From Candidatus Helarchaeota archaeon (GTDB lineage Archaea > Asgardarchaeota > Lokiarchaeia > Helarchaeales > RDOG01), in assembly GCA_019058315.1 (NCBI GenBank), contig JAHPZH010000004.1, positions 448,001-512,000 on the forward strand: DNA of 64,000 nucleotides, read 5' to 3'. The notes beneath the pieces were generated by a model. It did no database searches. It had not been told where the DNA came from and worked only from the letters and a program-made list of their open reading frames with translations. The position numbers were made by a program, and so were the translations under genes. This document shows positions 1 to 64,000 of the stretch, in pieces. Numbering within the stretch: position 1 is the stretch's first letter; each line of letters opens with the position of its first letter.

Positions 1-2903
1 ATTTTTATAACTTTACATTAACTGCAAAGAAAAATCTAACTTTTTATGTTGCAGTAAATCCAGCAAACTTTAAAACTGAACTAATTTCAATGAATCCCAG
101 TCCTCTAATTGTTACATATATAAGCTATGATATAGAATTTTACGTTTTATTTAATATTACATCAAATCCAGGAGGAACAAATGGAACTGCATGGGCAGAT
201 TCTGTAGTATGGACTCTGAAAAGAGGAACTACAATTCTTAATTCTGGATCCTTTGAAAGGATAGAAAATTCTCAATATGATAGGGGCCTATACTTTCTTA
301 AATTAAATACAATTGATGAAGGTATTATAGACACTTCAAAAATATATATACTTCAAGTTAGAGCCTCAAAAAGTGGTTTTGGTGAACCTCAAAATCTTTA
401 TTATACTCTATCTGTAAATGAGCTTCCCACTCAATTTAGCGCTGATAGGAGTCTTGATATTCCAATAGGTAAATATTGGAAACAGAATTTAACTGTGTTG
501 TTCAACTATCAAGGTGTAATTTTAGAAGAAATTGAAATTCAAGATTCTTATCCAATAATTACTAATCATAGCGGAAGTGTAAACTTAGAGCCATATATTA
601 CATCCTTTACAAACCATTGGAATTTGACTGGTTTATTTTTTAATTTTTCAGCCATAAATACGTCTTCAGTGTTACTTCAATGGCCTGAATTTATAAAAAT
701 GAATGTTACATATGGTTCTAATAAGTATGAAGTTATTAATGGAATCAATCCAGGTTTTGGATACGTAAATATAACAAAAGAAAATTTGAATTTGTATCAA
801 AATTCATATCAATTTGGGGTTGAAGGAAATGGACTAAGCAATTATTCTGTTCAAGTTACTGCATATTTTGAACGATATTTTACTAGTTCTAAAACAATCA
901 ATTCCAATGATTCAAAAACTCAAGGAACTCTTACGATCGATGGTCCTAATGATTACAGAAATCTTGTGTACATTAAATTTGAGATCTTCGATATCAAAAA
1001 TACTAGTGATTTCATCGTTAATGCATCCGATGTTCTGATGAACATCACTATCCCTGGATATGGTGATACTTTAAACGTTATGGATACGGGGACTAATGGA
1101 CAAGGTGTCCTTGAATTATCTAATTATACTATTATTCCAATTAATTCTAGGTTTAATTTTACTATTAATAGCACTGAAATGAAAAGTTATTCAATTAATA
1201 TAACATCAGGTTTTGAGTCAACTTTTAAAAAACAAGATAATTTAGAAAGCACACAAACTAGTCAATTCTATACTATATTATACGCAAGTAGCACTATTAA
1301 TGTAACAGAACCAGTTGATTCTTGGAATCTAACAAGACTTTTAATTGAATTTACTAATCTAAATGAAACGTCAATAAACAAGACTTTTTATCCCAGTCAA
1401 GCCAATATGAGTGTATGGCATAATGGAATAAACTACATCGTATTAGATGGCGAAGTAAATGGTTCTGGATATGTAATCATTCCACTTATAAATGAAAATG
1501 GGAATAAGACTTTAGTTTTTACAATAACTACTAATCTTTCAACTTTATTTACATATGATGCACAATTTCAAAGGTCATTTAAATATCAAGAACTCCTACC
1601 CCTCTCAGATGCAGATGTATCTTGGCAATATTCGACACTATCTGGCGATATTTCGGAAATTTCTGCTGGGAACTATAATTTTACTTTAAATACAAGTGTT
1701 TTTTTACCTACATCTGAAACAAAGTTGATTCATATAGTAGCTACTAAAGAATTTTACCAAACAAATTCTAGTTCATATGTTAAACTCATTTTAAATGAGA
1801 GAGTTACTTTATTAAACAGCAGTAGACGTAATTTTTACGAAATTCAATTTTATGCATTACAAAGTGCTTTAATTTCATTTAATTACACAGATGAATTATC
1901 AGGCAACACCTTAAAATCCGATGCTTTGGGAAATGTAAGTGCTACTTTTTCCTGGTATGACTTAAATGATCCAAATAATGTATATAATGGAAATTTGACT
2001 GAAGTTGGTAACTATTTCGTACTTGATTTTGACACCGACTTAAAAAAAATAGGTAAATACGTCATTGCAGTCAATATAAAACGTGATAATTATTCCCAAC
2101 CTACTATATTGCTATTTTTAAGTATCCAACAAAGACCAATAAAAATAAATCTAGTTCCACCAGTTATAACATTACCGCAAAAAACTGCAAGTATGATTTT
2201 TATAACATTAGAAGACGAAATTTCAGGAAATACGCTAACAGGATTTGAAGTTAATTATTTTATTGACGGTATACCTATGGGTTCCTTGATTGATCAAGGG
2301 GATGGTAATTACATGCTTCCTGTTACAGCTGCGACTTTGGCTGTAGGTGGGCATTATATTCTCATATCAATGGAACATGATAATTATACGATGCCTATTT
2401 CAGCAGTAAGTTTAACCGTGACCTATGAACAAATATTTGGAATTGATGCTCCAATTTTTTACACAATAATAATTGCTGTAGCAGTTGTTATCGCTGCGTT
2501 GTCAATTTATACGGCAATAAAATCTGCTAGAATCCCATATGTGATTAAAAAAATCGATGAAACTATAAAATTTATTGAAAAAGGTAAAGATAAAATTAAT
2601 AGTCCGATAATGAAATCAAAAGAACTTATCTTTTTAGAGAAATTTGGCAGTGATTGGCAAGTATTATCCTTAGAACCACCAATAAAACCAATAAAGGTAA
2701 GAGATGAAACAATCGAAGAATTTAAGGATCTCTTATACAGCATGAAAGGTATTAAAATGACAATAAAGGAAATTGAGAATCTTAAATTAAAATTGAGAAA
2801 AATCTCAGAAAATGAAGCCACAATTCTCCTTCAATCTATGGGTATTCCGCCAGATGCTAGCGAAAAACTAATTAAATTAGCAAAAAATAATACACGAGGT
2901 TAA
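1..2903 (+). CDS. Large membrane-anchored surface glycoprotein (Ig-like/beta-rich ectodomain, one C-terminal TM helix, ~130 aa cytoplasmic tail); 5'-truncated by the window edge
   Basis: The frame is open from base 3 (FYNFTLTAKKNLTFYVAVNP...) into the 90..2903 ORF. It has many N-x-S/T sequons and a Thr/Asn-rich beta composition. The hydrophobic stretch IFYTIIIAVAVVIAALSIYTAI is followed by a basic, charged tail. Confidence 0.75.
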   Translation, partial: FYNFTLTAKKNLTFYVAVNPANFKTELISMNPSPLIVTYISYDIEFYVLFNITSNPGGTNGTAWADSVVWTLKRGTTILNSGSFERIENSQYDRGLYFLKLNTIDEGIIDTSKIYILQVRASKSGFGEPQNLYYTLSVNELPTQFSADRSLDIPIGKYWKQNLTVLFNYQGVILEEIEIQDSYPIITNHSGSVNLEPYITSFTNHWNLTGLFFNFSAINTSSVLLQWPEFIKMNVTYGSNKYEVINGINPGFGYVNITKENLNLYQNSYQFGVEGNGLSNYSVQVTAYFERYFTSSKTINSNDSKTQGTLTIDGPNDYRNLVYIKFEIFDIKNTSDFIVNASDVLMNITIPGYGDTLNVMDTGTNGQGVLELSNYTIIPINSRFNFTINSTEMKSYSINITSGFESTFKKQDNLESTQTSQFYTILYASSTINVTEPVDSWNLTRLLIEFTNLNETSINKTFYPSQANMSVWHNGINYIVLDGEVNGSGYVIIPLINENGNKTLVFTITTNLSTLFTYDAQFQRSFKYQELLPLSDADVSWQYSTLSGDISEISAGNYNFTLNTSVFLPTSETKLIHIVATKEFYQTNSSSYVKLILNERVTLLNSSRRNFYEIQFYALQSALISFNYTDELSGNTLKSDALGNVSATFSWYDLNDPNNVYNGNLTEVGNYFVLDFDTDLKKIGKYVIAVNIKRDNYSQPTILLFLSIQQRPIKINLVPPVITLPQKTASMIFITLEDEISGNTLTGFEVNYFIDGIPMGSLIDQGDGNYMLPVTAATLAVGGHYILISMEHDNYTMPISAVSLTVTYEQIFGIDAPIFYTIIIAVAVVIAALSIYTAIKSARIPYVIKKIDETIKFIEKGKDKINSPIMKSKELIFLEKFGSDWQVLSLEPPIKPIKVRDETIEEFKDLLYSMKGIKMTIKEIENLKLKLRKISENEATILLQSMGIPPDASEKLIKLAKNNTRG

Positions 2904-2906
2904 TAT

Positions 2907-3449
2907 ATGAGTGAATTTGACTTTTTATTTAAAATTATTATTGTTGGCGATGGTTTAGTAGGTAAGACTGCAATTCTCACACGTTTTATTGAGAATCGAT
3001 TTGAAGAGCACTATGCTATGACAAGAGGAGTGGACTTTGCTACAAAAATTATAAATACTAAAGGATATAAAGTAAATCTTCAAGTTTGGGATACTGGTGG
3101 TCAAGAAATATTCTCCCATATTCGCCCACTTTTTTATAAAGGTGCGGCAGCATCCATTAATGTGTTTGATTTAGCCAATCGTGAGAGTTTTGAAAACCTT
3201 CCTAAATGGATTGAGGAAGTTAAAAAAAAGTGTGGTGATATTCCTTTTATACTTGTTGGTAATAAATCCGACTTATCCAATCGAGCTATGGAAAATAAAG
3301 AAATAAATGATTTCTCTAAAAAAATGGGGATGAATTATCTAGAAACTTCCGCTAAAACTGGAAGTAATGTTTATGACTTATTTACCAAATTAAGTGAAAT
3401 GCTTCTAAATTCCGAAATAATTATATTAAAGAGGAAATCCCGTGATTAA
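2907..3449 (+). CDS. Rab-like small GTPase
   Basis: G1 GDGLVGKT, G2 T in YAMTRGVDF, G3 WDTGGQE, G4 NKSD, G5 ETSAK; no C-terminal Cys prenylation motif. Confidence 0.92.
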   Translation: MSEFDFLFKIIIVGDGLVGKTAILTRFIENRFEEHYAMTRGVDFATKIINTKGYKVNLQVWDTGGQEIFSHIRPLFYKGAAASINVFDLANRESFENLPKWIEEVKKKCGDIPFILVGNKSDLSNRAMENKEINDFSKKMGMNYLETSAKTGSNVYDLFTKLSEMLLNSEIIILKRKSRD

Positions 3450-3918
3450 TAGCATTCACATTATTTTAAATTCGGGGATACTAATTTTTAATAAATCATT
3501 TAAGGAGGAGGTATCATTTTTTAATTCTAAAGAATTTCTAATATCCGGATTATTTACTGCAATAAAACAATTAGTTCATGAAACATTAAAAGATGATTTG
3601 CAGGAATTAATACTTCAAAATCAAAAAATTTTCTTTACTTTTCATGAAAACTATTTCATCGTTCTTATTACACGATTTGATGCAGATAGTGAAAATATTA
3701 AAGAAATTTTAGCTGAAATAGATCAAAATTTTTCTGAAAAATACGATTTAAGTGATTATAAGGGAAGTATTGATGAATATTTTGATTTTGAACACATTGT
3801 AATTGGTATAATTGAAAAATATAAAACAAAAGAAATGAAATTAGCTGAAATCTATCAAAATATTATTAGTAAAAATATCAAATTATCAAAATTAAAAAAA
3901 AAGAGGTTTAATCAATGA
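3442..3918 (+). CDS. Longin-domain protein (Asgard type)
   Basis: Pattern IHII..SGILIF....., LISGLFTAI..L...., beta-strands, then a helix ending F.EKY. GTG start overlaps the Rab stop, and the gene sits between two GTPases. Confidence 0.7.
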   Translation: MINSIHIILNSGILIFNKSFKEEVSFFNSKEFLISGLFTAIKQLVHETLKDDLQELILQNQKIFFTFHENYFIVLITRFDADSENIKEILAEIDQNFSEKYDLSDYKGSIDEYFDFEHIVIGIIEKYKTKEMKLAEIYQNIISKNIKLSKLKKKRFNQ

Positions 3919-4871
3919 ATGAAAGTACAAAATTAGCCATTATAGGATTATCAAAAGCTGGTAAAACGTCAATTTATAGGCGTTGTTTTGAAAGACATAA
4001 CCTTAAAGATATTGAACAAACACCTCCAACCATTATGATTGCCCAAAATTTAATTAATCTAGGACATATTTCGAAAGGAATTAGTATATGGGATTTCGGA
4101 GGTCAAAAAACATTTCGAGACGCATATTTGCTTAATCCAGATTATTTTTCTCACACAAAGATAATTCTCTTTGTTGTAGATATATTAGCAAATGGTGATT
4201 TTTCAGAGGAAAAAGAATACTTCAGTTCTATCATAAAAATTTTTGAAGATTTAAAAATTGAAAGAAATCTAGAAAAACCAAAGATTTTTGTATTTTTACA
4301 TAAGTGTGATCCTGATAAAAAAAATAAAAATAATGAGCAAATTGCCAAAAGTATAATAGAAATGTCCCAAATTTTTGGTAGTGAAGTTCCTTATTTTATG
4401 ACTTCGATCTATGATGATTCTGCATGTAGATCATTAAATAATATCTTATTTTTCTCCCTTCCAGAAGAAATTATTAACCAAGTTTTTATGAGAGAATTCT
4501 TTGATGATATTAAAAAGGTAATTTCAGAAAAAATCAAGGAAACTCCTCAGCTCCAAATAACTGAAGTTTCTAAAGTTTTTGGAGATTTATTGGGGAGGAA
4601 ATTGCATGATTTATGGATTAACGCACCTTTAGAAAAAATTGAGGAGGTAGAAAGTAAATCATTAAAATCTATAATAACTGTTAGTGAAAAAGATCATAAT
4701 TACTTTAAAATGAGATGTCCTTATTATAATATTGAAAAAAAATGTTCCGAAGAAGATTGCATAATAGTCCATGGCTTTATTGCCGGAATTTTGACCTCAT
4801 TAAATTTGAGTAAAAGAAGTCTGAATATCAAACGAATTGAAGAAAATGGTGATTGCTATTTTATTTTTTAG
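3915..4871 (+). CDS. Rag/Arf-like small GTPase with C-terminal V4R-like Cys/His domain
   Basis: G1 GLSKAGKT, PPT, WDFGGQ, HKCD, TSIYD (Rag/Gtr-like G4/G5). C-terminal RCPY...C....C..VHGFIAGIL...E.GDCYF resembles V4R. ATGA overlap with the upstream gene. Confidence 0.78.
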   Translation: MNESTKLAIIGLSKAGKTSIYRRCFERHNLKDIEQTPPTIMIAQNLINLGHISKGISIWDFGGQKTFRDAYLLNPDYFSHTKIILFVVDILANGDFSEEKEYFSSIIKIFEDLKIERNLEKPKIFVFLHKCDPDKKNKNNEQIAKSIIEMSQIFGSEVPYFMTSIYDDSACRSLNNILFFSLPEEIINQVFMREFFDDIKKVISEKIKETPQLQITEVSKVFGDLLGRKLHDLWINAPLEKIEEVESKSLKSIITVSEKDHNYFKMRCPYYNIEKKCSEEDCIIVHGFIAGILTSLNLSKRSLNIKRIEENGDCYFIF

Positions 4872-4965
4872 TATTTTTACTTTATTTTGTACCTGAAAAT
4901 AAATAAAAAGCTAAAAAAGAGTAGAAATGATTCTATGAATATTTTAAAATAGAATAAAAATAGAA

Positions 4966-6015
4966 TTGATTAAAAAAGGGAGCATTGTGGATAAAGAAAT
5001 AATTAATGGTCTGATTTACACGAAATTCGATCCCAGAATTGGACCAAAAGCATTCATCTCGGTTCCCGCAGATCTGTCTGAAGAGATAAAATCTCTAATT
5101 AGTGTAAAATCGCTTACAATATTTTCTGGGGAAAAAGATGCCATTCCAAAATCATTAGCCATGATTCCATTTCCCTCCTTGGATATGAAAGGGTTGACCA
5201 AATGTTTGAGAATAGTAGACGAAACACAAAGAGGGGGAATTATCGACTGCGCAATTACATTAATTTTTGATGAAGGTAATGATATCATATTTTATAAATA
5301 TATGAAGAATTTTGAGGCAATTTTTAAAGAAGCTACAGATAATATAATTAAATTAGAAGATTTAAAAGCAGATAAAGTAAAAATTTCGAAACAAATTGAT
5401 AAATTATATATTGATTTAATTAAAATTTTAAATGAATTACGTGATGGAGAAATTTTATCTCAAGAGAAAGAAGTTCTAAAAAAAATTATCAATGAAGAAA
5501 ATGTAAATAATTATAGATTTAAAATAATAGTTTGTGGGGATATTTCAGTAGGAAAAACTTCAATCGTTATGTCTTTTACTGATAACATTTTTGCAAGATC
5601 ATACAAACCAACTATAGGAGTCAATGTTTGTGAAAAACAAGTTCTTTATGAAAATAATAAAATTCAATTTTTAATATGGGATATTGCAGGACATAGCAGA
5701 TTTGAAACAATGAGAAAACATTTCTATATAGGTACAAATGGAATATTTTTGGTATTTGACTTGACAAACATTGAATCTTTTCATAATCTTTCTGTTTGGT
5801 ACCAAGATATTAAAAAACATATAAAAAATAATATCCATGGAATAATAATTGGAAACAAGAAAGATTTGAAGGATCAAAGAAAATTAAAAAAGGAAGAAAT
5901 ATTACAGTACGCAAAAAAGATAAATTTTGAATATATAGAAACTTCAGCATTAACTGGAGAAAATATTGAGGAAGCTTTTAGTAAAATTGGTAAAGAATTG
6001 TCCAAATTTTCTTAA
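4966..6015 (+). CDS. uDENN/longin-like N-terminal domain fused to Rab-like GTPase (likely true start GTG 4987)
   Basis: N-terminal GLIYTKFDPRIGPK and DETQRGG..AITLIF motifs. C-terminal GDISVGKT, YKPTIGV, WDIAGH, NKKD, ETSAL. GGGAG lies 4 nt before GTG 4987. Confidence 0.8.
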   Translation: MIKKGSIVDKEIINGLIYTKFDPRIGPKAFISVPADLSEEIKSLISVKSLTIFSGEKDAIPKSLAMIPFPSLDMKGLTKCLRIVDETQRGGIIDCAITLIFDEGNDIIFYKYMKNFEAIFKEATDNIIKLEDLKADKVKISKQIDKLYIDLIKILNELRDGEILSQEKEVLKKIINEENVNNYRFKIIVCGDISVGKTSIVMSFTDNIFARSYKPTIGVNVCEKQVLYENNKIQFLIWDIAGHSRFETMRKHFYIGTNGIFLVFDLTNIESFHNLSVWYQDIKKHIKNNIHGIIIGNKKDLKDQRKLKKEEILQYAKKINFEYIETSALTGENIEEAFSKIGKELSKFS

Positions 6016-6046
6016 TGAAAAAAATAAAAAATATTTATATTGTTTT

Positions 6047-7240
6047 CTATTCTGCTTTTCGTAATTTAAGTACAGATTTTAGTTCATCCTTTAATTCCGA
6101 TCTTATAGTCTTAACTTGTCCTAAATCATCCAAACTTCTGATAACTTCATATTTATTTCTTGCAATTGCTGATTTATTTTGCATTACCCCTTTCATATTA
6201 TCAACCCATTCTCTAATATTTTCAACTAACCCCTCTAAATTAATAAAACGTTCTTCAATAGAAGCACTTAAATTAATTATTATATTCAAAACACGCTCTA
6301 TTGAATTTCCCAAGTGTTTAGTTATATCCTCTTTTTCTTCTAATGGTGGTTTTAGACAATTTCGAATTTCAGAAATTACATTCTTATTTGCTCCCAAATA
6401 ATTATAAATGCTGTATGTAGACATTTCATATTTTAAATCCGTTTTTTCAAACAGTCCAACAATTTGCGTTGCTAATTTTTGAATAGAGTCTTGTATTTCC
6501 TTATTCTCTTTAATATCTGGGTCAACTTTATGTAACAATATTAAAAATTCTGGATTTTCTTTAAAATCAATAATTGTTTTTAAAATATCTTCTAAATATT
6601 TTATAGCGCTTGAATATTTCTCAGGTTCTTGAATATCTATTACGAAAATTAAAAGATCAATATTCGTAAAATATTTTTCAGCATTTTGGAGATATTCATT
6701 TCGAAATTGTATTTGACCACCCATATCCCAAAAAATTAGATCACTATCTAATTTATTGATTTTAACCCTTTCTACTCCCATTGTAGGTGGTAATTTACGA
6801 AGAATGTCAAGCTTAACATTATCTTGTAAAAAGTGTAAAAGGGTGGTTTTTCCTGCATTATCCAATCCGACAATTAAGATTTTCTTTAGATCATAAATCT
6901 CTTGAACTTTTTCGGATTCTTCTTCTTTTTCAATTCCTTCGGTCTCCTTTGGCTCAGGGGCTCTAAGCGCGTTTATTTTCTTTGCAATATAAACCCATTT
7001 ACTAAATCGATATTTTTTAATGCCCAAAGTCCTCAATTTTAAAATTTCATCATGTTTTACTTGTTTATCTGATAATTCTGCAATAGTTGAAATATCTAAA
7101 ACTTTTTGTAGATTTTGGAATGTTTTTTTACCAATTCCCTTAATGTGTGTTAAATCTAAATCCTTAAGTTCCTCTAAATTCGAAATTTCCTTGGGTATAT
7201 CTATTACTTCTTTTATATTATATGGTACTGATTTTATAAT
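6047..7240 (-). CDS. HhH (DUF4332-like) domain + Arf/Rag-like GTPase + C-terminal coiled coil; start extended to ATT 7240
   Basis: GLDNAGKT, PPT, WDMGGQ, HKVD, YSIY. The frame stays open upstream of TTG 7036 to ATT 7240 (GAGGTGA 5 nt upstream, in-frame TAA just before). The extension encodes DLTHIKGIGKKTFQNL..ISTIAEL, which aligns with the N-terminus of paralog 52465..53646. Confidence 0.8.
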   Translation of the reverse strand: MIKSVPYNIKEVIDIPKEISNLEELKDLDLTHIKGIGKKTFQNLQKVLDISTIAELSDKQVKHDEILKLRTLGIKKYRFSKWVYIAKKINALRAPEPKETEGIEKEEESEKVQEIYDLKKILIVGLDNAGKTTLLHFLQDNVKLDILRKLPPTMGVERVKINKLDSDLIFWDMGGQIQFRNEYLQNAEKYFTNIDLLIFVIDIQEPEKYSSAIKYLEDILKTIIDFKENPEFLILLHKVDPDIKENKEIQDSIQKLATQIVGLFEKTDLKYEMSTYSIYNYLGANKNVISEIRNCLKPPLEEKEDITKHLGNSIERVLNIIINLSASIEERFINLEGLVENIREWVDNMKGVMQNKSAIARNKYEVIRSLDDLGQVKTIRSELKDELKSVLKLRKAE

Positions 7241-7264
7241 TTAAATCACCTCTTATTCTTATTT

Positions 7265-7771
7265 TCAGCCGAATTTTAATAGCGAGCCCAATTCTTCAAA
7301 TACCTCTCTAATATTCCTATTTAATAAAGCAGAAGTCTCAAAAAATGCTTTAGCCCTTATTTTCTTTTGAAGTTCTTTGCCTTCTTCATATGAAACTTGT
7401 CGTTCCCCATCTAAATCTGCTTTATTTCCCACAAGAATGAATGGTATTTTTTTCTTCAAACTTTTTCTAATATCCTCTTCCCAATTCATAATATCCTCAT
7501 AAGTATAACTACGAGTAACATCATAAATTAAAATACAACCATCAGTTTGAGTATAGTATTTATTCCAAGACTCTCTTAAAAGAATTTGTCCTCCTAGATC
7601 CCAGATTCTTAATCCTATTTTATTTTTTTTCACATCAATTATTTTATAACCAACATTTACAACTAACGTAGGACGATACGAAACATCAACCAGCTCTCCC
7701 GTAATTGCTCTAAAACAGGTAGTTTTTCCTACTGCATCAGAACCAAGCAAGAGAATTTTATATTCTTTCAT
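7265..7771 (-). CDS. Small GTPase, Rab-like with Arf-like switch II
   Basis: GSDAVGKT, YRPT, WDLGGQ..LRESW..YY, NKAD, ETSAL; AGGTGA RBS upstream. Confidence 0.9.
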   Translation of the reverse strand: MKEYKILLLGSDAVGKTTCFRAITGELVDVSYRPTLVVNVGYKIIDVKKNKIGLRIWDLGGQILLRESWNKYYTQTDGCILIYDVTRSYTYEDIMNWEEDIRKSLKKKIPFILVGNKADLDGERQVSYEEGKELQKKIRAKAFFETSALLNRNIREVFEELGSLLKFG

Positions 7772-7783
7772 ATTTCATCACCT

Positions 7784-8305
7784 TTATTTTTGAATATGAT
7801 CTGTGATTTTCAAGATAAGATTTTCAATCTGAATAAGACGTTTATCAATAGTCTTGATAAAATTGTTAAAAATATTTAAAAAAACATCAAATCTATCCTC
7901 AAAAGATCCAATTTGGACTGGATATGGATTATTAAGCTCAGGATTTTCGTGGTTTATTTTAAAATAATCCTCAAATTCCTCTTTTGTTTTAATTATATCT
8001 ATCCTACTTCCCAAAATATTATAAAAAAATTCAATAAGTGGTAATTTGAAGACTCTACCATTCTCAGTTTTATTTAACAATAGTATTGCCATATCTTTAC
8101 TATTTTCACCACCAAAAAAAGAAGCTATATTGAAATCTTCAGAACTATAAACGGAAAACCTTGGAATGATCATATTTCCTAAAGTTTGACTTGAATATAT
8201 GCACATAATATCTTTTATGCTTACTTCTAATGTTTCCGGATATTGCCAGTCCACCAATATCCCTGTTCTATCATTCCATTTAATCCATATAATTCCTTTA
8301 GGAAT
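7784..8305 (-). CDS. Stand-alone uDENN/longin-like protein with C-terminal coiled coil; start extended to ATT 8305
   Basis: Extension to ATT 8305 (GGGGTG 5 nt upstream) gives (M)PKGIIWIKWNDRTGILVDWQYP, matching paralog 57357 MPKGVLWLKWNFKDGVVIDWKFP. Both share IPRF, NIASFFGG and TIDKRLIQIE. Confidence 0.7.
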   Translation of the reverse strand: MPKGIIWIKWNDRTGILVDWQYPETLEVSIKDIMCIYSSQTLGNMIIPRFSVYSSEDFNIASFFGGENSKDMAILLLNKTENGRVFKLPLIEFFYNILGSRIDIIKTKEEFEDYFKINHENPELNNPYPVQIGSFEDRFDVFLNIFNNFIKTIDKRLIQIENLILKITDHIQK

Positions 8306-8452
8306 AAGAACACCCCTTTTGAATCGATTTTATGATTTTTGTAGAATTTGTATACACCATTTTCTCTTTTTTAAGAGTGAAAGATAAATGAAAGTGATTG
8401 AATGAATTGATGAATTTAAAGAAAGGTGTATATCCTTTGAATTTGAAATCCT

Positions 8453-9352
8453 TTAAATCTGAACCATTGGAGTTGATAAAATCTCTGAGATAACTTTCCA
8501 ATATTTTTTTACATCCCAATCTTTTCCTTCCTTTATAATATTTGAAATTTCTTTATATATTTTCCGTATTTTTAAAGATTCAAAATAATTTATCTTTGGG
8601 GCAATTACTGTTAGCATGAAACGTCTATATCCTCCTCTTACATCCTCATCCAGGATTGAATCGAAATAAATGTATCCATCTCTATGGATATTTTCTATAT
8701 TTAACAAAATCCCCTGAGCTGTATTAAGATTTTCTTGCCCATAGATAGATGCAGTGGCAATGAATAACTGAGGACCAACACTTTGAATCGTAAGTTTAAT
8801 TTCCATCTCCATGGGATAAAATGACATCAATTGAGGACCAACTTTTTCATCCCATAAAAAATAAGATAATGAAACTTCATCTTTTTCTTCCTCTGTTATA
8901 GAAGGTGCCAAATCTATTTTCAATGAAGTAAGAGTTTTACTTATTTCTTTAATTATGGACTTAACTTTATTATTACGGTTAATTTTTCCCTTAATACTCG
9001 CAAGAAGGTCTTCTTCTTTAAAGGGTTTTGTTATGTAATCATCTACCCCAAGTATTTTTCCAAGACGAATATCATCTGGTGTGGAGCGAGCAGTTAGAAA
9101 TATAAAGGGTATGTTACTCCAAATTGGATTTTCAGCAACTTTCTTAAAAAAATCATAACCATTCATTTCAGGCATCATTATATCGCTAATTATAATGTCA
9201 GGAAGCTTTTGTAAACCGTTAAGAATCTTAATGGCATTATTTCCATTTTTAGCGGTAATAACTTTAAAATTATTAAATTCTAATGTCATTTTCAAGTTCG
9301 CCAATATTCCAATATTATCTTCAACAACCATTATCAGAGATTTCAACTTCAT
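8453..9352 (-). CDS. Response regulator: receiver domain fused to uDENN/longin-like domain
   Basis: REC motifs VVEDN, ISDIMMP, FLTA, KPF. C-terminal LSYFLWDEKVGPQL...P and DEDVRGG.RRFMLTVI resemble the N-terminal domain of 4966..6015. Confidence 0.8.
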   Translation of the reverse strand: MKLKSLIMVVEDNIGILANLKMTLEFNNFKVITAKNGNNAIKILNGLQKLPDIIISDIMMPEMNGYDFFKKVAENPIWSNIPFIFLTARSTPDDIRLGKILGVDDYITKPFKEEDLLASIKGKINRNNKVKSIIKEISKTLTSLKIDLAPSITEEEKDEVSLSYFLWDEKVGPQLMSFYPMEMEIKLTIQSVGPQLFIATASIYGQENLNTAQGILLNIENIHRDGYIYFDSILDEDVRGGYRRFMLTVIAPKINYFESLKIRKIYKEISNIIKEGKDWDVKKYWKVISEILSTPMVQI

Positions 9353-9384
9353 TCACCAGTTTTTCATTTTATTATTGATTTGAA

Positions 9385-12054
9385 CTAAGTTTTTATACTC
9401 TCACTTTGAATTTCTTTAAATCGAGGTAGAAATACGAAAAATGTCGAACCTTTACCGTACTCACTCTCTACAAATATATCTCCTTTATGTAATCGAGTTA
9501 AATCACGTGCGATAGGAAGTCCTAATCCTGTTCCAGGAATATCATTTACATCTTCAGATCTGAAAAATCGATCAAATAAAAATGGTAAATCTTTTTCATG
9601 TATACCTCTTCCAAAATCGGAAAATCGAACTAAAACTCCATCATTTTTATGTTTATTATATTCACCTTTATAATGGTCTATTACATCTATTTTTATTTTA
9701 GTTTTTTCATCAGAGTACTTTATAGCATTATCGATAATAATTCTAAAGACTTGTCCAATTCTTTTTGAATCTCCATATAATAATATCTGTTCATTTCCTT
9801 CAACTTCTATAGAAATTTCTTTTGCAGATCGATTAGGTTCCATTTGCATTAAAATATCATTAAGCACCTCTAAAGGTTGGTATTGGGACCATTCGATTTC
9901 TAATCTTTTTTCATCTATCCGAGATACTAGAAGAAGATCATTTACTAACTCCTCCAACACTTTAGCATTCTGAGACATCAGAGATAATAGTAATTCTTGC
10001 TGCCCTTTTGATATATTACTTTCATACTTTTTTAAATTATGGAGCGATTGAATGATTACTGTTATCGGTGTGCGTAATTCATGAGAAACGGTAGAAACAA
10101 ATTGTTTCCGCATATTATCAAAATTAACAAATGGTGAAACGTCACGAACTTCAATTATCGCCCCAAGAGAGGATTTATCGTGAAAACTATTGCCCGTAGA
10201 AACGAACTGTAGATGCAATCCTTCCTTTGGTTCAATAGTCACTATTTTAGGTTTTCCTACTAAAAATAATTCTTTTATCTTCTCATCAAAGGTATTCTGT
10301 GGTTCAAAATAATAATCAAATACATTAGGCATCTGCTGATTAAAAATTCTTTGATAATAATCTTTTAAGGTCCTGTTAACTAATGCTAAATTTCCGTCAC
10401 TATCCAGAACTAATATCCCGTCAGAAATTGTGTTGATAATATATTCAATACGTCTTTTCTCTTCAGCCAAACTCCAAGTCTTTTCTATAACTTGTTCGGC
10501 TAAAGAATCTCTAGCTTTAGCAAGCTCCCTAATTGCCTCCTTCCTTTCAGTAATATCTATAAACGATCCCATCATACAGATAGGCTTACCATTTTTATCC
10601 ATTACAGTACTGACGGAAAGTTGGACATCAAAGAATGAATTATCTTTTCTTTTAGCAATTAATTCACCGATCCAACTTCCTTCTTTGCGAAGTTTTTCTA
10701 TTATCATTTGACCGATGTCTTCATTTTGCCAAAATTCTAAAGCAGATTTTCCTAATAATTCTTCTTTATCATCATAACCCCACATTTTAAGAAAGGAATT
10801 ATTCACATATGTTAAAACACCACTAAGATCAGTAATGGCAATGGCATTAATAGACGATGCTATGGCGCTATCCTTTATTTTCAATTCCTTTTCTACCCGC
10901 TTTCTCTCAGTGATGTCCCTAGATATTTGAATTCCCTTTAATTTACCATCTATATCTATAAATGTCCTACCTTTTGTTCCAAACCAGATATAACTACCAT
11001 TTTTATGCTTGATTCGTAACTCCGCATTTGCATTACCCTTATTTAGACCATTTGCTAGACCTCGATATGCTTGATCAAGATCATTTGGATGAACAAAATC
11101 TAAGCTAACCTTTCCTATCAACTCCTCTTTTGAATAACCCATTAATTTTTTATGAATTTTTTCGTTAATATATTCGAATTCAAATTTGTCATTAATAATC
11201 ATAATTAGATCATTTGCGTTTTCTGTTATAAGTCGATATTTTTCTTCAGATTCTTCTAGTTTTTCCTTAGCTTTCATTTTTTCCGAAATATCATCATACA
11301 CAGCAACAATTTCTCCAGTAGATAATTTATATACGAAGTTTTCTCGCCAACCTTCAATTCTACAATCTTTGTAAAATGAAATAGGAAGGTGTTCTGGAGT
11401 CCCAGTTTTCCAGACTCTTTTGAAAACATCAAATAAACCAAATTCTTCTATACCAGGAAAAACATCCATTACAGATTTTCCTATTACTTGTTCTTTTTTT
11501 ATGTTTTCAATTCTCTCAGCAGCTCTATTAAAATCTTTAAAAATAAAATTCTCTCCATCATTAATAGATTCATAAACTGCAACCCCACTACTCATATTTT
11601 CTATAATATTTCGATATTTTTCCTCTGATTCTTTTAACTCTTTTTTTAAGCTTTGTTTCTTTAAAGCGTCGTTTATTTTATAGATTATTTCTTTCATATG
11701 TGTAGGTTTAACAAAATAACCATCAGCACCTTCATCAAGAGCATTTATAGCATTTTCTATTGTGGCATTACCAGTTACTATCATACAAACCATATCGGGA
11801 TGGATTTCTTTGAAATTTTTGAGAATTTCTATCCCATTCATGTCAGGAAGTTTTAAATCAATTATTGCTGCATTAAAATATTGATTCTTTACTTTTTCAA
11901 TAGCGATTCTTCCTGTATTAGCGATTCCGACTTCATAATCTATCTCCTCAAAAATAGAACAAATTGTTTCACATATCCCCTCATCATCATCCACAATTAG
12001 TATTTTTTTTGAGTTAATGCTAATCACTCCTTTATCTTTCAAAAGAAATCTCAT
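9385..12054 (-). CDS. Hybrid histidine kinase REC-(PAS)4-HisKA-HATPase
   Basis: N-terminal REC (VDDD, IDLKLP, KP), four PAS units, H-box VSHELRTPIT, N-box IDNAIKYS, G boxes DFGRGI and GTGLGL. True start may be a few codons downstream (12027 or 12018). Confidence 0.9.
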   Translation of the reverse strand: MRFLLKDKGVISINSKKILIVDDDEGICETICSIFEEIDYEVGIANTGRIAIEKVKNQYFNAAIIDLKLPDMNGIEILKNFKEIHPDMVCMIVTGNATIENAINALDEGADGYFVKPTHMKEIIYKINDALKKQSLKKELKESEEKYRNIIENMSSGVAVYESINDGENFIFKDFNRAAERIENIKKEQVIGKSVMDVFPGIEEFGLFDVFKRVWKTGTPEHLPISFYKDCRIEGWRENFVYKLSTGEIVAVYDDISEKMKAKEKLEESEEKYRLITENANDLIMIINDKFEFEYINEKIHKKLMGYSKEELIGKVSLDFVHPNDLDQAYRGLANGLNKGNANAELRIKHKNGSYIWFGTKGRTFIDIDGKLKGIQISRDITERKRVEKELKIKDSAIASSINAIAITDLSGVLTYVNNSFLKMWGYDDKEELLGKSALEFWQNEDIGQMIIEKLRKEGSWIGELIAKRKDNSFFDVQLSVSTVMDKNGKPICMMGSFIDITERKEAIRELAKARDSLAEQVIEKTWSLAEEKRRIEYIINTISDGILVLDSDGNLALVNRTLKDYYQRIFNQQMPNVFDYYFEPQNTFDEKIKELFLVGKPKIVTIEPKEGLHLQFVSTGNSFHDKSSLGAIIEVRDVSPFVNFDNMRKQFVSTVSHELRTPITVIIQSLHNLKKYESNISKGQQELLLSLMSQNAKVLEELVNDLLLVSRIDEKRLEIEWSQYQPLEVLNDILMQMEPNRSAKEISIEVEGNEQILLYGDSKRIGQVFRIIIDNAIKYSDEKTKIKIDVIDHYKGEYNKHKNDGVLVRFSDFGRGIHEKDLPFLFDRFFRSEDVNDIPGTGLGLPIARDLTRLHKGDIFVESEYGKGSTFFVFLPRFKEIQSESIKT

Positions 12055-12440
12055 TCTTTATCATTATTTTTTAGTTTCTTTATGGTTTGATTCATAAAAT
12101 TTATTATTTTTTCAATATCAAATGGTTTGTAAAGAATTCCATCGACTCCTAGATCTAGAGCTTCTTTGATAAGCTCTTCTACCGAATAGGCTGTCATCAT
12201 AACAATCTTAATAAATGGTCTTATATTTCTTACCCGCTTTAACGTCTCCACTCCGTCAATACCAGGCATCTTGATATCCAAAAAAGCCAGATCATAAAAC
12301 TTCTCACCAATCAACTCTATAGCTTGATAACCATCATTAGCAACATCTACATCAATATTGAAATCCTCAAAAATATCCTTCATAGTTTCACTTATTCCAA
12401 TATCGTCATCAACGATAAGTACATTAATTTTAACTGTCAT
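12051..12440 (-). CDS. Single-domain receiver (CheY-like) protein
   Basis: VDDD, LDIKMPG, MTAY, KPF; ATGA overlaps on both sides. Confidence 0.92.
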   Translation of the reverse strand: MTVKINVLIVDDDIGISETMKDIFEDFNIDVDVANDGYQAIELIGEKFYDLAFLDIKMPGIDGVETLKRVRNIRPFIKIVMMTAYSVEELIKEALDLGVDGILYKPFDIEKIINFMNQTIKKLKNNDKE

Positions 12441-13678
12441 TTCATATTCTCCTTTTTTCCAAATGGTATTCTAATAGTAATTGTTGTTCCTATATCTGAT
12501 TCACTTTCGACTCCTATCTCACCTTCATGTAATTCAATGATATTCTTGACTAAAGTTAATCCCAGTCCAATTCCATAGATTTTAGTACTAAAAAGTGGGT
12601 TGAATATTTTGTATAAGTTTATTTTCGGGATACCCATACCCGAGTCTTTGAATATTATTTCGACTAATGAATCATTTTTTTTGGTTTTTATCCCCAAATT
12701 TCCTCCGTTTGGCATAGCCTCAACAGAATTTTTAATAATATTTTGAAATACTTGATGAATTAAAAGTCTATCGATTTCTATTAACGGAAGACTATAATCC
12801 AAATTTAATTTTAATGCAATATTAGTAGGAAATTCGTAATCTTCTAAAAATTCTTTAATTAAGAGATTAATATCTCCCATTTCAAGATTTAATTTATTTA
12901 AGCTTGTTAAATTAAGTAAATGGGTTACTAATTTATTAGACCTTTCAACCTCCTTTTGCATCATTTTAAGATGTTTTCTAATTTTTTCATCCGAATTTTT
13001 AAGTCTTAAAGTTAGGTAATAGATGGAATTATTAATTACTCCAAGAGGATTTCTAATTTCATGCCCAATTTTCTCTGCAAGAATTCCTAAAGTTGCTAAT
13101 TTCTCCTTATATACATAGTCTTCAAAAAATGTTTCAAGTTTTTGGCTATGATATAATAATTCAAGGTGAGTTTCAACAAGCTCCTTGAACTTTCGAATTA
13201 ACTTTTCATATTTTTTAGTATAACTATTCTCTTTTAAATCAAGTACACAGATAGTGCCAAACACTTCTTCATCAGGCCAGAACAATGGAAAACCTAAATA
13301 GGAAATCATTCCTAGTTTAATGTCTGGATTATTATTCCAAACCTCATTTTTTAAAGCATTGGAAATTAATAACTTCTTTTTAGTCTTAATTACTGTCTCA
13401 CAATAAAGTCCCGCTAAAAGTTCCTTATTTCCTACCTTATATGGATTATTGGCTGTTTCGCTGGAGCAAAAAACTTTAATGTAAGGTTGTTCAACTTTCA
13501 TTATTAATGCTGCTGGGACTTGAATGATTTCTGCTAAAATATTTACAATTTCCTGCCATTTTTCAATTATTTTGTTATATATGATTATATTTTCTTTATT
13601 GAACAGCTTATTTGACAGTGTTTTGTTCCTATCTATAATAATTTCATTTTTATTAGTTATATCACTTTTAGCTTTTAT
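12437..13678 (-). CDS. GAF-HisKA-HATPase histidine kinase; start upstream of ATG 13501, probably non-AUG
   Basis: GAF core (YCETV...YLGFPLFWPDEEVFGTICVLD), H-box GHEIRNPL, G boxes. The frame is open for 59 codons upstream of 13501 and encodes the GAF N-terminal helix KWQEIVNILAEIIQVPAALI. It contains no ATG/GTG/TTG; ATA 13678 follows GGGGGGTTGA. Confidence 0.8.
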   Translation of the reverse strand: MKAKSDITNKNEIIIDRNKTLSNKLFNKENIIIYNKIIEKWQEIVNILAEIIQVPAALIMKVEQPYIKVFCSSETANNPYKVGNKELLAGLYCETVIKTKKKLLISNALKNEVWNNNPDIKLGMISYLGFPLFWPDEEVFGTICVLDLKENSYTKKYEKLIRKFKELVETHLELLYHSQKLETFFEDYVYKEKLATLGILAEKIGHEIRNPLGVINNSIYYLTLRLKNSDEKIRKHLKMMQKEVERSNKLVTHLLNLTSLNKLNLEMGDINLLIKEFLEDYEFPTNIALKLNLDYSLPLIEIDRLLIHQVFQNIIKNSVEAMPNGGNLGIKTKKNDSLVEIIFKDSGMGIPKINLYKIFNPLFSTKIYGIGLGLTLVKNIIELHEGEIGVESESDIGTTITIRIPFGKKENMK

Positions 13679-15146
13679 TCTTCAACCCCCCTTCAATCAT
13701 ATTTGGTAATTTAATTATAAAAGTCGTTCCTACTCCAACTTTGCTTTCGAATTCTATTGTACCTTTATGTAACTCAATTATATCTTTCACAATTGGCAAA
13801 CCCAATCCAATCCCTTTAGCTTTAGTACTAAAAAGTGGTTCAAATATCTTTTGATAATTTTCTTCTGGAATCCCTACCCCTGTATCTTCAAAATATAATT
13901 CTATCATATTATCAATTTTTTTCGTTTTAATAACAATAATACCACCTTTTGGCATAGCTTGGATTGAATTGGTGATTAAATTCTGAAAAACTTGTTGTAA
14001 TTTAATCGGATCTATGAGACATTTTGGCAATTTTGAATCTAAATCTAATTCTATAATTATCGATGCAGGAACATTAATGTTTGAAAGAGTTGCCTTAATT
14101 AATGAATTAATATCTCTCATTTCAAGGATTGGTGAACTTACTCTAGCAAAATCAAGTAAATCCTTTAAGATCCTGTTAGACTTCTCCACTTCTCTTTGTA
14201 ATATATTAAGATGTTTCCTGACTTTTTTGTCACCATTTTTAAATCTCATATTTATAAAATAAATTGAATTACTGATTACTCCCAGAGGATTACGAAGTTC
14301 GTGACCTACACTTCCTGCAAGTTTTCCCACGGCAGCTAATTTTTCCTTACGTATCAATTCTTTTTGAGCTTCCTTAAGTTCTTTTGTTCTTTCTTCTATT
14401 TTTGTCTCTAATTCTTCATTAAGAAGACGAAGTGCCACTTCCATGTTCTTCCTTTCTGTTATATCCCGCAAAGAAGCAATACACGCCCTCTCACCCTTCC
14501 AACCCGTCTTAACTACCCTCATCTCTACTATCTTGGTCTCACCTTTTCTACTAACAACATTTATTTCGGTATTTTCTCCTACTACAACCGGAAAACCGAA
14601 TAGTTCTCCTATTAGATTTTCCCTATTACGATCAAAAAGGGATTCTGAAGCAGGATTAGCAAAAAGAACTACTCCATTTTTATCTACAACTACAACGCCA
14701 TCTGAGTTTTTTTCAATGAGAGTTCGGAATTTATCTTCACTTTGTCTTAGTCTATGTTCAAGTTGTTTACGCTCGATAGATCGTATCAAAGTCGGTTTTA
14801 ATAAATATTCAATAAAATTTTCTTTGATTAAATAATCTTGTGCTCCTTCTTTTAATGCTCTAAATCCTAATTTTTCATCATCTAGAGCTGTCAATATTAT
14901 TATTGGTATATTCGGAGCATAATTATAGGTCTTTTTAAATGTTTCAAATCCATAACTATCTGGAAGAGTAAGGTCTAGTATAATTACATCAATATCGCTA
15001 TTGGCTAAAATTTTAAAAGCTTCAGATAAATTTGTTTTGTGGGTTAATTGAAAAAAATCCTCGTCAACTGATAATAATTCCTTTATTAATCTGGCATCTC
15101 CAGGATTATCTTCAACCAGTAATATCCTAATTAGTCTATCTTCCAT
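13668..15146 (-). CDS. Hybrid histidine kinase REC-PAS-HisKA-HATPase
   Basis: [23 protein letters not shown]; one PAS; H-box GHELRNPL; DTGVGI and GIGLGL. Confidence 0.92.
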   Translation of the reverse strand: MEDRLIRILLVEDNPGDARLIKELLSVDEDFFQLTHKTNLSEAFKILANSDIDVIILDLTLPDSYGFETFKKTYNYAPNIPIIILTALDDEKLGFRALKEGAQDYLIKENFIEYLLKPTLIRSIERKQLEHRLRQSEDKFRTLIEKNSDGVVVVDKNGVVLFANPASESLFDRNRENLIGELFGFPVVVGENTEINVVSRKGETKIVEMRVVKTGWKGERACIASLRDITERKNMEVALRLLNEELETKIEERTKELKEAQKELIRKEKLAAVGKLAGSVGHELRNPLGVISNSIYFINMRFKNGDKKVRKHLNILQREVEKSNRILKDLLDFARVSSPILEMRDINSLIKATLSNINVPASIIIELDLDSKLPKCLIDPIKLQQVFQNLITNSIQAMPKGGIIVIKTKKIDNMIELYFEDTGVGIPEENYQKIFEPLFSTKAKGIGLGLPIVKDIIELHKGTIEFESKVGVGTTFIIKLPNMIEGGLKNKS

Positions 15147-15257
15147 TTCTTTTTTTCCATTAATTTTTATTCAATAACCTATATACTTTTTTAAATTAAT
15201 TCTAAATCTTTCAGATTTACTCATAATTCAAACCATTTATTCAATTCATTTTTTTTA

Positions 15258-16778
15258 TTATTGTCTCTTGAATAATTCATCAATTTTGCCAATTTCCTCC
15301 ATTTCAATATGAGTTGGACTTCCAGCAATAATCCCGATTACATTTTTGAAAGGGTTACCAATATGTAATCCTTTATTATCAATGATAATTTCACGAATGT
15401 CTTTATCATGCATAGAACCACGCATTTTAAGGACTGCTAATCCCCTATGCATTTTTCCGTACATTTCAACATATCTAAGTAAGATAATAAGATCGGTTAT
15501 TGTGGATATATGCATTTCTGTAATGGAAGTGCCACCCATTAAAGTTGGAGTAGTAGCTGTGAAAAGTCCGGCAATTTCTTTTTGTTTTATAAATGAAGTT
15601 ATTCCAATTACGAATTCTCGGAAACTTTTTTTTGTAGAAACACGTTCTAAAGCAGACAAGCTATCAATTGCAATGCGTTCTGGCTTAAAATCATTTATAA
15701 CTCTTTTTAAATTTATTAAATGATCTTCTAAATTAGCACTTTCTGGATATACACAAACAACTTTAAGTTTGCCTTCTTCTTCAAATGGAACAAAATTTAT
15801 TCCCCAACCTAGTGCATTTCTAAAAAGTTGTTGTCGGCTCTCCTCAAATGCAAAATATATACAATTTTCTCCTCTTTCTAGTCCACCATTTATAAACATT
15901 GTAGACATGAGGGTTTTTCCAGTTCCTGTAGCACCTGAAATAAGAATGATTGAATCTCTATAAAATCCACCCCCACACATTTCATCTAATTCTTTTATAC
16001 CCGAATAAATACGAATATTTGAGGATTCTTGTTTCAACTCAATTGCGGAAAGTGGGATGACTATAATGCCTTCATTTGGTATAATTGTAAAAGGAAATTC
16101 TCCCTTTTGATGATAAGTTCCCCGAAATTTCAGAATTTCTACAGTGCGACGACGTTCTTCATCATCCAAAACATTACGTAAAATAACCACATTATCTGTA
16201 ACAAATTCTTCGACATCCAACCGTGTAACAGAACCATATTCGTCGATTCTCTCTGCTGTTAAAATAGATGTGACTTTTAATTTTTTTAAAGTTGAAGCTA
16301 ATCTAAATATTTCATCCCGTACAACTGAGTGATCTTTAAACTGAGAAAAAATTGCACCTAAAGAGTCTAAAGAAATTCGTTTTGCGTTAATTTTCTGGAT
16401 AGCATATGTAATTCTGGATAATAAAGCTTCCAAATCATAATCACCCGTTACAATTTTCTTCATTCCTGGTTCGGGAGATGCATTTACAAATAACCATTTA
16501 CCATTTCCCTCCCATTTTTCTATATCCCAATCAAAACCTAACATATTTTCGCGGATATCTTCAGGAGTTTCTTCGAAAGTAACAAAAACCCCATTTTCAT
16601 TTGATTTTATAATTCCCTCTGCAAGAAATTGAGCAGCAAAAACTGTTTTTGCGCTACCTGATGTTCCTGTAACGAGTGTAGTACGAAATTTCGGCAAACC
16701 TCCATCAGAAATTATATCAAAACCTGGAATTCCAGTAGGTATTTTTTGAATTTGTTTATTCTTTTTATCTTCCTTCAT
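15258..16778 (-). CDS. kaiC: Circadian-clock-type KaiC (double domain, KaiC3-like), copy 2
   Basis: CI Walker A GTSGSAKT and TFEE; CII GATGTGKT and AFEES; phosphosite segment SITEMHISTITD; KMRGS; A-loop-like tail PFKNVIGIIAGSPT. Confidence 0.95.
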   Translation of the reverse strand: MKEDKKNKQIQKIPTGIPGFDIISDGGLPKFRTTLVTGTSGSAKTVFAAQFLAEGIIKSNENGVFVTFEETPEDIRENMLGFDWDIEKWEGNGKWLFVNASPEPGMKKIVTGDYDLEALLSRITYAIQKINAKRISLDSLGAIFSQFKDHSVVRDEIFRLASTLKKLKVTSILTAERIDEYGSVTRLDVEEFVTDNVVILRNVLDDEERRRTVEILKFRGTYHQKGEFPFTIIPNEGIIVIPLSAIELKQESSNIRIYSGIKELDEMCGGGFYRDSIILISGATGTGKTLMSTMFINGGLERGENCIYFAFEESRQQLFRNALGWGINFVPFEEEGKLKVVCVYPESANLEDHLINLKRVINDFKPERIAIDSLSALERVSTKKSFREFVIGITSFIKQKEIAGLFTATTPTLMGGTSITEMHISTITDLIILLRYVEMYGKMHRGLAVLKMRGSMHDKDIREIIIDNKGLHIGNPFKNVIGIIAGSPTHIEMEEIGKIDELFKRQ

Positions 16779-17080
16779 TTTTTTTCACTCTTATTATCTG
16801 TTTTAGCTTGATTTATTAACTCCAAACCTACTAAAACCTTCTCTCTATCAGATAAATCACCAATAATCATTCGAAGTGGAGGAGGTAATTTTTTAATCAA
16901 AGTTGGTGTAGCTAATATTTTTTCATCCTCAGCTAATTGTGGACTTTCTAGAACATTAATAATTTTCAATTCATATTTTCCTTTTAAATCGGATTCACAT
17001 ATTTGACATAGATTCGAAATAGCTTTCTGGGACCTTGAACTATCACCTGTTATGTATAATCTTAAAATATATTTTTCCAA
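16775..17080 (-). CDS. kaiB: KaiB (KaiB3-like), copy 2
   Basis: YILRLYITG, PQLAEDEKILATPTLIKKLPPP, IIGDLSDREKVL; ATGA overlap with kaiC. Confidence 0.95.
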   Translation of the reverse strand: MEKYILRLYITGDSSRSQKAISNLCQICESDLKGKYELKIINVLESPQLAEDEKILATPTLIKKLPPPLRMIIGDLSDREKVLVGLELINQAKTDNKSEKK

Positions 17081-17129
17081 ATCAATTCACTAAGTTCATT
17101 TATTCTGTATTTTATTTCATTTACAATAT

Positions 17130-18653
17130 TTATTCGTTAAACATATCTCTAAATCGCTCAATTTCATCTTTAGTAAAATGTTGTGGAACTCCTGACAAAA
17201 TACCTGTGATATTTCTAAATGGTTTTCCTATATGCATCCCTTGATTATCAATAGTGAACTCTCGAATTTGTTTATCGTGTATAGATCCTCTCATTTTAAG
17301 TACTGTTATACCTCGCCGCATTTCTCCAAACATTTCTACATATCGAAGTAATATAATAGAATCTGTAATAGTTGATATGTGAGTCTCCGTTATAGAAGTG
17401 CCACCCATTAATGAAGGAGTAGTAGATGTAAAAAGACCTGCAATTTCTTGATGTTTTATAAACGATGTTATACCAATTACAAACTCACGAAATCCCTTGG
17501 GTATCGAAACTCGTTCGAGGGCAGAAAGACTATCCACTGCTATACGATTTGGTTTAAACTCTTGGATGATTTTCCTTATTTTAATAAGATGGTCTTCGAG
17601 ACCAGCAGTTTCAGGATATTCACAAACAACCTTAATTTTACCAAGTTTCTCCATTTCCTCAAAATTAATTCCCCAACCAATTGCATTTCTAAAAAGTTGT
17701 TCTCTACTTTCCTCAAAGGCAAATAATAGACATTTTTCACCATTTTTCGCACCACCAGCAATAAATTCGGTTACCATAAGTGTTTTACCAGTTCCTGTAG
17801 CACCTGATACTAGGATAATAGAATCTCGAAAGATTCCGCCACCACACATCCCATCTAAAGTGATATTGCCAGATGAAATGCGTACCTCAGAAGATTTTTG
17901 TTTTAATTCAATTGCAGAAAGTGGTATCACTATAATCCCTTGATTCGGAATAATTGTAAAGGGATATTCTCCTTTATTATGAGTTGCACCCCTGAACTTA
18001 AGTATCTCCATCGTTCTACGACGTTTTTCTCCTTCTAGAACATTTCTTAGAATTACCACGTTATCTGAAACAAATTCTTCTACACCATAACGAGCAATTT
18101 CACCATATTCTTGAATCCTTTCCGCTGTTAAAATAACCGTTACTCTCAATTTCTTAAAAGCTGAAGCAATACGGAAAAGTTCTTTACGAATATTTGTAGT
18201 ATCAGTGAATTGGGTAAAAATTGCGCTAATTGAATCCATAGCAACTCGTTTTGCTCCAACTTTATTAATGGCATGTTCAATACGAACTAAAAGAGCCCCT
18301 AAATTAAATTCTCCGGCTTCAATATTCTCAATTTCTGGAACTGGTGATGCATCTACAAAAACCCATTTTCCATCTTTTTCCCATCTAACTATATCAAAAC
18401 CTAGACTAATCATATTTCTTCTTATATCATTAGGGGATTCTTCAAAAGTAATAAAAACGCAATTAGCATTAAATTTTTCAATGCCTTTAGCAAGAAATTG
18501 TACAGCAAAGACTGTTTTAGCGCTACCTGAAGATCCCGTAACCAATGTTGTACGTTCTTTGGGAAGACCTCCATCGGAAATAATGTCAAACCCTGTTATT
18601 CCAGTTTTAATTTTTTCGACTGGTAATAGTTGTTCTATTATCATTTTTTTCAC
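17130..18653 (-). CDS. kaiC: Circadian-clock-type KaiC (double domain, KaiC3-like), copy 1
   Basis: GSSGSAKT/TFEES and GATGTGKT/AFEES; SITETHISTITDSIILLRYVE; KMRGS; tail PFRNITGILSGVP. Confidence 0.95.
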   Translation of the reverse strand: MKKMIIEQLLPVEKIKTGITGFDIISDGGLPKERTTLVTGSSGSAKTVFAVQFLAKGIEKFNANCVFITFEESPNDIRRNMISLGFDIVRWEKDGKWVFVDASPVPEIENIEAGEFNLGALLVRIEHAINKVGAKRVAMDSISAIFTQFTDTTNIRKELFRIASAFKKLRVTVILTAERIQEYGEIARYGVEEFVSDNVVILRNVLEGEKRRRTMEILKFRGATHNKGEYPFTIIPNQGIIVIPLSAIELKQKSSEVRISSGNITLDGMCGGGIFRDSIILVSGATGTGKTLMVTEFIAGGAKNGEKCLLFAFEESREQLFRNAIGWGINFEEMEKLGKIKVVCEYPETAGLEDHLIKIRKIIQEFKPNRIAVDSLSALERVSIPKGFREFVIGITSFIKHQEIAGLFTSTTPSLMGGTSITETHISTITDSIILLRYVEMFGEMRRGITVLKMRGSIHDKQIREFTIDNQGMHIGKPFRNITGILSGVPQHFTKDEIERFRDMFNE

Positions 18654-18663
18654 CTCTTTTTTT

Positions 18664-18945
18664 TTAATCTGTAAAAGTCTCTAAATCAAGTCCTAACAAA
18701 ACCTTGTCTTTATTAGAGAGATCACCTATGATTCTTCGTATTGGTGGAGGTAGTTCTTTAATTAATGCAGGTGTGGCGATGATTTTCTCATCCTCAGCTA
18801 ATTGTGGTCTTTCGAGAACATCAATTATCTCGATTTCATATTTATCCTTTAAATTTTCCTCACACATACGACGTAAGTTAATAATTGCTCTCTCAGATTG
18901 TGGCGTATGGCCTGTAATGTATAACCTCAACAAAGATTTATTCAT
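18664..18945 (-). CDS. kaiB: KaiB (KaiB3-like), copy 1
   Basis: LRLYITGHTPQS, IDVLERPQLAEDEKIIATPALIKELPPPIRRIIGDLS; GGAGGT RBS. Confidence 0.95.
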   Translation of the reverse strand: MNKSLLRLYITGHTPQSERAIINLRRMCEENLKDKYEIEIIDVLERPQLAEDEKIIATPALIKELPPPIRRIIGDLSNKDKVLLGLDLETFTD

Positions 18946-19025
18946 AAAATACCTCCATTTAAAGAAATTTTTTTATTTTTTGAAAAGTAATTTTTTAAAT
19001 TTAATTTAAACGCTAATTTTACCAT
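18942..19025 (-). CDS. Possible small ORF (27 aa, MVKLAFKLNLKNYFSKNKKISLNGGIL)
   Basis: GGAGGA lies 5 nt before ATG 19025, and the TGA overlaps the kaiB ATG (ATGA). Confidence 0.35.
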   Translation of the reverse strand: MVKLAFKLNLKNYFSKNKKISLNGGIL

Positions 19026-19026
19026 T

Positions 19027-19113
19027 TTAATCCTCCATTTGTATTTTAATTCTATTTTCATGTTCTGTCTCAATTTTTTTTGAATGATTTGATTTTCTAA
19101 ATATATTATTCAT
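19027..19113 (-). CDS. Possible small ORF (28 aa, [28 protein letters not shown])
   Basis: The ATG overlaps the kaiA3 stop (ATGAATAA), GAGG lies upstream, and the stop is 1 nt before the next sORF. Confidence 0.3.
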   Translation of the reverse strand: MNNIFRKSNHSKKIETEHENRIKIQMED

Positions 19114-20011
19114 AGATTTTTTCCTCGATAATTCTTTTATCCTCTTTTCTTCTGTCGGATTCGCTCCATAGAGATTGTTTTGCAATCATTGAGTATTTAC
19201 GATAATAAGATACTAAGTATCCCATAAGTTTGAGTGCTAAAAAATGCCCTTCCTCGGTATATACCACCGATTTCTGATAAGGGCTAGAATTAATCTTCTT
19301 TTTTAAAGCATGACTATGAATTTCTACGACATCTCTTGGTCCTGCATTTAAAAATCCCATTTCCTCAGCTATAGCTCTGAGTTGTTCGTTTGTATTATGT
19401 TTTACCTTATAGATCCGTTGCTCAATCGCCAATTCTATTAAATTTTCATATTTTTTAACTAATTTATAAAAATTATCTGGCAGGGATTCACGTAAAGGTG
19501 CTAAACCATAAAGACGAGCTGTGACAACAGTTTTAGGAAAATCTGACAAGCGTTCGAGTAATTCCAACTCATTCTGCTCTAACTTGCGTAATTCTATAGA
19601 CTCTAGTTTAACTAACAAGTGTTTTCTTTCAATGGAATGTCGTAATGCGCTCTTTAAAATTGAAGTATCTACCAATCCCTTTATTAAATAATCTTGCGCT
19701 CCCTCTCTTATTGCCTGGATCGATAGATCGTCATCATTTGTTCCAGTCAATATTATAATTGGCACTTTTGGAACGATAGAATTTATTCTAGAAAATGTTT
19801 TAATCCCCTGACTATCTGGTAGTCCAAGATCAAGCAAAATTATATCAAAAGTTTCCTCTTCAAGATATTTTATAGCTTTTGATAGAGAATTTGCGCACTT
19901 TAAATTTGCGTCTAGCTTTGTATCGGATAATAATTCCTTTATAAGTCGTATATCTGCTAAGTTATCTTCAATTAATAAAATTTTATGCTCTATATTATCC
20001 ATAAACTTCAC
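19106..20011 (-). CDS. kaiA3: KaiA3-like protein: receiver domain + KaiA-type C-terminal helical domain
   Basis: Intact REC ([24 protein letters not shown]). C-terminal [11 protein letters not shown]...[21 protein letters not shown] parallels KaiA VVEIH.....DYRLTLIDVIAHLCEMYRRS. The gene lies directly upstream of kaiB-kaiC. Confidence 0.85.
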
Positions 20012-20454
20012 TCCAATGGTAATTTAACAATTGTAAACCAAAAATCTTCAATTGATTTTATTACTCTAATGAACTTTTCAAGTTCAACCGGTTTTGTCAC
20101 ATAGGCGTTAGCATGTAAATTATAACTTTTAAATACATCTTCTTCGGCTCTAGATGTCGTTAAAACAACTATAGGAATTCTCTTAAGGTTATCGTTACTT
20201 TTTATTTCTGCTAAAACCTCACGTCCATCCTTTTTAGGTAGGTTAAGATCAAGGAGAATCAAGTCTGGCCGAGGTGCATATAAATATTTACCTTTTTTGA
20301 GTAGAAAATCTAAGGCTTCAACACCATTATAGGCAACATGTAAATTATTAATCACTTTACCCTCTTTTAAGGCCTCTTGTGTTAATCTTACATCTCCTTG
20401 GTTATCTTCTACCAATAATATCTCAATATTTCTAACTGTATTTTTATCATTCAT
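20008..20454 (-). CDS. Rcp1-like single-domain response regulator
   Basis: [53 protein letters not shown]. Confidence 0.92.
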
Positions 20455-21905
20455 AATTTTTCATCCTTCAATAAAATTTCATTTTTAATTTCAATTCTTT
20501 CTGGAATTGTGAAATAAAACGTTGCTCCCTCCCCAAGTTGCGAATCCACCCAAATTTTCCCCTTATGACGTTCAACAATTTTCTTACATAGAGCTAGACC
20601 TATCCCAGTCCCTGGATATTCTTCTCTAGTGTGTAATCTCTGGAATATAACAAAAATACGTTCAAAATATTCTGGATCTATACCAATACCATTATCTTGA
20701 ACTGAAAAAATCCAATTCTCATTTTTATTCTCAGCTGAGATGAGAATTCGTGGAGGTGCTTTATTACGGAACTTAATAGCATTGCTAATAAGATTTTGAA
20801 ATAGTTGTTCCATCTGTGATCCATCAGCCATAACTTCAGGTAAAGAATTTCGGATAATTATGGCTGAATTCTCTTCGATTAATTTTGTCAAATTATTAAG
20901 TGCTCTATCCAAAATTTTATCGCAATCAACTCGATCAAAAGGTTTACCTCTTGTTCCCACTCTTGAGTAAGTTAATAAATCATTAATAAGTTGTTTCATT
21001 CTGTTTGTCCCATCAACAGCATAATAAATGAAATCATCTGCTTCGTCATCAAGTTTACCTTTATAACGCTTTGCTAGAAGCTGAACATAACTTGAAATCA
21101 TTCGTAAGGGTTCTTGTAAGTCGTGAGAAGCTATATATGCGAATTGTTCTAACTCTTTATTTGAAATTTCTAACCTATTTAAAATGATTTTTAATTTTTC
21201 CTCTGCTCTCTTACGATCGGATATATCTATTCCTACTCCTATCAGAAATATATCTTTATGTATTTCCTTATATTTTCCCATAAAGTAAAAAGGAGTTGAA
21301 ATACCGTTTTTTGATATAAAATTTATTTCAAAATTTAATCTCCCTTTATCAAAAACTTCTTTTAATTTATCATTTAGTATATTTTTCTCTAAAAAAAAAT
21401 CAAGGATGTTCATATTTGAAATTTCTTTTAAAGAATACCCAGAAATTTTTTCTAAGTTTTTATTCCACCTTATAAGTCTTCTATTTTTATCAATTATAAA
21501 AAAAATACCTGGTAAACTATTTATTATAAACTTAGATAGATTTTTTTCTCTTTGTAAATCTTTTTTCATATGGTTACGAATTCTTTCTTTAGAGTGTTCC
21601 AGTTCCAATGTTAGGGATAACATTCCTTTATTTGTTTCTGTCAGTTCCGTTTGTAAAGTCTGTATGGTATTTTCTGCTTCCTTAAGTTTTCTTTTTAATT
21701 CTTTGACGCTCATAGTTAATACTTCTTGAATGTTTCGAAGTTCCAGGGTACGTTGCTCGACTTGCTGTTCTAATTTCTCATTAGCTTTTTCCAATTCCAA
21801 TGTCAAAACCATAATTCCCTTATTAGTTTCCTCCAATTCTATTTGTAAGGAGCGAACTATATTTCTCTCTTCTTGCAATTGTTTTTGTAATTTATTATTG
21901 CTCAT
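20451..21905 (-). CDS. Histidine kinase with Cph1/bacteriophytochrome-type transmitter, one PAS and an N-terminal coiled coil with two ETNKG motifs
   Basis: H-box [33 protein letters not shown]; no chromophore-binding GAF/PHY; coupled to the Rcp1-like gene. Confidence 0.9.
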
Positions 21906-22141
21906 AGAACACCCCGCATCACAATTTCTCCAGTTCTATCACCGATTGAGGCGAGATTTGACTCATTAAGCTCAGTCAGTAAAAAAAATATGGTATTTTT
22001 TTGTCCTTTAAGTCGATTTTTTAATTTTTTAATGTTCATTAAAATCCCTAACATATTAAAAAGAATTTTCTATCTTTATATAAATCTAATAATATTTTTT
22101 GTAAAATTGAATAAGTAGAACTATATTTTTTCGAAATCAAT

Positions 22142-22963
22142 TTAATTTTCTCCATTCTTAATCTGTTCTTCATTAATAGGAAGTTTAATTGTGAAAATAG
22201 AACCCCTATTAAATCTACTTTTAACTTGTATTGTTCCATTATGTTGCTCAATAATATATTTCGCTATTGGCAGCCCCAACCCCATACCTTTAACTTTAGT
22301 GCTGAAAAGCGGCTCAAATATTCTTTTCAAATTCTCCTTTGGTATGCCCGCACCCGTATCTTTAATTTTTATTTCAATTATATTATTTTTAATAAGAGTC
22401 TTTATCTCTAAAACTCCTTCTTCTTGCATTGCTTGAATGGCATTAATAATGATATTTTGAAAAGCTTGTTGAATTTTTAAAGGATCTAAACTAATTAATG
22501 GTAAATTTTCACCAAGATTTAACAATACTTCAATATTACCATTTATGAGAGTATTGGCTATTGAATTTTTAATTAATAAGTTTATATTACCCTTTTCTAT
22601 ATTAGGTTCCTTTACTATTGCAAAAAAAAGTAGATCGGTGATTATTCTATTTGCCCGAATCACTTCTTTTTGAATAATATTAAGGTGTTTAATTATTTTC
22701 TGATCCACATCTTTAAGTCTCATATTTAAGTAATAAACTGAATTACTAATAACTCCAAGGGGATTCCGTAGCTCATGTCCAACACTTCCTGCAAGCTTTC
22801 CGATCACTGCTAATTTTTCCTTTGAAAACAATTCGTCCTTAGTGCGATCCAACTCCAATGTTAAAGCAACTATTCCACGGTTAGTCTCATCAAGTTCTTT
22901 CTGTAAATAATGAATATTTTCATTTGCCATTCTAAGCTTTTCCATTAATTCGCTATTGTTCAT
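22142..22963 (-). CDS. Sensor-less histidine kinase with N-terminal ETNRG coiled coil (stressosome-associated)
   Basis: ELDETNRGIVALTLELD, GHELRNPL, DTGAGI, GMGLGL; ATGA overlap with the PP2C gene. Confidence 0.88.
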   Translation of the reverse strand: MNNSELMEKLRMANENIHYLQKELDETNRGIVALTLELDRTKDELFSKEKLAVIGKLAGSVGHELRNPLGVISNSVYYLNMRLKDVDQKIIKHLNIIQKEVIRANRIITDLLFFAIVKEPNIEKGNINLLIKNSIANTLINGNIEVLLNLGENLPLISLDPLKIQQAFQNIIINAIQAMQEEGVLEIKTLIKNNIIEIKIKDTGAGIPKENLKRIFEPLFSTKVKGMGLGLPIAKYIIEQHNGTIQVKSRFNRGSIFTIKLPINEEQIKNGEN

Positions 22964-23964
22964 ATTTTTCCCCTCACAACGACCACTGTTGCATCATCAT
23001 CATCTTTTGCTAAAGAACGTAATAAAACTTGAGCAATTTTCGTAGCTGATTCATTTTGAAGATAATAAAAATTATCCCAATTCCAATGTGATATTATACC
23101 ATCTGAATGAAGAATCATGATATAACTAGGATCCCAATGTTTCTCATTGATTACTGGATTTGGGCTTTTAATCCCAAGTATTCCACGTCTTATAATAAAG
23201 TCTATTTTTTCTGAAGAACCAATAACCCTCACTGTAATGTTTCCAATGCTAGCAAGAGTGATTTTTTGCTTTGTCCAATCAAAACGTGCTAGAGCCATTA
23301 CAACGCCACGTGTAGCACTACATGTACGTCCAGTGCCACGAAAAATTTGGTCTAATGGCTGGTCATAATGTTTCATTATATAATTCCATGCAGTTTTAGC
23401 AGCGCGATGTGCAAATTGTCCATGTCCTAGACCATCAATTACTCCTACTAATGCGCTGTGATTCCATCGTTTAATTATAAATGAGTCTCCATTAAGACTC
23501 ATCCCTAATCTTGGACGTGATGCACCATCTATTAAAAAAGGACAGGAACCCGATATTCGCTTATTTTTTATATAATATTTACAAATAATATGCGTATATC
23601 CCGGCTTTGAACTAATTTCAAGTTCGTCCATTATTCTATTAACAATTCCTAAACCATAACCCAAGCTTTTCTTTGTTGAATACCCATTAGTAATTGATTT
23701 TTCAATATTATTAAATCCTGGTCCACTATCCACGGATTCAATTTGAACACCTTGCTTTTTACCATTATTAAGGGAGCTAATTATCAATTCTCCTTTATTA
23801 GCATGTTTTATCAAATTAGTAGCAAGTTCATTAATAACTAGTTCAATATTTTCAGATGTTAATGTATCAAATCCTATAGCAACGCCTAATTGTTTTACTA
23901 TTTGGCGTGCGAGTAAAATATCGCTTCGATTTTTTATTATTATAATTTCTTTGATTTTTTTCAC
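22960..23964 (-). CDS. rsbX: RsbT-like HATPase fused to RsbX-like PP2C/SpoIIE phosphatase
   Basis: N-terminal ELATNLIKHA, DSGPG, GYST..SLGYGLG; C-terminal NGDS, IDGLGHG, HSDGI, DDATVVV. Confidence 0.85.
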   Translation of the reverse strand: MKKIKEIIIIKNRSDILLARQIVKQLGVAIGFDTLTSENIELVINELATNLIKHANKGELIISSLNNGKKQGVQIESVDSGPGFNNIEKSITNGYSTKKSLGYGLGIVNRIMDELEISSKPGYTHIICKYYIKNKRISGSCPFLIDGASRPRLGMSLNGDSFIIKRWNHSALVGVIDGLGHGQFAHRAAKTAWNYIMKHYDQPLDQIFRGTGRTCSATRGVVMALARFDWTKQKITLASIGNITVRVIGSSEKIDFIIRRGILGIKSPNPVINEKHWDPSYIMILHSDGIISHWNWDNFYYLQNESATKIAQVLLRSLAKDDDDATVVVVRGKI

Positions 23965-23971
23965 GCTACTT

Positions 23972-24379
23972 TTATTTAAGCCATTTAATAATAATCACTT
24001 GTGTTCCTTTACCTACCTTGGAATCAATCTCCATTTCATCCATGAGTCGTTTAGATCCAGGTAATCCCATTCCTAGTCCATTACCAGTACTATAACCTTC
24101 TTGCATTGCTAATTCAATATCTTGGATGCCCGGACCATTATCCTTAAAAATTAACTTGAGCCCAACCTTATTTTCAGAATTAACTTTCATCCATATCATT
24201 TTTCCCGAACCAGCAAATTTATAAATGTTCCTAGCTAGCTCAGAAACTGCTGTAATTATTCTAGTAACGTCTGTCATACCAAATCCCATCGCATTAGCCG
24301 CATTACGTGCCATTCTCCTTGCATTTATTATATCCGTTTCAGAACTAATAGTAACTATATTTTGAGTTGTTAGGGTCAT
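23972..24379 (-). CDS. rsbT: Stressosome Ser/Thr kinase RsbT
   Basis: ITAVSELARNI, DNGPGI.DIELAMQEGYST..GLGMGLPGSKRLMDE. Confidence 0.95.
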   Translation of the reverse strand: MTLTTQNIVTISSETDIINARRMARNAANAMGFGMTDVTRIITAVSELARNIYKFAGSGKMIWMKVNSENKVGLKLIFKDNGPGIQDIELAMQEGYSTGNGLGMGLPGSKRLMDEMEIDSKVGKGTQVIIIKWLK

Positions 24380-24753
24380 AATTGATGATCACTGCCTATT
24401 AAGTCAATAGCACTATCAACATCAAGCGATGTGATTGCATTACCTAATGTTAGTCCCAATTGTGTTGTTGTAATGGCAACACTAGGACGCATTCCTGCTA
24501 TAACTGTCACACCGCCCATCAAGGCTACCATTTGAGCTGTTTCCGCTATTGTACGGGCAAAAAATGAATCTACTGTCTCAACCATTGAAATATCCATGAC
24601 TAATCCCTTCACCGTATATTTCTCCATCGCATCCAACACTTTCTCCTGTAATTCAGAAACGGAACTATCATCCGGATCGGAGGGCACCGTAACTATCAAT
24701 ATTTCACGAATCTTATTTACTGAAATGCTCTCAAACTTCATTCTATACATCAC
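24376..24753 (-). CDS. rsbS: Stressosome STAS protein RsbS (likely start ATG 24741)
   Basis: STAS with phosphoacceptor Ser in VETVDSFFAR, GMRPSVAIT; located between rsbR and rsbT. Confidence 0.93.
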   Translation of the reverse strand: MMYRMKFESISVNKIREILIVTVPSDPDDSSVSELQEKVLDAMEKYTVKGLVMDISMVETVDSFFARTIAETAQMVALMGGVTVIAGMRPSVAITTTQLGLTLGNAITSLDVDSAIDLIGSDHQL

Positions 24754-24770
24754 CCACTAACTTAAACATT

Positions 24771-26042
24771 TCATTTTTTACTATTTTTGTTAATTATTTT
24801 CAATTCCAGTACTTCTAAAGCAAGTTCTAATCCTTCAGCTAAAGATTTACATGTACGGACACCCGAGAGATCAATACCAAGATGAATTAATGTTTGCGCA
24901 ATAGCAGGATTTATTCCAGTTAAAACTACTTTTGAGCCTAGTAAACGAACTGCATTTATTGTATCAACGAGATGTTGGGCAATTCCAGTATCAATAGCTG
25001 GGACACCCGTAATATCTAATAAAGCGACTTTAGAGTGTGTATCTACGATTCTTTGTAGTAAATGTTCCATAATTTGCTGTGTGCGTTCGCTATCTAACAT
25101 GCCTATTATTGGAGTAATTACAACGCCTTCCCAGATTTGTATGACTGGAGTAGAAGATTCAAGTATATCTTCAGCTCTCTTCTCTAATGATTTTCGAAGG
25201 GTGATATCTGAAGCCACTGACGCAAGTGCGGTGATATTTGCGCCCCCAGTAGTAGATGTTGACATGGAGAAATATCTTTTTTGTCCATCTTCCCCAATAA
25301 ATTCAACTTCATAGCCAAGTTCGGGGGTTTTTGTTTTAAAAACTTTTTTGAATATCTCTAATAGTCGATTAGACTCATTAGGAGATACTAAATCAATTAA
25401 TGATGTCTCGACAACATCTTGATATTTGAAACCTAATCGATCGCTTAATGCTTTGTTACTATAAAGAATTTGGCCATTTGTATTGTGTAATATTAAAGCA
25501 TCTTGTGTGTTTTTTACTAAAGTTTGATATTTTTCCACATTTAACATTAGCGTTGAAATATCAATAAAATGTCCAACAGTCTGACCCAGAGATTCTAAAT
25601 TTTTAACATCCTCATTGGTATATCCACCTGCTTTATTAGCAACAGATATCGTGCCAATAGGATTTCCATGATGTCGTAAAGGAATACCTAAAAAAGAATT
25701 GATAGGTGGATGCCCTTCTGGAATACCTCCACTTTCTGGATCTGTAGATGGGGAATTAGAGATGTAACTCTTATTAGTTCTTATAGGAACCAACCAAAGA
25801 TGTTTGCCAACTAGAGCTGATGGTGGGAATACAACTTCTTTTATTGGCATTTTACATGCTTCCCAACCCATCCCATTTATCCCAAGGGTATGATAAGAAC
25901 CTTCCGACATAATGCCAGTTTGACCATACTCACTTTTTGTTAGTTCTACCGCATAATCTATAAGGATTTGTCCTTGTTCATAAATATCTTTTTTACTTCT
26001 CATTTTTGCTATTAAAATATCATTTTTTTCATTATTACTCAT
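24771..26042 (-). CDS. rsbR: RsbR-family sensor: GAF-PAS-STAS
   Basis: GAF (SNSPSTDP..GGIPEGHPPI.SFLGIPL), PAS, then STPVIQIWEG..PIIG.LDSER and DITGVP.IDT.IAQHL. Confidence 0.9.
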   Translation of the reverse strand: MSNNEKNDILIAKMRSKKDIYEQGQILIDYAVELTKSEYGQTGIMSEGSYHTLGINGMGWEACKMPIKEVVFPPSALVGKHLWLVPIRTNKSYISNSPSTDPESGGIPEGHPPINSFLGIPLRHHGNPIGTISVANKAGGYTNEDVKNLESLGQTVGHFIDISTLMLNVEKYQTLVKNTQDALILHNTNGQILYSNKALSDRLGFKYQDVVETSLIDLVSPNESNRLLEIFKKVFKTKTPELGYEVEFIGEDGQKRYFSMSTSTTGGANITALASVASDITLRKSLEKRAEDILESSTPVIQIWEGVVITPIIGMLDSERTQQIMEHLLQRIVDTHSKVALLDITGVPAIDTGIAQHLVDTINAVRLLGSKVVLTGINPAIAQTLIHLGIDLSGVRTCKSLAEGLELALEVLELKIINKNSKK

Positions 26043-26108
26043 TCATGTTTCCTCCATTTTTTAAATTTGTTTCATAAAATTAATTTCGTTTCTTATTATC
26101 CCCTCTTT

Positions 26109-28202
26109 CTACGCTATATTATTACTAATTATTTTCATATCTAGCATACTTAATGAAAGTCGAATTCCTTCCATTAATGACTTACATGTAAAAATTCCAG
26201 AGAGATCAATACCTAAATAAACTAAAGTCTGAGCAATAGAGGGTTTTATGCCAGTCAAAACTACGTGTGTACCTAATAAACGAACAGCATTAAATGTATC
26301 GATTAAATGTTGGGCAATTGCAGTGTCTACAGTAGGGACACCTGTAATATCCACCAAAGCGACCTTTGAATGTGTTTCTACAACACGTTCTAATAATTGA
26401 TCCATAATTTGTTGAGCTCTCTCGCTATCCAATGTGCCTATAATCGGTATTACGACAATGCCTTCCCATACTTGAACCACAGGTGTGGAAGCTTCGAATA
26501 TAGCTGCTGTTCTCAGTTCTATTTCCTTAATGCGAGACATATCCCTGAGAGACTCAACTATTCCGATTATTTCGCCATCAATATTCCGATATGGTTGTGC
26601 AGTTATAATACAAGGGATTATAGTACCATCTTTGCGTATATGTTCAACGGGTAGTTCTAATCGATCTTTACCACCTAATATCTGAACTAATGTACATTCA
26701 GGAGTATGACATAAAGGGCTTTTTATTGCATCAAAGCAATTTATTCTTAATGATTCATCTATGCTTAATCCTGATAGTTCTGTAAATGTTTTATTTATTC
26801 GAAGCACATTGAAATTCTTGTCAATTATACGTATCCCGTCTGCTGCGGTATTAAAAACAGCATTCGTTGTATCAATTTCTCTTTTTATATTTTCATTTTT
26901 TTCGGTGAGAATATCCCTCATAAACTTCATGTTAAGGACTAATTCATTAAGAATCTGTTCTAACAATCCAATTTCCCCAGAATCGGTAATCTTCAGTTTC
27001 TGATCAAGATCTCCACCAGCAACAGATGCTATCTGCTTAATAATAATTGATAATCGATTCTGAACGGATTCAGACATATCTAACTCTTTAAGTGGTTTTT
27101 CTTCTTCTTTAAATGCACTAAATGGTTGATTTGAAACATATTTCAAGGGATCTTCACCTGTAAAAGGATGAATCCCACTGAGACTAGGTTTTTTTTCTAT
27201 TTCAAACCCAAGCGATTTTGCAAGCTCTCGATTTGCATCTATCTCAAAGACGTTTTCAACAATGTCTGAATAATTAACTTTTACTGATAATTGGGACCAT
27301 CTTTGCATCTGTGAAAGCATCCATATTCCATATTCGACCCATGGGAAAGGAGCAAAATCAATTCTATCAGGAATAACATGATTTTTCCCCTTACCATCTG
27401 GAAAATCTCCTGATAAAGCTTGTGCTACTGGTATATAATTTTCTTGATTTATATAATATGGAGCAGAGATTTCCTTAGCGATTTCCTTCCTTTCCTCAAC
27501 TTTCGCATTGTGCAATATCCATTCCGCCTCCAGAACGCTTTTCAGCATTATTTTGTATGTATTGGGATACTTTTCTATAAACTTCTGTTTAATTGCAAAG
27601 GCGCAGCAAGGATGACCTTGCCATATCTCCTTAGAAAGCGTATGAATGAATCCTATTTTTTGATAGACTGCTAATTGATTATATGGTTCTGCGGTAAAAT
27701 AACCATCTAATTTGCCCTTTTTTAGATAATATGGCATCAAAGATGGGGAAACTTCTTCCATTTTTACGTCTTTGAGAGGATTTAAACCATTTGCTGCTAA
27801 AAAATAACATAATAAGTAGTAATGCATAGAAAAGCGATATGGTATTCCAAAAGTGAATCCTTTCATATCCTTTACAGATTTTATTCCCAAATGTCTATTC
27901 GAGAGAGTTAAAGCTTGACCATTTATATTTTGCATAGTTACTAGTTTAATTTCTGATTTTTTACCATCTAATCCCAAATGGCAAGCAAGGGGCATTGGCG
28001 AAAGCATATGTGCCGCATCGATATAATCATAAACTAATAATTCCTTGACACCACTCCAACCAGGGGGTTTGATCATTTCCACATTAAGTCCGTTTTTTTC
28101 AAAAATACCATGACTATGAGCATAAATGAGTGGAGCAGAACAAGTAATTGGTATAAATCCAATTTTTAGGTCTGGTTTTTCAATTTTATAATTAATCAAC
28201 AT
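26109..28202 (-). CDS. rsbR: RsbR-family sensor: CynA/NrtA/CmpA-type solute-binding domain + HAMP-like linker + PAS + STAS
   Basis: EKPDLKIGFIPITC, AHMLSPMP, SMHYYLL, EPYNQ, WQGHPCC, DRIDF.PFPW with no signal peptide; GDLDQKL...GEIG.L linker; PAS; STAS GTLDSERA / VPTVDT. Confidence 0.88.
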   Translation of the reverse strand: MLINYKIEKPDLKIGFIPITCSAPLIYAHSHGIFEKNGLNVEMIKPPGWSGVKELLVYDYIDAAHMLSPMPLACHLGLDGKKSEIKLVTMQNINGQALTLSNRHLGIKSVKDMKGFTFGIPYRFSMHYYLLCYFLAANGLNPLKDVKMEEVSPSLMPYYLKKGKLDGYFTAEPYNQLAVYQKIGFIHTLSKEIWQGHPCCAFAIKQKFIEKYPNTYKIMLKSVLEAEWILHNAKVEERKEIAKEISAPYYINQENYIPVAQALSGDFPDGKGKNHVIPDRIDFAPFPWVEYGIWMLSQMQRWSQLSVKVNYSDIVENVFEIDANRELAKSLGFEIEKKPSLSGIHPFTGEDPLKYVSNQPFSAFKEEEKPLKELDMSESVQNRLSIIIKQIASVAGGDLDQKLKITDSGEIGLLEQILNELVLNMKFMRDILTEKNENIKREIDTTNAVFNTAADGIRIIDKNFNVLRINKTFTELSGLSIDESLRINCFDAIKSPLCHTPECTLVQILGGKDRLELPVEHIRKDGTIIPCIITAQPYRNIDGEIIGIVESLRDMSRIKEIELRTAAIFEASTPVVQVWEGIVVIPIIGTLDSERAQQIMDQLLERVVETHSKVALVDITGVPTVDTAIAQHLIDTFNAVRLLGTHVVLTGIKPSIAQTLVYLGIDLSGIFTCKSLMEGIRLSLSMLDMKIISNNIA

Positions 28203-28203
28203 T

Positions 28204-28530
28204 CTATTTTTCTCCCTCGATCATTTCTATTTCTGTATTTAAAGTCTGTAAATTACTGATGGGACTTGTACCAGATTTTTTTAATTCACTATATACTTTA
28301 TTTGGCAAGATCGAAATATGTTGAACTAGTTTTTCTATTAAAAAACCCAATAGTAGACAAGCCGGAATTCCAACAAATAGCGCAATTAAATGAGCAAAAA
28401 GCCAATCAAATAAAAAATTTGAACAAAAACCAATTCTAAATGCTGTTACTGTGAAAGTTACTATTTGAGTCATAAAAAATGCAATTAAAATTCTTCCTAA
28501 TACTTTAGCATATTTTTGTGGAATTTTCAT
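28204..28530 (-). CDS. Small 2-TM membrane protein (DUF2798-like)
   Basis: Two hydrophobic helices around IGF..NFLFDWL.A..IA...GIP; AGGAGG RBS. Confidence 0.65.
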   Translation of the reverse strand: MKIPQKYAKVLGRILIAFFMTQIVTFTVTAFRIGFCSNFLFDWLFAHLIALFVGIPACLLLGFLIEKLVQHISILPNKVYSELKKSGTSPISNLQTLNTEIEMIEGEK

Positions 28531-28620
28531 ACTTTTTCCTCCTTTTCTGAAAGTTTATTTTTGCTTATAATCTCGAATTTAATTTTGTAAATCTCCTAAT
28601 TTTTTTTGATTAGATAGAAA

Positions 28621-28812
28621 TTACCCCTCAATGTAAGTCCTTGAGTTTAAAACTTGAATTTTTTGTTTAATTGAAGCAATTATTGAAGGTTTTTTATTAT
28701 TTGAGTTCAAATGATTATTATTAAGAAGTGGACCAAATACGATACCACAACCCTTACAAACTAACATTTTACGGTAGAAAAACAATTTTTTATCATCACA
28801 GCAATCTTTCAT
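28621..28812 (-). CDS. Zn-ribbon microprotein (TFIIB-type ribbon-like)
   Basis: CC.....(x14)VCKGCG.V; GGTGA RBS 6 nt upstream; first gene of the minus-strand run. Confidence 0.6.
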   Translation of the reverse strand: MKDCCDDKKLFFYRKMLVCKGCGIVFGPLLNNNHLNSNNKKPSIIASIKQKIQVLNSRTYIEG

Positions 28813-29000
28813 ATGATTTCACCAAATTTTCCAATGAATTCATTATAAAAACTTATTTACCCGATATTTTAAGTAGTTATTTAAAATTGATTATCCAACT
28901 ACCTTTATTCATCTATTTTATTCCATTCATTTTTTGGGAAATTTTCCTCAAAGGAATCTAACCCATTCATAATAAAATTTTCCAAATTTTTAAATCAATA

Positions 29001-29109
29001 TGTCTATTAAAATTGAATAAACAAATAAAAATGTCCATTTAATTTGATATTAAAGGTATATGTTCAATTAAATTGAGTAAAAAATAGATAAGTCTATTTT
29101 TTTGATAAC
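29001..29109. promoter_or_regulatory. Array of four operator-like sites at ~30-bp period
   Basis: TGTCTAT-N5-TTGAATA (29001), TGTCCAT-N5-TTGATAT (29032), TGTTCAA-N5-TTGAGTA (29061), AGTCTAT-N4-TTGATAA (29091). On the minus strand TTTAAAAA begins 6 nt after the 29001 site. Confidence 0.6.
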
Positions 29110-29402
29110 AGACTAAGGTATATTACATATTGATTAGCTAAAATATTGAATATTTTTTCCTTGATTAACAATTTTCTTAATGTAATGTGAATAATTTTTC
29201 ATAATTTTATTTATTTTATGATTGTATAATAGCATATAAAATTAAATTAAATAATTTCTAAATTATTCTTCCAATAATGAATTAAATGTATAAGTGTAAA
29301 ATCTTTTAGTTTCTCAACTAATCATTTAGACCTCGAAGCATTTAATTTTTTAGAATCAAATTACTAGCGTCTCGTATTCCCTAAACTGAATAATTAACTT
29401 AA

Positions 29403-29464
29403 AGTCTAGCTAAATCGAGTTATTTTATTAATGTCTATTCTGGTTGAGTTAATAGCTTTTATAT
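29403..29464 (+). promoter_or_regulatory. Operator sites plus TATA box upstream of REC-DUF835-wHTH gene
   Basis: AGTCTAG-N5-TCGAGTT (29403) and TGTCTAT-N5-TTGAGTT (29432), followed by AATAGC-TTTTATAT. Confidence 0.65.
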
Positions 29465-29644
29465 ATTGTCGAATTAATTTATAATACATATTTTGGTGTA
29501 GGTTTTTTCATGAATAGTAATATTAAATTAAAAAAAAATAATACTATTAAAATTGAAGTTAATTACAGTGTGGGGGAAAACTTGAGAAAACGAGATAATA
29601 TTTATAAATTTAATAAATGAAAATTAGATACAGGTTGAAAAGAG

Positions 29645-30766
29645 ATGAATATTCTGATTGTTGATGATGATGAGGTTTTTTTGGACAAAATTCAAAAAAT
29701 TTTAACTCTAAACCACTACAAAATCGTTACGGCCAATTCGGGTAATCAAGCTTTAACGAAAATAGATGGAAATTATTATGATTTAATTTTAACTGATTTA
29801 AAAATGCCAGGATTATCAGGAGTTGAATTAATAAAAAAAATAAGAGAAAAAGGAATCCAATCAATGATCATAGTGATTACAGGGTACGGAACTATCGAAT
29901 CAGCAGTAGACTCAATTAAAGCTGGTGCCTATGATTATATTTTGAAGCCATTTGAAATATCTATTTTATGGGAAAAAATCAAAGAAGTTGAAAGAGAATT
30001 GGAATTAAGGAAAAGACTTAATGTTTTAAAAATTACCGAGGGATCAGAAATTGGAGAATCTTTTGATTTAAATACTCTCAACGATTATGATGGTCCTTTT
30101 TTATTAATCTCCGATGAAAAACCTGACAAATTTATTAATGGGCTCCATCTTTCTAATATAACTTCAATTTGGCTTAATTATGAAGGAGAAAATGATAGTA
30201 TTATCCCATCAAAGCTACATTTTTTAAAATCTAGAATAGATAACTTTGTAAAAAAGAACCAGAAAGGTATTATTATTTTTAAAGGAATTGAAGAACTTTT
30301 AAATACGCATAAATGGATAGATCTCAAAAAATTCATCATATATTTACAAAACGAAGTTATTACATCTAATTTTTCTTTACTGATTCTTGTTAAAGAAGAT
30401 AAAAATATTCTCAATAATTCACAGCAATCATTATTAAATGACGCTCTTTCACTTTTAGTGAATCCGGTATTTAATAAAATAATCAATTTATTGTCACATC
30501 CATTAAGAAAAGACATAATTAGTCTTTTATCAAACGAAGAGAAATTGAATTATAATAAAATTCTTAAAAAATTGGATGTTGGACGTTCATCTGTATTGGC
30601 TTTCCATCTTAATAAATTGCTTCAAGAAAATTTACTAATAAAGAAAAATAATAGTTATTTATTAAATTCAAGAGGACTTTATTTCTCTGAAATAATTTTC
30701 CATTTGGAAAAATTAGGGTTTTCCTATCCTGAATCTCAAGTTAAACTATTTAAAATTGCTTCATGA
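29645..30766 (+). CDS. Response regulator REC-DUF835-like-wHTH (ArsR-like)
   Basis: VDDD, LTDLKMPG, ITGYG, KPF; central IWL...SI.P..L....I.NF......IIIFKGIEELL; C-terminal LSHPLRKDII..L....LAFHLNKL. Confidence 0.82.
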   Translation: MNILIVDDDEVFLDKIQKILTLNHYKIVTANSGNQALTKIDGNYYDLILTDLKMPGLSGVELIKKIREKGIQSMIIVITGYGTIESAVDSIKAGAYDYILKPFEISILWEKIKEVERELELRKRLNVLKITEGSEIGESFDLNTLNDYDGPFLLISDEKPDKFINGLHLSNITSIWLNYEGENDSIIPSKLHFLKSRIDNFVKKNQKGIIIFKGIEELLNTHKWIDLKKFIIYLQNEVITSNFSLLILVKEDKNILNNSQQSLLNDALSLLVNPVFNKIINLLSHPLRKDIISLLSNEEKLNYNKILKKLDVGRSSVLAFHLNKLLQENLLIKKNNSYLLNSRGLYFSEIIFHLEKLGFSYPESQVKLFKIAS

Positions 30767-30828
30767 CAGTATATAATTTCATTTTTACCCTATTAGGAGA
30801 TTTTCAGAAGTAATACTAAAAGAATCAA

Positions 30829-30861
30829 TGTTTACTACTTTTGAGTTATTAGCTTTTATAT
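30829..30861 (+). promoter_or_regulatory. Operator site plus TATA box upstream of PAS kinase
   Basis: TGTTTAC-N5-TTGAGTT-ATTAGC-TTTTATAT, the same layout as 29432 and 33683. Confidence 0.62.
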
Positions 30862-31006
30862 TATAATTACATCTTCTATCATAAAACTCTAGGATAACTC
30901 TATTTTATTAGTAAATTGGGTTATTGAATAATAATTAAAAAATTTGGGAACTATACACTGAATTGAATTATTAAAATAATAAATACACAAAACTTGTTAA
31001 TACTTT

Positions 31007-33679
31007 TTGAAGAATTTGAAAAATCTTAAGAAAAAGGAGTTAGTTTTGACGGAAACAGAAGAAAAATACCGCTTAATTTCAGAAAATTTTAAAGATTTAA
31101 TTACTTTACTTAATAACAATTTGGTAATTGAATTCATTAATGAACTGTCATATTTTAATTTATTAGGTTATATGAACGATGATATTCTTGAAAAATCCGT
31201 TTTTGAATTGATTCACCCAGAAGATCGCGAACTTACTAAAATAATATTCAAAAATATTCCGAAAAAGGGGGAGAGATCTATACAGCATAGATTCAAACAT
31301 AAAGATGAAAATTACTTATGGTTTGAAACAAGTATTAGAAGATTTTTTAAAAAAGCTGATAGAGATGGAATTCTTTTAATTTCGAGAGATATAACTGAAA
31401 TTAAAAAAGCCGAAGAACGGTTAAATAAATCAATGAATAGATATCGTCTCATAACTGAAAATGCTAATGATTTAATTGCCATTCTTAACGATAAAATGGA
31501 ACATGAATATATTAATGAAAAAACCAATTTGAAAATATTGGGCTATTCCAAGGAGGATTTAATAGGAAAAACTCCAATTAATCTAATACATCCAGACAAC
31601 CTCAAAGACATTATCAATATTTTTAAAAAAGGTTTTGAAATGGGAGAAGGGAAAGGAGAGTATAGGTATAAACGAAAAGACGGCAGATATATTTGGTTAG
31701 AGAGCAGAGGGATAACATTCCAAGATTTAGATGGAAAACAAAAAGCATTAGTAATATCGAGAGATATTTCTGATAGAAAAATCACCGAACATAGTTTAAA
31801 AGACTCTGAAGAAAAATTTAGAACAATTGCTGAACAATCACTCGTCGGTTTGGCTATTATTCAAGATGGAATGGTAAAATTTGTTAATGAGGCTGCATCA
31901 AAAATTACTGAATATTCCATTCGGGAAATGGAAGGATGGAAAACTAAAAAGTTTTTTGATCATATTCATCAAGATGACAGATGGTCTAGTTTAGATCTAT
32001 TTTTGAGATTAATAGAAGGGAAAATTAATGTTATTACAAGTTATATCATTCGATTAGTTACTAAATCTGGAAAAATAAAGTGGATTGATTGTTACTCCAC
32101 ATTATTATCATATGAAGGAAGCAATGCTATTCTAGCTGCATTTTTAGATATTACAGAAAAGAAAAAAATTGAACATAAATTATTGGAATCCGAAGCAAAG
32201 TGGCAATCTGTTTTAACTAATACTCCTGCTATAGTTATTATTATAGATTGTAATGGAATAATTAAATATGTTAATCGGACAGTATCAGGATTTTCAATAG
32301 AAAGAACAATTGGTACAAGCATTTATGATTATACTCCACAACGATATCATGAAATGATTAGGAAAAAAATTAACAAATCATTCCAAACGGGAGAATCTGG
32401 AAGTTATGAAATAGAAGGAATGGGAAATGATGGAACTATTGCATGGTACTCTACACAAATCGGACCAATAAAGCAAGAAGGGCAAATAAATGTGGTTTCG
32501 TTAATAATTACGGATATAACGAAACGTATAGAAATAGAACAAAAACTAAAGGAATCTGAGGAAAAATTTCGTTTAAGAATAAAAAATTTGGGCGATATAA
32601 TTTTTGAAGTAGATTCAAGAGGAAAGTTTTGTTATATTTCTCCACAAATAAAAGATTTTATTGGTTACAAACCAGAAGAATTGTTAAATAAGGATTCATT
32701 TGAATTAGTCCATCCAGAAGATTTAGAATTTGCTAAGAGTCGAATGATACGAGCCCTCCAAAAAGGTGCAACTAGTAATACTTTTGAATATCGTTTAAAA
32801 CATAAAGACGGATTTTACAAGACTTTTTCAGTAAAAGGAGGGAAAATAGGAAAAGGCGAAGAGCTAAGGCTTGTATGCTCTGCAAGAGATGTTACTGAGC
32901 AGAGAAACACCGAAAAAGCACTAAAAGAATCCCAAAAAGAACTTTTAGAAAAAAGAAAACTAGCTGCAGTAGGTCAACTTGCGGCAGGTGTCGCCCATGA
33001 GCTCAATACACCCCTTGCAAATTTAAATCTCACAGCTGAATATATTTCAAATATACTAAATAAACAAAAGAATAATTCAAATAAAACCATTCTATTACAG
33101 GAAATGATGGATATAAAGGATCAGATTCAATTTTGTGCGAAAATAGTGAAACAACTCCTTCAATTTTCAAGAAAAATGGATTTAAACTTAATTAAAACAG
33201 ATATTTATTCTCTATTGACCGAGATCATAAAAAGCCCCTCAAATATATCAAAACTAAAAGAAAAGGATATTAAAGTAACTATAGAATCCGAAGAGAAATT
33301 CAAAATATATGTCGACAGGGTGCTCCTTTCCCAAGTTTTCCAGAACTTAATAGATAATTCAATAGATGCATTAGAAAATATGAATGGAAAATCTACAATT
33401 AGAATTACTCTCAAAAAGAAAAATAATGAAGTAGAAATAGTTTTTATTGATAATGGTAAGGGTATTAAAGAATCAGATTTATCAAGGGTTTTTGAACCTT
33501 TCTTTTCCACAAAAGGAGTAGGCAAAGGAATAGGACTCGGTCTGGCGATTTGCAGCGGTATAGTTGAGAAACATGGAGGAAATATTAGTATTAATAGCGT
33601 GTTTGGTAAAGGAACAGAGGTAAAAGTTACTTTAGCTTTATTAAAAAATTACAAAAAAAACGAAAAAAATTTTGAATGA
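31007..33679 (+). CDS. Soluble (PAS)5 histidine kinase
   Basis: Five PAS/PAC units ending in (R/T)D(I/V)(T/S); H-box AHELNTPL; DNGKGI; GIGLGL. Confidence 0.92.
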   Translation: MKNLKNLKKKELVLTETEEKYRLISENFKDLITLLNNNLVIEFINELSYFNLLGYMNDDILEKSVFELIHPEDRELTKIIFKNIPKKGERSIQHRFKHKDENYLWFETSIRRFFKKADRDGILLISRDITEIKKAEERLNKSMNRYRLITENANDLIAILNDKMEHEYINEKTNLKILGYSKEDLIGKTPINLIHPDNLKDIINIFKKGFEMGEGKGEYRYKRKDGRYIWLESRGITFQDLDGKQKALVISRDISDRKITEHSLKDSEEKFRTIAEQSLVGLAIIQDGMVKFVNEAASKITEYSIREMEGWKTKKFFDHIHQDDRWSSLDLFLRLIEGKINVITSYIIRLVTKSGKIKWIDCYSTLLSYEGSNAILAAFLDITEKKKIEHKLLESEAKWQSVLTNTPAIVIIIDCNGIIKYVNRTVSGFSIERTIGTSIYDYTPQRYHEMIRKKINKSFQTGESGSYEIEGMGNDGTIAWYSTQIGPIKQEGQINVVSLIITDITKRIEIEQKLKESEEKFRLRIKNLGDIIFEVDSRGKFCYISPQIKDFIGYKPEELLNKDSFELVHPEDLEFAKSRMIRALQKGATSNTFEYRLKHKDGFYKTFSVKGGKIGKGEELRLVCSARDVTEQRNTEKALKESQKELLEKRKLAAVGQLAAGVAHELNTPLANLNLTAEYISNILNKQKNNSNKTILLQEMMDIKDQIQFCAKIVKQLLQFSRKMDLNLIKTDIYSLLTEIIKSPSNISKLKEKDIKVTIESEEKFKIYVDRVLLSQVFQNLIDNSIDALENMNGKSTIRITLKKKNNEVEIVFIDNGKGIKESDLSRVFEPFFSTKGVGKGIGLGLAICSGIVEKHGGNISINSVFGKGTEVKVTLALLKNYKKNEKNFE

Positions 33680-33682
33680 TTA

Positions 33683-33715
33683 TGTTCATTCCAGTTGAGT
33701 TAATAGCTTTTATAT
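33683..33715 (+). promoter_or_regulatory. Operator site plus TATA box upstream of REC-wHTH gene
   Basis: TGTTCAT-N5-TTGAGTT-AATAGC-TTTTATAT; the last 21 nt are identical to 29444-29464. Confidence 0.65.
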
Positions 33716-33871
33716 TAATAGTCGGAGTTTATTATAAAATTTTCAAATTTACAGTTATTTAATTTAATTATATCTGGTTAAAAGAAATGATAAGTAAAAA
33801 AGAAGCTAAAATATGGCAAATAAATATTTTTAGATTTTATCTGTCAATTTAATGTGGGAGGTTAAAATAAA

Positions 33872-34537
33872 TTGAGAATACTTATAGTTGATGATGATAA
33901 AATTTTCCTAGATAAAATTAAAAAAATATTAACATTAGATCAACATTCAATAGTAACTTCTATTTCGGGGGAAAATGCGTTATTAGAACTTGAAAAGAAC
34001 GAATTTGACCTCATTTTAACCGATTTAAAAATGCCTGGATTATCTGGGGTAGATTTAATAAAAAAAATAAGAGAAAAGGGAATAGATATAATAATAATTG
34101 TTATAACAGGTTATGGTTCAATAGAATCTGCAGTTGAATCAATGAAATCCGGAGCTTATGACTATATTCTTAAACCCTTCGAAATAACTACTTTAAAAAA
34201 TAAATTAAAAGAAGTTGAAACTGAATTAAAATTAAAACAAAAACCTGTCTTGATAAATCCTGTTTTTAATGAATTAATAAAATTAGTTTTACATCCTGTA
34301 AGAAAGGAAATTATTACAATTCTAAAAACAGAAATAAAATTGAATTTTGACGAAATTTATAAAAAATTAAAAATTGATAATTCAATAAATCTTAATTCTC
34401 ACATTAACCGATTGATTCGAGAAAATGTTATTAAAAAAGACCAAGAATCTTACTCTCTTTCGCCAACTGGAATAATGTTAGTCGATTTTGTTTCACAATT
34501 AGAAAATTTAAGCCATTCATATCCCAGTTCCCAATAA
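33872..34537 (+). CDS. Response regulator REC-wHTH (paralog of 29645 lacking the DUF835-like domain)
   Basis: REC nearly colinear with 29645, joined directly to NPVFN.LI.L..HPVRKEII wHTH. Confidence 0.88.
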   Translation: MRILIVDDDKIFLDKIKKILTLDQHSIVTSISGENALLELEKNEFDLILTDLKMPGLSGVDLIKKIREKGIDIIIIVITGYGSIESAVESMKSGAYDYILKPFEITTLKNKLKEVETELKLKQKPVLINPVFNELIKLVLHPVRKEIITILKTEIKLNFDEIYKKLKIDNSINLNSHINRLIRENVIKKDQESYSLSPTGIMLVDFVSQLENLSHSYPSSQ

Positions 34538-34650
34538 TAATTACACAAATTTTTAAAAAATGTTAAGTTTAAGAGTTTGTATTTGTTTTTTCTTAACTTA
34601 TTTGACACTCTAGTAAAATAGATTTGAAATTCTTAAAAAGGTAAATAAAG

Positions 34651-37600
34651 ATGATTAATATTACCATAGAAATAAGTAAACAGCTTAATGATCTTGAATT
34701 TGGTGATCATTTATGCTTTATTTATGAAAATCAAGAAGAACAATATCAATTAATAATTCCCTTTTTACTTTTTGGACTAAATAACAATGAAAAGTGTATT
34801 TACATAACTAATGAAAATACAAAAGAGAATATTATTCAAGCTTTCAAAAAAGTCGATGAACTTGAAAAATACGTCAAGTTGAAGCAATTAGAATTTTTTA
34901 CGAAAGAAGAGATATATCTTCAAAGTGGTCATTTTGACCCAGAAAGAATTTTAAATTTATTAATACAAATGGAAAAATTGGCAATTGAAGAAGGATATAA
35001 AGGGTTAAGAGTTACTGGGGAGATGACTTGGATTCTCACAGGTTTGCCAAAAGTTGAAAGGATTCTTGAATATGAGGCAAAATTAAATTATTTTTTACAA
35101 AAAAGTAAATGTATTACCTTATGTCAATATAATAAAACTAAATTTTTACCAAAATTTCTATTAGATATAATTTATACTCATCCTAAAATAATTATTAACA
35201 GTAAATTATGTGAGAATCCTTATTATATCCCTCCAACTGAATTTCTCGCAAGAATGAGGGGAGACATTTCTTACAGCATTTATGAGAGAGTTACAAATGA
35301 TATTTTTGAGAGAATGACAAAAGAGAGAGAAAATAAAGCAGTAATAAAGAAACTAAAAGAATCTAAAGAAAGATACAGATTAATAACTGAAAATGCTAAT
35401 GATATGATCTGTATTTTGAATAAGAAATTTATTTTTGAATACATAAACGAACAAGTTCATCAAAAAATCTTAGGATATACAAAAAATGATCTAATTGGAC
35501 AAAATGTTATCAATTTATTACCTCCTGAATATATTACGGAAAATTTCGTTGAGGAAATAAGGAAAAGATGGGAACCAGGAGAAGCCACGTTCACTCTCAA
35601 ATTTCGGAAAAAAGACGGAACATATATTTGGTTAGAGACAAGAGGGAGGAAGTTCACCGACCTAGATGGGGAAGAGAAGGTATTATTAATTACTAGAGAT
35701 AATAACGAACGTAGATTAGCCGAACGAAGAATTAAGGAGTCCGAGAAAAAATATAGATTAATAACAGAGAATATAAATGATACAATTGCTATTTTAAATA
35801 ACAAATTTAAAGTTGAGTACGTTAACGAAGAAGCACACAGAAAAATATTAGGATATACTAAAGAAGAATTATTCAATTTGGATGCTAATAAGTATATTCA
35901 TCCTGATGATATTTTAAAAATTATTGAATTAGCTAATAGAAATAGGAAAAAAGGAGAAGGAGATGTTGAATTAAGATTCAGGCGAAAAGATCGAAAATAC
36001 GTCTGGATGGAGCTAAGGGGAAAGAAATTTGTCGATCTAGATGGAAAACAAAAATTTATTGTAATTGGTAGAGATATAACTAAACGGAAATTCGATGAGG
36101 ACAAACTTAAGGAATCTGAAGAAAAATATAGGCTTATTACAGAAAATTTAAATGATTTACTTATCATTTTAAATAAAAAGTTTCGAATTGAATATATTAA
36201 TGAGGAAGTTCATCAAAAAATTCTTGGATATAATAGAGAAAATTTAATTAATAAAGATGTCATGCCCCTTTGTCACCCAGATGATTTGGTAAAAGGTCTT
36301 GAATTAGGAAGGAGAAGATGGGAAAAAGGAGAAGGTCAAATAGAATTCAGAATCAAAAAGAAAGATAGAAATTATATCTGGGTAGAGATAAAAGGGAGAA
36401 GGTTCTTCGATAGAGAAGGTAAAGAAAAATTCTTATTTGTAGGTAGAGACATTAACGAACGCAAAAAAGCTGAGCGAGAACTTAAAGAATCTGAAGAACG
36501 ATATCGTTTAATAACAGAAAATGCAAATGATATGATTACTGTTTTTAATCATAAATTTAAATTAATGTATATAAATGAACCAGTTCATCAAAAAGTTTTG
36601 GGATATTCAAAAGATGAAGTTCTAGGTAAGGATACTCTTAAGTTTGTTCATCCTGATGATTATAGTAAAATATTAGAGATGGGAAGGAAAGGTTGGTTTG
36701 AAAAAAGAAGTATTGTTGAATTTAGATGTAAGAAAAAGGATGGAACATATATTTGGCTTGAATCCAAAGCGAGTAGATTCACCAATAAAGATGGAAAAGA
36801 CAGAACAATACTTTTTAGTCGAGATATTACTGGACGGAAACAAGCGGAGGAAAATTTAAAAAAATCTGAAGAAAAATATCGTTTAATCACTGAAAATATA
36901 AGGGACTTAGTTACTATAGTAAATAATGATTTCAATATAGATTTTATAAATCAGGAGACACATAAACAAGTACTAGGGAAAATAGATCAGAATAAAAAAG
37001 GAATTTCTAATTTTGCACAAATACATCCAGATGATTTTGAAAAAATCATTTCACTTATAAAAAAATGCTTTGAAACAGACAAGCTTATTACTTCAACTGT
37101 TAGGCTTAGAAATCAAAATGGCAAATACTTGCTTTTTGAAGTTAAAGGAAAAACATTTATTGATGAATATGGGGATAAAAAAATTATTGCTATATCAAGA
37201 GATATTACTAAACGAAAGGAAACTGAGGATAAACTTAAAGAATCTGAAGAAAAATATCGATTAATAACCGAAAATGCAAATGATTTGATTTATTTACTTA
37301 ATGGCAGATTTGAATTTGAATTTATTAATGAACAGACTTTTTTTAGATTACTAGGTTATTCAAACAAAGATATACTTGGTAAATCTGCAATTACTTTTGT
37401 ATATCTCGAAGATCGTGAAAAAACAGCAAAATCTTATATTAAATGTATTGAAACAGGAAAAGGATCTTTTGAATATAGATTTAGACATAAGAATGGAAAA
37501 TTCATTTGGGTTGAAGCAGAAGGAAGAAAATTTACTAATAATGAAGGAAATGAAAAAATCCTTATTATTTCGAGAGATGTAACTGAAAGAAAAAGAGTAA

Positions 37601-40600
37601 ATGCCAAATTAAAAGAGTCAGAAACAAAATACTCCACTTTAGTAGAACAGGCAAGAGATGGAGTAGCTATAGTACAAGATGGTATTTTCAAATTTGCTAA
37701 TAAAGCTTTAGGGGAAATAACTGGTTATAAGGTTAATGAATTAATTGGTACATCCTTTATAAATTATATTGCCCTCAAACAGAAAGAGGAAGCAGCTCAA
37801 GAAATAAAACAGAGATTAGCTGGAAAAAGAACACCTTTATTATATGAAACTAAAATTCAATGTAAAGATGGCACTATAAAAGATGTAGATGTATCTGCTA
37901 TCTTTATAAAATACAAGGGGAAACTTGCCAATATGGGGGTTTTACGAGATATAACTGACCGTAAGCTAGCAGAACAAAAAATTAAAGAATCAGAAGAGAA
38001 ATATCGATTAATAACGGAAAATGCAAACGATCTAATTTCAATTTTAAATGAAAATATGAAATTTGAATTTATTAATGAAAGAATATATCTAAAAATTTTG
38101 GGTTATTCTAAGGATGAACTAATCGGAAAAAACCCAATTAATTTAATCCATCCAGATGATTTAGAATTTATAGTAAAAACATTTAAAAAAGTTTTTGAAA
38201 CCGAGGAAGAAAGAGCTGAATACAGATTTAAACGAAAAAATGGGACATATATTTGGTTAGATGCCAGAGGGATAATATTTAAAGATGTAGATGGAAAAAG
38301 AAAAGCATTAGTAATATCAACAGATATTTCTGAGCGTAAACAAAATGAGGAAATGATTAAAGAAAAAAATAAGTTTCTTACAAATGTTATAGAATCACTC
38401 ACATATCCATTTTATGTTATTAATGCTAAGGATTATAAGGTTGAGTTATCAAATTTAGCTGGATCTTTTGGTGACTTAACTAAAAATTCAACTTGTTTTT
38501 CTCTTACTCACAAATCAGATAAACCATGCTCAAATGAATGCCTTTGTCCACTTGAAGAAGTAAAAAAGACAAAAAAAGCTGTTGTTACAGAACATTACCA
38601 TTATAATAAAAATGGAAATTCTAAAATTTTTGAGGTTCATGGTTATCCCATACTAGATAAAGATGGAAATATAACTCAAATAATTGAATATTCACTAGAT
38701 ATCTCTGAGCGTAAAAAAGCAGAAGAAAAATTAAAGGAATCCGAAGAAAAATACCATGGTCTATATGATTCCCTTAAGGATGGAGTTTTAATGACAGATA
38801 TGCTTGGTAATATTCTTGAATGTAATCGAGCTTTCTTAGATATGCTTGATTATTCTGAAAATGAAATAAAGAAATTAACTTATCAAGATTTAACTCCTAA
38901 AAAATGGCATAGAATAGAAGATATGATCGTAAAAGAAAAGATTTTGAAAATAGGATATTCTGATGAATATGAAAAAGAATATATCAAAAAGGATGGAACT
39001 GTTTTACCCGTTAATATCAGAGTTTGGTTAATAAAAAATGAACAGGGGAAAGCCAAGGGTATGTGGGGGATTGTTAGAAATATCACTGAGCGTAAAAAAG
39101 CAGAAAAAGAATTAAAAGAATCTGAAGAAAAATATCGTTTAATAACAGAAAATGCAAATGATATAATTGCGGTTATAAATGACAGATTCAAATTTGAATT
39201 TATTAATGAAAAAACATTTCAGAAAATAACCGGCTATTCAAAAAATGAGGTAATTGGAAAAGATCTTTTTAAATTTATACATGCAGAGGATCAATTCATT
39301 GTATTTAGTGAAGGTAAAAAATATTGGAAAACAGGGGAAGGTATTTCTGAAATTAGGATAAGAATAAAATCTGGTGATTATAGATGGTTTGAAACTAAGG
39401 GAAAAAAATATTATAATACTCAAGGAAAATTTAGACTATTATTTTTTTGTAGAGATATTACAGAACGTAGGAAAGCAGAACAGGATTTGAGAGAATCCGA
39501 AGAAAAATTTAGAACAATTACTGAACAATCTTCGATGGGAATTTACATTGTACAAAGTAATTCAATTGTGTATATGAATAATGTAGTATCAAAAATAAAC
39601 GAATATACTATTCAAGAGATGATGAAATGGTCTCCAAACGACTTTTTAAAGACTGTTCATCCAGATGATCTGCCCTTAATACTCCAACGAATGAATATAA
39701 TCCAAAATCGAGAAATGAATCTTGAACCATTTACTAATAGAATAATCACAAAATTTGGTAACATGAAATGGATTGAAATATACACTAAATCCATTCAATA
39801 TCAAGGAAAATCAGCATTACTAGGTATAATTATCGATGTTACCGAAAAGAAAAAGGCAGAAGCAAATTATCAAGATTTATATCACAGTGCTCCCATCGCT
39901 TACTTATCAATTGGTGAGAATAGCGAAATAAAAATGGTAAATGAAGCAGCTGAACGATTTTTAGGCTATAATTTAAGTGAATTTCAAAAAATGAGGGTTT
40001 TCGATCTCTATGCAGAAGAATCAAAGACAAAAGCTCAGCATTTATTTAAAAAATTTAAGCATGGTGGTTCATGGAAAAATATAGAAATGTTATATAAGAA
40101 AAAAAATGGGGAAAAAGTTTATGGACTTCTATCAGTCAGTCCCATTATAGGAGAAGGGGGGAAAGTCTTAGAAAGTCGCTCAGTCATAGTAGATATCACT
40201 GAAAAGAAAGAATCAGAGAGAGCGTTAAAAGAAGAAAGAGAAAGAGCGCAAAAATATCTTGATATTGCTGGAGTAATTTTTCTGGCAACTAATTTAGAAG
40301 GTAAAGTAACTCTTATTAATCAAAAAGGATGCGAAATCTTGGGATATGAGCAAAATGAGATTATTGATAAAAATTGGTTGGAAAATTTTCTTCCAGAAAT
40401 AGTGAAAGATGAAGTAAGATCAATTTTTTTAAAAGCTATAAATGGGAATTTAGAATCGTTTGAATATAACGAGACTCCCATCCTAACCAAAGACGGGAAA
40501 GAATTGTATATTGCATGGCACAACACAATTCTAAAAGATGAAAACGGAGAAGCAATAGGTACCCTAAGTTCGGGCGAGGACATCACCAAACGAAAACTGG

Positions 40601-42117
40601 CAGAGTTAAAACTTATAGAATCTGAATTAAAATATCGCTTGATTTCAGAGAACGCAAATGATTTGATTTCAGTGATTAATCAAAGAATTGAATTTGAATA
40701 TATCAATGAAGAGGCTTACCAGAAATTATTAGGTATTTCTAGAGGAGAAATAATCGGAAGATCACCATTAGATCTTATACATCCCGATGATCTTGAAACT
40801 GCGATTAAAACTTTCAAAATAAGTTTTAAAACTGGAGAAGGAATGAGTGAATTAAGACTCAAAAGAAAGGATGGAACTTATATCTGGTTTGAAGTTAAAG
40901 GAAAGACTTTCCTAGATAAGGATGGAGAAATTAAAGCAATTGTAATCTCAAGAGATATTACGGATAGAAAGTGGGCAGAAAAGAAAATTTTAGAAAGTGA
41001 GGAAAAATTTAGGACGATTTCAGAAAATACTTTTACTGGGATTATTATCTTACAAGATAATAAGGTGAAATATGCGAATTTAGGAATGGAAAAAATTACT
41101 GAATATTCTAAAAAAGCTATAATGAACTGGACAATAAAAAATTTAATCGATAATTTTCATCCCGCACATAAACCCTTTGTTATAGAACGTCTACGAAAAA
41201 AATCTACTGGAGAGACGACTTTTGTCCCCAATTATACATTTAAATTCTTTTCAAAATCACAGAACGTTAAATGGATTGAAATATATTCTAAAGTCATAAA
41301 TTATCAAGAATCACCTGCAGATTTAATCATTTTTATAGATGTTACAGAAAGAAAAGAAATTGAAAATGAGTTAATAAAAAGCCAACAAGAACTCATGGAA
41401 AAAAATAAATTAGCTGCAGTCGGTCAGCTTGCAGCTGGTGTAGCACACGGGCTTAATACACCTCTAGCAAATATAAACCTAACTGCTGAATATATTTATG
41501 ATTTAGTACATGAAAGGATGAATTTACCAAATTCAACTATACTATTAAAGGAGATCGCGGATATTAAAACTCAAGTTCAATTTTGTGCACAAATTGTCAA
41601 GGATCTCCTTCAATTTTCAAGAAAAATGGATTTAAACTTAAGTAAATTTGAACTTAATGAGTTATTTAAGGAAATCGTTGAATCTCCAGCAATATCATCG
41701 AAAATAAGCAAAAATAGAATAGAAATCTTATTTGAAAATAAAAAAATCTCTGAAATGGAAGGTGATAAAAGGCTCCTGTTCGAAGTTTTCCAGAACCTTA
41801 TAAATAATTCCATTGATGCACTAAAAGATAAAAAAGTCAGACCAGAAATTAAAATAAGACTTCTTAATAGGGATAATAAACTGGAAATAAAAATAGTGGA
41901 TAATGGAATCGGGATTAAACCATCAGATATGCCTAGAATTTTTGAACCATTTTTTTCGACAAAACAAGTAGGTCAAGGAACAGGACTCGGGTTGTCGATC
42001 TGTCGGGGAATAATCGAGAAGCATGGAGGAAAAATCAGTATTAATAGTATTTATGGAAAAGGAACCGAAGTTATAGTTACATTGCCAATATATTACTCTA
42101 TAAAAAATAAGGTATAA
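34651..42117 (+). CDS. Giant soluble kinase: MEDS-(PAS)16-HisKA-HATPase
   Basis: MEDS (GDHLCFIYE, GYKGLRVTGEMTW, EYEAKLN, LCQY, THP, NPYYIPP); 16 PAS units counted by eye; variant H-box AHGLNTPL. Confidence 0.92.
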   Translation: MINITIEISKQLNDLEFGDHLCFIYENQEEQYQLIIPFLLFGLNNNEKCIYITNENTKENIIQAFKKVDELEKYVKLKQLEFFTKEEIYLQSGHFDPERILNLLIQMEKLAIEEGYKGLRVTGEMTWILTGLPKVERILEYEAKLNYFLQKSKCITLCQYNKTKFLPKFLLDIIYTHPKIIINSKLCENPYYIPPTEFLARMRGDISYSIYERVTNDIFERMTKERENKAVIKKLKESKERYRLITENANDMICILNKKFIFEYINEQVHQKILGYTKNDLIGQNVINLLPPEYITENFVEEIRKRWEPGEATFTLKFRKKDGTYIWLETRGRKFTDLDGEEKVLLITRDNNERRLAERRIKESEKKYRLITENINDTIAILNNKFKVEYVNEEAHRKILGYTKEELFNLDANKYIHPDDILKIIELANRNRKKGEGDVELRFRRKDRKYVWMELRGKKFVDLDGKQKFIVIGRDITKRKFDEDKLKESEEKYRLITENLNDLLIILNKKFRIEYINEEVHQKILGYNRENLINKDVMPLCHPDDLVKGLELGRRRWEKGEGQIEFRIKKKDRNYIWVEIKGRRFFDREGKEKFLFVGRDINERKKAERELKESEERYRLITENANDMITVFNHKFKLMYINEPVHQKVLGYSKDEVLGKDTLKFVHPDDYSKILEMGRKGWFEKRSIVEFRCKKKDGTYIWLESKASRFTNKDGKDRTILFSRDITGRKQAEENLKKSEEKYRLITENIRDLVTIVNNDFNIDFINQETHKQVLGKIDQNKKGISNFAQIHPDDFEKIISLIKKCFETDKLITSTVRLRNQNGKYLLFEVKGKTFIDEYGDKKIIAISRDITKRKETEDKLKESEEKYRLITENANDLIYLLNGRFEFEFINEQTFFRLLGYSNKDILGKSAITFVYLEDREKTAKSYIKCIETGKGSFEYRFRHKNGKFIWVEAEGRKFTNNEGNEKILIISRDVTERKRVNAKLKESETKYSTLVEQARDGVAIVQDGIFKFANKALGEITGYKVNELIGTSFINYIALKQKEEAAQEIKQRLAGKRTPLLYETKIQCKDGTIKDVDVSAIFIKYKGKLANMGVLRDITDRKLAEQKIKESEEKYRLITENANDLISILNENMKFEFINERIYLKILGYSKDELIGKNPINLIHPDDLEFIVKTFKKVFETEEERAEYRFKRKNGTYIWLDARGIIFKDVDGKRKALVISTDISERKQNEEMIKEKNKFLTNVIESLTYPFYVINAKDYKVELSNLAGSFGDLTKNSTCFSLTHKSDKPCSNECLCPLEEVKKTKKAVVTEHYHYNKNGNSKIFEVHGYPILDKDGNITQIIEYSLDISERKKAEEKLKESEEKYHGLYDSLKDGVLMTDMLGNILECNRAFLDMLDYSENEIKKLTYQDLTPKKWHRIEDMIVKEKILKIGYSDEYEKEYIKKDGTVLPVNIRVWLIKNEQGKAKGMWGIVRNITERKKAEKELKESEEKYRLITENANDIIAVINDRFKFEFINEKTFQKITGYSKNEVIGKDLFKFIHAEDQFIVFSEGKKYWKTGEGISEIRIRIKSGDYRWFETKGKKYYNTQGKFRLLFFCRDITERRKAEQDLRESEEKFRTITEQSSMGIYIVQSNSIVYMNNVVSKINEYTIQEMMKWSPNDFLKTVHPDDLPLILQRMNIIQNREMNLEPFTNRIITKFGNMKWIEIYTKSIQYQGKSALLGIIIDVTEKKKAEANYQDLYHSAPIAYLSIGENSEIKMVNEAAERFLGYNLSEFQKMRVFDLYAEESKTKAQHLFKKFKHGGSWKNIEMLYKKKNGEKVYGLLSVSPIIGEGGKVLESRSVIVDITEKKESERALKEERERAQKYLDIAGVIFLATNLEGKVTLINQKGCEILGYEQNEIIDKNWLENFLPEIVKDEVRSIFLKAINGNLESFEYNETPILTKDGKELYIAWHNTILKDENGEAIGTLSSGEDITKRKLAELKLIESELKYRLISENANDLISVINQRIEFEYINEEAYQKLLGISRGEIIGRSPLDLIHPDDLETAIKTFKISFKTGEGMSELRLKRKDGTYIWFEVKGKTFLDKDGEIKAIVISRDITDRKWAEKKILESEEKFRTISENTFTGIIILQDNKVKYANLGMEKITEYSKKAIMNWTIKNLIDNFHPAHKPFVIERLRKKSTGETTFVPNYTFKFFSKSQNVKWIEIYSKVINYQESPADLIIFIDVTERKEIENELIKSQQELMEKNKLAAVGQLAAGVAHGLNTPLANINLTAEYIYDLVHERMNLPNSTILLKEIADIKTQVQFCAQIVKDLLQFSRKMDLNLSKFELNELFKEIVESPAISSKISKNRIEILFENKKISEMEGDKRLLFEVFQNLINNSIDALKDKKVRPEIKIRLLNRDNKLEIKIVDNGIGIKPSDMPRIFEPFFSTKQVGQGTGLGLSICRGIIEKHGGKISINSIYGKGTEVIVTLPIYYSIKNKV

Positions 42118-42194
42118 TTTTTAAAAATTTATAAATAGTACAATATGTTAAAAATATAATTAAATGGGTTAAATTTATTTATGGGTGAAATTTT

Positions 42195-45100
42195 TTGGAG
42201 GAAAATAATCTATTTACACCTAATAATTTGAACCTAATTTATAATTCGATAAAAGAACCAATCTTTGTTATAAACAACAAATTTACAATAACAAGTGTAA
42301 ACAAAGCGTTCACGGAACTTCTTAATTTAAAAAAAGAAGATATCATTGGTAAAAAATGTTATAAAATTTTTCATGAATCAAGTGAAGTATGGCAAAACTG
42401 TCCTTTAAAAAGTATTGAAGAAGAAATTCCTGGTCATATAGAAATTAAATATAAAAGTGGTGGATATTCCTTAAATATTTCTTGTTCACCTCTTATTGAT
42501 AATAATAGAGAGATCATAGGATTAGTTAATGTTATTAAGAAAATATCCGATTTTGTTAATACTGAAGAGAAATTAGAGAAAATTGAAGAAAAATATCGAC
42601 TAATAACAGAAAATGCTAGTGATTTAATTTACATTCTTAATGAAAAATTTAAACTTGAATTCATTAATGAAAAAGTACATAAGAAAATATTGGGTTATAC
42701 AAAAGATGAAGTCATTGGTAAAGATGCTATTAAATTCGTACATCTCGACGACTTAGCATTTGTGATTGAAAAGTCGAAAGAAAATTGGGAAAAAGGAGAA
42801 GGCACATTCGAATTTAGACTAAGAGGAAAAGACGGAAACTATAGATGGATTGAATTAAAAAGCAAAAAATTTATTAATAAAGATGGAAAGTCAAAAATAT
42901 TAAATATTGGCAGAGATATATCTGACCATAAACGAGCTGAAGAGAAATTAAAGGAATCTGAAGAACAGTTCAGAACAATTACCGAGCAATCCTTAATGGG
43001 AATATGTATTGTACAAAATAATTCAATTAAATATGCAAATGAGGCAATGTCAGTAATTGTTGAGTATTCTATTAATGAAATGTTGGAATGGAAAACAAAT
43101 GATCTTTTTAAATTAATTGCTCCAGATAATTTATCATATGCTAAAAAAGAAGCAAAAATAGTTCAAGAGAAAAAACGTAAAGGTATAACTCATGACCATT
43201 ATAAAATAGTTACAAAATATGGAAAATTCAAATGGGTTGACACTTATGCCAAAACTATAAAATTTCAAGGAAAAAATGCAGCATTAGTTACCTTCATTGA
43301 CGCTACTAAGCGGATAGAAACAGAACAGAAACTTGGAGAGTCTGAAGAAAAATATCGACTTATCACTGAAAATACAAATGATTTAATTGGGGTAATCAAC
43401 GATAAATTTGAGATTGAGTATATTAACCAATACACACAATCAAAAATAATTTCCTATCCAGAAATTAATATAATAGGGAATTACTTTCTCGATTTAATTC
43501 ATTCAGATGATCAAAAACGAGCAAAATTAATATTTAACAAATTTTTTGAGAATGAAGAGGGAAGAGAAGAATTTAGAATTAAGCAATATAATGGAACCTA
43601 CATTTGGTTCGAAATTAAAGGAAAAACATTTTTGGAAAGAAATGGAAGTAAAAAAGTTCTTCTTGTCGGAAGAGATATTTCTGAAAGAAAAGCTATGGAA
43701 GAATTAAAATTTAAGAAATCTGAACAAAAATATCGACTTATAACTGAGAATGCGAATGATTTAATTTCTATTATTAATGAAAACATGGAAAATGAATTCA
43801 TTAATGAAAAAATTCATTTAAAAACTTTGGGTTATTCTAAAAATGATTTAATTGGAAAAGTAAATGCCGATTTTATTCATGTTGAAGATCTTGAAAAAGT
43901 AACTTCATCTTTTAGAAAAGCTATCGAAATTGGAGAAGGAAAAACAGAATATAGATTCAAACGAAAAGATGGAAAATACATTTGGCTAGAGAGTCGAGGA
44001 AAAATATTTACAGATTTAGATGGTAGACAAAAGGGACTTATCATTTCAAGAGATATAACTGAAAGAAAGCTAGCTGAACAAAATTTAATAGAATCCGAAA
44101 AAAGATATCGTACATTTATCGAAAATTTTCAAGGTATTGTATTTCAAGGATATCACGATTTTTCTGCGACATTTTTCCATGGTGCAATAGAACAATTAAC
44201 AGGGTATACGGAAGATGAATTTCTATCAAGAAGTATTAAATGGGACCAAATTATCCATCCAGATGATAGAGAAGAGGTTTATAAGCAAGTTGAACTATTT
44301 ATTTCATCTTCAGAAAAAAAATCTAATAGACAATACCGTATCATTAAAAAAGATGGAGATGTAAGATATATAGCAGAATATTTTCAAAGATTTTATGATA
44401 GTATTAAGAATAAGGAGGGGGTTCGTGGTATTCTCATTGATATTACTGATGAAAAAAGTATGGAAAATAAACTTAGGGAATCTGAAGAAAAATATCGAGG
44501 ATTAATTGAAGGTGTATCTGATGCAATTATTTCAACTGACCTTAAATTCAAAATAATATCTTGGAATAAGGCTGCAGAAAGCATATATGGCTGGATAGAT
44601 AGTGAAGCTATAGGTAAAATCATGGGTAAACTTTGTCCTACAGAATATATGGGTTTAAAAGAAGAAGATGTGATTGAAAGTTTTTTTAAAAATGGTTCCT
44701 GGAATGGGGAAGTGAAACAAGTATGTAGAGAAGGAAAAGTAATTAATATTTATGCAAATGTAAATTTAATTAAGGACGAAAATGGCAATAATATCGGTAT
44801 AGTTGCAGTTAATAGAGACATCACTGAGCGTAAGAAAAGTGAAGAAAAGCTAAAGGAATCTGAAGAAAAATTTAGGACAATTTCGGAAAATTCTACTATG
44901 GCCATTTTTATCATACAAGATAATAAAGTTAAATACGTAAATAAAGCCTATGAAGAAATAACCGGATATCCAATTCAGGAAGTATTGAAATGGTCAGTAA
45001 AAGAATTATTAACAACTGTTTATCCAGAAGATTTAACCTCTGTTAGAGAAAGGCTCCGTCAGATACATTCCGAAGATATAAATCTCAAAACACATTACAA

Positions 45101-48100
45101 TTTTAGAGTTATTACAAAGTCTGGAGAATTGAAATGGATTGAAACTATTTCTAAAAACATAATGTTTCAAGGAAAAATGTCCAGATTATCCTTATTTATA
45201 GATATTTCTAAAAAGAAAGAAGCAGAACAACGACTGAGAGAATCTGAAGCAAAATTTAGGATGATAGCTGAACAATCATTAATGGGAATATCTATCATAC
45301 AAGAAAATAAAATAAAATACGTGAATGGAGCATTATCTAACATCCATGGATATTCTACAGACGAAATGATGAATTGGTCATTAATTGACCTAACAAAATT
45401 TATACATCCAGAAGATATCAATGATGTCCTAATTCAAATAAAAAGGTTGCAGAAGATACAAATAGGAAAAACTAGTGCAATTTATCGAATAATTACTAAG
45501 GCAGGAAAAATAAAATGGGTTGAAGTTTTTGCAAAAATAATAGATTTTGAAAAAAAACCTGCAATATTAACGATGATTCATGATATTTCTGAAAAAATTC
45601 AAGCAAGACAAAATCTTAAGGAATCAGAAGAAAAATATAAATCTTTGATTAATAGCATTAATGATGTGATTTTCCAAACAGATCTTAAGGGGAAAATAAA
45701 ATTTGTCTCACCTCAAATAAAAGTTTTATTTGGTTATGAGGCAGAAGAATTATTCAATAAAAATATAGTCGATTTTATTCATCCAAAAGATATACCTAAC
45801 ATTTTAAAAAAAATAGAGGGTATAATTCAAAATCGCAAAGGAGATATTAGTTTAGAATTTCTTGCAAGACATAAATCTGGAGATTATTTAACCATTTCTT
45901 CTAGAGGGGGATATATGCCAGGGAAAGTACCAAGCCTTATTACGGTATTAAGAGATATCACAGAAAAGAAAAAAATGGAAAAACTCGTTAGTAAACAAAG
46001 AGATCTTGCCTCTAAAATATTAAGAACAGAAAGTCTTACCGAATTATTTAGATTTGCTTTTCAAACCATTATTGAAACTACTGATTTTGATTGCGGAGGA
46101 ATTTATATTTTTAATGAAGATAATAATACCCTCGATCTCTCCTATCATCAAGGATTATCCGAACCCTTTGTCCATGCTGTGGCACATTATGATTCTGACT
46201 CGCCTAACGCTGAAATAGTTAAAGAAAATAGATCATTTTTTTTAAATTATGATGATCTTCTTTTAGCTAAAACTGAAGCTGAAAAGAATGAAGGTCTTAA
46301 GAGTTTTGGTCTAGTTCCTTTAAATTTCAGCAATCATACAATAGGTTGTATCAATGTTGCCTCACGTACATTAAGGAAGATTTCAGATGAATCAAAAAAG
46401 ATAATCGAGACAATTGGAAGTTATATAAGCCAATTCATATATCTTACAAGACTTAATTCTACACTCAGGGAATCAGAAAAAAAATATCGTAACCTTCTTG
46501 AGAGTTTAAATGAAGGAATTTGGGTTATTGATAAAAATAATCACACTAAATTCGTTAACGAAAATATGGCTCAAATGCTTGGGTATAATGTGGAAGAAAT
46601 GCAAGGGAGACATTTATTTTCTTTTATGGATGAGCAAGGAATTGATATTTGTAAGAGTCATTTAGAGCGGCGTCAGAGTGGGATAAAAGAACAACATGAT
46701 TTTGAGTTTATATGTAAGGATGGATCTAGAATATATGCTCTATTGGAAACATCTCCGATTTTAAATGATAAAGGAGAATATGATGGTGCGATAGCAGGAG
46801 TAATTGACATTACAGAGCGTAGAAAAGCGAAAGAAGAGTTAATTAGTAGCAAAGCAAGATTACAATTTCTTCTTAGTTCGAGTCCCGCAGTAATTTACAG
46901 TGCAGATCCAATTGGTGATTATCGGACAACATTCATTAGTGAAAATGTTAAAGCAATCACTGGTTACGAGGCGAGCGAATTTACACACCAACCAAGCTTT
47001 TGGATAGACCATGTTCATCCTGATGATTTGGATTTTGTACATACTGAAATAAATCGTTTATTAAGTAAAAAAAATCATAGTTATGAATATCGTTTCAAGT
47101 GTAAAGATGGTAATTATAGATGGTTTCGTGATATCATGGAACTGATAAGCACTAGTGATGGAAAATCGATAGAAATAGTTGGTTATTTGGCTGATATCAC
47201 ATCCCAAAAAGTAGACCAACAGAAACTTAAAGAATCTCAAAAACAACTCGAGGAATCAGAAAAAAAATATCGTAACCTTCTTGAGAGTTTAAATGAAGGA
47301 ATTTGGGTTATTGACAAGAATTATAAAATTACATTTGTTAATCAACCTATGGCAGATATGCTTGGGTACGAAATTGAAGAATTACAAGGGGAACATCTAT
47401 ATACTTTCATAGATATAAAAGAATTTAAAATATCAAAGGAAAATTTAGAACTTCAAAAAATAATAAATAAACAGCAACATGAAATCACTTTTACTCGAAA
47501 AGATGGCACTCTAATTTATACAATCGTTGGAACTTCACCAATATTAGATGATAACGAAAATTATATTGGATCGGTGGCTGCAGTAATAGATATATCGGAA
47601 CTCAAAAAAATTGAGGAGGAATTGAGAAAAAGTCAAGATAAACTCCTCGAAAAAAGTAAATTAGCAGCCGTGGGTCAGTTAGCCGCTGGCGTAGCACATG
47701 GTCTTAATACCCCTCTTGCAAATATTGCGCTTACAGCGGAATACCTTTTAAATTTAATCGATGAACCAAAACTTCCCTTTGATTTTGTTACAGCTCAGAA
47801 AGAGTTAAACGATATTAAGGTTCAAGTACAATATTGTGCAAAAATTGTTAAGAATCTCCTTCAATTTTCAAGAAAAGTGGATTTAACAATAAAAGAACTA
47901 GAACTTAATTCTCTACTAACTGCACTTTTAAATTCACCAATTATTTCATCAAAAATAAAATTTAAAGGCATCAAATTAATAACAGAAATGGTAGAACCAA
48001 TTAATATAGAAGGAGATAACATACACCTTCTCCAAGTATTCCAAAACATTCTGAATAATTCTTTTGATGCTCTAGATGATATAAAACATGAACCTGAAAT

Positions 48101-48368
48101 AAGAATTATTCTCTCGAAGACAAGTTCTGAAGCAGTAATTAAATTTATTGATAATGGAATAGGAATTAAAAAATCGGATTTATCAAGGATTTTTGAACCA
48201 TTCTTTTCAACAAAAGATGTGGGACGGGGGACAGGGCTTGGACTACCTATATCTAAGGGAATAATAGAAAAGCATGGAGGAAAAATCGATATTCAAAGCA
48301 TATATAAAGAAGGCACTGAAGTTACTATTACTTTACCCCTCTCTTCTTCTTTAAATAATAAAAACTAG
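42195..48368 (+). CDS. Giant soluble kinase: (PAS)10-GAF-(PAS)3-HisKA-HATPase
   Basis: 13 PAS units counted; GAF (DCGGIY...HQGLS...GLKSFGLVPL...IGCINVAS); variant H-box AHGLNTPL. Confidence 0.92.
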   Translation: MEENNLFTPNNLNLIYNSIKEPIFVINNKFTITSVNKAFTELLNLKKEDIIGKKCYKIFHESSEVWQNCPLKSIEEEIPGHIEIKYKSGGYSLNISCSPLIDNNREIIGLVNVIKKISDFVNTEEKLEKIEEKYRLITENASDLIYILNEKFKLEFINEKVHKKILGYTKDEVIGKDAIKFVHLDDLAFVIEKSKENWEKGEGTFEFRLRGKDGNYRWIELKSKKFINKDGKSKILNIGRDISDHKRAEEKLKESEEQFRTITEQSLMGICIVQNNSIKYANEAMSVIVEYSINEMLEWKTNDLFKLIAPDNLSYAKKEAKIVQEKKRKGITHDHYKIVTKYGKFKWVDTYAKTIKFQGKNAALVTFIDATKRIETEQKLGESEEKYRLITENTNDLIGVINDKFEIEYINQYTQSKIISYPEINIIGNYFLDLIHSDDQKRAKLIFNKFFENEEGREEFRIKQYNGTYIWFEIKGKTFLERNGSKKVLLVGRDISERKAMEELKFKKSEQKYRLITENANDLISIINENMENEFINEKIHLKTLGYSKNDLIGKVNADFIHVEDLEKVTSSFRKAIEIGEGKTEYRFKRKDGKYIWLESRGKIFTDLDGRQKGLIISRDITERKLAEQNLIESEKRYRTFIENFQGIVFQGYHDFSATFFHGAIEQLTGYTEDEFLSRSIKWDQIIHPDDREEVYKQVELFISSSEKKSNRQYRIIKKDGDVRYIAEYFQRFYDSIKNKEGVRGILIDITDEKSMENKLRESEEKYRGLIEGVSDAIISTDLKFKIISWNKAAESIYGWIDSEAIGKIMGKLCPTEYMGLKEEDVIESFFKNGSWNGEVKQVCREGKVINIYANVNLIKDENGNNIGIVAVNRDITERKKSEEKLKESEEKFRTISENSTMAIFIIQDNKVKYVNKAYEEITGYPIQEVLKWSVKELLTTVYPEDLTSVRERLRQIHSEDINLKTHYNFRVITKSGELKWIETISKNIMFQGKMSRLSLFIDISKKKEAEQRLRESEAKFRMIAEQSLMGISIIQENKIKYVNGALSNIHGYSTDEMMNWSLIDLTKFIHPEDINDVLIQIKRLQKIQIGKTSAIYRIITKAGKIKWVEVFAKIIDFEKKPAILTMIHDISEKIQARQNLKESEEKYKSLINSINDVIFQTDLKGKIKFVSPQIKVLFGYEAEELFNKNIVDFIHPKDIPNILKKIEGIIQNRKGDISLEFLARHKSGDYLTISSRGGYMPGKVPSLITVLRDITEKKKMEKLVSKQRDLASKILRTESLTELFRFAFQTIIETTDFDCGGIYIFNEDNNTLDLSYHQGLSEPFVHAVAHYDSDSPNAEIVKENRSFFLNYDDLLLAKTEAEKNEGLKSFGLVPLNFSNHTIGCINVASRTLRKISDESKKIIETIGSYISQFIYLTRLNSTLRESEKKYRNLLESLNEGIWVIDKNNHTKFVNENMAQMLGYNVEEMQGRHLFSFMDEQGIDICKSHLERRQSGIKEQHDFEFICKDGSRIYALLETSPILNDKGEYDGAIAGVIDITERRKAKEELISSKARLQFLLSSSPAVIYSADPIGDYRTTFISENVKAITGYEASEFTHQPSFWIDHVHPDDLDFVHTEINRLLSKKNHSYEYRFKCKDGNYRWFRDIMELISTSDGKSIEIVGYLADITSQKVDQQKLKESQKQLEESEKKYRNLLESLNEGIWVIDKNYKITFVNQPMADMLGYEIEELQGEHLYTFIDIKEFKISKENLELQKIINKQQHEITFTRKDGTLIYTIVGTSPILDDNENYIGSVAAVIDISELKKIEEELRKSQDKLLEKSKLAAVGQLAAGVAHGLNTPLANIALTAEYLLNLIDEPKLPFDFVTAQKELNDIKVQVQYCAKIVKNLLQFSRKVDLTIKELELNSLLTALLNSPIISSKIKFKGIKLITEMVEPINIEGDNIHLLQVFQNILNNSFDALDDIKHEPEIRIILSKTSSEAVIKFIDNGIGIKKSDLSRIFEPFFSTKDVGRGTGLGLPISKGIIEKHGGKIDIQSIYKEGTEVTITLPLSSSLNNKN
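46469..47314 (+). repeat. Exact 63-bp direct repeat within the kinase gene (46469-46531 and 47252-47314)
   Basis: GGAATCAGAAAAAAAATATCGTAACCTTCTTGAGAGTTTAAATGAAGGAATTTGGGTTATTGA occurs twice (ESEKKYRNLLESLNEGIWVID). Confidence 0.85.
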
Positions 48369-48542
48369 AACTTTTGCACTAATATAATACCTCCATTTCC
48401 AAAAAAAAATTTTAAAATTAAAAAATAGTTACTACTATTTTCTTCAAAAGTCTAATATTTACTTTTGAGTATAATTAGATTATTTGAAAAAGTTTTTCAT
48501 AGAATTTAATAATTAGGTAAAATAAAATTAGGTTCAATAGAA

Positions 48543-49691
48543 ATGTTGAATTCGGTTGAGAGAGATACTAATGAATTACAAAAAAAAGAGGAAAAATATC
48601 ATTTAATAATGGAAAATTCGAACGACTTAATTTCTTTACTTAATGGAAGATTAGAATTTGAATTTATAAATAATAAAACTTATTTTAGAATGTTGGGCTA
48701 TACAAGAGATGAACTTATCGGAAAATGTGTGTTAAATTTCATTCATCCAGACGATTCTGTGCACACAATTAATAATTTTATTAAAGGTTTTGAGACAGGG
48801 CAAGGTTATATTGAGCATCGAATTAGGCACAAAAAAGGGGATTATATTTGGATTGAAACTCGAGGAAGAAAATTAATCGACACAGATGGAAAAAATAAAC
48901 TACTATTTATCGGTAAAAACATAAATAAATACAAACTTATAGAATTAAAATTAATCAAAAACCAGAAAGAGCTTTTAGAAAGAAGAAAATTGGTCTCAAT
49001 AGGGCAGCTTGTAGCTGATATCGCACACAGCCTTAAGACACCTCTCTCTAATATAAATTTAACAGTGGATTATCTTCTAAATTTGATCAATTTCCAAAAA
49101 ATATTTCCAGATCCAAAAACTATACATGATGAAATTATAGATTTAAAAAATGAAGTTGACTTTTGTACGCAGATTGTAAAAAATCTCCTCCAATTTTCAA
49201 GAAAAGTAGATTTAAATTTGAAGAAATTCGAACTTAATAATCTTCTAACCGGACTTATATCGTCTCCTGCAATAATATCGAGGTTAAGAGAAAAAAATAT
49301 AGAAATTTTTTTTCAAAATGAAGAAAATATTATGCTCTTTGGTGATAAAACTCTCCTTTTTCAAGTTTTTCAAAATATTATAAATAATTCTATTGACGCT
49401 CTCGAGGAAGTGCAATATAGACCAAACATTAGAATTACTATCTCGAAGCTAGAGAGTCAATATGAGATAAAATTTATTGATAATGGTAGGGGTATTAAAA
49501 AATCAGATTTACCAAGAATATTTGAACCTTTTTTTTCAACAAAGCAAGTTGGGAAAGGAACAGGCCTCGGTTTGCCGATCAGTCGCGGAATAATTAGAAA
49601 ACATGGGGGTGATATAACCATCAATAGTGTTTATGGAAAAGGTACAGAAGTTATTATTAATATACCATTAATAGGTAATGAGAATGCCTGA
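48543..49691 (+). CDS. PAS-HisKA-HATPase kinase with divergent H-box
   Basis: One PAS; IAHSLKTPL; DNGRGI; GTGLGL. Confidence 0.88.
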   Translation: MLNSVERDTNELQKKEEKYHLIMENSNDLISLLNGRLEFEFINNKTYFRMLGYTRDELIGKCVLNFIHPDDSVHTINNFIKGFETGQGYIEHRIRHKKGDYIWIETRGRKLIDTDGKNKLLFIGKNINKYKLIELKLIKNQKELLERRKLVSIGQLVADIAHSLKTPLSNINLTVDYLLNLINFQKIFPDPKTIHDEIIDLKNEVDFCTQIVKNLLQFSRKVDLNLKKFELNNLLTGLISSPAIISRLREKNIEIFFQNEENIMLFGDKTLLFQVFQNIINNSIDALEEVQYRPNIRITISKLESQYEIKFIDNGRGIKKSDLPRIFEPFFSTKQVGKGTGLGLPISRGIIRKHGGDITINSVYGKGTEVIINIPLIGNENA

Positions 49692-50187
49692 AATTGCATT
49701 AAAAATCGTCGTGCTTGGCGATGAAGAAGTCGGAAAGACGTCAATAATTCTAAAGTATACCAAAAACCGTTTTACTGAAGACTATAAACCAACTTTGGGA
49801 GCTGATTTCGCGATTAGAGAATTGAAATATAATGAATTTGATGTAAAATTATATATTTGGGATATTGGAGGCGTTGATAAACATAAAGATCTTCATAAAT
49901 TTTATTTTGAAGGAGCTGATACGTTCTTATTAGTTTATGATATTACAAGATATAACACTTTTGAAAATGCTATAAATTTATGGATACCTGATATAGAACT
50001 TAACCTTAAATCAGCTTCAATTATTCTCGTTGGCAATAAAAATGATTTGGAAACTAGAAGGCAAATTTCGAGAGTGCAAATTAATGGAATAAATTCAAAT
50101 AATCTGGTTTCTTCTATTGAAACTTCCGCTAAAACTGGTAATAATATAGAAAAGGTATTCCTAAATATCTTAAAAGAAAAATTGTAA
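49678..50187 (+). CDS. Rab-like small GTPase with atypical G3
   Basis: GDEEVGKT, YKPTLGADF, WDIGGV (no Gln), NKND, ETSAK; overlaps the kinase stop. Confidence 0.9.
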   Translation: MRMPEIALKIVVLGDEEVGKTSIILKYTKNRFTEDYKPTLGADFAIRELKYNEFDVKLYIWDIGGVDKHKDLHKFYFEGADTFLLVYDITRYNTFENAINLWIPDIELNLKSASIILVGNKNDLETRRQISRVQINGINSNNLVSSIETSAKTGNNIEKVFLNILKEKL

Positions 50188-50196
50188 AAAAACATG

Positions 50197-51891
50197 CTAT
50201 TTTATGAATAATTTCCAACCTTTTGGTGACAATTCAATAATTTTTTTATTGCCACTTATAAATTCATTGATATATCCGAAGCTAAGAAGACCTTTTATCC
50301 TCTTTCTTACTGTAGGTTTAGTTATCTGCATTTTTAACCTAATATTTGTATAAGATGGCTTGTTTCCTAGGTTGTTTTGTTCATAAACATATTTTAAAAT
50401 TTCGAACATAGTATTAGGAATATTTATCATAAACTTCGGCTCAATTTTTTTTGTTTCTTTTTCCAATAGCTTAATTTCTGTCTTACTCAGAGTAGATGGA
50501 TCAATTGATAATATTATTATAAGGGAGGTAATGTATGCATGATCTCTCAAATGTTGAATAAATGAAAGAATTTCTTTAAAATTATTTTTAAATATTAGGT
50601 AATCTAATCTATCAATTAAGACTGCACTTTTATTTGGTATTTTTTCTATCTGATTTTCAATTTCTCCAATATTTGGAGATATAGAATGTTTTCCATCCCA
50701 TTCAGAAAGCCAAAAAAATTCGAAATTACCTTTAAAAATATGTTTAAGTTCCTCATCAGGCTTTCTAGAAAAGACAAATCCGTTATAATTTACTTTAAGT
50801 AAATCTTGAAAAGCTTCAAAAGCCAAGATTGGCGAGGTTTCTTCTACTAAATAAATATTTCCATTTTCTAACCTGAATTTCAATAATCTTTCTTTCATTT
50901 CGTCTTCAGCGCGTTTGCGTTCGGTGATATCTTGTGCATGGATTATTAATAAATTATCTGGCATTAAATTATAAGTTATTTCAAGACTTTTTTCTTTATT
51001 TTTTGACCAAACACGAGAAGATATTTCCCTTTTAATTGTGGATCTTGTAATAAAACATCGTTTCATATCTTCTAATATTTCTGGTAAATCCTGATAGAAC
51101 TCTCTTGCAGTTTTTCCTTCAAAATTGATAATTTCACCGTTACTGAATATTTTAGCGGCTTCATTATAATCTTTGAGAATAAAATTTTTACCTTCTTTTT
51201 TCCAAGTGTAAGTAGGGACTGGAATATTTTCGTATTGGACTCTTAATCTTTTCTGTCCATTCAATATTTCTCTGTAAAGGTGGTATCTCTCTACTCCTGG
51301 AGTAATCTGATCTGCTATAGTTTGTAATAGAAATAACGATTCTTTATTATAAATCCCTTTTTGATAACTACCTATGCTAAATAAACCAATTACTTTATTT
51401 CGAGAGACGAGAGGAACGATTAAATATGAATGTATACCCTCAACTGCCAATTTTTGGGATAATGGATCTTTGTTATCTACTAAGTCGTGTAAAATTATAC
51501 CCTTTCGGTTATTCATTACCATTAAGCTAAGTTGGGATTTTCCGATCATAAATTCATGACTTATTTCACTAATACATATATCAGGTTTTAGTGTAAAGAC
51601 TTTTAGGTCTTCGCAGCGTTCATTCAATAATGCCACACTAGCTAGATCAAATTCTATTAATCGCTTAATGGCTTGAATAATCGAGAAAATTATGGTTTCA
51701 AACTCAAATCCCGTTGCGATAATACGAGAAATTTCATTAAGAACTACTAAACGGTAGAAATAAGATTGAAGCTCCTCTCTTGCATGCATATATTCATTAA
51801 CCCCTTTCCCAACTACAAGTTCACTAGCTAAATGTTTATTCTTCCGCTCTTTTTCTAAATTGCTATTTAAATCATTATTAAGAGAGTCCAA
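50197..51891 (-). CDS. One-component regulator GAF-PAS-DUF835-wHTH
   Basis: GAF (EGIHSYLIVPL...VIGLFSIGS); PAS ending QDITERKRAE; DUF835 (FWLS....SISP, VLIDRLDYLI..N.F); HTH ITKPTVRKRIK.L...GYI. Confidence 0.82.
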   Translation of the reverse strand: MDSLNNDLNSNLEKERKNKHLASELVVGKGVNEYMHAREELQSYFYRLVVLNEISRIIATGFEFETIIFSIIQAIKRLIEFDLASVALLNERCEDLKVFTLKPDICISEISHEFMIGKSQLSLMVMNNRKGIILHDLVDNKDPLSQKLAVEGIHSYLIVPLVSRNKVIGLFSIGSYQKGIYNKESLFLLQTIADQITPGVERYHLYREILNGQKRLRVQYENIPVPTYTWKKEGKNFILKDYNEAAKIFSNGEIINFEGKTAREFYQDLPEILEDMKRCFITRSTIKREISSRVWSKNKEKSLEITYNLMPDNLLIIHAQDITERKRAEDEMKERLLKFRLENGNIYLVEETSPILAFEAFQDLLKVNYNGFVFSRKPDEELKHIFKGNFEFFWLSEWDGKHSISPNIGEIENQIEKIPNKSAVLIDRLDYLIFKNNFKEILSFIQHLRDHAYITSLIIILSIDPSTLSKTEIKLLEKETKKIEPKFMINIPNTMFEILKYVYEQNNLGNKPSYTNIRLKMQITKPTVRKRIKGLLSFGYINEFISGNKKIIELSPKGWKLFIK

Positions 51892-51905
51892 AGAACCATT
51901 TCCTA

Positions 51906-52403
51906 CTATAAAAACGCTGCTAATTCGCTAAATACTTCTCTTACGTTTATATTTAAAAGTGCTGAAGTCTCAAAAAAAGCATTTAAATTTAAATTACCTT
52001 GAAGCTCTTTTCCTTCTAGATACGTAATTTGGCGTTCGAAGTCTAAGTCAGATTTATTTCCAACTAGAATATAGGGTATATTTCTGTTTAAATTATTACT
52101 TAAATCTTGTTTCCAATCAAATATCTCATCAAAAGTATATTTTCTTGTGATATCATAAATTAAAATACAACCATCTGTTTTACTAAAATATTCTCTCCAA
52201 GCATCCCTAAGAAAGGTCTGTCCTCCTAAATCCCAAATTCGTAATCCTATTTGTTTTCCATTCAAGTTAAGTATTTTGAACCCGATATTCATTACTAGCG
52301 TAGGTCGATGTGTGACATCAATTAATTCTCCAGTGATCGCTTGAAAAAGTGCAGTTTTACCAACTCTATCAGAACCAAGTAAAAGAATTTTGTACTCTTC
52401 CAT
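51906..52403 (-). CDS. Small GTPase, paralog of 7265..7771
   Basis: GSDRVGKT, HRPT, WDLGGQTFLRDAW..YF, NKSD, ETSAL. Confidence 0.9.
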   Translation of the reverse strand: MEEYKILLLGSDRVGKTALFQAITGELIDVTHRPTLVMNIGFKILNLNGKQIGLRIWDLGGQTFLRDAWREYFSKTDGCILIYDITRKYTFDEIFDWKQDLSNNLNRNIPYILVGNKSDLDFERQITYLEGKELQGNLNLNAFFETSALLNINVREVFSELAAFL

Positions 52404-52464
52404 CTTTTTTACCTAATAATTTTATAAGGAATCCCAATAATTCATAATTTTTTCTAAATTTTTA

Positions 52465-53646
52465 TTATTGTCGAAAAACTGGTCTCTTTCTTCTCTTAAT
52501 TAATTTTTTAAGTTCCTCATTAATAGTCTCTGATAGCGACTTGATATTTTGTGGTGGTATATTAATATCTGTTTTTAACGGACGAATGTTAGCAGCTGGA
52601 ATGGAAGATTTTTTGATATCTTCGATTAATTTTCCATGATATTCGATCATTTTACCGTGATCTTCGACTTTACTTTCAATATTGAACAACATTTCGCCTA
52701 ATTCTGTACGTAACTCTAAAAACATATCCAATATTTTTCCATAAGATTGATTAAAGGATCTCTCTATTGGTTGTTTCGATGAATCTCTGTCCGCAAAATT
52801 CCGAATTTCATTGATTATTGTTTGACTATCTCCCAAGGAATCAAAAATACTATACTCATTTATTTCGTATTTAAAATTTTTTCCATGATCTTTAAATAAT
52901 TTATTAATCCTATGCCTCAATAAATTAATGGAGTCTTTTATTTCCTTTTTATTTTTGATATCGGGGTCAACTTTATTTATAATCACTAATATCTCAGGAT
53001 TTTCTTTTAATAAATCTAAAATTTTTAGAACATCTTTAAAATATTCTATTGCGTCATTAAAATGCTCTGGATCTTGAACATCAATTACAAAAATCAACAA
53101 TGAAATATTAACAAAATATTTTTCTGCGCTTTGGATATATTCTTTTCTAAATTGATTCTGTCCCCCCATATCTACAATAACATAATGTAATCCCATTTTA
53201 TTAAGGGTTTGGTGACGTAACATCTCATATTTTACTCCCATTGTAGGTGTGTCATTTATAAAAACATCTAAATTTAATTTCTGTTTCATAATCTTTGATA
53301 TTGCAGTCTTTCCTGCGTAATTAAGTCCTACTATTGATACTTTTTGAGGTCCTAAGAATTGCTCAATTTTGTTTTCATTTATAACTTTAGAAATAAATAA
53401 CCAGATATTGAGATCATAAAGATCAATACCCAATGAAATGAGCATCTGATAATTATCATCCGTTATTTCTTTTTCCGCAAATTCCCCTATTGTAGAAATT
53501 TTTAGAATATTTTTCAAAATTGATGCTTTTTTTTCGTTAATACCTTTTATGATAATTAAATCTTGATTAATTATTTCTTTTAAGGTCCCTAGATGATCTG
53601 GAATCTCTATTACATTACTAATTTTTTCTAATATTGATTCATTCAA
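52465..53646 (-). CDS. HhH (DUF4332-like) + Arf/Rag-like GTPase + coiled coil; paralog of 6047..7240
   Basis: DLIIIKGINEKKA HhH, GLNYAGKT, TPT, DMGGQ, NKVD, YSIF; AGGAG RBS before TTG. Confidence 0.82.
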   Translation of the reverse strand: MNESILEKISNVIEIPDHLGTLKEIINQDLIIIKGINEKKASILKNILKISTIGEFAEKEITDDNYQMLISLGIDLYDLNIWLFISKVINENKIEQFLGPQKVSIVGLNYAGKTAISKIMKQKLNLDVFINDTPTMGVKYEMLRHQTLNKMGLHYVIVDMGGQNQFRKEYIQSAEKYFVNISLLIFVIDVQDPEHFNDAIEYFKDVLKILDLLKENPEILVIINKVDPDIKNKKEIKDSINLLRHRINKLFKDHGKNFKYEINEYSIFDSLGDSQTIINEIRNFADRDSSKQPIERSFNQSYGKILDMFLELRTELGEMLFNIESKVEDHGKMIEYHGKLIEDIKKSSIPAANIRPLKTDINIPPQNIKSLSETINEELKKLIKRRKRPVFRQ

Positions 53647-53766
53647 ATTGTTAAATCTCCTTAATTATCAAATCTTCATTATTACAGTATTGGAAACTCT
53701 AAATTGGAATTACATAGATTTATAACAGAATTCCCAAATTTTTCAAAATAGAAGAACTAAGCATTG

Positions 53767-53799
53767 CATTTAAATAATTTAAGTCAAATGGAAAGAACA
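53767..53799 (-). promoter_or_regulatory. Operator site plus TATA box upstream of HhH-GTPase operon
   Basis: Minus strand reads TGTTCTT-TCCAT-TTGACTT-AAATTA-TTTAAATG; the site is 16/19 identical to the 33683 site. Confidence 0.6.
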
Positions 53800-53809
53800 T
53801 AAAAACTTA

Positions 53810-53836
53810 AAAATAAATAAAAATAAAAAAAAAAAT
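53810..53836 (-). terminator. Oligo(T) archaeal-type terminator after surface-protein gene
   Basis: Long T-tract on the minus strand immediately after the stop at 53838. Confidence 0.4.
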
Positions 53837-53837
53837 T

Positions 53838-56800
53838 TTACTCTTTTACTTCTTCTTCTGGGGACTTAAAAAATTCATATAATCCAAATGCTACTATTGC
53901 ACCTACTGCTGCGATTCCTATGAATATAAAAGTCATATTAAATTGTTCTCTTGGCATTAAAGCTAATAATTGTGAAAGATTATCATTATCAGCTTTTTTT
54001 GTAACCGTATAATGTTCATAATTCCAAACTACACAGTTATTGCTAGTATCATTCACCCAAATTGTATAATTAACAGTTATTCCTAGAAATTTTTGAGGAA
54101 TTGTAAAATTCCAATAGCCATCTTGATAATTACCTGAAAGTAAGGTCATTGTATAATTTAAGAAAACCCCTGAATGATTAGAAATTAAAAGAACTGTATC
54201 TACTCCAATATTATCAGTTACATGGACAGTTATGTTAACTGAATCTAGACTTGTAGGCCAATTTGGATCTCTAGATACCGAAGTTATATTTGGTAGATCA
54301 GAATCAGGTACTTTGTACTGAAATGAACCATTAATGGCAAAGTTATTTTCAGTATCATTTGCTATAATTGTATAATTAACGATTGTTGATTGAGGATATG
54401 CAGAGATCGTATAATTCCAATAACCATCTAGAGCAGTTCCTGAAAGTAGATCCATCGTATAATTTGTCGGAGAACCAGTATGATTTGAATTGATTAAAAC
54501 AACATCTACTCCCGTGTTGTCTGTAATGTGCACAGTGATATTCACTTCATCCAAATCACTTGGAGTTACAGGATCTCTTAAGACCAAAATGATTTTAGGA
54601 TCCTCATTATCGTTGATAGTATATTGATATGATCCATCTGTATCAGTATTGCCATTCGTATCATTGACCCAGATTGAGTAATCTATTGTTGTTCCAGCGG
54701 GATATGCGGGGATACTATAGTTCCAATAACCATCTTGAGCTGTTCCCGAAAGGAATTCCATTGTATAATTAGTCGAAGACCCAGTATGGTTTGAGTTGAT
54801 TAAAACGACATCCGCTCCCGTGTTATCTGTAATATGAACTGTTATATTAACCGAATCTAAATTACCAGGGGCAAGAGGATCTCTTGAAACTAAAACAATA
54901 ACTGGATTTTCATTATCACTAATTGTATATTGGTATGGGCCATCAATTTCAGAATTTTTAAATGTGTCATTAGCCAAGATCGAGTAAGTTATTGTTGTCC
55001 CAGCGGGATATGCGGGGATAGTGTAGTTCCAATAACCATTTTGAGTTGTCCCCGAAAGGAAATCCATTGTATGATTAGTCGAAGACCCAGTATGGTTTGA
55101 GTTGATTAAAACAATATCTACTCCCGTGTTATCTGTAATATGAACAGTGATATTTACCGTATTTAAATTACCAGGGGCAATAGGATCTCTCGAAACCAAA
55201 ATAATATTTGGATTCTCATTATCACTAATTTTATATTGATACGGTCCATCAGTATCGGTATTGAAATATGTATCATTAACCCAAAATGAGTATATAATTG
55301 TTGTCCCAGTGGGATATGCGGGGATGGTAAAGTTCCAATAACCATCTTTAACAGTCCCTGAAAGTAGGTCCATTGTATAATTGGCTTGAGAACCTGTATG
55401 ATTTGAATTGATTAAAACAGTATCTACTCCACCGTTATCTGTAATATGCACAGTAATATTCACCGAATCTAAATTACCAGGAGCTGCAGGGTCTCTTGAA
55501 ACTGAAGTGATATTTGGGTCCTCAAGATCTCCTAATAAAGAATACATTACTTCTCTATCATTTCCCCATTCTCCATTGGTATCATCAGACCAAACCACAT
55601 ATATATTTCCATATATATCTGTGTCAATACTAGGAAATAAACTGTTATCAACATTCCACCTTGTAAGGTCATCTGATATAACAGTCGCATTAGACCAACC
55701 CGAAATTGTGTAATTTGCATAAAATATTTCACCATCTGTTCCCCATTCACCATTTGTAATATCAACCCAAGCTACGTGAATGTTTCCATTTATATCCGAG
55801 ACTATCCGAGGACTTTGGCTTATTCCATCATTCCAACCGTAAATGTCAGAAATTATTGTTGCATTAGACCATCCTGTAGTTGTGAAATTTACATAAAATA
55901 TTTCTACATCCGTTCCCCATTCACCATCTGTTTCATCATACCATACTATGTGTAAGTTGCCGTTTTTATCAATATCTATATCAGGAGAATAACTGCTATC
56001 ATCATTCCATCCATATAGATCGGAAATTACAGAAGCATTGGACCAACCCGAGGTTGTATAATTTGCATACATTATTTCAGCATCTGTTCCCCACTCACCA
56101 TCCGTTGCATCCTGCCAAACGATATGGAGATTTCCGCTGTTATCTACAGCAATTCTAGGGATTTCACTAATGTCATCATTCCATCCATATATATCAGAAA
56201 TCGCAGTCGCATTTGACCATCCTGCAGCTGTATAGTTCATATAAAATATCTCTGCATCAGTTCCCCACTCACCAATGGTGAAATCTTGCCAAACCACATG
56301 TAAATTTCCACTATCATCTACAGCAATACTAGGATAATGACTTGCTCCATCATTCCACCCATAAATATCTGAAATTACAGTTGTGTTAGACCATCCTGCA
56401 GCGGTATAATTAGCATACATTATTTCAATATCTGAACCCCATTCACCATCTGTCCAATCTTCCCAAACTACATGTAAATCACCATTTTTGTCTGTGGCTA
56501 TATCGGGATAAAAACTACTGTCATCGTTCCAACCGTAAATATCTGAAATTGCAGTTACATTAGACCAACCTGTGATAGTATAATTGACATATAGTATTTC
56601 ATAATCTGTACCCCATACTCCGTTTGTGTCATCAGACCAGACAACATGTACATTTCCATCATTATCTGTGGCAATACTTGGCGAATTACTAAGATCTACA
56701 TTCCATCCAGTAATATCATCCGAAATCACGGTAGCATTAGACCAACTCACTCTAGAAGAAATGAATTGGCTTTTTTTATTGAAAAAATTTATAGTATTTA

Positions 56801-56891
56801 TCGGAGTAATTGAATAGCAAAGGCTTAAAATTGAAAATAGTGTCAATTGAGATATTAGAATGTAAAATATATGTTTCTTTTTAATTGTCAA
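53838..56891 (-). CDS. Cell-surface protein: signal sequence, 7-repeat beta-propeller, five Ig-like repeats, TM helix, short acidic tail
   Basis: Seven ~58-aa repeats WSNAT.ISD..GWND..S..P.I..D..GN.HVVW.D.T.GEWG.D.EI.Y.NYT; five ~102-aa repeats P.I..VSRDP..P...VNITVHITDN.GVD.V; C-terminal TM; AGGAGG RBS. Confidence 0.85.
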   Translation of the reverse strand: MTIKKKHIFYILISQLTLFSILSLCYSITPINTINFFNKKSQFISSRVSWSNATVISDDITGWNVDLSNSPSIATDNDGNVHVVWSDDTNGVWGTDYEILYVNYTITGWSNVTAISDIYGWNDDSSFYPDIATDKNGDLHVVWEDWTDGEWGSDIEIMYANYTAAGWSNTTVISDIYGWNDGASHYPSIAVDDSGNLHVVWQDFTIGEWGTDAEIFYMNYTAAGWSNATAISDIYGWNDDISEIPRIAVDNSGNLHIVWQDATDGEWGTDAEIMYANYTTSGWSNASVISDLYGWNDDSSYSPDIDIDKNGNLHIVWYDETDGEWGTDVEIFYVNFTTTGWSNATIISDIYGWNDGISQSPRIVSDINGNIHVAWVDITNGEWGTDGEIFYANYTISGWSNATVISDDLTRWNVDNSLFPSIDTDIYGNIYVVWSDDTNGEWGNDREVMYSLLGDLEDPNITSVSRDPAAPGNLDSVNITVHITDNGGVDTVLINSNHTGSQANYTMDLLSGTVKDGYWNFTIPAYPTGTTIIYSFWVNDTYFNTDTDGPYQYKISDNENPNIILVSRDPIAPGNLNTVNITVHITDNTGVDIVLINSNHTGSSTNHTMDFLSGTTQNGYWNYTIPAYPAGTTITYSILANDTFKNSEIDGPYQYTISDNENPVIVLVSRDPLAPGNLDSVNITVHITDNTGADVVLINSNHTGSSTNYTMEFLSGTAQDGYWNYSIPAYPAGTTIDYSIWVNDTNGNTDTDGSYQYTINDNEDPKIILVLRDPVTPSDLDEVNITVHITDNTGVDVVLINSNHTGSPTNYTMDLLSGTALDGYWNYTISAYPQSTIVNYTIIANDTENNFAINGSFQYKVPDSDLPNITSVSRDPNWPTSLDSVNITVHVTDNIGVDTVLLISNHSGVFLNYTMTLLSGNYQDGYWNFTIPQKFLGITVNYTIWVNDTSNNCVVWNYEHYTVTKKADNDNLSQLLALMPREQFNMTFIFIGIAAVGAIVAFGLYEFFKSPEEEVKE
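54001..55529 (-). repeat. Five tandem ~306-bp coding repeats (Ig-like stalk)
   Basis: Units 2 and 3 share long identical DNA tracts (e.g. GTCGAAGACCCAGTATGGTTTGAGTTGATTAAAAC). Confidence 0.85.
55530..56744 (-). repeat. Seven tandem ~174-bp coding repeats (propeller blades)
   Basis: Repeats are visible at both protein and DNA level. Confidence 0.85.
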
Positions 56892-57215
56892 AAGCCTCCT
56901 TTTTTTTTATTAAGGAATATTAGGCGGGGTTTTAAAAAGCAGCATTGAATTTAATATATTAAGTCTAATCAAATGAATATAAATTTCTCTTATTTTACAT
57001 AAAGATCTAATCAAAAATTACTATGCCAATCCTTCTAAGCTCTGATTTAGCCATTCTGAAAAATCTATTTGTTTCTAATAAGCTTTTTCTTACAATATAG
57101 TATTCATTGCCATTGTTTTTGAAATGTGGAGTTTCATATACAAGAGTTCCTGATTTAGTTTTGTAAATTTCATATTTGTTTCCCATTTTTTTTCAAATTT
57201 AAAAATACATCATTA

Positions 57216-57262
57216 AATTTAAATAACAAAAGTCAAATCTAAAGGACAAAAAACTTAAAAAA
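57216..57262. promoter_or_regulatory. Operator site flanked by TATA-like elements in the divergent intergenic region
   Basis: Minus strand TGTCCTT-TAGAT-TTGACTT (57248-57230) then TTGTTA-TTTAAATT; on the plus strand it is followed by AAAAAC-TTAAAAAA. About 45 bp resemble 53769-53813. Confidence 0.55.
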
Positions 57263-57356
57263 TCTTCCAAAAATTCCCATTTTTCAAAAATTTTTTATCC
57301 TACCCTAATTTTTAATTTATTACTATGAATTTTTAGGAAATCTGAGGTTTTTTTTC

Positions 57357-57872
57357 ATGCCGAAAGGAGTTCTTTGGCTTAAGTGGAATTTTAAAGATGG
57401 AGTTGTAATTGATTGGAAATTTCCAGAAAATTTGAATTTCGATCAAAAAATTATTTCTAAAATTTATTCTAACTTAACATTTGGCAATATAAACATTCCA
57501 AGATTTGCCACTTTTTCAACTGAGGATATAAATATTGCATCCTTTTTTGGTGGAAGAAGTAATACAGACATGGTTTTATTACTTTTAGAAAATTATGAAG
57601 ATATTAAAGATTTTGAGGAGGCACTTGTCACTTTTTATTTTAATATTCTTCAAGGTAGAATTAATAAAGTAACTTCAATGATGCAATTAATTAAACATTT
57701 TGGTGTTAAAAAGAAAGAAAATGAGATATTGGGTATTTCTGATGATAAATTTAATATTTTTATTAATCTGTTTCAGAATTTTATAGATACTATCGATAAA
57801 CGTTTAATACAGATAGAAGATTTTATTATAAAAATTAACCAATTCCTCCAGAAATTAGGGGAAGGATTATGA
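57357..57872 (+). CDS. Stand-alone uDENN/longin-like protein; paralog of 7784..8305
   Basis: MPKGVLWLKW...G..IDWKFP, NIASFFGG, TIDKRLIQIE; ATGA overlap with the GTPase gene. Confidence 0.72.
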   Translation: MPKGVLWLKWNFKDGVVIDWKFPENLNFDQKIISKIYSNLTFGNINIPRFATFSTEDINIASFFGGRSNTDMVLLLLENYEDIKDFEEALVTFYFNILQGRINKVTSMMQLIKHFGVKKKENEILGISDDKFNIFINLFQNFIDTIDKRLIQIEDFIIKINQFLQKLGEGL

Positions 57873-58375
57873 AGGAATTTAAAATTCTTTTATTAGGTGC
57901 GGGAGCAGTTGGAAAAACAACTTTTTTCCATAATATAACGGGAGAATTATTAGAACTCTCATATAATCCTACTTTTGGTGTAAATATCGGGTCAAAAATT
58001 ATTGAATTAAAGGATAATAAGATAAAAATAAATTTTTGGGATCTTGGAGGTCAAACATTTCTTCGTGATTCTTGGAGCAATTATTACTCGGAAACTGATT
58101 GTGCTATTTTCTTTTATGATATAACGAGAAAAGAAACATTTATAGAAATTTTAAATTGGAAAGAAGAATTAAATGAAATAATAAGTAAACCAATTTCTCT
58201 AATACTTATCGGTAACAAGTCTGATTTAGAATCTGAGAGGCAAGTAACTCAAGAAGAAGGAGAAAAAATACAGAATGAATTAGATGCAATTGCATTTTAT
58301 GAAATATCTGCTTTACATGATATAAACATGAAAATAGTCCTAGAAAAAATTATTTTTACTTTACTTTATACTTAA
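57869..58375 (+). CDS. Small GTPase, paralog of 7265 and 51906
   Basis: GAGAVGKT, YNPT, WDLGGQTFLRDSW..YY, NKSD, EISAL. Confidence 0.9.
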   Translation: MKEFKILLLGAGAVGKTTFFHNITGELLELSYNPTFGVNIGSKIIELKDNKIKINFWDLGGQTFLRDSWSNYYSETDCAIFFYDITRKETFIEILNWKEELNEIISKPISLILIGNKSDLESERQVTQEEGEKIQNELDAIAFYEISALHDINMKIVLEKIIFTLLYT

Positions 58376-58736
58376 ATTGAAAGGTAATTAAGAATTATTT
58401 TAAAAAATCTTGTACTCTATTTTCATTTTTAAGTTATATAATAAATTAATTTTTTATTAATTTTATTTATGAAATAGATCAAATAGGGCTTTAAGTGTGA
58501 TTTATTGTTGCTAATAAAATAAAAACTTTTTAAATATTCCAAAAATATCATAAGTCTTAAAAATCACCCAATTACCAGACTATGCTTCGAATAACCAATA
58601 AAAAAAGCTTTTTTTACTTTAAATTTTGTAAAATTTTAAAAGACCAGGAAAAGAAATTTTAAATTTTTCTAATTTTACCCATTATTTTTCCCTAGTTTAA
58701 TCTAAAGGGGAGGTATATGTTATAAATAGATGGTGT

Positions 58737-59084
58737 ATGAACATGAATGATGAAATTCAAGGAAAAATGGTTAAAGTTTTATCAAATGAAGGAATATTAT
58801 ACAAAGTACATTTTTATGAAGACTTTTGGGAAGAAGATGACATGGAAACTAAATCTAAATTTAAAGTTTGGGAATCAACTTTAGTATTTCTAGGTTTCCT
58901 TATGGCACTAGCACTAGCAACATACATGGCAAAGATATTTTTTATGGCTTATTTCAATGGAGGGTCTATTCTAGTCGATATAAATAGATTAGGTGAAGCG
59001 ACTCTGGAATTTTATCTAGTAATTGTCTCATTAGCGATAATATTTCCTGGATTTATTTGTTATTTTAAAAAGTTTGTAGAATAA
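58737..59084 (+). CDS. Hypothetical 2-TM membrane protein
   Basis: Two hydrophobic segments flanking GGSILVDINRLGEA..E. Confidence 0.6.
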   Translation: MNMNDEIQGKMVKVLSNEGILYKVHFYEDFWEEDDMETKSKFKVWESTLVFLGFLMALALATYMAKIFFMAYFNGGSILVDINRLGEATLEFYLVIVSLAIIFPGFICYFKKFVE

Positions 59085-59144
59085 CTTAATATTTTTATCC
59101 TTTTTTTCTGTTTAATCTCCGTAAAATTTATGAAATCCATTCAA

Positions 59145-60881
59145 TTAGTTATCTAAATAATCTTTAATTATTTGAGGTTCAATATTTATTGGTAATTCAA
59201 TGATCACCTCTGTTCCTTTTCCAAATATACTATTAACTTTCATTTTTCCCCCATGTTTCTCAATTATACCACGACAAATTGAAAGTCCAAGCCCTGTCCC
59301 TTTCCCAACTTATTTGGTAGAAAAGAATGGTTCGAAAATCCTCGGTAAATCGGATTCTTTAATTCCTTTTCCATTATCAATAACTCTAATTTCTATTTTA
59401 CTATTTATCTTTAAGAGAGTAATATTAAGCTCTGGTCTATCTTTTTTCCCTTCTAAAACATCTAGGGAATTATTCACGAGGTTTTGAAATACTTGAGAAA
59501 GTAGTATTCTATCCGCGATTAATTCAACTTCTTCTCCCTTTTTAATTTTGACTTTGACACCATTTTTATTAATTCTTGACGCTATTGCTGGAGCTTCTAC
59601 AAGCTCATTTAAAAGAGGTCCAAGCTCAATTGGTTTTAAATCTAAGTCCATTTTTCTTGAGAATTGAAGTAATTCTTTCACAACTTGTGCACAAAATTTT
59701 GCTTGATTCTTTATACTAATAATCTCCTTTAATAACATTTTAGTCTTATTAGAAGATTTATCATCACCAATTATTTCAGAAATATAATCAGTTTTGAGAG
59801 TAATATTTGCAAGGGGTGTATTGAGTTGATGTGCTACACCAGCCGCAAGCCTGCCTATGGCAGCTAATTTATTCTTTTCTATGAGCTCTTCTTGAAGCTT
59901 TAATTGTCTAGTTATATCTCTTCCGATGGCTTGAAGTTCGATAATTTTACCATTTTCATCTCTAACTGCTGAGCAATTCCAACTTATGGTTCGGAGCCCT
60001 TTGGGTACGTTCATCCGTGTTAAAAAACCAGGTATTGGTTCACCAGTTTCTAATAGTTTCTGGATAACTTCTTCTACTATTATTTGATCATCTGGATATA
60101 TTGATTTAAAGAATTTTTTTCCAATTAGTTCTTCTTTTGGTACTCCAAAGAATTCTGATGCTGCATGGTTAACTAAAATATAAGTTCCATCAAAAGATAA
60201 TCTTAAGATTAATTCATGAGAAAATTCAGCGATATTCCTAATTTTTTCTTCAGACTCACGATATTTTTTTTCTGATATTATTAATCTGTTTTCGAGATAA
60301 ACAACAATTACGGTTCCGAGTAGAAATGAAATAAAGATTATATTACATACATAACTTAATTCCCAGGTTCCTTCAATATTAAAATTATATAAAATAGTAG
60401 AAACTAATGAAAAAAAGCCTCCAAAAATAGTTAAGAACATAAATCCATATGTAGGAGATTTTATCTTTAAGCAGATACGTATAAGCATAGCCATAGCGAT
60501 AAAAAGAAATATACCCATTAATAATTCAATCAAAAGGAGAGGTATTGAAATAGAAGTAACGAAAAAGCTTATTTCTCTCATTATATGGTTATTAGGTGTT
60601 TGAGAAGTGTCTTTAAATATCTGATAATAATCGCGAAATACCGCAGCTATAAATGAAATGACTGCAATTAAATAAAGTATATTACCAATAAGTCGAAATG
60701 ACTTAATAAAAACTTGTAGAAAAATAAAAAATGACCCAATTGAGTAGATTATACACGCCAATAACCATCCGATTAACCAATGCAGTAATCTTCTTTGCTT
60801 TATGGATACCAAACCAAATATGATTGAAGTAAATATCGAATATATAGCAATAATTAAATCAAGTGCAGCTTCGTAAAGCAA
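59145..60881 (-). pseudogene. Membrane (6-7 TM)-PAS histidine kinase interrupted by an in-frame TAA at 59310-59312
   Basis: Reads ...[47 protein letters not shown]... to a stop at 59145. Paralogs have STKQ(V/I)G at this position. H-box AHQLNTPL. Confidence 0.75.
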
Positions 60882-61006
60882 GGTTTTTCCCCCTATTTAT
60901 ATTTAATTTTATTATTCTACAATATATTATAAGAAAATTTCATTTATTAATGTAATTTTAATTAATAATAATCAATTTTAAATCTGAAATTTTCTCACTT
61001 TTCTTT

Positions 61007-64000
61007 TTAATGTTCATTATATGTTGGTAATTTAATAATCACCTCTGTTCCTTTTCCAAAAGTGCTATTAAGATTTATTTTTCCTTTATGTTTTTCAATT
61101 ATACCACGACAAATTGATAGTCCAAGCCCAGTTCCTTTCCCAATCTGTTTAGTAGAAAAGAACGGTTCAAAAACCCTAGGCAAATCAGATTCTCTAATTC
61201 CTTTGCCATTATCAATTACTTTAATTTCTACGCTACCATTTATTTTTGAAAAGGCAATTTTAATTCTGGGTTTTTCCTTAACAAATTCTAAAGCATCGAT
61301 AGAATTTGTTATTAGATTTTGGAGTACTTGAAAAAGAAGTACTCTATCTGCATCTAAAATAATATCTTTTTCCTTTTCAAATATAATTTCGATATTTCTT
61401 TCTTTTATTTTTGAAGATATGGCAGGGAGTTCAATAAGGTCCTTTAATAATGAACAGAGATCAAACTTTTTTACATTCAAATCCATTTTCCTTGAAAATT
61501 GAAGCAGATCTTTCACAATTTGAGCACAGAATTTAACTTGATCCTTAATAGCTGAAATTTCCTTATGTAAAATTTCAACATTAGGAGGAGTTTTTTCATT
61601 ACTTACTATAGCTGAAATATAATCTGCCTTTAGAGTAATATTTGCTAGTGGAGTGTTGAGTTCATGAGCGACACCTGCCGCAAGCTGACCTACGGCTGCT
61701 AATTTATCTTTTTCTATCAGCTCTTCTTGAAGCTCTGTCACATCTCTACCACTAGCTTGGACTCCAATAATTTTACCAGTATTATCCTTAATTACAGTAC
61801 CGCTAAATTTAACAGTTCTAATTCCCTTTGGGACTATTAATCGAACTTCAAATCCAATTTGTGGGTTTTCGACTTTTATTATATTTCTTAGAGTGTTAGC
61901 TGTTTTTTCTATATCTTCGGGATATACATATTCAGAAAAATGTACTCCAATTAGCTGTTCTGAAGATTTTTGGAAAAATTCTGCTGCGGCAGGGTTTGCA
62001 AAAGTGACTTTTCCGTCTTTACTAGCACGTATTATTATATCTTGAGAAAGATCCGCTATACTCTTAAATTTCTCCTCACTTCTTTTCAATTCATTCTCTA
62101 TTTTCTCACGTTCTCTTATTTCCATTTGCAATTTTCTATTCGATAAAACTAGTTCACTTGTCCTTTCTTCTATCATTTTTTCAAGATGATGTCGATATGC
62201 CATCAATTCCATTTCAGCTTCCTTTTTTTCTGTGATATCCCTCGAAATAGTAAGCATTTTTATTTTTCCATCATTATCTTTAAATGCTCTTCCATTTACT
62301 TCAAGATAAATGTAATGGCCATCATTATGCTTCACTCTGATTTCATAAGCTGCCTCGCCAGTCTCTAATATCTTTTTAAAATTATCTAAAAGTTTTTGAC
62401 GGTCTTCTAGGTGAAAATTTTTATCACTTAATTCTAATAGTTCGTCCTTCGTATAACCTAACATTTTAGAATGAACGTTAAAATTCAGATATTCTTGTTT
62501 AAATTCATCATTAATAACGGCAATTAAATCATTAGCGTTCTCTGAAATCAAGCGATATTTTTCTTCAGACTCTTTAAGTTTTTGCTGAGCAAGTTCACGT
62601 TCAGTAACATCAGTATTAAAGGCTAAAATACAATCTTCTTCTATAAACGGATAATTTATGGCTAAAGCCTCGATAAATATTACTTTTCCGTCACGACGAA
62701 TTCCTCGAAATATAAGTGGGTGATCCATTCCTTTATCTTTTCTAATATTTCTTTCAAGTTCGATAAGTATAGGTAGATCATCTTTATGAATAAGATCTCT
62801 GACAGATCGACCTGTTAGGTCAGATGGAGATTCATATCCAAATAGTTGGCTTTCCTTCTCGTTACACATAATAATTTTATCATATTTCATGACTATGTTT
62901 CCATAAATGGCTTTTTCGAAAAGGTTCCGGTATTTATCTTCGGAATCTTTGAGTTTTTGCTCTGCTTTTATCCGCTCCTCTATATCCCTACCGATAACTA
63001 ATAATTTATCCTTCCCATCTGGACCAATAAATAATTTTCCCTTTAATTCTAACCAAATATATGACTTATCCTTCTTTCTAAGCCTTGCCTCAACGATTCC
63101 TTCCCCTTTTTCATAATTTTGTTTCCAAACAGTAATTCCTCTTAATGCATCATCTGCATGCATAAATTTTACAGCATCATATCCAAATAACTCATCTCTC
63201 TCATATCCTAAAATCTTAAGAACTTGTTCGTTAAAATATTCAATTTTAAATTTATTGTCTAGAACAACAATTAAATCATTTGCATTTTCTGTAATTAAAC
63301 GATATTTTTCTTCAGATTCCTTAAGTTTTTGCTCTGCTTCTTTTTTTTCCGTAATATCTCTAGAGACAAAAATTGCTTTAATTTTGCTACTTTCATCTTT
63401 TAATGTTTTTCCTTTGGAATCTAACCAAATATAATGTCCATCTTTATGCCTGAATCGTGATTCAATTGATCCCTCACCAACTATTACTCCTTTTGCTATA
63501 TTGTTTAATAATATTTCCATTTCTTCTGGATGTATAAAATCAGTGATTCGTCTTCCAATTAATTCTTCTCTTGAGTAACCTAATATATTAGAAAAAGCTG
63601 GTGCATTTATATATTCATATCTCCCTTTATTATTTACGACTGATATTAAGTCATTAGCATTTTCAGTTATAAGACGATATTTTTCTTCAGATTCCTTGAG
63701 GTTTTGTTCTGATTTTATCTTATCTGTTACATCTATCATAATCGCTAGATCAGCAGGTCGACCTTCATAAGATATTGTATTAGAAAAATTTTCATACCAA
63801 ATTGGCTCACCTGTTTTTTTAATAGCTTGAATCTCATATTGGAATACATCGGTTTTTATAGCCAACTGTTTATTCAATGCTTGCTTGGCAATGAAATCCC
63901 TATAATCAGGGTGGATTACTTTAAGAAATTCTCCTGGCTCCCAATTTGTAACTTCTTCAATTGTATATCCAAACATATCTGCCGCACGTTGATTAATATA
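61007..64000 (-). CDS. Multi-PAS (>=6) histidine kinase, 5' end outside the window
   Basis: Frame open to base 64000; PAS units; H-box [20 protein letters not shown]. Confidence 0.9.
   Translation of the reverse strand, partial: [997 protein letters not shown]

Follow-up and report, generated by a model that had tools for sequence, protein, structure and literature searches.

A same-strand run of 23 stressosome, Kai, receiver-longin and small GTPase genes in an Asgard archaeon

The gene run and its surroundings

The window analysed here, a 64-kb stretch of DNA, is part of a 604,681-bp contig and contains 23 minus-strand genes that follow one another head to tail between positions 28812 and 6047, as judged from the open reading frame listing together with Pfam searches. 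The sequence-only reading of this DNA had proposed a run of about 22 genes on one strand, and its gene list and order hold with small corrections. From the first gene to the last, the run comprises:

28621..28812, minus: Cys-rich 63-aa ORF, candidate member of the run, possible zinc ribbon (CC...CxxC) from sequence reading; no Pfam family
28204..28530, minus: DUF2798 small membrane protein (Pfam PF11391, 41.8 bits)
26109..28202, minus: RsbR-type sensor, NMT1_2 (solute-binding fold)-HAMP-PAS-STAS (Pfam NMT1_2 1e-66, STAS 2e-15)
24771..26042, minus: RsbR-type sensor, GAF-PAS-STAS (Pfam)
24376..24753, minus: RsbS-like protein, STAS only, 125 aa (Pfam STAS 4e-12)
23972..24379, minus: RsbT-like serine kinase, 135 aa (Pfam HATPase_c / HATPase_c_2)
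22960..23964, minus: fusion of an RsbT-like kinase domain and a predicted PP2C phosphatase, putative RsbX/RsbU role (HATPase_c_2 6e-13; SpoIIE 25.1 bits)
22142..22963, minus: g08, histidine kinase without a sensor domain (Pfam HisKA and HATPase_c); overlaps the preceding gene by 4 bp
20451..21905, minus: g09, PAS histidine kinase (Pfam)
20008..20454, minus: g10, single-domain receiver (Pfam REC)
19106..20011, minus: KaiA3-type protein, receiver plus KaiA-like helical domain (Pfam REC; C-domain model pLDDT 81)
18664..18945, minus: KaiB, first copy (Pfam KaiB 6e-30)
17130..18653, minus: KaiC, first copy, two domains (Pfam KaiC 2.5e-114)
16775..17080, minus: KaiB, second copy (Pfam KaiB 3e-29)
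15258..16778, minus: KaiC, second copy (Pfam KaiC 4e-121), 68% identical to the first
13668..15146, minus: g16, REC-PAS-histidine kinase, member of the Kai cassette (Pfam)
12437..13501, minus: GAF histidine kinase (Pfam)
12051..12440, minus: single-domain receiver (Pfam REC 3e-29)
9385..12054, minus: g19, REC-PAS-PAS histidine kinase, probably cognate to g20 (Pfam)
8453..9352, minus: g20, receiver-longin fusion protein, WD...GP motif in the longin part (Pfam REC; longin model pLDDT 83.6)
7784..8305, minus: g21, Asgard-specific protein of about 173 aa, probable ATT start; no family, paired with the Rab-like gene
7265..7771, minus: g22, Rab-like small GTPase (Pfam Ras 2.6e-38)
6047..7036, minus: g23, RagA/Gtr1-like GTPase extended at both termini (Pfam Gtr1_RagA 78.8 bits)

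Genes within the run overlap by 4 bp at seven junctions, and six gaps of 111–236 bp interrupt it, which allow for separate transcripts. The earlier reading had called for a check of the host's taxonomy and of contig integrity, and the assembly proves sound. The host is an Asgard archaeon of Lokiarchaeia type, whose relatives carry the names Promethearchaeota, Hermodarchaeota or Helarchaeota. A single Logan contig from the probable source run spans 6000–25900 with zero differences and a flat depth of 17.5, and GC3 is low throughout (0.16–0.34 across all 23 genes); because the Logan contig is in one piece and free of differences, and GC3 is uniform, a chimeric join is unlikely.

The window as a whole is a signalling island, with at least nine small GTPase genes (about eight times the genome mean) and an abundance of kinases, giant multi-PAS kinases included. 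Since the density of GTPases and kinases is so high, adjacency is weak evidence here, and the earlier suggestion that gene order follows signal flow is not compelling.

Identity of the parts

Both RsbR genes encode a C-terminal STAS domain behind a variable N-terminal sensor, and RsbS and then RsbT follow directly after RsbR, with a 4-bp overlap between rsbS and rsbT. The same RsbR-RsbS-RsbT order is present at six other Asgard loci. In its STAS part the GAF-PAS-STAS protein has 43–54% identity with the RsbR proteins encoded in other Rsb cassettes of Asgard archaea, across which the position of the RsbS-like gene is conserved, and RsbT has orthologues (47–61% identity) in seven other Asgard genomes. 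The RsbT-like/PP2C fusion, whose SpoIIE/PP2C match of 25.1 bits lies just over the cut-off of 25, likewise comes next after RsbT in G276, G184, G240 and G253. An NMT1 domain 77% identical to that of the first sensor heads a histidine kinase adjoining a receiver-longin gene in G229. [quoted passage not shown]

The receiver of the KaiA3-type protein is a true one, complete with acidic pocket and with the Asp, Thr and Lys residues. The protein is not a canonical KaiA, as Pfam KaiA gives no match at E ≤ 0.01, and its C-domain finds no KaiA in the PDB by sequence or profile. When the model of this domain is compared with 48,161 chains, those of KaiA occupy ranks 1–3 (Z 10.7, 10.7 and 10.0) with an rmsd of 2.4–2.7 over 90–97 aligned residues, although a Z this high can arise by chance for helical folds. 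Bacterial homologues of the gene lie directly upstream of kaiB-kaiC, as it does here. The true receiver, the predicted KaiA-like four-helix C-domain and the position upstream of kaiB-kaiC place the protein in the KaiA3 type, in agreement with the earlier reading, the label resting on the fold relative to KaiA and on synteny.

The two KaiB copies score 103 and 101 bits against Pfam KaiB. The first KaiC matches PDB 8zn5 at E 1e-218 and cyanobacterial KaiC at 1e-177; aligned to 8zn5 over residues 8–500, it keeps the phosphosite segment (...HISTITD...) and the CII Walker A, and its CI Walker A reads GSSGSAKT, with Ala replacing the usual last Gly. KaiC at this locus is 70–74% identical to bacterial KaiC (74% between the first copy and a Chloroflexi protein) as against 43–50% to other Asgard KaiC. 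The block from g10 to g16 is colinear with a Neomarinimicrobiota locus, in which the receiver upstream of kaiA3 is 68% identical to g10 and the gene after kaiC is 42% identical to g16 over its full length. From these sequence relationships, the Kai cassette appears to be a bacterial import whose composition has fully adapted and in which kaiBC has been duplicated. The KaiA3-KaiB3-KaiC3 system of Synechocystis (Koebler et al. 2024, PMC11372060) similarly has a receiver plus KaiA-like C-domain encoded upstream of kaiB and kaiC, and a two-domain KaiC with a Ser/Thr phosphosite segment. The hosts listed in that paper are cyanobacteria and five bacterial genera; here, in contrast, the host is archaeal, kaiBC is duplicated in tandem, the CI Walker A carries the Ala noted above, and the C-domain finds no KaiA in the PDB at sequence level. 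KaiB and KaiC are 66–74% identical to those of the Chloroflexi and Neomarinimicrobiota loci, with which the cassette is colinear.

The gene g20 had been read as a receiver joined to a uDENN domain. The receiver fusion stands, but a full DENN protein does not: g20 ends about 165 residues past the receiver, and its model is a single, bare longin domain without cDENN or dDENN. The modelled topology is bb-a-bbb-aa, that of the longin fold, and Foldseek returns GATOR1, SEA, FLCN and a Loki longin with E-values between 4e-5 and 7e-4 and a probability of 1.00. VIA Z-scores range from 14.0 to 9.6, with 14.0 to 8yqg, 12.6 to Lst4 and 11.4 to the FLCN complex and C9orf72-SMCR8. In an alignment of 36 receiver-longin sequences W36, G41 and P42 are invariant (consensus WDDxxGP), R108 (D..RGG), a candidate arginine finger, is nearly so, and the WD..GP spacing equals that of C9orf72, W33-D34...G38-P39 (positions per PMC12290439). 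Pfam Folliculin matches 2 of the 36 members (E 0.039) and Pfam NPR2 none, so membership in these families does not follow. Of 400 genomes of the phylum, 167 have genes of this type. At about 24 of 29 loci the gene directly upstream encodes a kinase whose core is (at most loci) 44–58% identical to that of g19, which is likely the cognate kinase of g20.

An Asgard NPRL2-like longin fused to two-component domains is already in print (Liu et al. 2020 preprint, 10.1101/2020.10.19.343400), and PMC12290439 reports Asgard longins with the GP motif, the receiver fusion being unmentioned there. The protein described here likewise carries a GP motif, together with a WD motif spaced as in C9orf72, whereas pairing with a cognate kinase, a Rag-like neighbour and a link to Kai are undescribed in them. 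With the eukaryotic GAP complexes for Rag/Arf GTPases (GATOR1 NPRL2-NPRL3, FLCN-FNIP and C9orf72-SMCR8) it has in common the longin fold (Z 9.6–11.4), the GP/WD motif and, encoded next door in this case, an HKxD-bearing Rag-like GTPase; unlike them, it has neither a DENN core nor a partner complex, and its predicted input is His-Asp phosphorylation. The Myxococcus MglA/MglB/RomR polarity switch under Frz control has a Roadblock/longin-fold protein that regulates a Ras-like GTPase, with a receiver protein and phosphorelay input (PMC6785124, PMC9481161). The two have a Ras-like GTPase, a longin-fold protein, a receiver and phosphorelay genes in common; the run described here differs in joining receiver and longin in one protein, in having Rag- and Rab-like rather than MglA-like GTPases, and in its lack of chemosensory genes.

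The listed reading frame of g21 (7784–8257) begins at a TTG; its homologues, of 171–177 aa, begin M.KG..WLKW, and this segment is encoded in frame upstream, so that the start is most likely an ATT at 8305. The earlier description of g21 as uDENN-like survives at the level of a motif, in that W-[DN]-x3-G-x-[LV]-x3-Y-P is all that it has in common with longin-family proteins (hhalign E 0.005 at a probability of 7.5%); the protein belongs to no family and its start has probably moved. A g21-Rab pair is present again at 57357–58375. Among solved structures, g22 has its best relative in the Thorarchaeota Rab 7ezb (E 1.4e-27) and g23 in 8yl2, a RagA-like GTPase of Lokiarchaeota (E 2.8e-22). For g23 the Gtr1_RagA score of 78.8 bits (cut-off 22) is nearly equalled by Arf at 75.7, and LHKxDPD, with the HKxD G4 motif of Rag/Gtr proteins, is invariant in the alignment. 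The protein, whose N-terminal HhH of the earlier reading is putative, is conserved at full length in G128 and has about 115 residues beyond the G domain, the match to 8yl2, which has a Roadblock-like C-domain, covering residues 47–221 only. The short Rag-like GTPases (180–198 aa) that adjoin receiver-longin genes have no C-terminal Roadblock.

Recurrence of the neighbouring pairs

We regard it as established what the parts are, that they are contiguous, and that any two modules adjoining here are found together in other genomes as well. In G184 the Rsb cassette is followed by genes of the g09, g10 and g16 types (60% identity for g09 and 69% for g10), and in G276, G240 and G253 by a kinase and a receiver. 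Upstream of KaiB-KaiC, the Asgard genomes G275 and G150 and the Neomarinimicrobiota locus have genes of the g09 and g10 types, and downstream of it a gene of the g16 type. In four MAGs and at L102, a receiver-longin gene is directly followed by one for a Rag-like GTPase of 182–188 aa.

The sequence-only reading had staked its proposal on linkage between the Kai part and the receiver-longin/GTPase part in relatives, and such linkage is present: KaiB-KaiC adjoins the kinase, the receiver-longin gene and/or the Rag-like GTPase in G271, G162 and G163 (two loci in the last), in three different gene orders and in three other Lokiarchaeial genera. This is 4 of 11 loci against about 0.1 expected from 1–6 receiver-longin copies per 4–5 Mb genome, a rough figure; these genomes, all of one family, are not independent. 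The Kai genes concerned belong to another clade than the cassette here, in which kaiC and the receiver-longin gene are 5.9 kb apart with four genes between, and because of this difference of clade the proximity here may be unrelated to that seen elsewhere.

The full Rsb-Kai-longin-GTPase chain was seen in this genome only, and the conserved synteny that had been anticipated for it was not found. Among 400 genomes of the phylum, KaiB finds strong matches in about 11; RsbT finds them in 9 others. G128, the sole genome of the same family and 94% complete, carries kinase, receiver-longin and GTPase genes, while a search of the whole genome finds neither KaiB nor RsbT; five same-order genomes have no KaiB. 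None of the other Kai loci fetched has Rsb genes, and G276 carries both modules on different contigs.

Possible wiring of the cassettes

It is fairly probable that the run is composite and specific to this lineage, built from four signalling cassettes, with cross-talk between neighbours rather than one obligatory linear pathway or a single transcript; the full chain is taken to be specific to the lineage because G128 has the kinase/receiver-longin/GTPase part without KaiB or RsbT. The first cassette would be a minimal stressosome (two RsbR, RsbS, RsbT and the RsbT-like/PP2C fusion) with a histidine kinase as its output, like rsbRSTX loci of the Vibrio type, and the second a bacterial-type KaiA3-KaiB-KaiC set with its own g09 kinase, g10 receiver and g16 REC-PAS-kinase. 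The third would be the Asgard-typical pair of g19 and a response regulator whose longin output is of the folliculin/NPRL2/C9orf72 kind, and the fourth would consist of GTPase cassettes, g21 with the Rab-like GTPase, plus the RagA-like GTPase. In a plausible scheme, RsbT freed from the stressosome would act on g08/g09, His-Asp transfer to g10 and the KaiA3 receiver would follow, and KaiC phosphorylation would be set thereby, with g16 as its readout; separately or downstream, g19 would phosphorylate the receiver-longin protein, whose longin domain may shift the nucleotide state of the neighbouring Rag-like (or Rab-like) GTPase.

Possible though unlikely is that the cassettes are functionally independent, brought together in a hot spot of signalling genes by insertion of transferred DNA and local duplication, with no meaningful cross-talk. 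Two-component pairs are mostly insulated from one another, each cassette occurs alone elsewhere, and the kinase/GTPase island with its duplicated g21-Rab pairs fits such an origin; against it stand the genes of the g09, g10 and g16 types, which are linked with Rsb in some genomes and with Kai in others, and the excess of Kai/receiver-longin neighbourhoods in three other genera. It is very unlikely that all 23 genes form one linear pathway, on one or two transcripts, in which the stressosome entrains KaiA3BC and a phosphorelay leads on to the receiver-longin protein and the GTPases: the single strand and the 4-bp overlaps, the recurrence of every inter-module junction in some other genome, the gene types common to Rsb and Kai loci, and the fold that KaiA-like domains share with the RsbT-binding N-domain of RsbU (PMC11372060), which would permit direct contact, have to be set against a chain confined to this genome, the absence of Kai and Rsb from the nearest relative and every genome of the same order, the separation of Rsb from Kai at the other Kai loci fetched and in G276, the six sizeable gaps, the bacterial origin of the Kai cassette and a KaiABC oscillation that is here only putative.

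The earlier reading knew of no description of this combination, which holds for the whole chain but not for its parts, as all four cassette types, among them Rsb with two-component output, KaiA3B3C3 and the NPRL2-like longin fusion, are already in print. On one archaeal strand the chain joins a bacterial-type stress sensor and a bacterial-type clock cassette to eukaryote-like longin and GTPase proteins. The most interesting result is, in our view, the link of KaiBC to the kinase, receiver-longin and Rag-like GTPase in other Lokiarchaeial genera; we found no published description of this link. A more far-reaching proposal, which we hold to be quite doubtful, is that KaiB-KaiC phospho-switches in Lokiarchaeia are wired through a dedicated kinase and a receiver-longin protein to Rag-like GTPases, and that here the switch has been upgraded with a bacterial KaiA3, with possible free-running oscillation, and with input from a stressosome that bears a solute-binding sensor. 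If this were true, the nucleotide state of a eukaryote-type GTPase would come under the control of a prokaryotic timer or energy-state ATPase, with a folliculin/NPRL2-like longin as the intermediary.

The gene run and its host

The window lies on a contig of 604,681 bp, in a genome of 5.79 Mb (12 contigs, 94% complete, GC about 29%). The relatives of its proteins belong to MAGs carrying the names Promethearchaeota, Hermodarchaeota or Helarchaeota, so the host is an Asgard archaeon. The ORF listing gives 23 minus-strand ORFs from 28812 down to 6047, with seven overlaps of 4 bp and six gaps of 111–236 bp at their junctions. Nearly every gene is matched by Pfam, which confirms the gene list of the sequence-only reading.

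Genes of the run, minus strand, 5' to 3' (Pfam assignments)
Upstream end: DUF2798; NMT1_2-HAMP-PAS-STAS; GAF-PAS-STAS; STAS
Next: RsbT-like kinase; RsbT-like domain-PP2C fusion; histidine kinase; PAS-histidine kinase (g09); receiver (g10)
Next: receiver with helical domain (g11); KaiB; KaiC; KaiB; KaiC
Next: receiver-PAS-histidine kinase (g16); GAF-histidine kinase; receiver; receiver-PAS-PAS-histidine kinase (g19)
Downstream end: receiver with unknown domain (g20); no-family protein (g21); Ras/Rab-like GTPase (g22); Gtr1/RagA-like GTPase (g23)

A chimeric assembly is unlikely and was rejected on the strength of a Logan contig, built independently from a sediment run (probably the source), that covers 6000–25900 unbroken with no differences and flat depth, together with a GC3 of 0.16–0.34 across all genes of the run. 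A search of sequencing runs for the stretch returned a single match, a sediment-metagenome DNA run that is probably the source, with no RNA run listed as a match. Rfam and tRNA scans of the 64-kb window gave no matches.

Recurring junctions and the full chain

The sequence-only reading took the run to be one linear path, from a stressosome through a two-component relay and a KaiABC timer to a uDENN/small-GTPase output. The parts it listed are confirmed and its interpretation holds in part: each junction is found elsewhere, whereas the complete Rsb-Kai-longin-GTPase chain is not conserved in relatives. Of 400 genomes of the phylum, only about 11 give strong KaiB matches; the sole genome of the same family (G128, 94% complete) has no KaiB, nor does any of the five from the same order. 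RsbT is present in nine other genomes and absent from G128. The latter does carry the convergent GTPase operon, the g19-type kinase, the receiver-longin gene and Rag-like GTPases, arranged as in the window, and its contig stops just upstream of the g19-type kinase. We consider a single input-timer-output pathway across the run to be a minority possibility; under the best reading four known cassette types make up a lineage-specific composite, and cross-talk at the cassette junctions is probable.

An Asgard Rsb cassette (RsbR, RsbS, RsbT, RsbT-PP2C, kinase, receiver) is present in genomes G276, G240, G253 and G184, and in G184 it is followed by g09-like (60%), g10-like (69%) and g16-like genes, with no Kai; rsbRSTX with two-component neighbours, some archaea included, is already in print (PMC9237108). 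Two further genomes, G275 and G150, have g09- and g10-like genes upstream of KaiB-KaiC, with a g16-like gene downstream in G275. In three other genera KaiB-KaiC also has receiver-longin and Rag-like genes beside it.

Gene orders at loci combining KaiB with receiver-longin genes
G271: HTH, Rag-like GTPase, PAS-histidine kinase, receiver-longin, KaiB, one-domain KaiC
G162: HTH, Rag-like GTPase, KaiB, KaiC, PAS, histidine kinase, two receiver-longin genes
G163, locus one: as in G271
G163, locus two: Rag-like GTPase, two receiver-longin genes, KaiB, KaiC remnant

Among the 11 other strong KaiB loci, four have a receiver-longin gene within 5 kb against about 0.1 expected by chance, a rough estimate based on the one to six receiver-longin copies in each Kai/receiver-longin genome of 4–5 Mb; the four loci come from a single family, with three different gene orders among them. 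A g19-type kinase lies upstream of the receiver-longin gene at about 24 of 29 loci, and a Rag-like GTPase of 182–188 aa directly follows the receiver-longin gene in four MAGs and at one further locus. Among the papers searched, we found none joining KaiB/KaiC with Asgard GTPases or longins.

At L157 (contig C344 of G163) KaiC is reduced to a 48-residue remnant (1764–1907) beside KaiB and two receiver-longin genes, and the Kai module there is decaying. A further Asgard genome has, at L181 (G229:C220, 887–4469, minus), a receiver-longin gene with a receiver and then a kinase after it. The NMT1_2 solute-binding sensor of this kinase is 77% identical to that of the RsbR at 26109–28202, and one sensor domain thus serves as the input of a kinase in one genome and of a stressosome in the other.

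The C-terminal domain of g11 (19106–20011) yields a helical model (pLDDT 81), and KaiA C-domains take the top three places (Z 10.7, 10.7 and 10.0) when it is compared exhaustively with the structures of 48,161 chains. KaiA ranks first only in that comparison, Foldseek giving weak E-values (0.1–0.5) and sequence and profile searches of the PDB giving no KaiA match. The domain's sequence relatives are bacterial (50–57% identity), and relatives of g11 lie directly upstream of kaiB-kaiC in one Chloroflexi and one Neomarinimicrobiota genome. In its placement upstream of kaiB-kaiC and its C-domain fit, g11 resembles the KaiA3 type of the published KaiA3B3C3 system, which is listed for cyanobacteria and five bacterial genera (Koebler et al. 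2024, PMC11372060). The KaiC of the run is 74% identical to that of Chloroflexi and 70% to that of Neomarinimicrobiota, against 43–50% for other Asgard KaiCs, and the Neomarinimicrobiota locus is colinear with the run (g10-type receiver 68%, KaiA3 48%, KaiB 66%, KaiC 70%, g16-type receiver-PAS-kinase 42%). On these identities the cassette is of bacterial type, and we regard it as a clear case of transfer of a whole clock cassette from a bacterium to an Asgard archaeon; within the searches made, it is the first archaeal kaiABC cluster of the KaiA3 type. The CI Walker A of the first KaiC (17130–18653, minus) reads GSSGSAKT, with Ala at the usual Gly, the closest solved KaiC having GTPGTGKT.

The receiver-longin protein and the GTPase genes

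Of 400 genomes of the phylum, 167 hold relatives of the C-terminal domain of g20 (8453–9352), mostly in ORFs of about 300 aa and often in multiple copies per genome. A model from a 36-member alignment (pLDDT 83.6) has longin topology, and Foldseek matches it to NPRL2/NPRL3, Npr2/3, FLCN/FNIP2, Lst4, DENND longins and a Lokiarchaeota longin (E 4e-5 to 7e-3), with VIA-align Z scores of 14.0 to the Loki longin 8yqg, 12.6 to Lst4 and 11.4 to both the FLCN complex and C9orf72-SMCR8. W, G and P are invariant in the alignment (consensus WDDxxGP), with the spacing of the WD and GP motifs that mark GAP-type longins and one Asgard longin class (PMC12290439), and the Arg of a D..RGG motif is nearly so. 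Membership of Pfam Folliculin or NPR2 was rejected for want of a match and no DENN core follows the longin domain, so that the domain is a GP-motif longin and the earlier label of uDENN falls. A predicted complex of the g20 longin with the g23 G domain, GTP and Mg scores 0.48, the control 0.52. NPRL2-like longins fused to two-component domains have already been reported in Asgard genomes by Liu et al. (2020 preprint, 10.1101/2020.10.19.343400), who suppose that eukaryote-like regulators receive input from two-component systems.

Homologues of g21 are 171–177 aa with a conserved N-terminus. The same N-terminus is encoded, in frame, ahead of the start listed for g21 (7784–8257). No ATG, GTG or TTG precedes this stretch; translation probably starts at a candidate ATT (8303–8305, minus), 5 nt after GGGGTG. 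With the longin family g21 shares only the first-strand motif W-[DN]-x3-G-x-[LV]-x3-Y-P (probability 7.5% in a family-to-family comparison), and hhalign found no usable match to the longin alignment for g21 or for the 158-aa and 180-aa neighbours. No Atlas score for g21 reached 0.9, and NPR2, on 19% of a single cluster, is a lead only. A second g21-type gene (171 aa, 43–45% identity to g21) overlaps a Rab-like GTPase gene by 4 bp at 57357–58375 (plus), so that g21 and its Rab-like neighbour form a repeated unit. The nearest relative of g22 is a Thorarchaeota Rab. Among solved structures the Lokiarchaeota RagA-like GTPase 8yl2 comes closest to g23, and the Rag-type HKxD motif is present in g23 and its short relatives.

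The window as a whole is a signalling island with at least nine small-GTPase genes, in a genome with roughly 110 GTPase loci, and gene adjacency inside such a kinase/GTPase island is, taken alone, weak evidence.

Features around the run
4966–6015 (plus): Rab-like GTPase with N-terminal domain of about 170 aa
6015–6401 (plus): 128-aa no-family ORF, running antisense to the RagA-like gene over its conserved C-terminal part; probably no gene
29645–30766 (plus): REC-DUF835-HTH
33872–34537 (plus): REC-DUF7347
34651–48368 (plus): two giant histidine kinases, of 2488 aa (MEDS and about 12 PAS) and 2057 aa (about 9 PAS and GAF)
48543–50187 (plus): PAS histidine kinase gene overlapping the start of a Ras-like GTPase gene by 14 bp, no receiver between
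50197–51891 (minus): GAF-DUF835
51906–53646: Ras-like and RagA-like GTPase genes, after the GAF-DUF835 gene

The N-domain encoded at 4966–6015 carries the FD...GP and D..RGG motifs of the receiver-longin family (hhalign E 0.028). The gene, probably a longin-Rab fusion, belongs to the convergent GTPase operon (90–6015), as do a Ras-like and a RagA-like GTPase gene. The overlapping PAS kinase and Ras-like GTPase genes appear to be translationally coupled.

Implications for Asgard GTPase signalling

Asgard genomes encode about 100 small GTPases and many longin and Roadblock proteins, whose partners are largely unknown because their genes seldom share operons (PMC10933270). Three conserved neighbourhoods emerge here, namely kinase with receiver-longin, receiver-longin with Rag-like GTPase, and KaiB-KaiC beside both. 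They can be cloned as concrete sets for phosphotransfer and GAP/GEF assays, and we consider these testable pairings the most valuable product of the analysis. If the longin is indeed a phosphorylation-controlled GAP or GEF for the Rag-like GTPase, the folliculin/GATOR1-Rag nutrient logic would once have been driven by prokaryotic His-Asp signalling, a drive that would predate eukaryotes.

Follow-up and report, generated by a model that had tools for sequence, protein, structure and literature searches.

The window analysed here, a 64,000-nucleotide stretch of contig JAHPZH010000004.1, carries the genes of a receiver-KaiA fusion protein, two KaiB and two KaiC. With a probability of roughly 0.7 we read them as a resident phosphorylation-cycle module of the KaiA3-KaiB3-KaiC3 type, bacterial in origin, in a Helarchaeota-like Asgard archaeon. 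The data below show what its parts are and that they are intact, that their linkage is conserved, and that the host is Asgard and the module foreign. Cyanobacteria and certain other bacteria have modules of this kind. Here one is met in an archaeal host, as far as we could find the first archaeal Kai set with a KaiA-type activator; its rhythmicity is predicted by analogy.

Gene organization

All five open reading frames that a preliminary description had assigned to a kai cluster were found, all on the minus strand (Table 1). In the genome collection the kaiA3 product starts with ATG at 20002 and is 298 aa long. Overlaps of 4 nt each connect the coiled-coil/PAS kinase gene with the stand-alone receiver gene, the stop of the latter with the kaiA3 start, and the stop of kaiB-b with the start of kaiC-b. 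The hybrid kinase gene lies 111 nt downstream of kaiC-b. The coiled-coil/PAS kinase is a candidate input kinase, the hybrid kinase a candidate output or feedback kinase. The stressosome-like genes comprise two RsbR-like STAS proteins, one RsbS-like STAS protein, an RsbT-like kinase and a kinase-PP2C fusion.

Table 1. Features of the kai region (window coordinates)
Feature	Coordinates	Strand	Remarks
kaiA3-like gene	19106..20011	-	301 aa, GTG start at 20011
receiver (REC) domain of KaiA3	19637..19987	-	residues about 9-125
KaiA-like C-terminal helical domain of KaiA3	19196..19495	-	residues about 173-272
kaiB-a	18664..18945	-	93 aa; PF07689 103 bits
kaiC-a	17130..18653	-	507 aa, double-domain
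kaiB-b	16775..17080	-	101 aa; PF07689 101 bits
kaiC-b	15258..16778	-	506 aa, double-domain
stand-alone receiver protein	20008..20454	-	148 aa; PF00072
coiled-coil/PAS histidine kinase	20451..21905	-	484 aa; Pfam PAS, HisKA, HATPase_c
REC-PAS-HisKA-HATPase hybrid kinase	13668..15146	-	492 aa; Pfam
stressosome-like partner-switching genes	22960..28202	-	Pfam
RsbT-like switch kinase	23972-24379		

KaiC and KaiB proteins

KaiC-a and KaiC-b each contain two PF06745 domains and exceed the cut-offs of the NCBI KaiC equivalogs NF006799 (722.5 and 725.8 bits; cut-off 408) and TIGR02655 (661 and 646.8 bits; cut-off 546), while scoring far below those for ArlH/FlaH. Phospho-sites were mapped by alignment to T. 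elongatus KaiC in its native numbering. The equivalents of T426/S431/T432 are T422/S427/T428 in KaiC-a and T420/S425/T426 in KaiC-b. The catalytic glutamates (FEE[ST], FAFEES) and the CII Walker A motif GATGTGKT are retained in both, so that catalytic and phospho-site residues are intact as judged from sequence. Both proteins also have the conserved C-terminal tail motif, E-x-x-R-x-x-x-M-F in KaiC-a and E-x-x-K-x-x-x-L-F in KaiC-b; the replacement of the near-invariant Arg by Lys in the latter counts against our reading of the module. The preliminary description had listed two full double-domain KaiCs with intact Walker A and EE motifs, phospho-sites and an A-loop-like tail. This was borne out except for the CI Walker A motif, which reads G-x-S-G-S-A-K-T with Ala instead of Gly before Lys. 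Because 53 of 62 KaiA3-linked KaiCs share this GxxGSAKT variant, it is a family trait rather than damage.

The KaiBs are canonical as proposed (PF07689, E 6e-30 for KaiB-a and 3e-29 for KaiB-b), with KaiB-b above the NF006798 cut-off (121 vs 110 bits) and KaiB-a slightly under it (108.7 bits). KaiB-a is up to 76% identical to KaiA3-linked KaiBs and 55-56% to cyanobacterial KaiB1. In the KaiC tree both window proteins fell into a clade with all KaiA3-linked KaiCs, cyanobacterial KaiC3 and nested cyanobacterial KaiC1 (SH-aLRT 98). Identities of 68-74% to KaiA3-linked and KaiC3 sequences, vs 56-58% to KaiC1, agree with the expected KaiC3/KaiB3 type; KaiC-a reaches up to 74% identity with Anaerolineae KaiC. 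The two KaiBs are 65% and the two KaiCs 68% identical to each other. Placed as sisters, KaiC-a and KaiC-b gave a tree 7.9 lnL better than the free one (p-AU 0.63), and a later tandem duplication of the kaiB-kaiC pair is compatible with this test.

KaiA3-like protein

The KaiA3-like protein consists of a receiver domain, a linker helix, a KaiA-type four-helix C-domain and a charged tail. Its PF00072 match (residues 11-119) includes the acidic pocket E15-D16, the phospho-acceptor D61, T89 and K111, and the receiver shares 50% identity over 123 aa with that of the hybrid kinase. A KaiA-like helical bundle had been proposed for the end of the protein; the fold stood up, but about 30 charged residues follow it. 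Foldseek with the C-domain of the AF2 model (pLDDT 86.5) returned KaiA C-domains as all of the top 10 matches (prob 0.92-1.00, TM 0.47-0.62, E only 0.05-0.3). The top 3 matches of VIA-align were likewise KaiA: 5c5e (Z 10.2, rmsd 3.1 A, 101 aligned), 1r5q (Z 10.2, rmsd 2.4, 89 aligned) and 5jwr (Z 9.6, rmsd 2.7, 99 aligned). Such fold-match scores are in a range where helical bundles may match through a common arrangement.

Sequence comparison was made with bacterial REC-KaiA proteins other than the experimentally studied Sll0485. The window protein has the motif DVVEIH, and RDVV.H and EE...L.LMG.L...Y are invariant columns across 25 homologues. Pfam and PDB sequence searches with its C-domain gave no direct match, and hhalign against full-length KaiA found nothing. 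Against KaiA C-domains hhalign was collinear, with VVEIH over ILEIH and a P of only 0.033. BLASTP connected the C-domain with residues 176-264 of the protein of bacterial locus L002 (E 5e-8) and with that of L046 (E 6e-5), and the matched stretches of these two pass PF07688 (22.4 and 24.7 bits; cut-off 22.2). The fold match and this transitive link support a KaiA-like assignment.

Complex prediction for two KaiA3 C-domains together with the tail of KaiC-a gave 0.33, against 0.00 for the best of 3 controls. Of 80 solved complexes 58 reached this mark, as did 2 of 110 mismatched pairs; with scores of 0.60 or under only 7 of the 80 did so, along with both mismatches. The runs agreed in at least 56% of contacts, with a partner pLDDT of at least 36. 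The pass may reflect memory, because a similar KaiA/KaiC-peptide complex is already solved; the prediction gives a faint hint of tail binding.

Conserved linkage in bacteria

The genome contigs contained 165 relatives, most of them in non-phototrophs; many bacterial carriers are anaerobic (Anaerolineae, Dehalococcoidia, Desulfobacterota), so the role of the family may not be circadian. In 80 bacterial loci the gene after kaiA3 was kaiB in 78 and a full kaiC came next in 61. The order kaiA3-kaiB-kaiC thus prevails, including in Microcystis and Roseiflexus, both named as carriers by Köbler et al. 2024 (PMC11372060). The 12 Microcystis loci had no adjacent kaiC, in agreement with the description in that paper.

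The conservation extends beyond the kai genes, since kinase-receiver-KaiA3-KaiB-KaiC-kinase is collinear with several bacterial MAGs, at loci L069, L013, L011, L003, L005 and L014. Homologues of the stand-alone receiver, found in 19 loci in total, lie directly upstream of kaiA3 in L069, L013 and L003 (60-74% identical) and, weaker, in L011 and L005 (42-48%); in L014 (69%) one kinase gene intervenes. By this synteny the receiver is a conserved partner of the cassette. The core of the coiled-coil/PAS kinase is 57-63% identical to the gene at the same position in L069, L013, L003 and L014, and full-length homologues of the hybrid kinase directly follow kaiC in 21 loci. The Rsb-like gene order upstream was matched in L069 only (1 of 80 loci).

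Host, origin and alternative explanations

The window genome is a MAG from a sediment metagenome. Its actin (448 bits) is 95% identical to that of the Helarchaeota MAG Hel_GB_A, and at least 9 Ras/Arf/Rag GTPase genes lie in the window on both sides of the kai cluster, which confirms the suspected Asgard host. Of 400 genomes from the phylum, the window genome alone had the KaiA3 domain. Together with the collinearity of the cassette with bacterial loci, this bears out the proposed acquisition from bacteria, apparently with the sensor kinases. The cluster is absent from the closest relatives, which belong to the same family and order and are 82-94% complete; this fits either gain in the window lineage or loss in the relatives. 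Other Lokiarchaeia have KaiBC-linked KaiCs of a separate clade (SH-aLRT 96) without the C-terminal tail, and single-domain KaiC-like copies also occur in the host genome, e.g. on contig C7. The cassette of kinase, receiver, KaiA3, KaiB, KaiC and hybrid kinase was probably taken up as a unit, possibly with the stressosome-like genes; it has fully ameliorated to the host base composition, and tandem duplication of kaiB-kaiC probably came later.

Bacterial DNA misjoined or misbinned into an Asgard MAG would also account for a kai cluster here. Estimated contamination is 6.61%, and the kai genes, the kinase and receiver upstream of them and the Rsb-like genes all have their nearest homologues in bacteria. 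Yet paralogues of the flanking GTPases occur on other contigs of the genome and in 20 of 20 relatives searched. A 23.9-kb Logan contig joins GTPase and kai genes, covering 5940-22500 with zero differences at an even depth of about 17.5; it comes from a second assembler's separate assembly of the sole run with the window DNA and may share the window's reads or source sample. GC3 of the kai genes (0.16-0.28) also matches that of host genes (0.19-0.23), whereas the GC of bacterial kaiC is 0.44-0.66. We therefore regard such an artefact as very improbable. Scarcely more credible is a stressosome protein whose C-domain docks the RsbT-like kinase in the manner of RsbU-N, with kaiBC adjacent by accident. 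According to Köbler et al. (PMC11372060) the C-domain of KaiA has the same fold as the N-domain of RsbU, the L046 relative weakly matches PF08673 RsbU_N (15.6 bits, E 0.019), and Rsb-like genes lie upstream in the window and L069. Against this, kaiB is the neighbour in nearly all loci and Rsb linkage is confined to one, KaiA chains are the best fold matches, and in L046 and L002 the KaiA model outscores RsbU_N and passes its cut-off. The window protein itself had no PF08673 match.

A more serious alternative, though still the less probable one, keeps all proteins and dispenses with the timer: a non-rhythmic phosphorylation switch or signalling hub that combines signals from two-component systems and the stressosome and turns them into a stress or metabolic response. 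The cluster indeed belongs to a 22-kb array, all on one strand, of kinases, receivers and Rsb-like genes, the source is sediment, which may offer no daily light cue, and carriers are mostly non-phototrophs. Stress roles were proposed for KaiBC in Legionella and Pseudomonas (PMC11372060), and a role as archaeal signalling hubs for KaiC-like ATPases (PMC5847659). However, both paralogues keep all residues of the ordered Ser/Thr cycle and the KaiA-binding tail, and in vitro oscillation was seen in both KaiA3B3C3 systems tested to date, that of Synechocystis (PMC11372060) and that of Cyanothece (PMC12081879). Moreover, a switch and a damped timer can coexist.

Proposed mechanism

For the phosphorylation-cycle module we favor the following scheme, modelled on Synechocystis KaiA3B3C3. 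The KaiC hexamer would autophosphorylate at the CII Ser/Thr pair. The dimeric KaiA-like domain of KaiA3 would grip the KaiC tail (A-loop and E..R/K...[LM]F motif) and favor the kinase state. KaiB would then bind phosphorylated KaiC and withdraw KaiA3, and KaiC would dephosphorylate. KaiA3 differs from canonical KaiA by its true receiver (D61), so the neighbouring kinases probably control the cycle through phosphotransfer. Binding, stimulation, kinase-receiver pairing and a rhythm, whether free-running or hourglass, are inferred from such analogy. As in Synechocystis and Cyanothece, the parts could plausibly suffice for a self-sustained or damped oscillator.

Comparison with known systems

Archaeal single-domain KaiC-like ATPases (ArlH/FlaH, GvpD and signalling hubs; Makarova et al. 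2017, cited in PMC5847659) belong to the same RecA/KaiC superfamily, but the window KaiCs have both domains in full and exceed the KaiC equivalog cut-offs. KaiA-free KaiBC timers and the pairs of other Lokiarchaeia resemble the window in having kaiB-kaiC outside cyanobacteria and a possible hourglass, yet they have no KaiA. The KaiC2/KaiB2 systems of Rhodobacter sphaeroides and Rhodopseudomonas palustris are hourglass timers of this KaiA-free type. Rhodobacter KaiC matched the window KaiC with only about 306 bits, vs 590-730 for KaiC1 and ancestral KaiC. The tail-less KaiCs of other Lokiarchaeia are 42-50% identical to those of the window (57% for one partial copy). The N-terminal domain of RsbU, the partner of RsbT in the stressosome pathway of Bacillus and its binding site, is of the same fold class as the KaiA C-domain, and Rsb-like genes adjoin the window cluster; the window protein is linked to kaiBC and not to a PP2C domain.

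S. elongatus PCC 7942 KaiABC shares with the window a double-domain KaiC with T426/S431/T432 equivalents and A-loop, a KaiB of the fold-switch family and a KaiA-type helical domain, the best structural match of the window protein. Canonical KaiA carries a pseudo-receiver (PF21714) where the window protein has a true one, and it passes PF07688, which the window protein does not match directly. The window KaiCs also differ from cyanobacterial KaiC1 (Microcystis, Lyngbya, Gomphosphaeria) by their low identity given above and by the CI Walker A Ala.

Among the closest known systems is Synechocystis KaiA3-KaiB3-KaiC3 ('group III', Mukaiyama et al. 2025, PMC12081879; also PMC11372060), with the same REC plus KaiA-like architecture and the order kaiA3-kaiB-kaiC. 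Window KaiC and KaiB are 60-76% identical to KaiA3-linked bacterial and cyanobacterial copies, belong to the same KaiC clade and share the CI Walker A variant and the tail motif. The window system differs from that of Synechocystis in its Asgard host and sediment habitat, in its tandem kaiB-kaiC pairs with one kaiA3 for two, and in being embedded in a long array that also contains a hybrid kinase, a kinase-receiver pair and stressosome-like genes.

The kai gene cluster

ORF analysis recovered the five genes of the cluster at the positions that the preliminary description had given them, head to tail on the minus strand. Gaps of 160 nt between kaiA3 and kaiB-a, 10 nt between kaiB-a and kaiC-a and 49 nt between kaiC-a and kaiB-b were seen, and kaiB-b and kaiC-b overlap by 4 nt. 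The gene for the receiver protein lies directly upstream of a kaiB followed by a kaiC, as is characteristic of KaiA3.

Genes of the kai cluster and the adjoining signalling genes
Feature	Coordinates	Strand	Remarks
KaiA3 (REC protein, 301 aa)	19106-20011	minus	ORF
KaiB-a	18664-18945	minus	ORF, PF07689
KaiC-a	17130-18653	minus	ORF, two PF06745
KaiB-b	16775-17080	minus	ORF, PF07689
KaiC-b	15258-16778	minus	ORF, two PF06745
PAS histidine kinase	20451-21905		upstream of the 148-aa receiver, 4-nt overlap with the receiver gene
148-aa receiver	20008-20454		upstream of kaiA3, 4-nt overlap with kaiA3
REC-PAS histidine kinase	13668-15146		111 nt downstream of kaiC-b

KaiC and KaiB

KaiC-a and KaiC-b, each with two PF06745 domains, were assigned to the KaiC equivalog by NF006799 (722.5 and 725.8 bits, cut-off 408) and TIGR02655 (661 and 646.8 bits, cut-off 546), and scored far under the cut-offs for ArlH/FlaH. 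Alignment to T. elongatus KaiC, in native numbering, mapped the equivalents of T426/S431/T432 to T422/S427/T428 in KaiC-a and to T420/S425/T426 in KaiC-b. The catalytic glutamate pairs and the CII Walker A motif were canonical in both proteins. The phosphorylation segment, the EE motifs and the Walker A motifs of the preliminary description were thus borne out, the CI Walker A in a form typical of KaiC3. In CI both KaiCs have the variant G-x-S-G-S-A-K-T with an alanine before the lysine. The GxxGSAKT form was present in 53 of 62 KaiA3-linked KaiCs, whereas neither cyanobacterial KaiC1 nor any other Asgard KaiC compared showed it. Thus we regard it as a mark of the subfamily and not as decay. 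The alanine may influence how fast CI hydrolyses ATP in the KaiA3-linked subfamily.

The expected A-loop-like tail was present as well. KaiC tails of the KaiA3-linked group share the motif G-I-[LI]-x-G...E-x-x-R-x-x-x-[LM]-F, which is kept in both KaiCs of the window with a lysine replacing the arginine in KaiC-b. The best PDB match of KaiC-a and KaiC-b was 8ZN5 with 730 and 703 bits, ahead of extant cyanobacterial KaiC with about 590-620 bits and Rhodobacter KaiC with about 306 bits. 8ZN5 is a reconstructed ancestral KaiC-beta (Mukaiyama et al., PMC12081879).

The KaiBs, which had been called canonical, matched PF07689 with 103 bits for KaiB-a and 101 bits for KaiB-b (cut-off 27, E about 1e-29). 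KaiB-b also passed NF006798 with 121 bits (cut-off 110), which KaiB-a missed by 1.3 with 108.7 bits.

The receiver and the KaiA-like domain of KaiA3

Residues 11-119 of KaiA3 form a normal N-terminal receiver (PF00072, 75 bits) with E15-D16, the phospho-acceptor D61, T89 and K111 in place. All canonical KaiAs examined match PF21714 and PF07688, whereas KaiA3 of the window matched neither at E up to 10; its N-domain is a true receiver and not a pseudo-receiver.

A KaiA-like helical bundle had been proposed for the C-terminus from a short motif. The C-terminal 167 residues gave no relevant match in Pfam (E up to 10) or the PDB, searched with the single sequence and with a profile of 22 homologues. 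A word-indexed search yielded 25 homologues of the domain, mostly fused to REC, with RDVV.H and EE...L.LMG.L...Y as invariant columns. Because Foldseek with a model of full-length KaiA3 returned receiver domains only, the C-domain was modelled alone (pLDDT 86, pTM 0.77). The ten top PDB matches of this model were all C-domains of KaiA (5jwr, 1q6a, 1v2z, 1r8j, 4g86, 5n8y) with probabilities of 0.92-1.00 and TM-scores of 0.47-0.62 at weak E-values of 0.05-0.3. VIA-align, which is independent of Foldseek, compared 48,161 chains and likewise ranked three KaiA structures first: 5c5e (Z 10.2, rmsd 3.1 Å, 101 aligned residues), 1r5q (Z 10.2, 2.4 Å, 89 aligned) and 5jwr (Z 9.6, 2.7 Å, 99 aligned). N-domains of RsbR followed with Z of 9.0 and 8.4. 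Since helical bundles with Z below about 13 can match through a common arrangement, the fold evidence by itself is moderate.

Sequence comparison added a second line. The second REC proteins of two bacterial loci (L002, Anaerolineae, and L046, Nitrospirota) pass PF07688 with 22.4 and 24.7 bits (cut-off 22.2), and the C-domain of the window aligns to the passing stretch by BLASTP with E of 5e-8 and 6e-5, respectively. This link narrows the gap between the C-domain and KaiA. A profile-profile comparison with canonical KaiA C-domains was collinear over 89-104 columns at an only marginal P of 0.033; it set VVEIH on ILEIH and a second stretch of 10 letters on ILAHLGEMYRR. When the family profile was run with hhalign against canonical KaiA in full length, only a spurious match of 12 columns resulted. 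As to the related RsbU N-domain, KaiA3 of the window has neither a PF08673 match nor a PP2C fusion, its relative in L046 has a sub-threshold PF08673 match, and the absence of RsbU N-domain chains from the VIA-align list carries no evidential weight. Taken together, the fold matches and the BLASTP link uphold a C-terminal KaiA-like four-helix domain.

We also predicted the complex of two KaiA3 C-domains with the tail of KaiC-a. It scored a weak 0.33 with 0.00 for the best of three controls; at least 56% of the contacts were common to the runs, and the partner had a pLDDT of at least 36. Of 80 solved complexes 58 reach the mark, as do 2 of 110 mismatches, but with scores of 0.60 or less it is reached by only 7 of the 80 and by both mismatches. 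As a similar complex has been solved, the predicted pass may be due to memory.

Relation to published KaiA3 systems

With each species represented by one genome, a search detected 165 relatives of the C-domain, and the best 80 of these loci were examined. They include Roseiflexus, Chloroflexaceae, twelve Microcystis species, Lyngbya and Gomphosphaeria as well as magnetotactic Nitrospirota, Desulfobacterota, Verrucomicrobiota, Acidobacteriota and Planctomycetota. kaiB followed the KaiA3 gene directly in 78 of the 80 loci, and a full kaiC came next in 61. Microcystis has kaiA3-kaiB without an adjacent kaiC, an exception stated by Köbler et al. (PMC11372060). KaiA3 of the window is homologous to the proteins of published carriers, with 37-45% identity over about 270 aa to those of Microcystis, Gomphosphaeria, Lyngbya and Roseiflexus. 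KaiC-a and KaiB-a were 67-75% and 60-76% identical to the KaiA3-linked genes. Both KaiCs shared 68-74% with KaiA3-linked and KaiC3 sequences and 56-58% with KaiC1, and overall identity to KaiC1/KaiB1 of Microcystis, Lyngbya and Gomphosphaeria was 55-58%.

In a maximum-likelihood tree of 77 KaiC rows, which held no KaiC2 reference, both KaiCs fell into one clade (SH-aLRT 98) with every KaiA3-linked KaiC and cyanobacterial KaiC3, in line with the anticipated KaiC3 affiliation. KaiC1 was nested in this clade on a long branch, so that 'KaiC3' is paraphyletic on this tree. The KaiA3-linked KaiCs branch from a polytomy at the base of their clade; therefore a donor phylum cannot be named.

L002 (2417-5500) and L046 (2651-5505) have a second set of REC-KaiA-like gene, kaiB and kaiC immediately upstream of the KaiA3 set. 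Cyanobacterial KaiC1 is the sister group of the KaiCs in these second sets (SH-aLRT 97), and the sets may represent a stage between the KaiA3-type and the canonical KaiABC system. One other locus bore an archaeal label, L057 (1314-4897), on a 5.4-kb contig of GC 0.39 binned as Thermoplasmata, where the binning is uncertain. It encodes a CBS-PAS protein with a KaiA3-type domain at its end, followed by a kaiB of 75% identity and by a kaiC that is split between two frames. In two further homologues (P0014 and P0015) PAS instead of REC precedes the KaiA3-type domain. Thus the KaiA-like domain occurs together with different kinds of sensor.

Two kaiBC pairs under a single kaiA3

KaiC-a and KaiC-b are 68% identical, KaiB-a and KaiB-b 65%. 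A quick unconstrained tree did not join the two KaiCs. Yet a tree constrained to place them as sisters was better by 7.9 log-likelihood units and was not rejected (p-AU 0.63), and thus separate acquisition of the two pairs is not supported. A low-GC amino-acid bias common to both proteins could favor the sister grouping. The data point to an old tandem duplication of kaiBC in this lineage.

Kinases, receiver and stressosome-like genes

Homologues of the 148-aa receiver are located directly upstream of kaiA3 in the bacterial loci L069, L013 and L003 with 60-74% identity and, more weakly (42-48%), at the same position in L011 and L005; in L014 one kinase gene lies between a 69% identical receiver and kaiA3. 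The core of the upstream kinase is 57-63% identical to the gene preceding the receiver in L069, L013, L003 and L014. A REC-PAS kinase resembling the downstream one follows kaiC in 21 loci. The receiver of the window's downstream kinase shares 50% identity over 123 aa with that of KaiA3, so one kinase may serve both.

L069 (1128-10005), from an uncultured bacterium with a GC of 0.56, is collinear with the window from 13668 to 28202 over about 13 genes. The order is RsbR-like STAS, RsbS-like, RsbT-like (49% identical), PP2C and RsbW-like, then kinase, receiver, KaiA3, KaiB, KaiC, kinase and receiver. Hence the stressosome-like genes of the window (22960-28202) may have arrived with the kai cassette. 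The linkage occurred in this one of the 80 loci only. The shared gene order suggests en-bloc transfer of an island of stressosome and Kai genes.

Host and origin of the cassette

The genome comprises 5.79 Mb in 12 contigs, with a completeness of 94% and a contamination of 6.6%. Among its genes is one for a true actin (448 bits; no match in any of 14 control prokaryotes), whose closest named relatives are those of the Candidatus Helarchaeota MAGs Hel_GB_A (95% identity) and Hel_GB_B (91%). An actin 95% identical to it was seen in L106 (DATKTP010000170.1), a locus labelled Candidatus Deferrimicrobium, a bacterium; L106 probably is an Asgard contig mis-binned into that MAG. In the window the kai cluster is flanked to either side by GTPase genes of the Ras/Arf/Rag type, at least nine in all. 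Around the signalling array (2907-8257 and 49678-58375) small GTPase genes of the Ras, Arf and Gtr1/RagA types reach an unusually high density. DUF835 and DUF7347 regulators are found in the window too, with REC-DUF835-wHTH proteins at 29645-30766 and 50197-51891.

Contamination or mis-assembly was considered as a source of the cassette. The only DNA run with the kai cluster is a sediment metagenome, which may be the source sample, and no RNA run was listed with it. In the separate Logan assembly of this run one 23.9-kb contig covered positions 5940-22500 of the window with zero differences and an even depth of about 17.5, which places kaiA3 and the two kaiBC pairs on one molecule with kinase and GTPase genes. 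Paralogues of the Rag-like GTPase adjoining the array occur on three further contigs of this genome, and each of the 20 relatives searched has them as well. In GC3 the kai genes (0.16-0.28) do not differ from the host genes beside them (0.19-0.23); the 61 bacterial linked kaiC genes all have a GC of 0.44-0.66. On these grounds contamination and mis-assembly were rejected. The Logan contig and the host-like GC3 make contamination very unlikely, and the kai genes have stayed in the host long enough for their base composition to ameliorate.

The KaiA3 domain was found in no other of 400 genomes of the phylum, and in none of 90 of high quality. Strong KaiB matches occurred in ten other genomes of the class. 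From six of these, full-length KaiCs adjoining KaiB were placed on the tree; they are 42-50% identical to the KaiCs of the window and form a clade of their own (SH-aLRT 96), ending before the A-loop/tail region. These tail-less KaiCs stand in kaiB-kaiC pairs (L085-L092; genomes G275, G150, G277, G276, G162 and G273), whose sequences are consistent with KaiA-independent systems. With the KaiA3 domain in 1 of 400 genomes and the other Lokiarchaeia KaiCs in a separate clade, acquisition of the cassette from bacteria, as initially proposed, is the simplest account. At G000:C7:55151-55849 the genome has a single-domain KaiC-family gene that matches PF06745 with 257 bits, more than either half of the double-domain KaiCs, and about ten weaker KaiC-like genes exist besides.

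Proposed function

KaiA3, KaiB3 and KaiC3 of Synechocystis and Cyanothece cycle in vitro (PMC11372060; PMC12081879). By analogy KaiC hexamers would autophosphorylate in CII, KaiA3 dimers holding the KaiC tail would favor the kinase state, and KaiB binding to phosphorylated KaiC would remove KaiA3. Phosphotransfer may gate this cycle, as suggested by the true receiver of KaiA3 and by the kinase and receiver genes that are tightly coupled upstream of it. Stressosome input could occur by docking of the RsbT-like kinase encoded at 23972-24379 on the KaiA/RsbU-type domain. We put forward, at a probability of roughly one in four, a timer, free-running or of the hourglass type, in a sediment-dwelling Asgard archaeon, with pace or phase set by phosphotransfer from the co-transferred kinase onto the KaiA3 receiver and with stressosome-like input. 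In a sediment anaerobe the module may be an hourglass or a non-rhythmic switch. If the timer with phosphotransfer were correct, it would be the first KaiA-dependent clock in Archaea, and the long-sought input pathway of KaiA3-type clocks would be identified, one that works without light.

Comparison with known systems

Archaeal KaiC homologues are mostly single-domain proteins, and few occur with KaiB. The surveys consulted (PMC5520375; PMC8113500; PMC11372060) list KaiB homologues for only four archaeal genera and a KaiA-type gene for no archaeon. All three parts are intact in this Asgard genome, in a form that oscillates in vitro for two cyanobacteria, and thus the existence of a Kai-based clock in an archaeon is directly testable by reconstitution. 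The upstream kinase-receiver pair and the downstream hybrid kinase, common to several bacterial phyla, are candidate input and output components of KaiA3-type systems. The KaiA3 cassette was present in at least 165 species-level genomes, many of them non-phototrophic anaerobes, which far exceeds the five non-cyanobacterial genera listed in 2024 (Köbler et al., PMC11372060). The KaiA3-KaiB-KaiC kind of system is known and widespread in non-phototrophic bacteria; new are its presence in the archaeal domain of life, the apparent tandem duplication of kaiBC under a single kaiA3 and the collinear link to stressosome-like genes.
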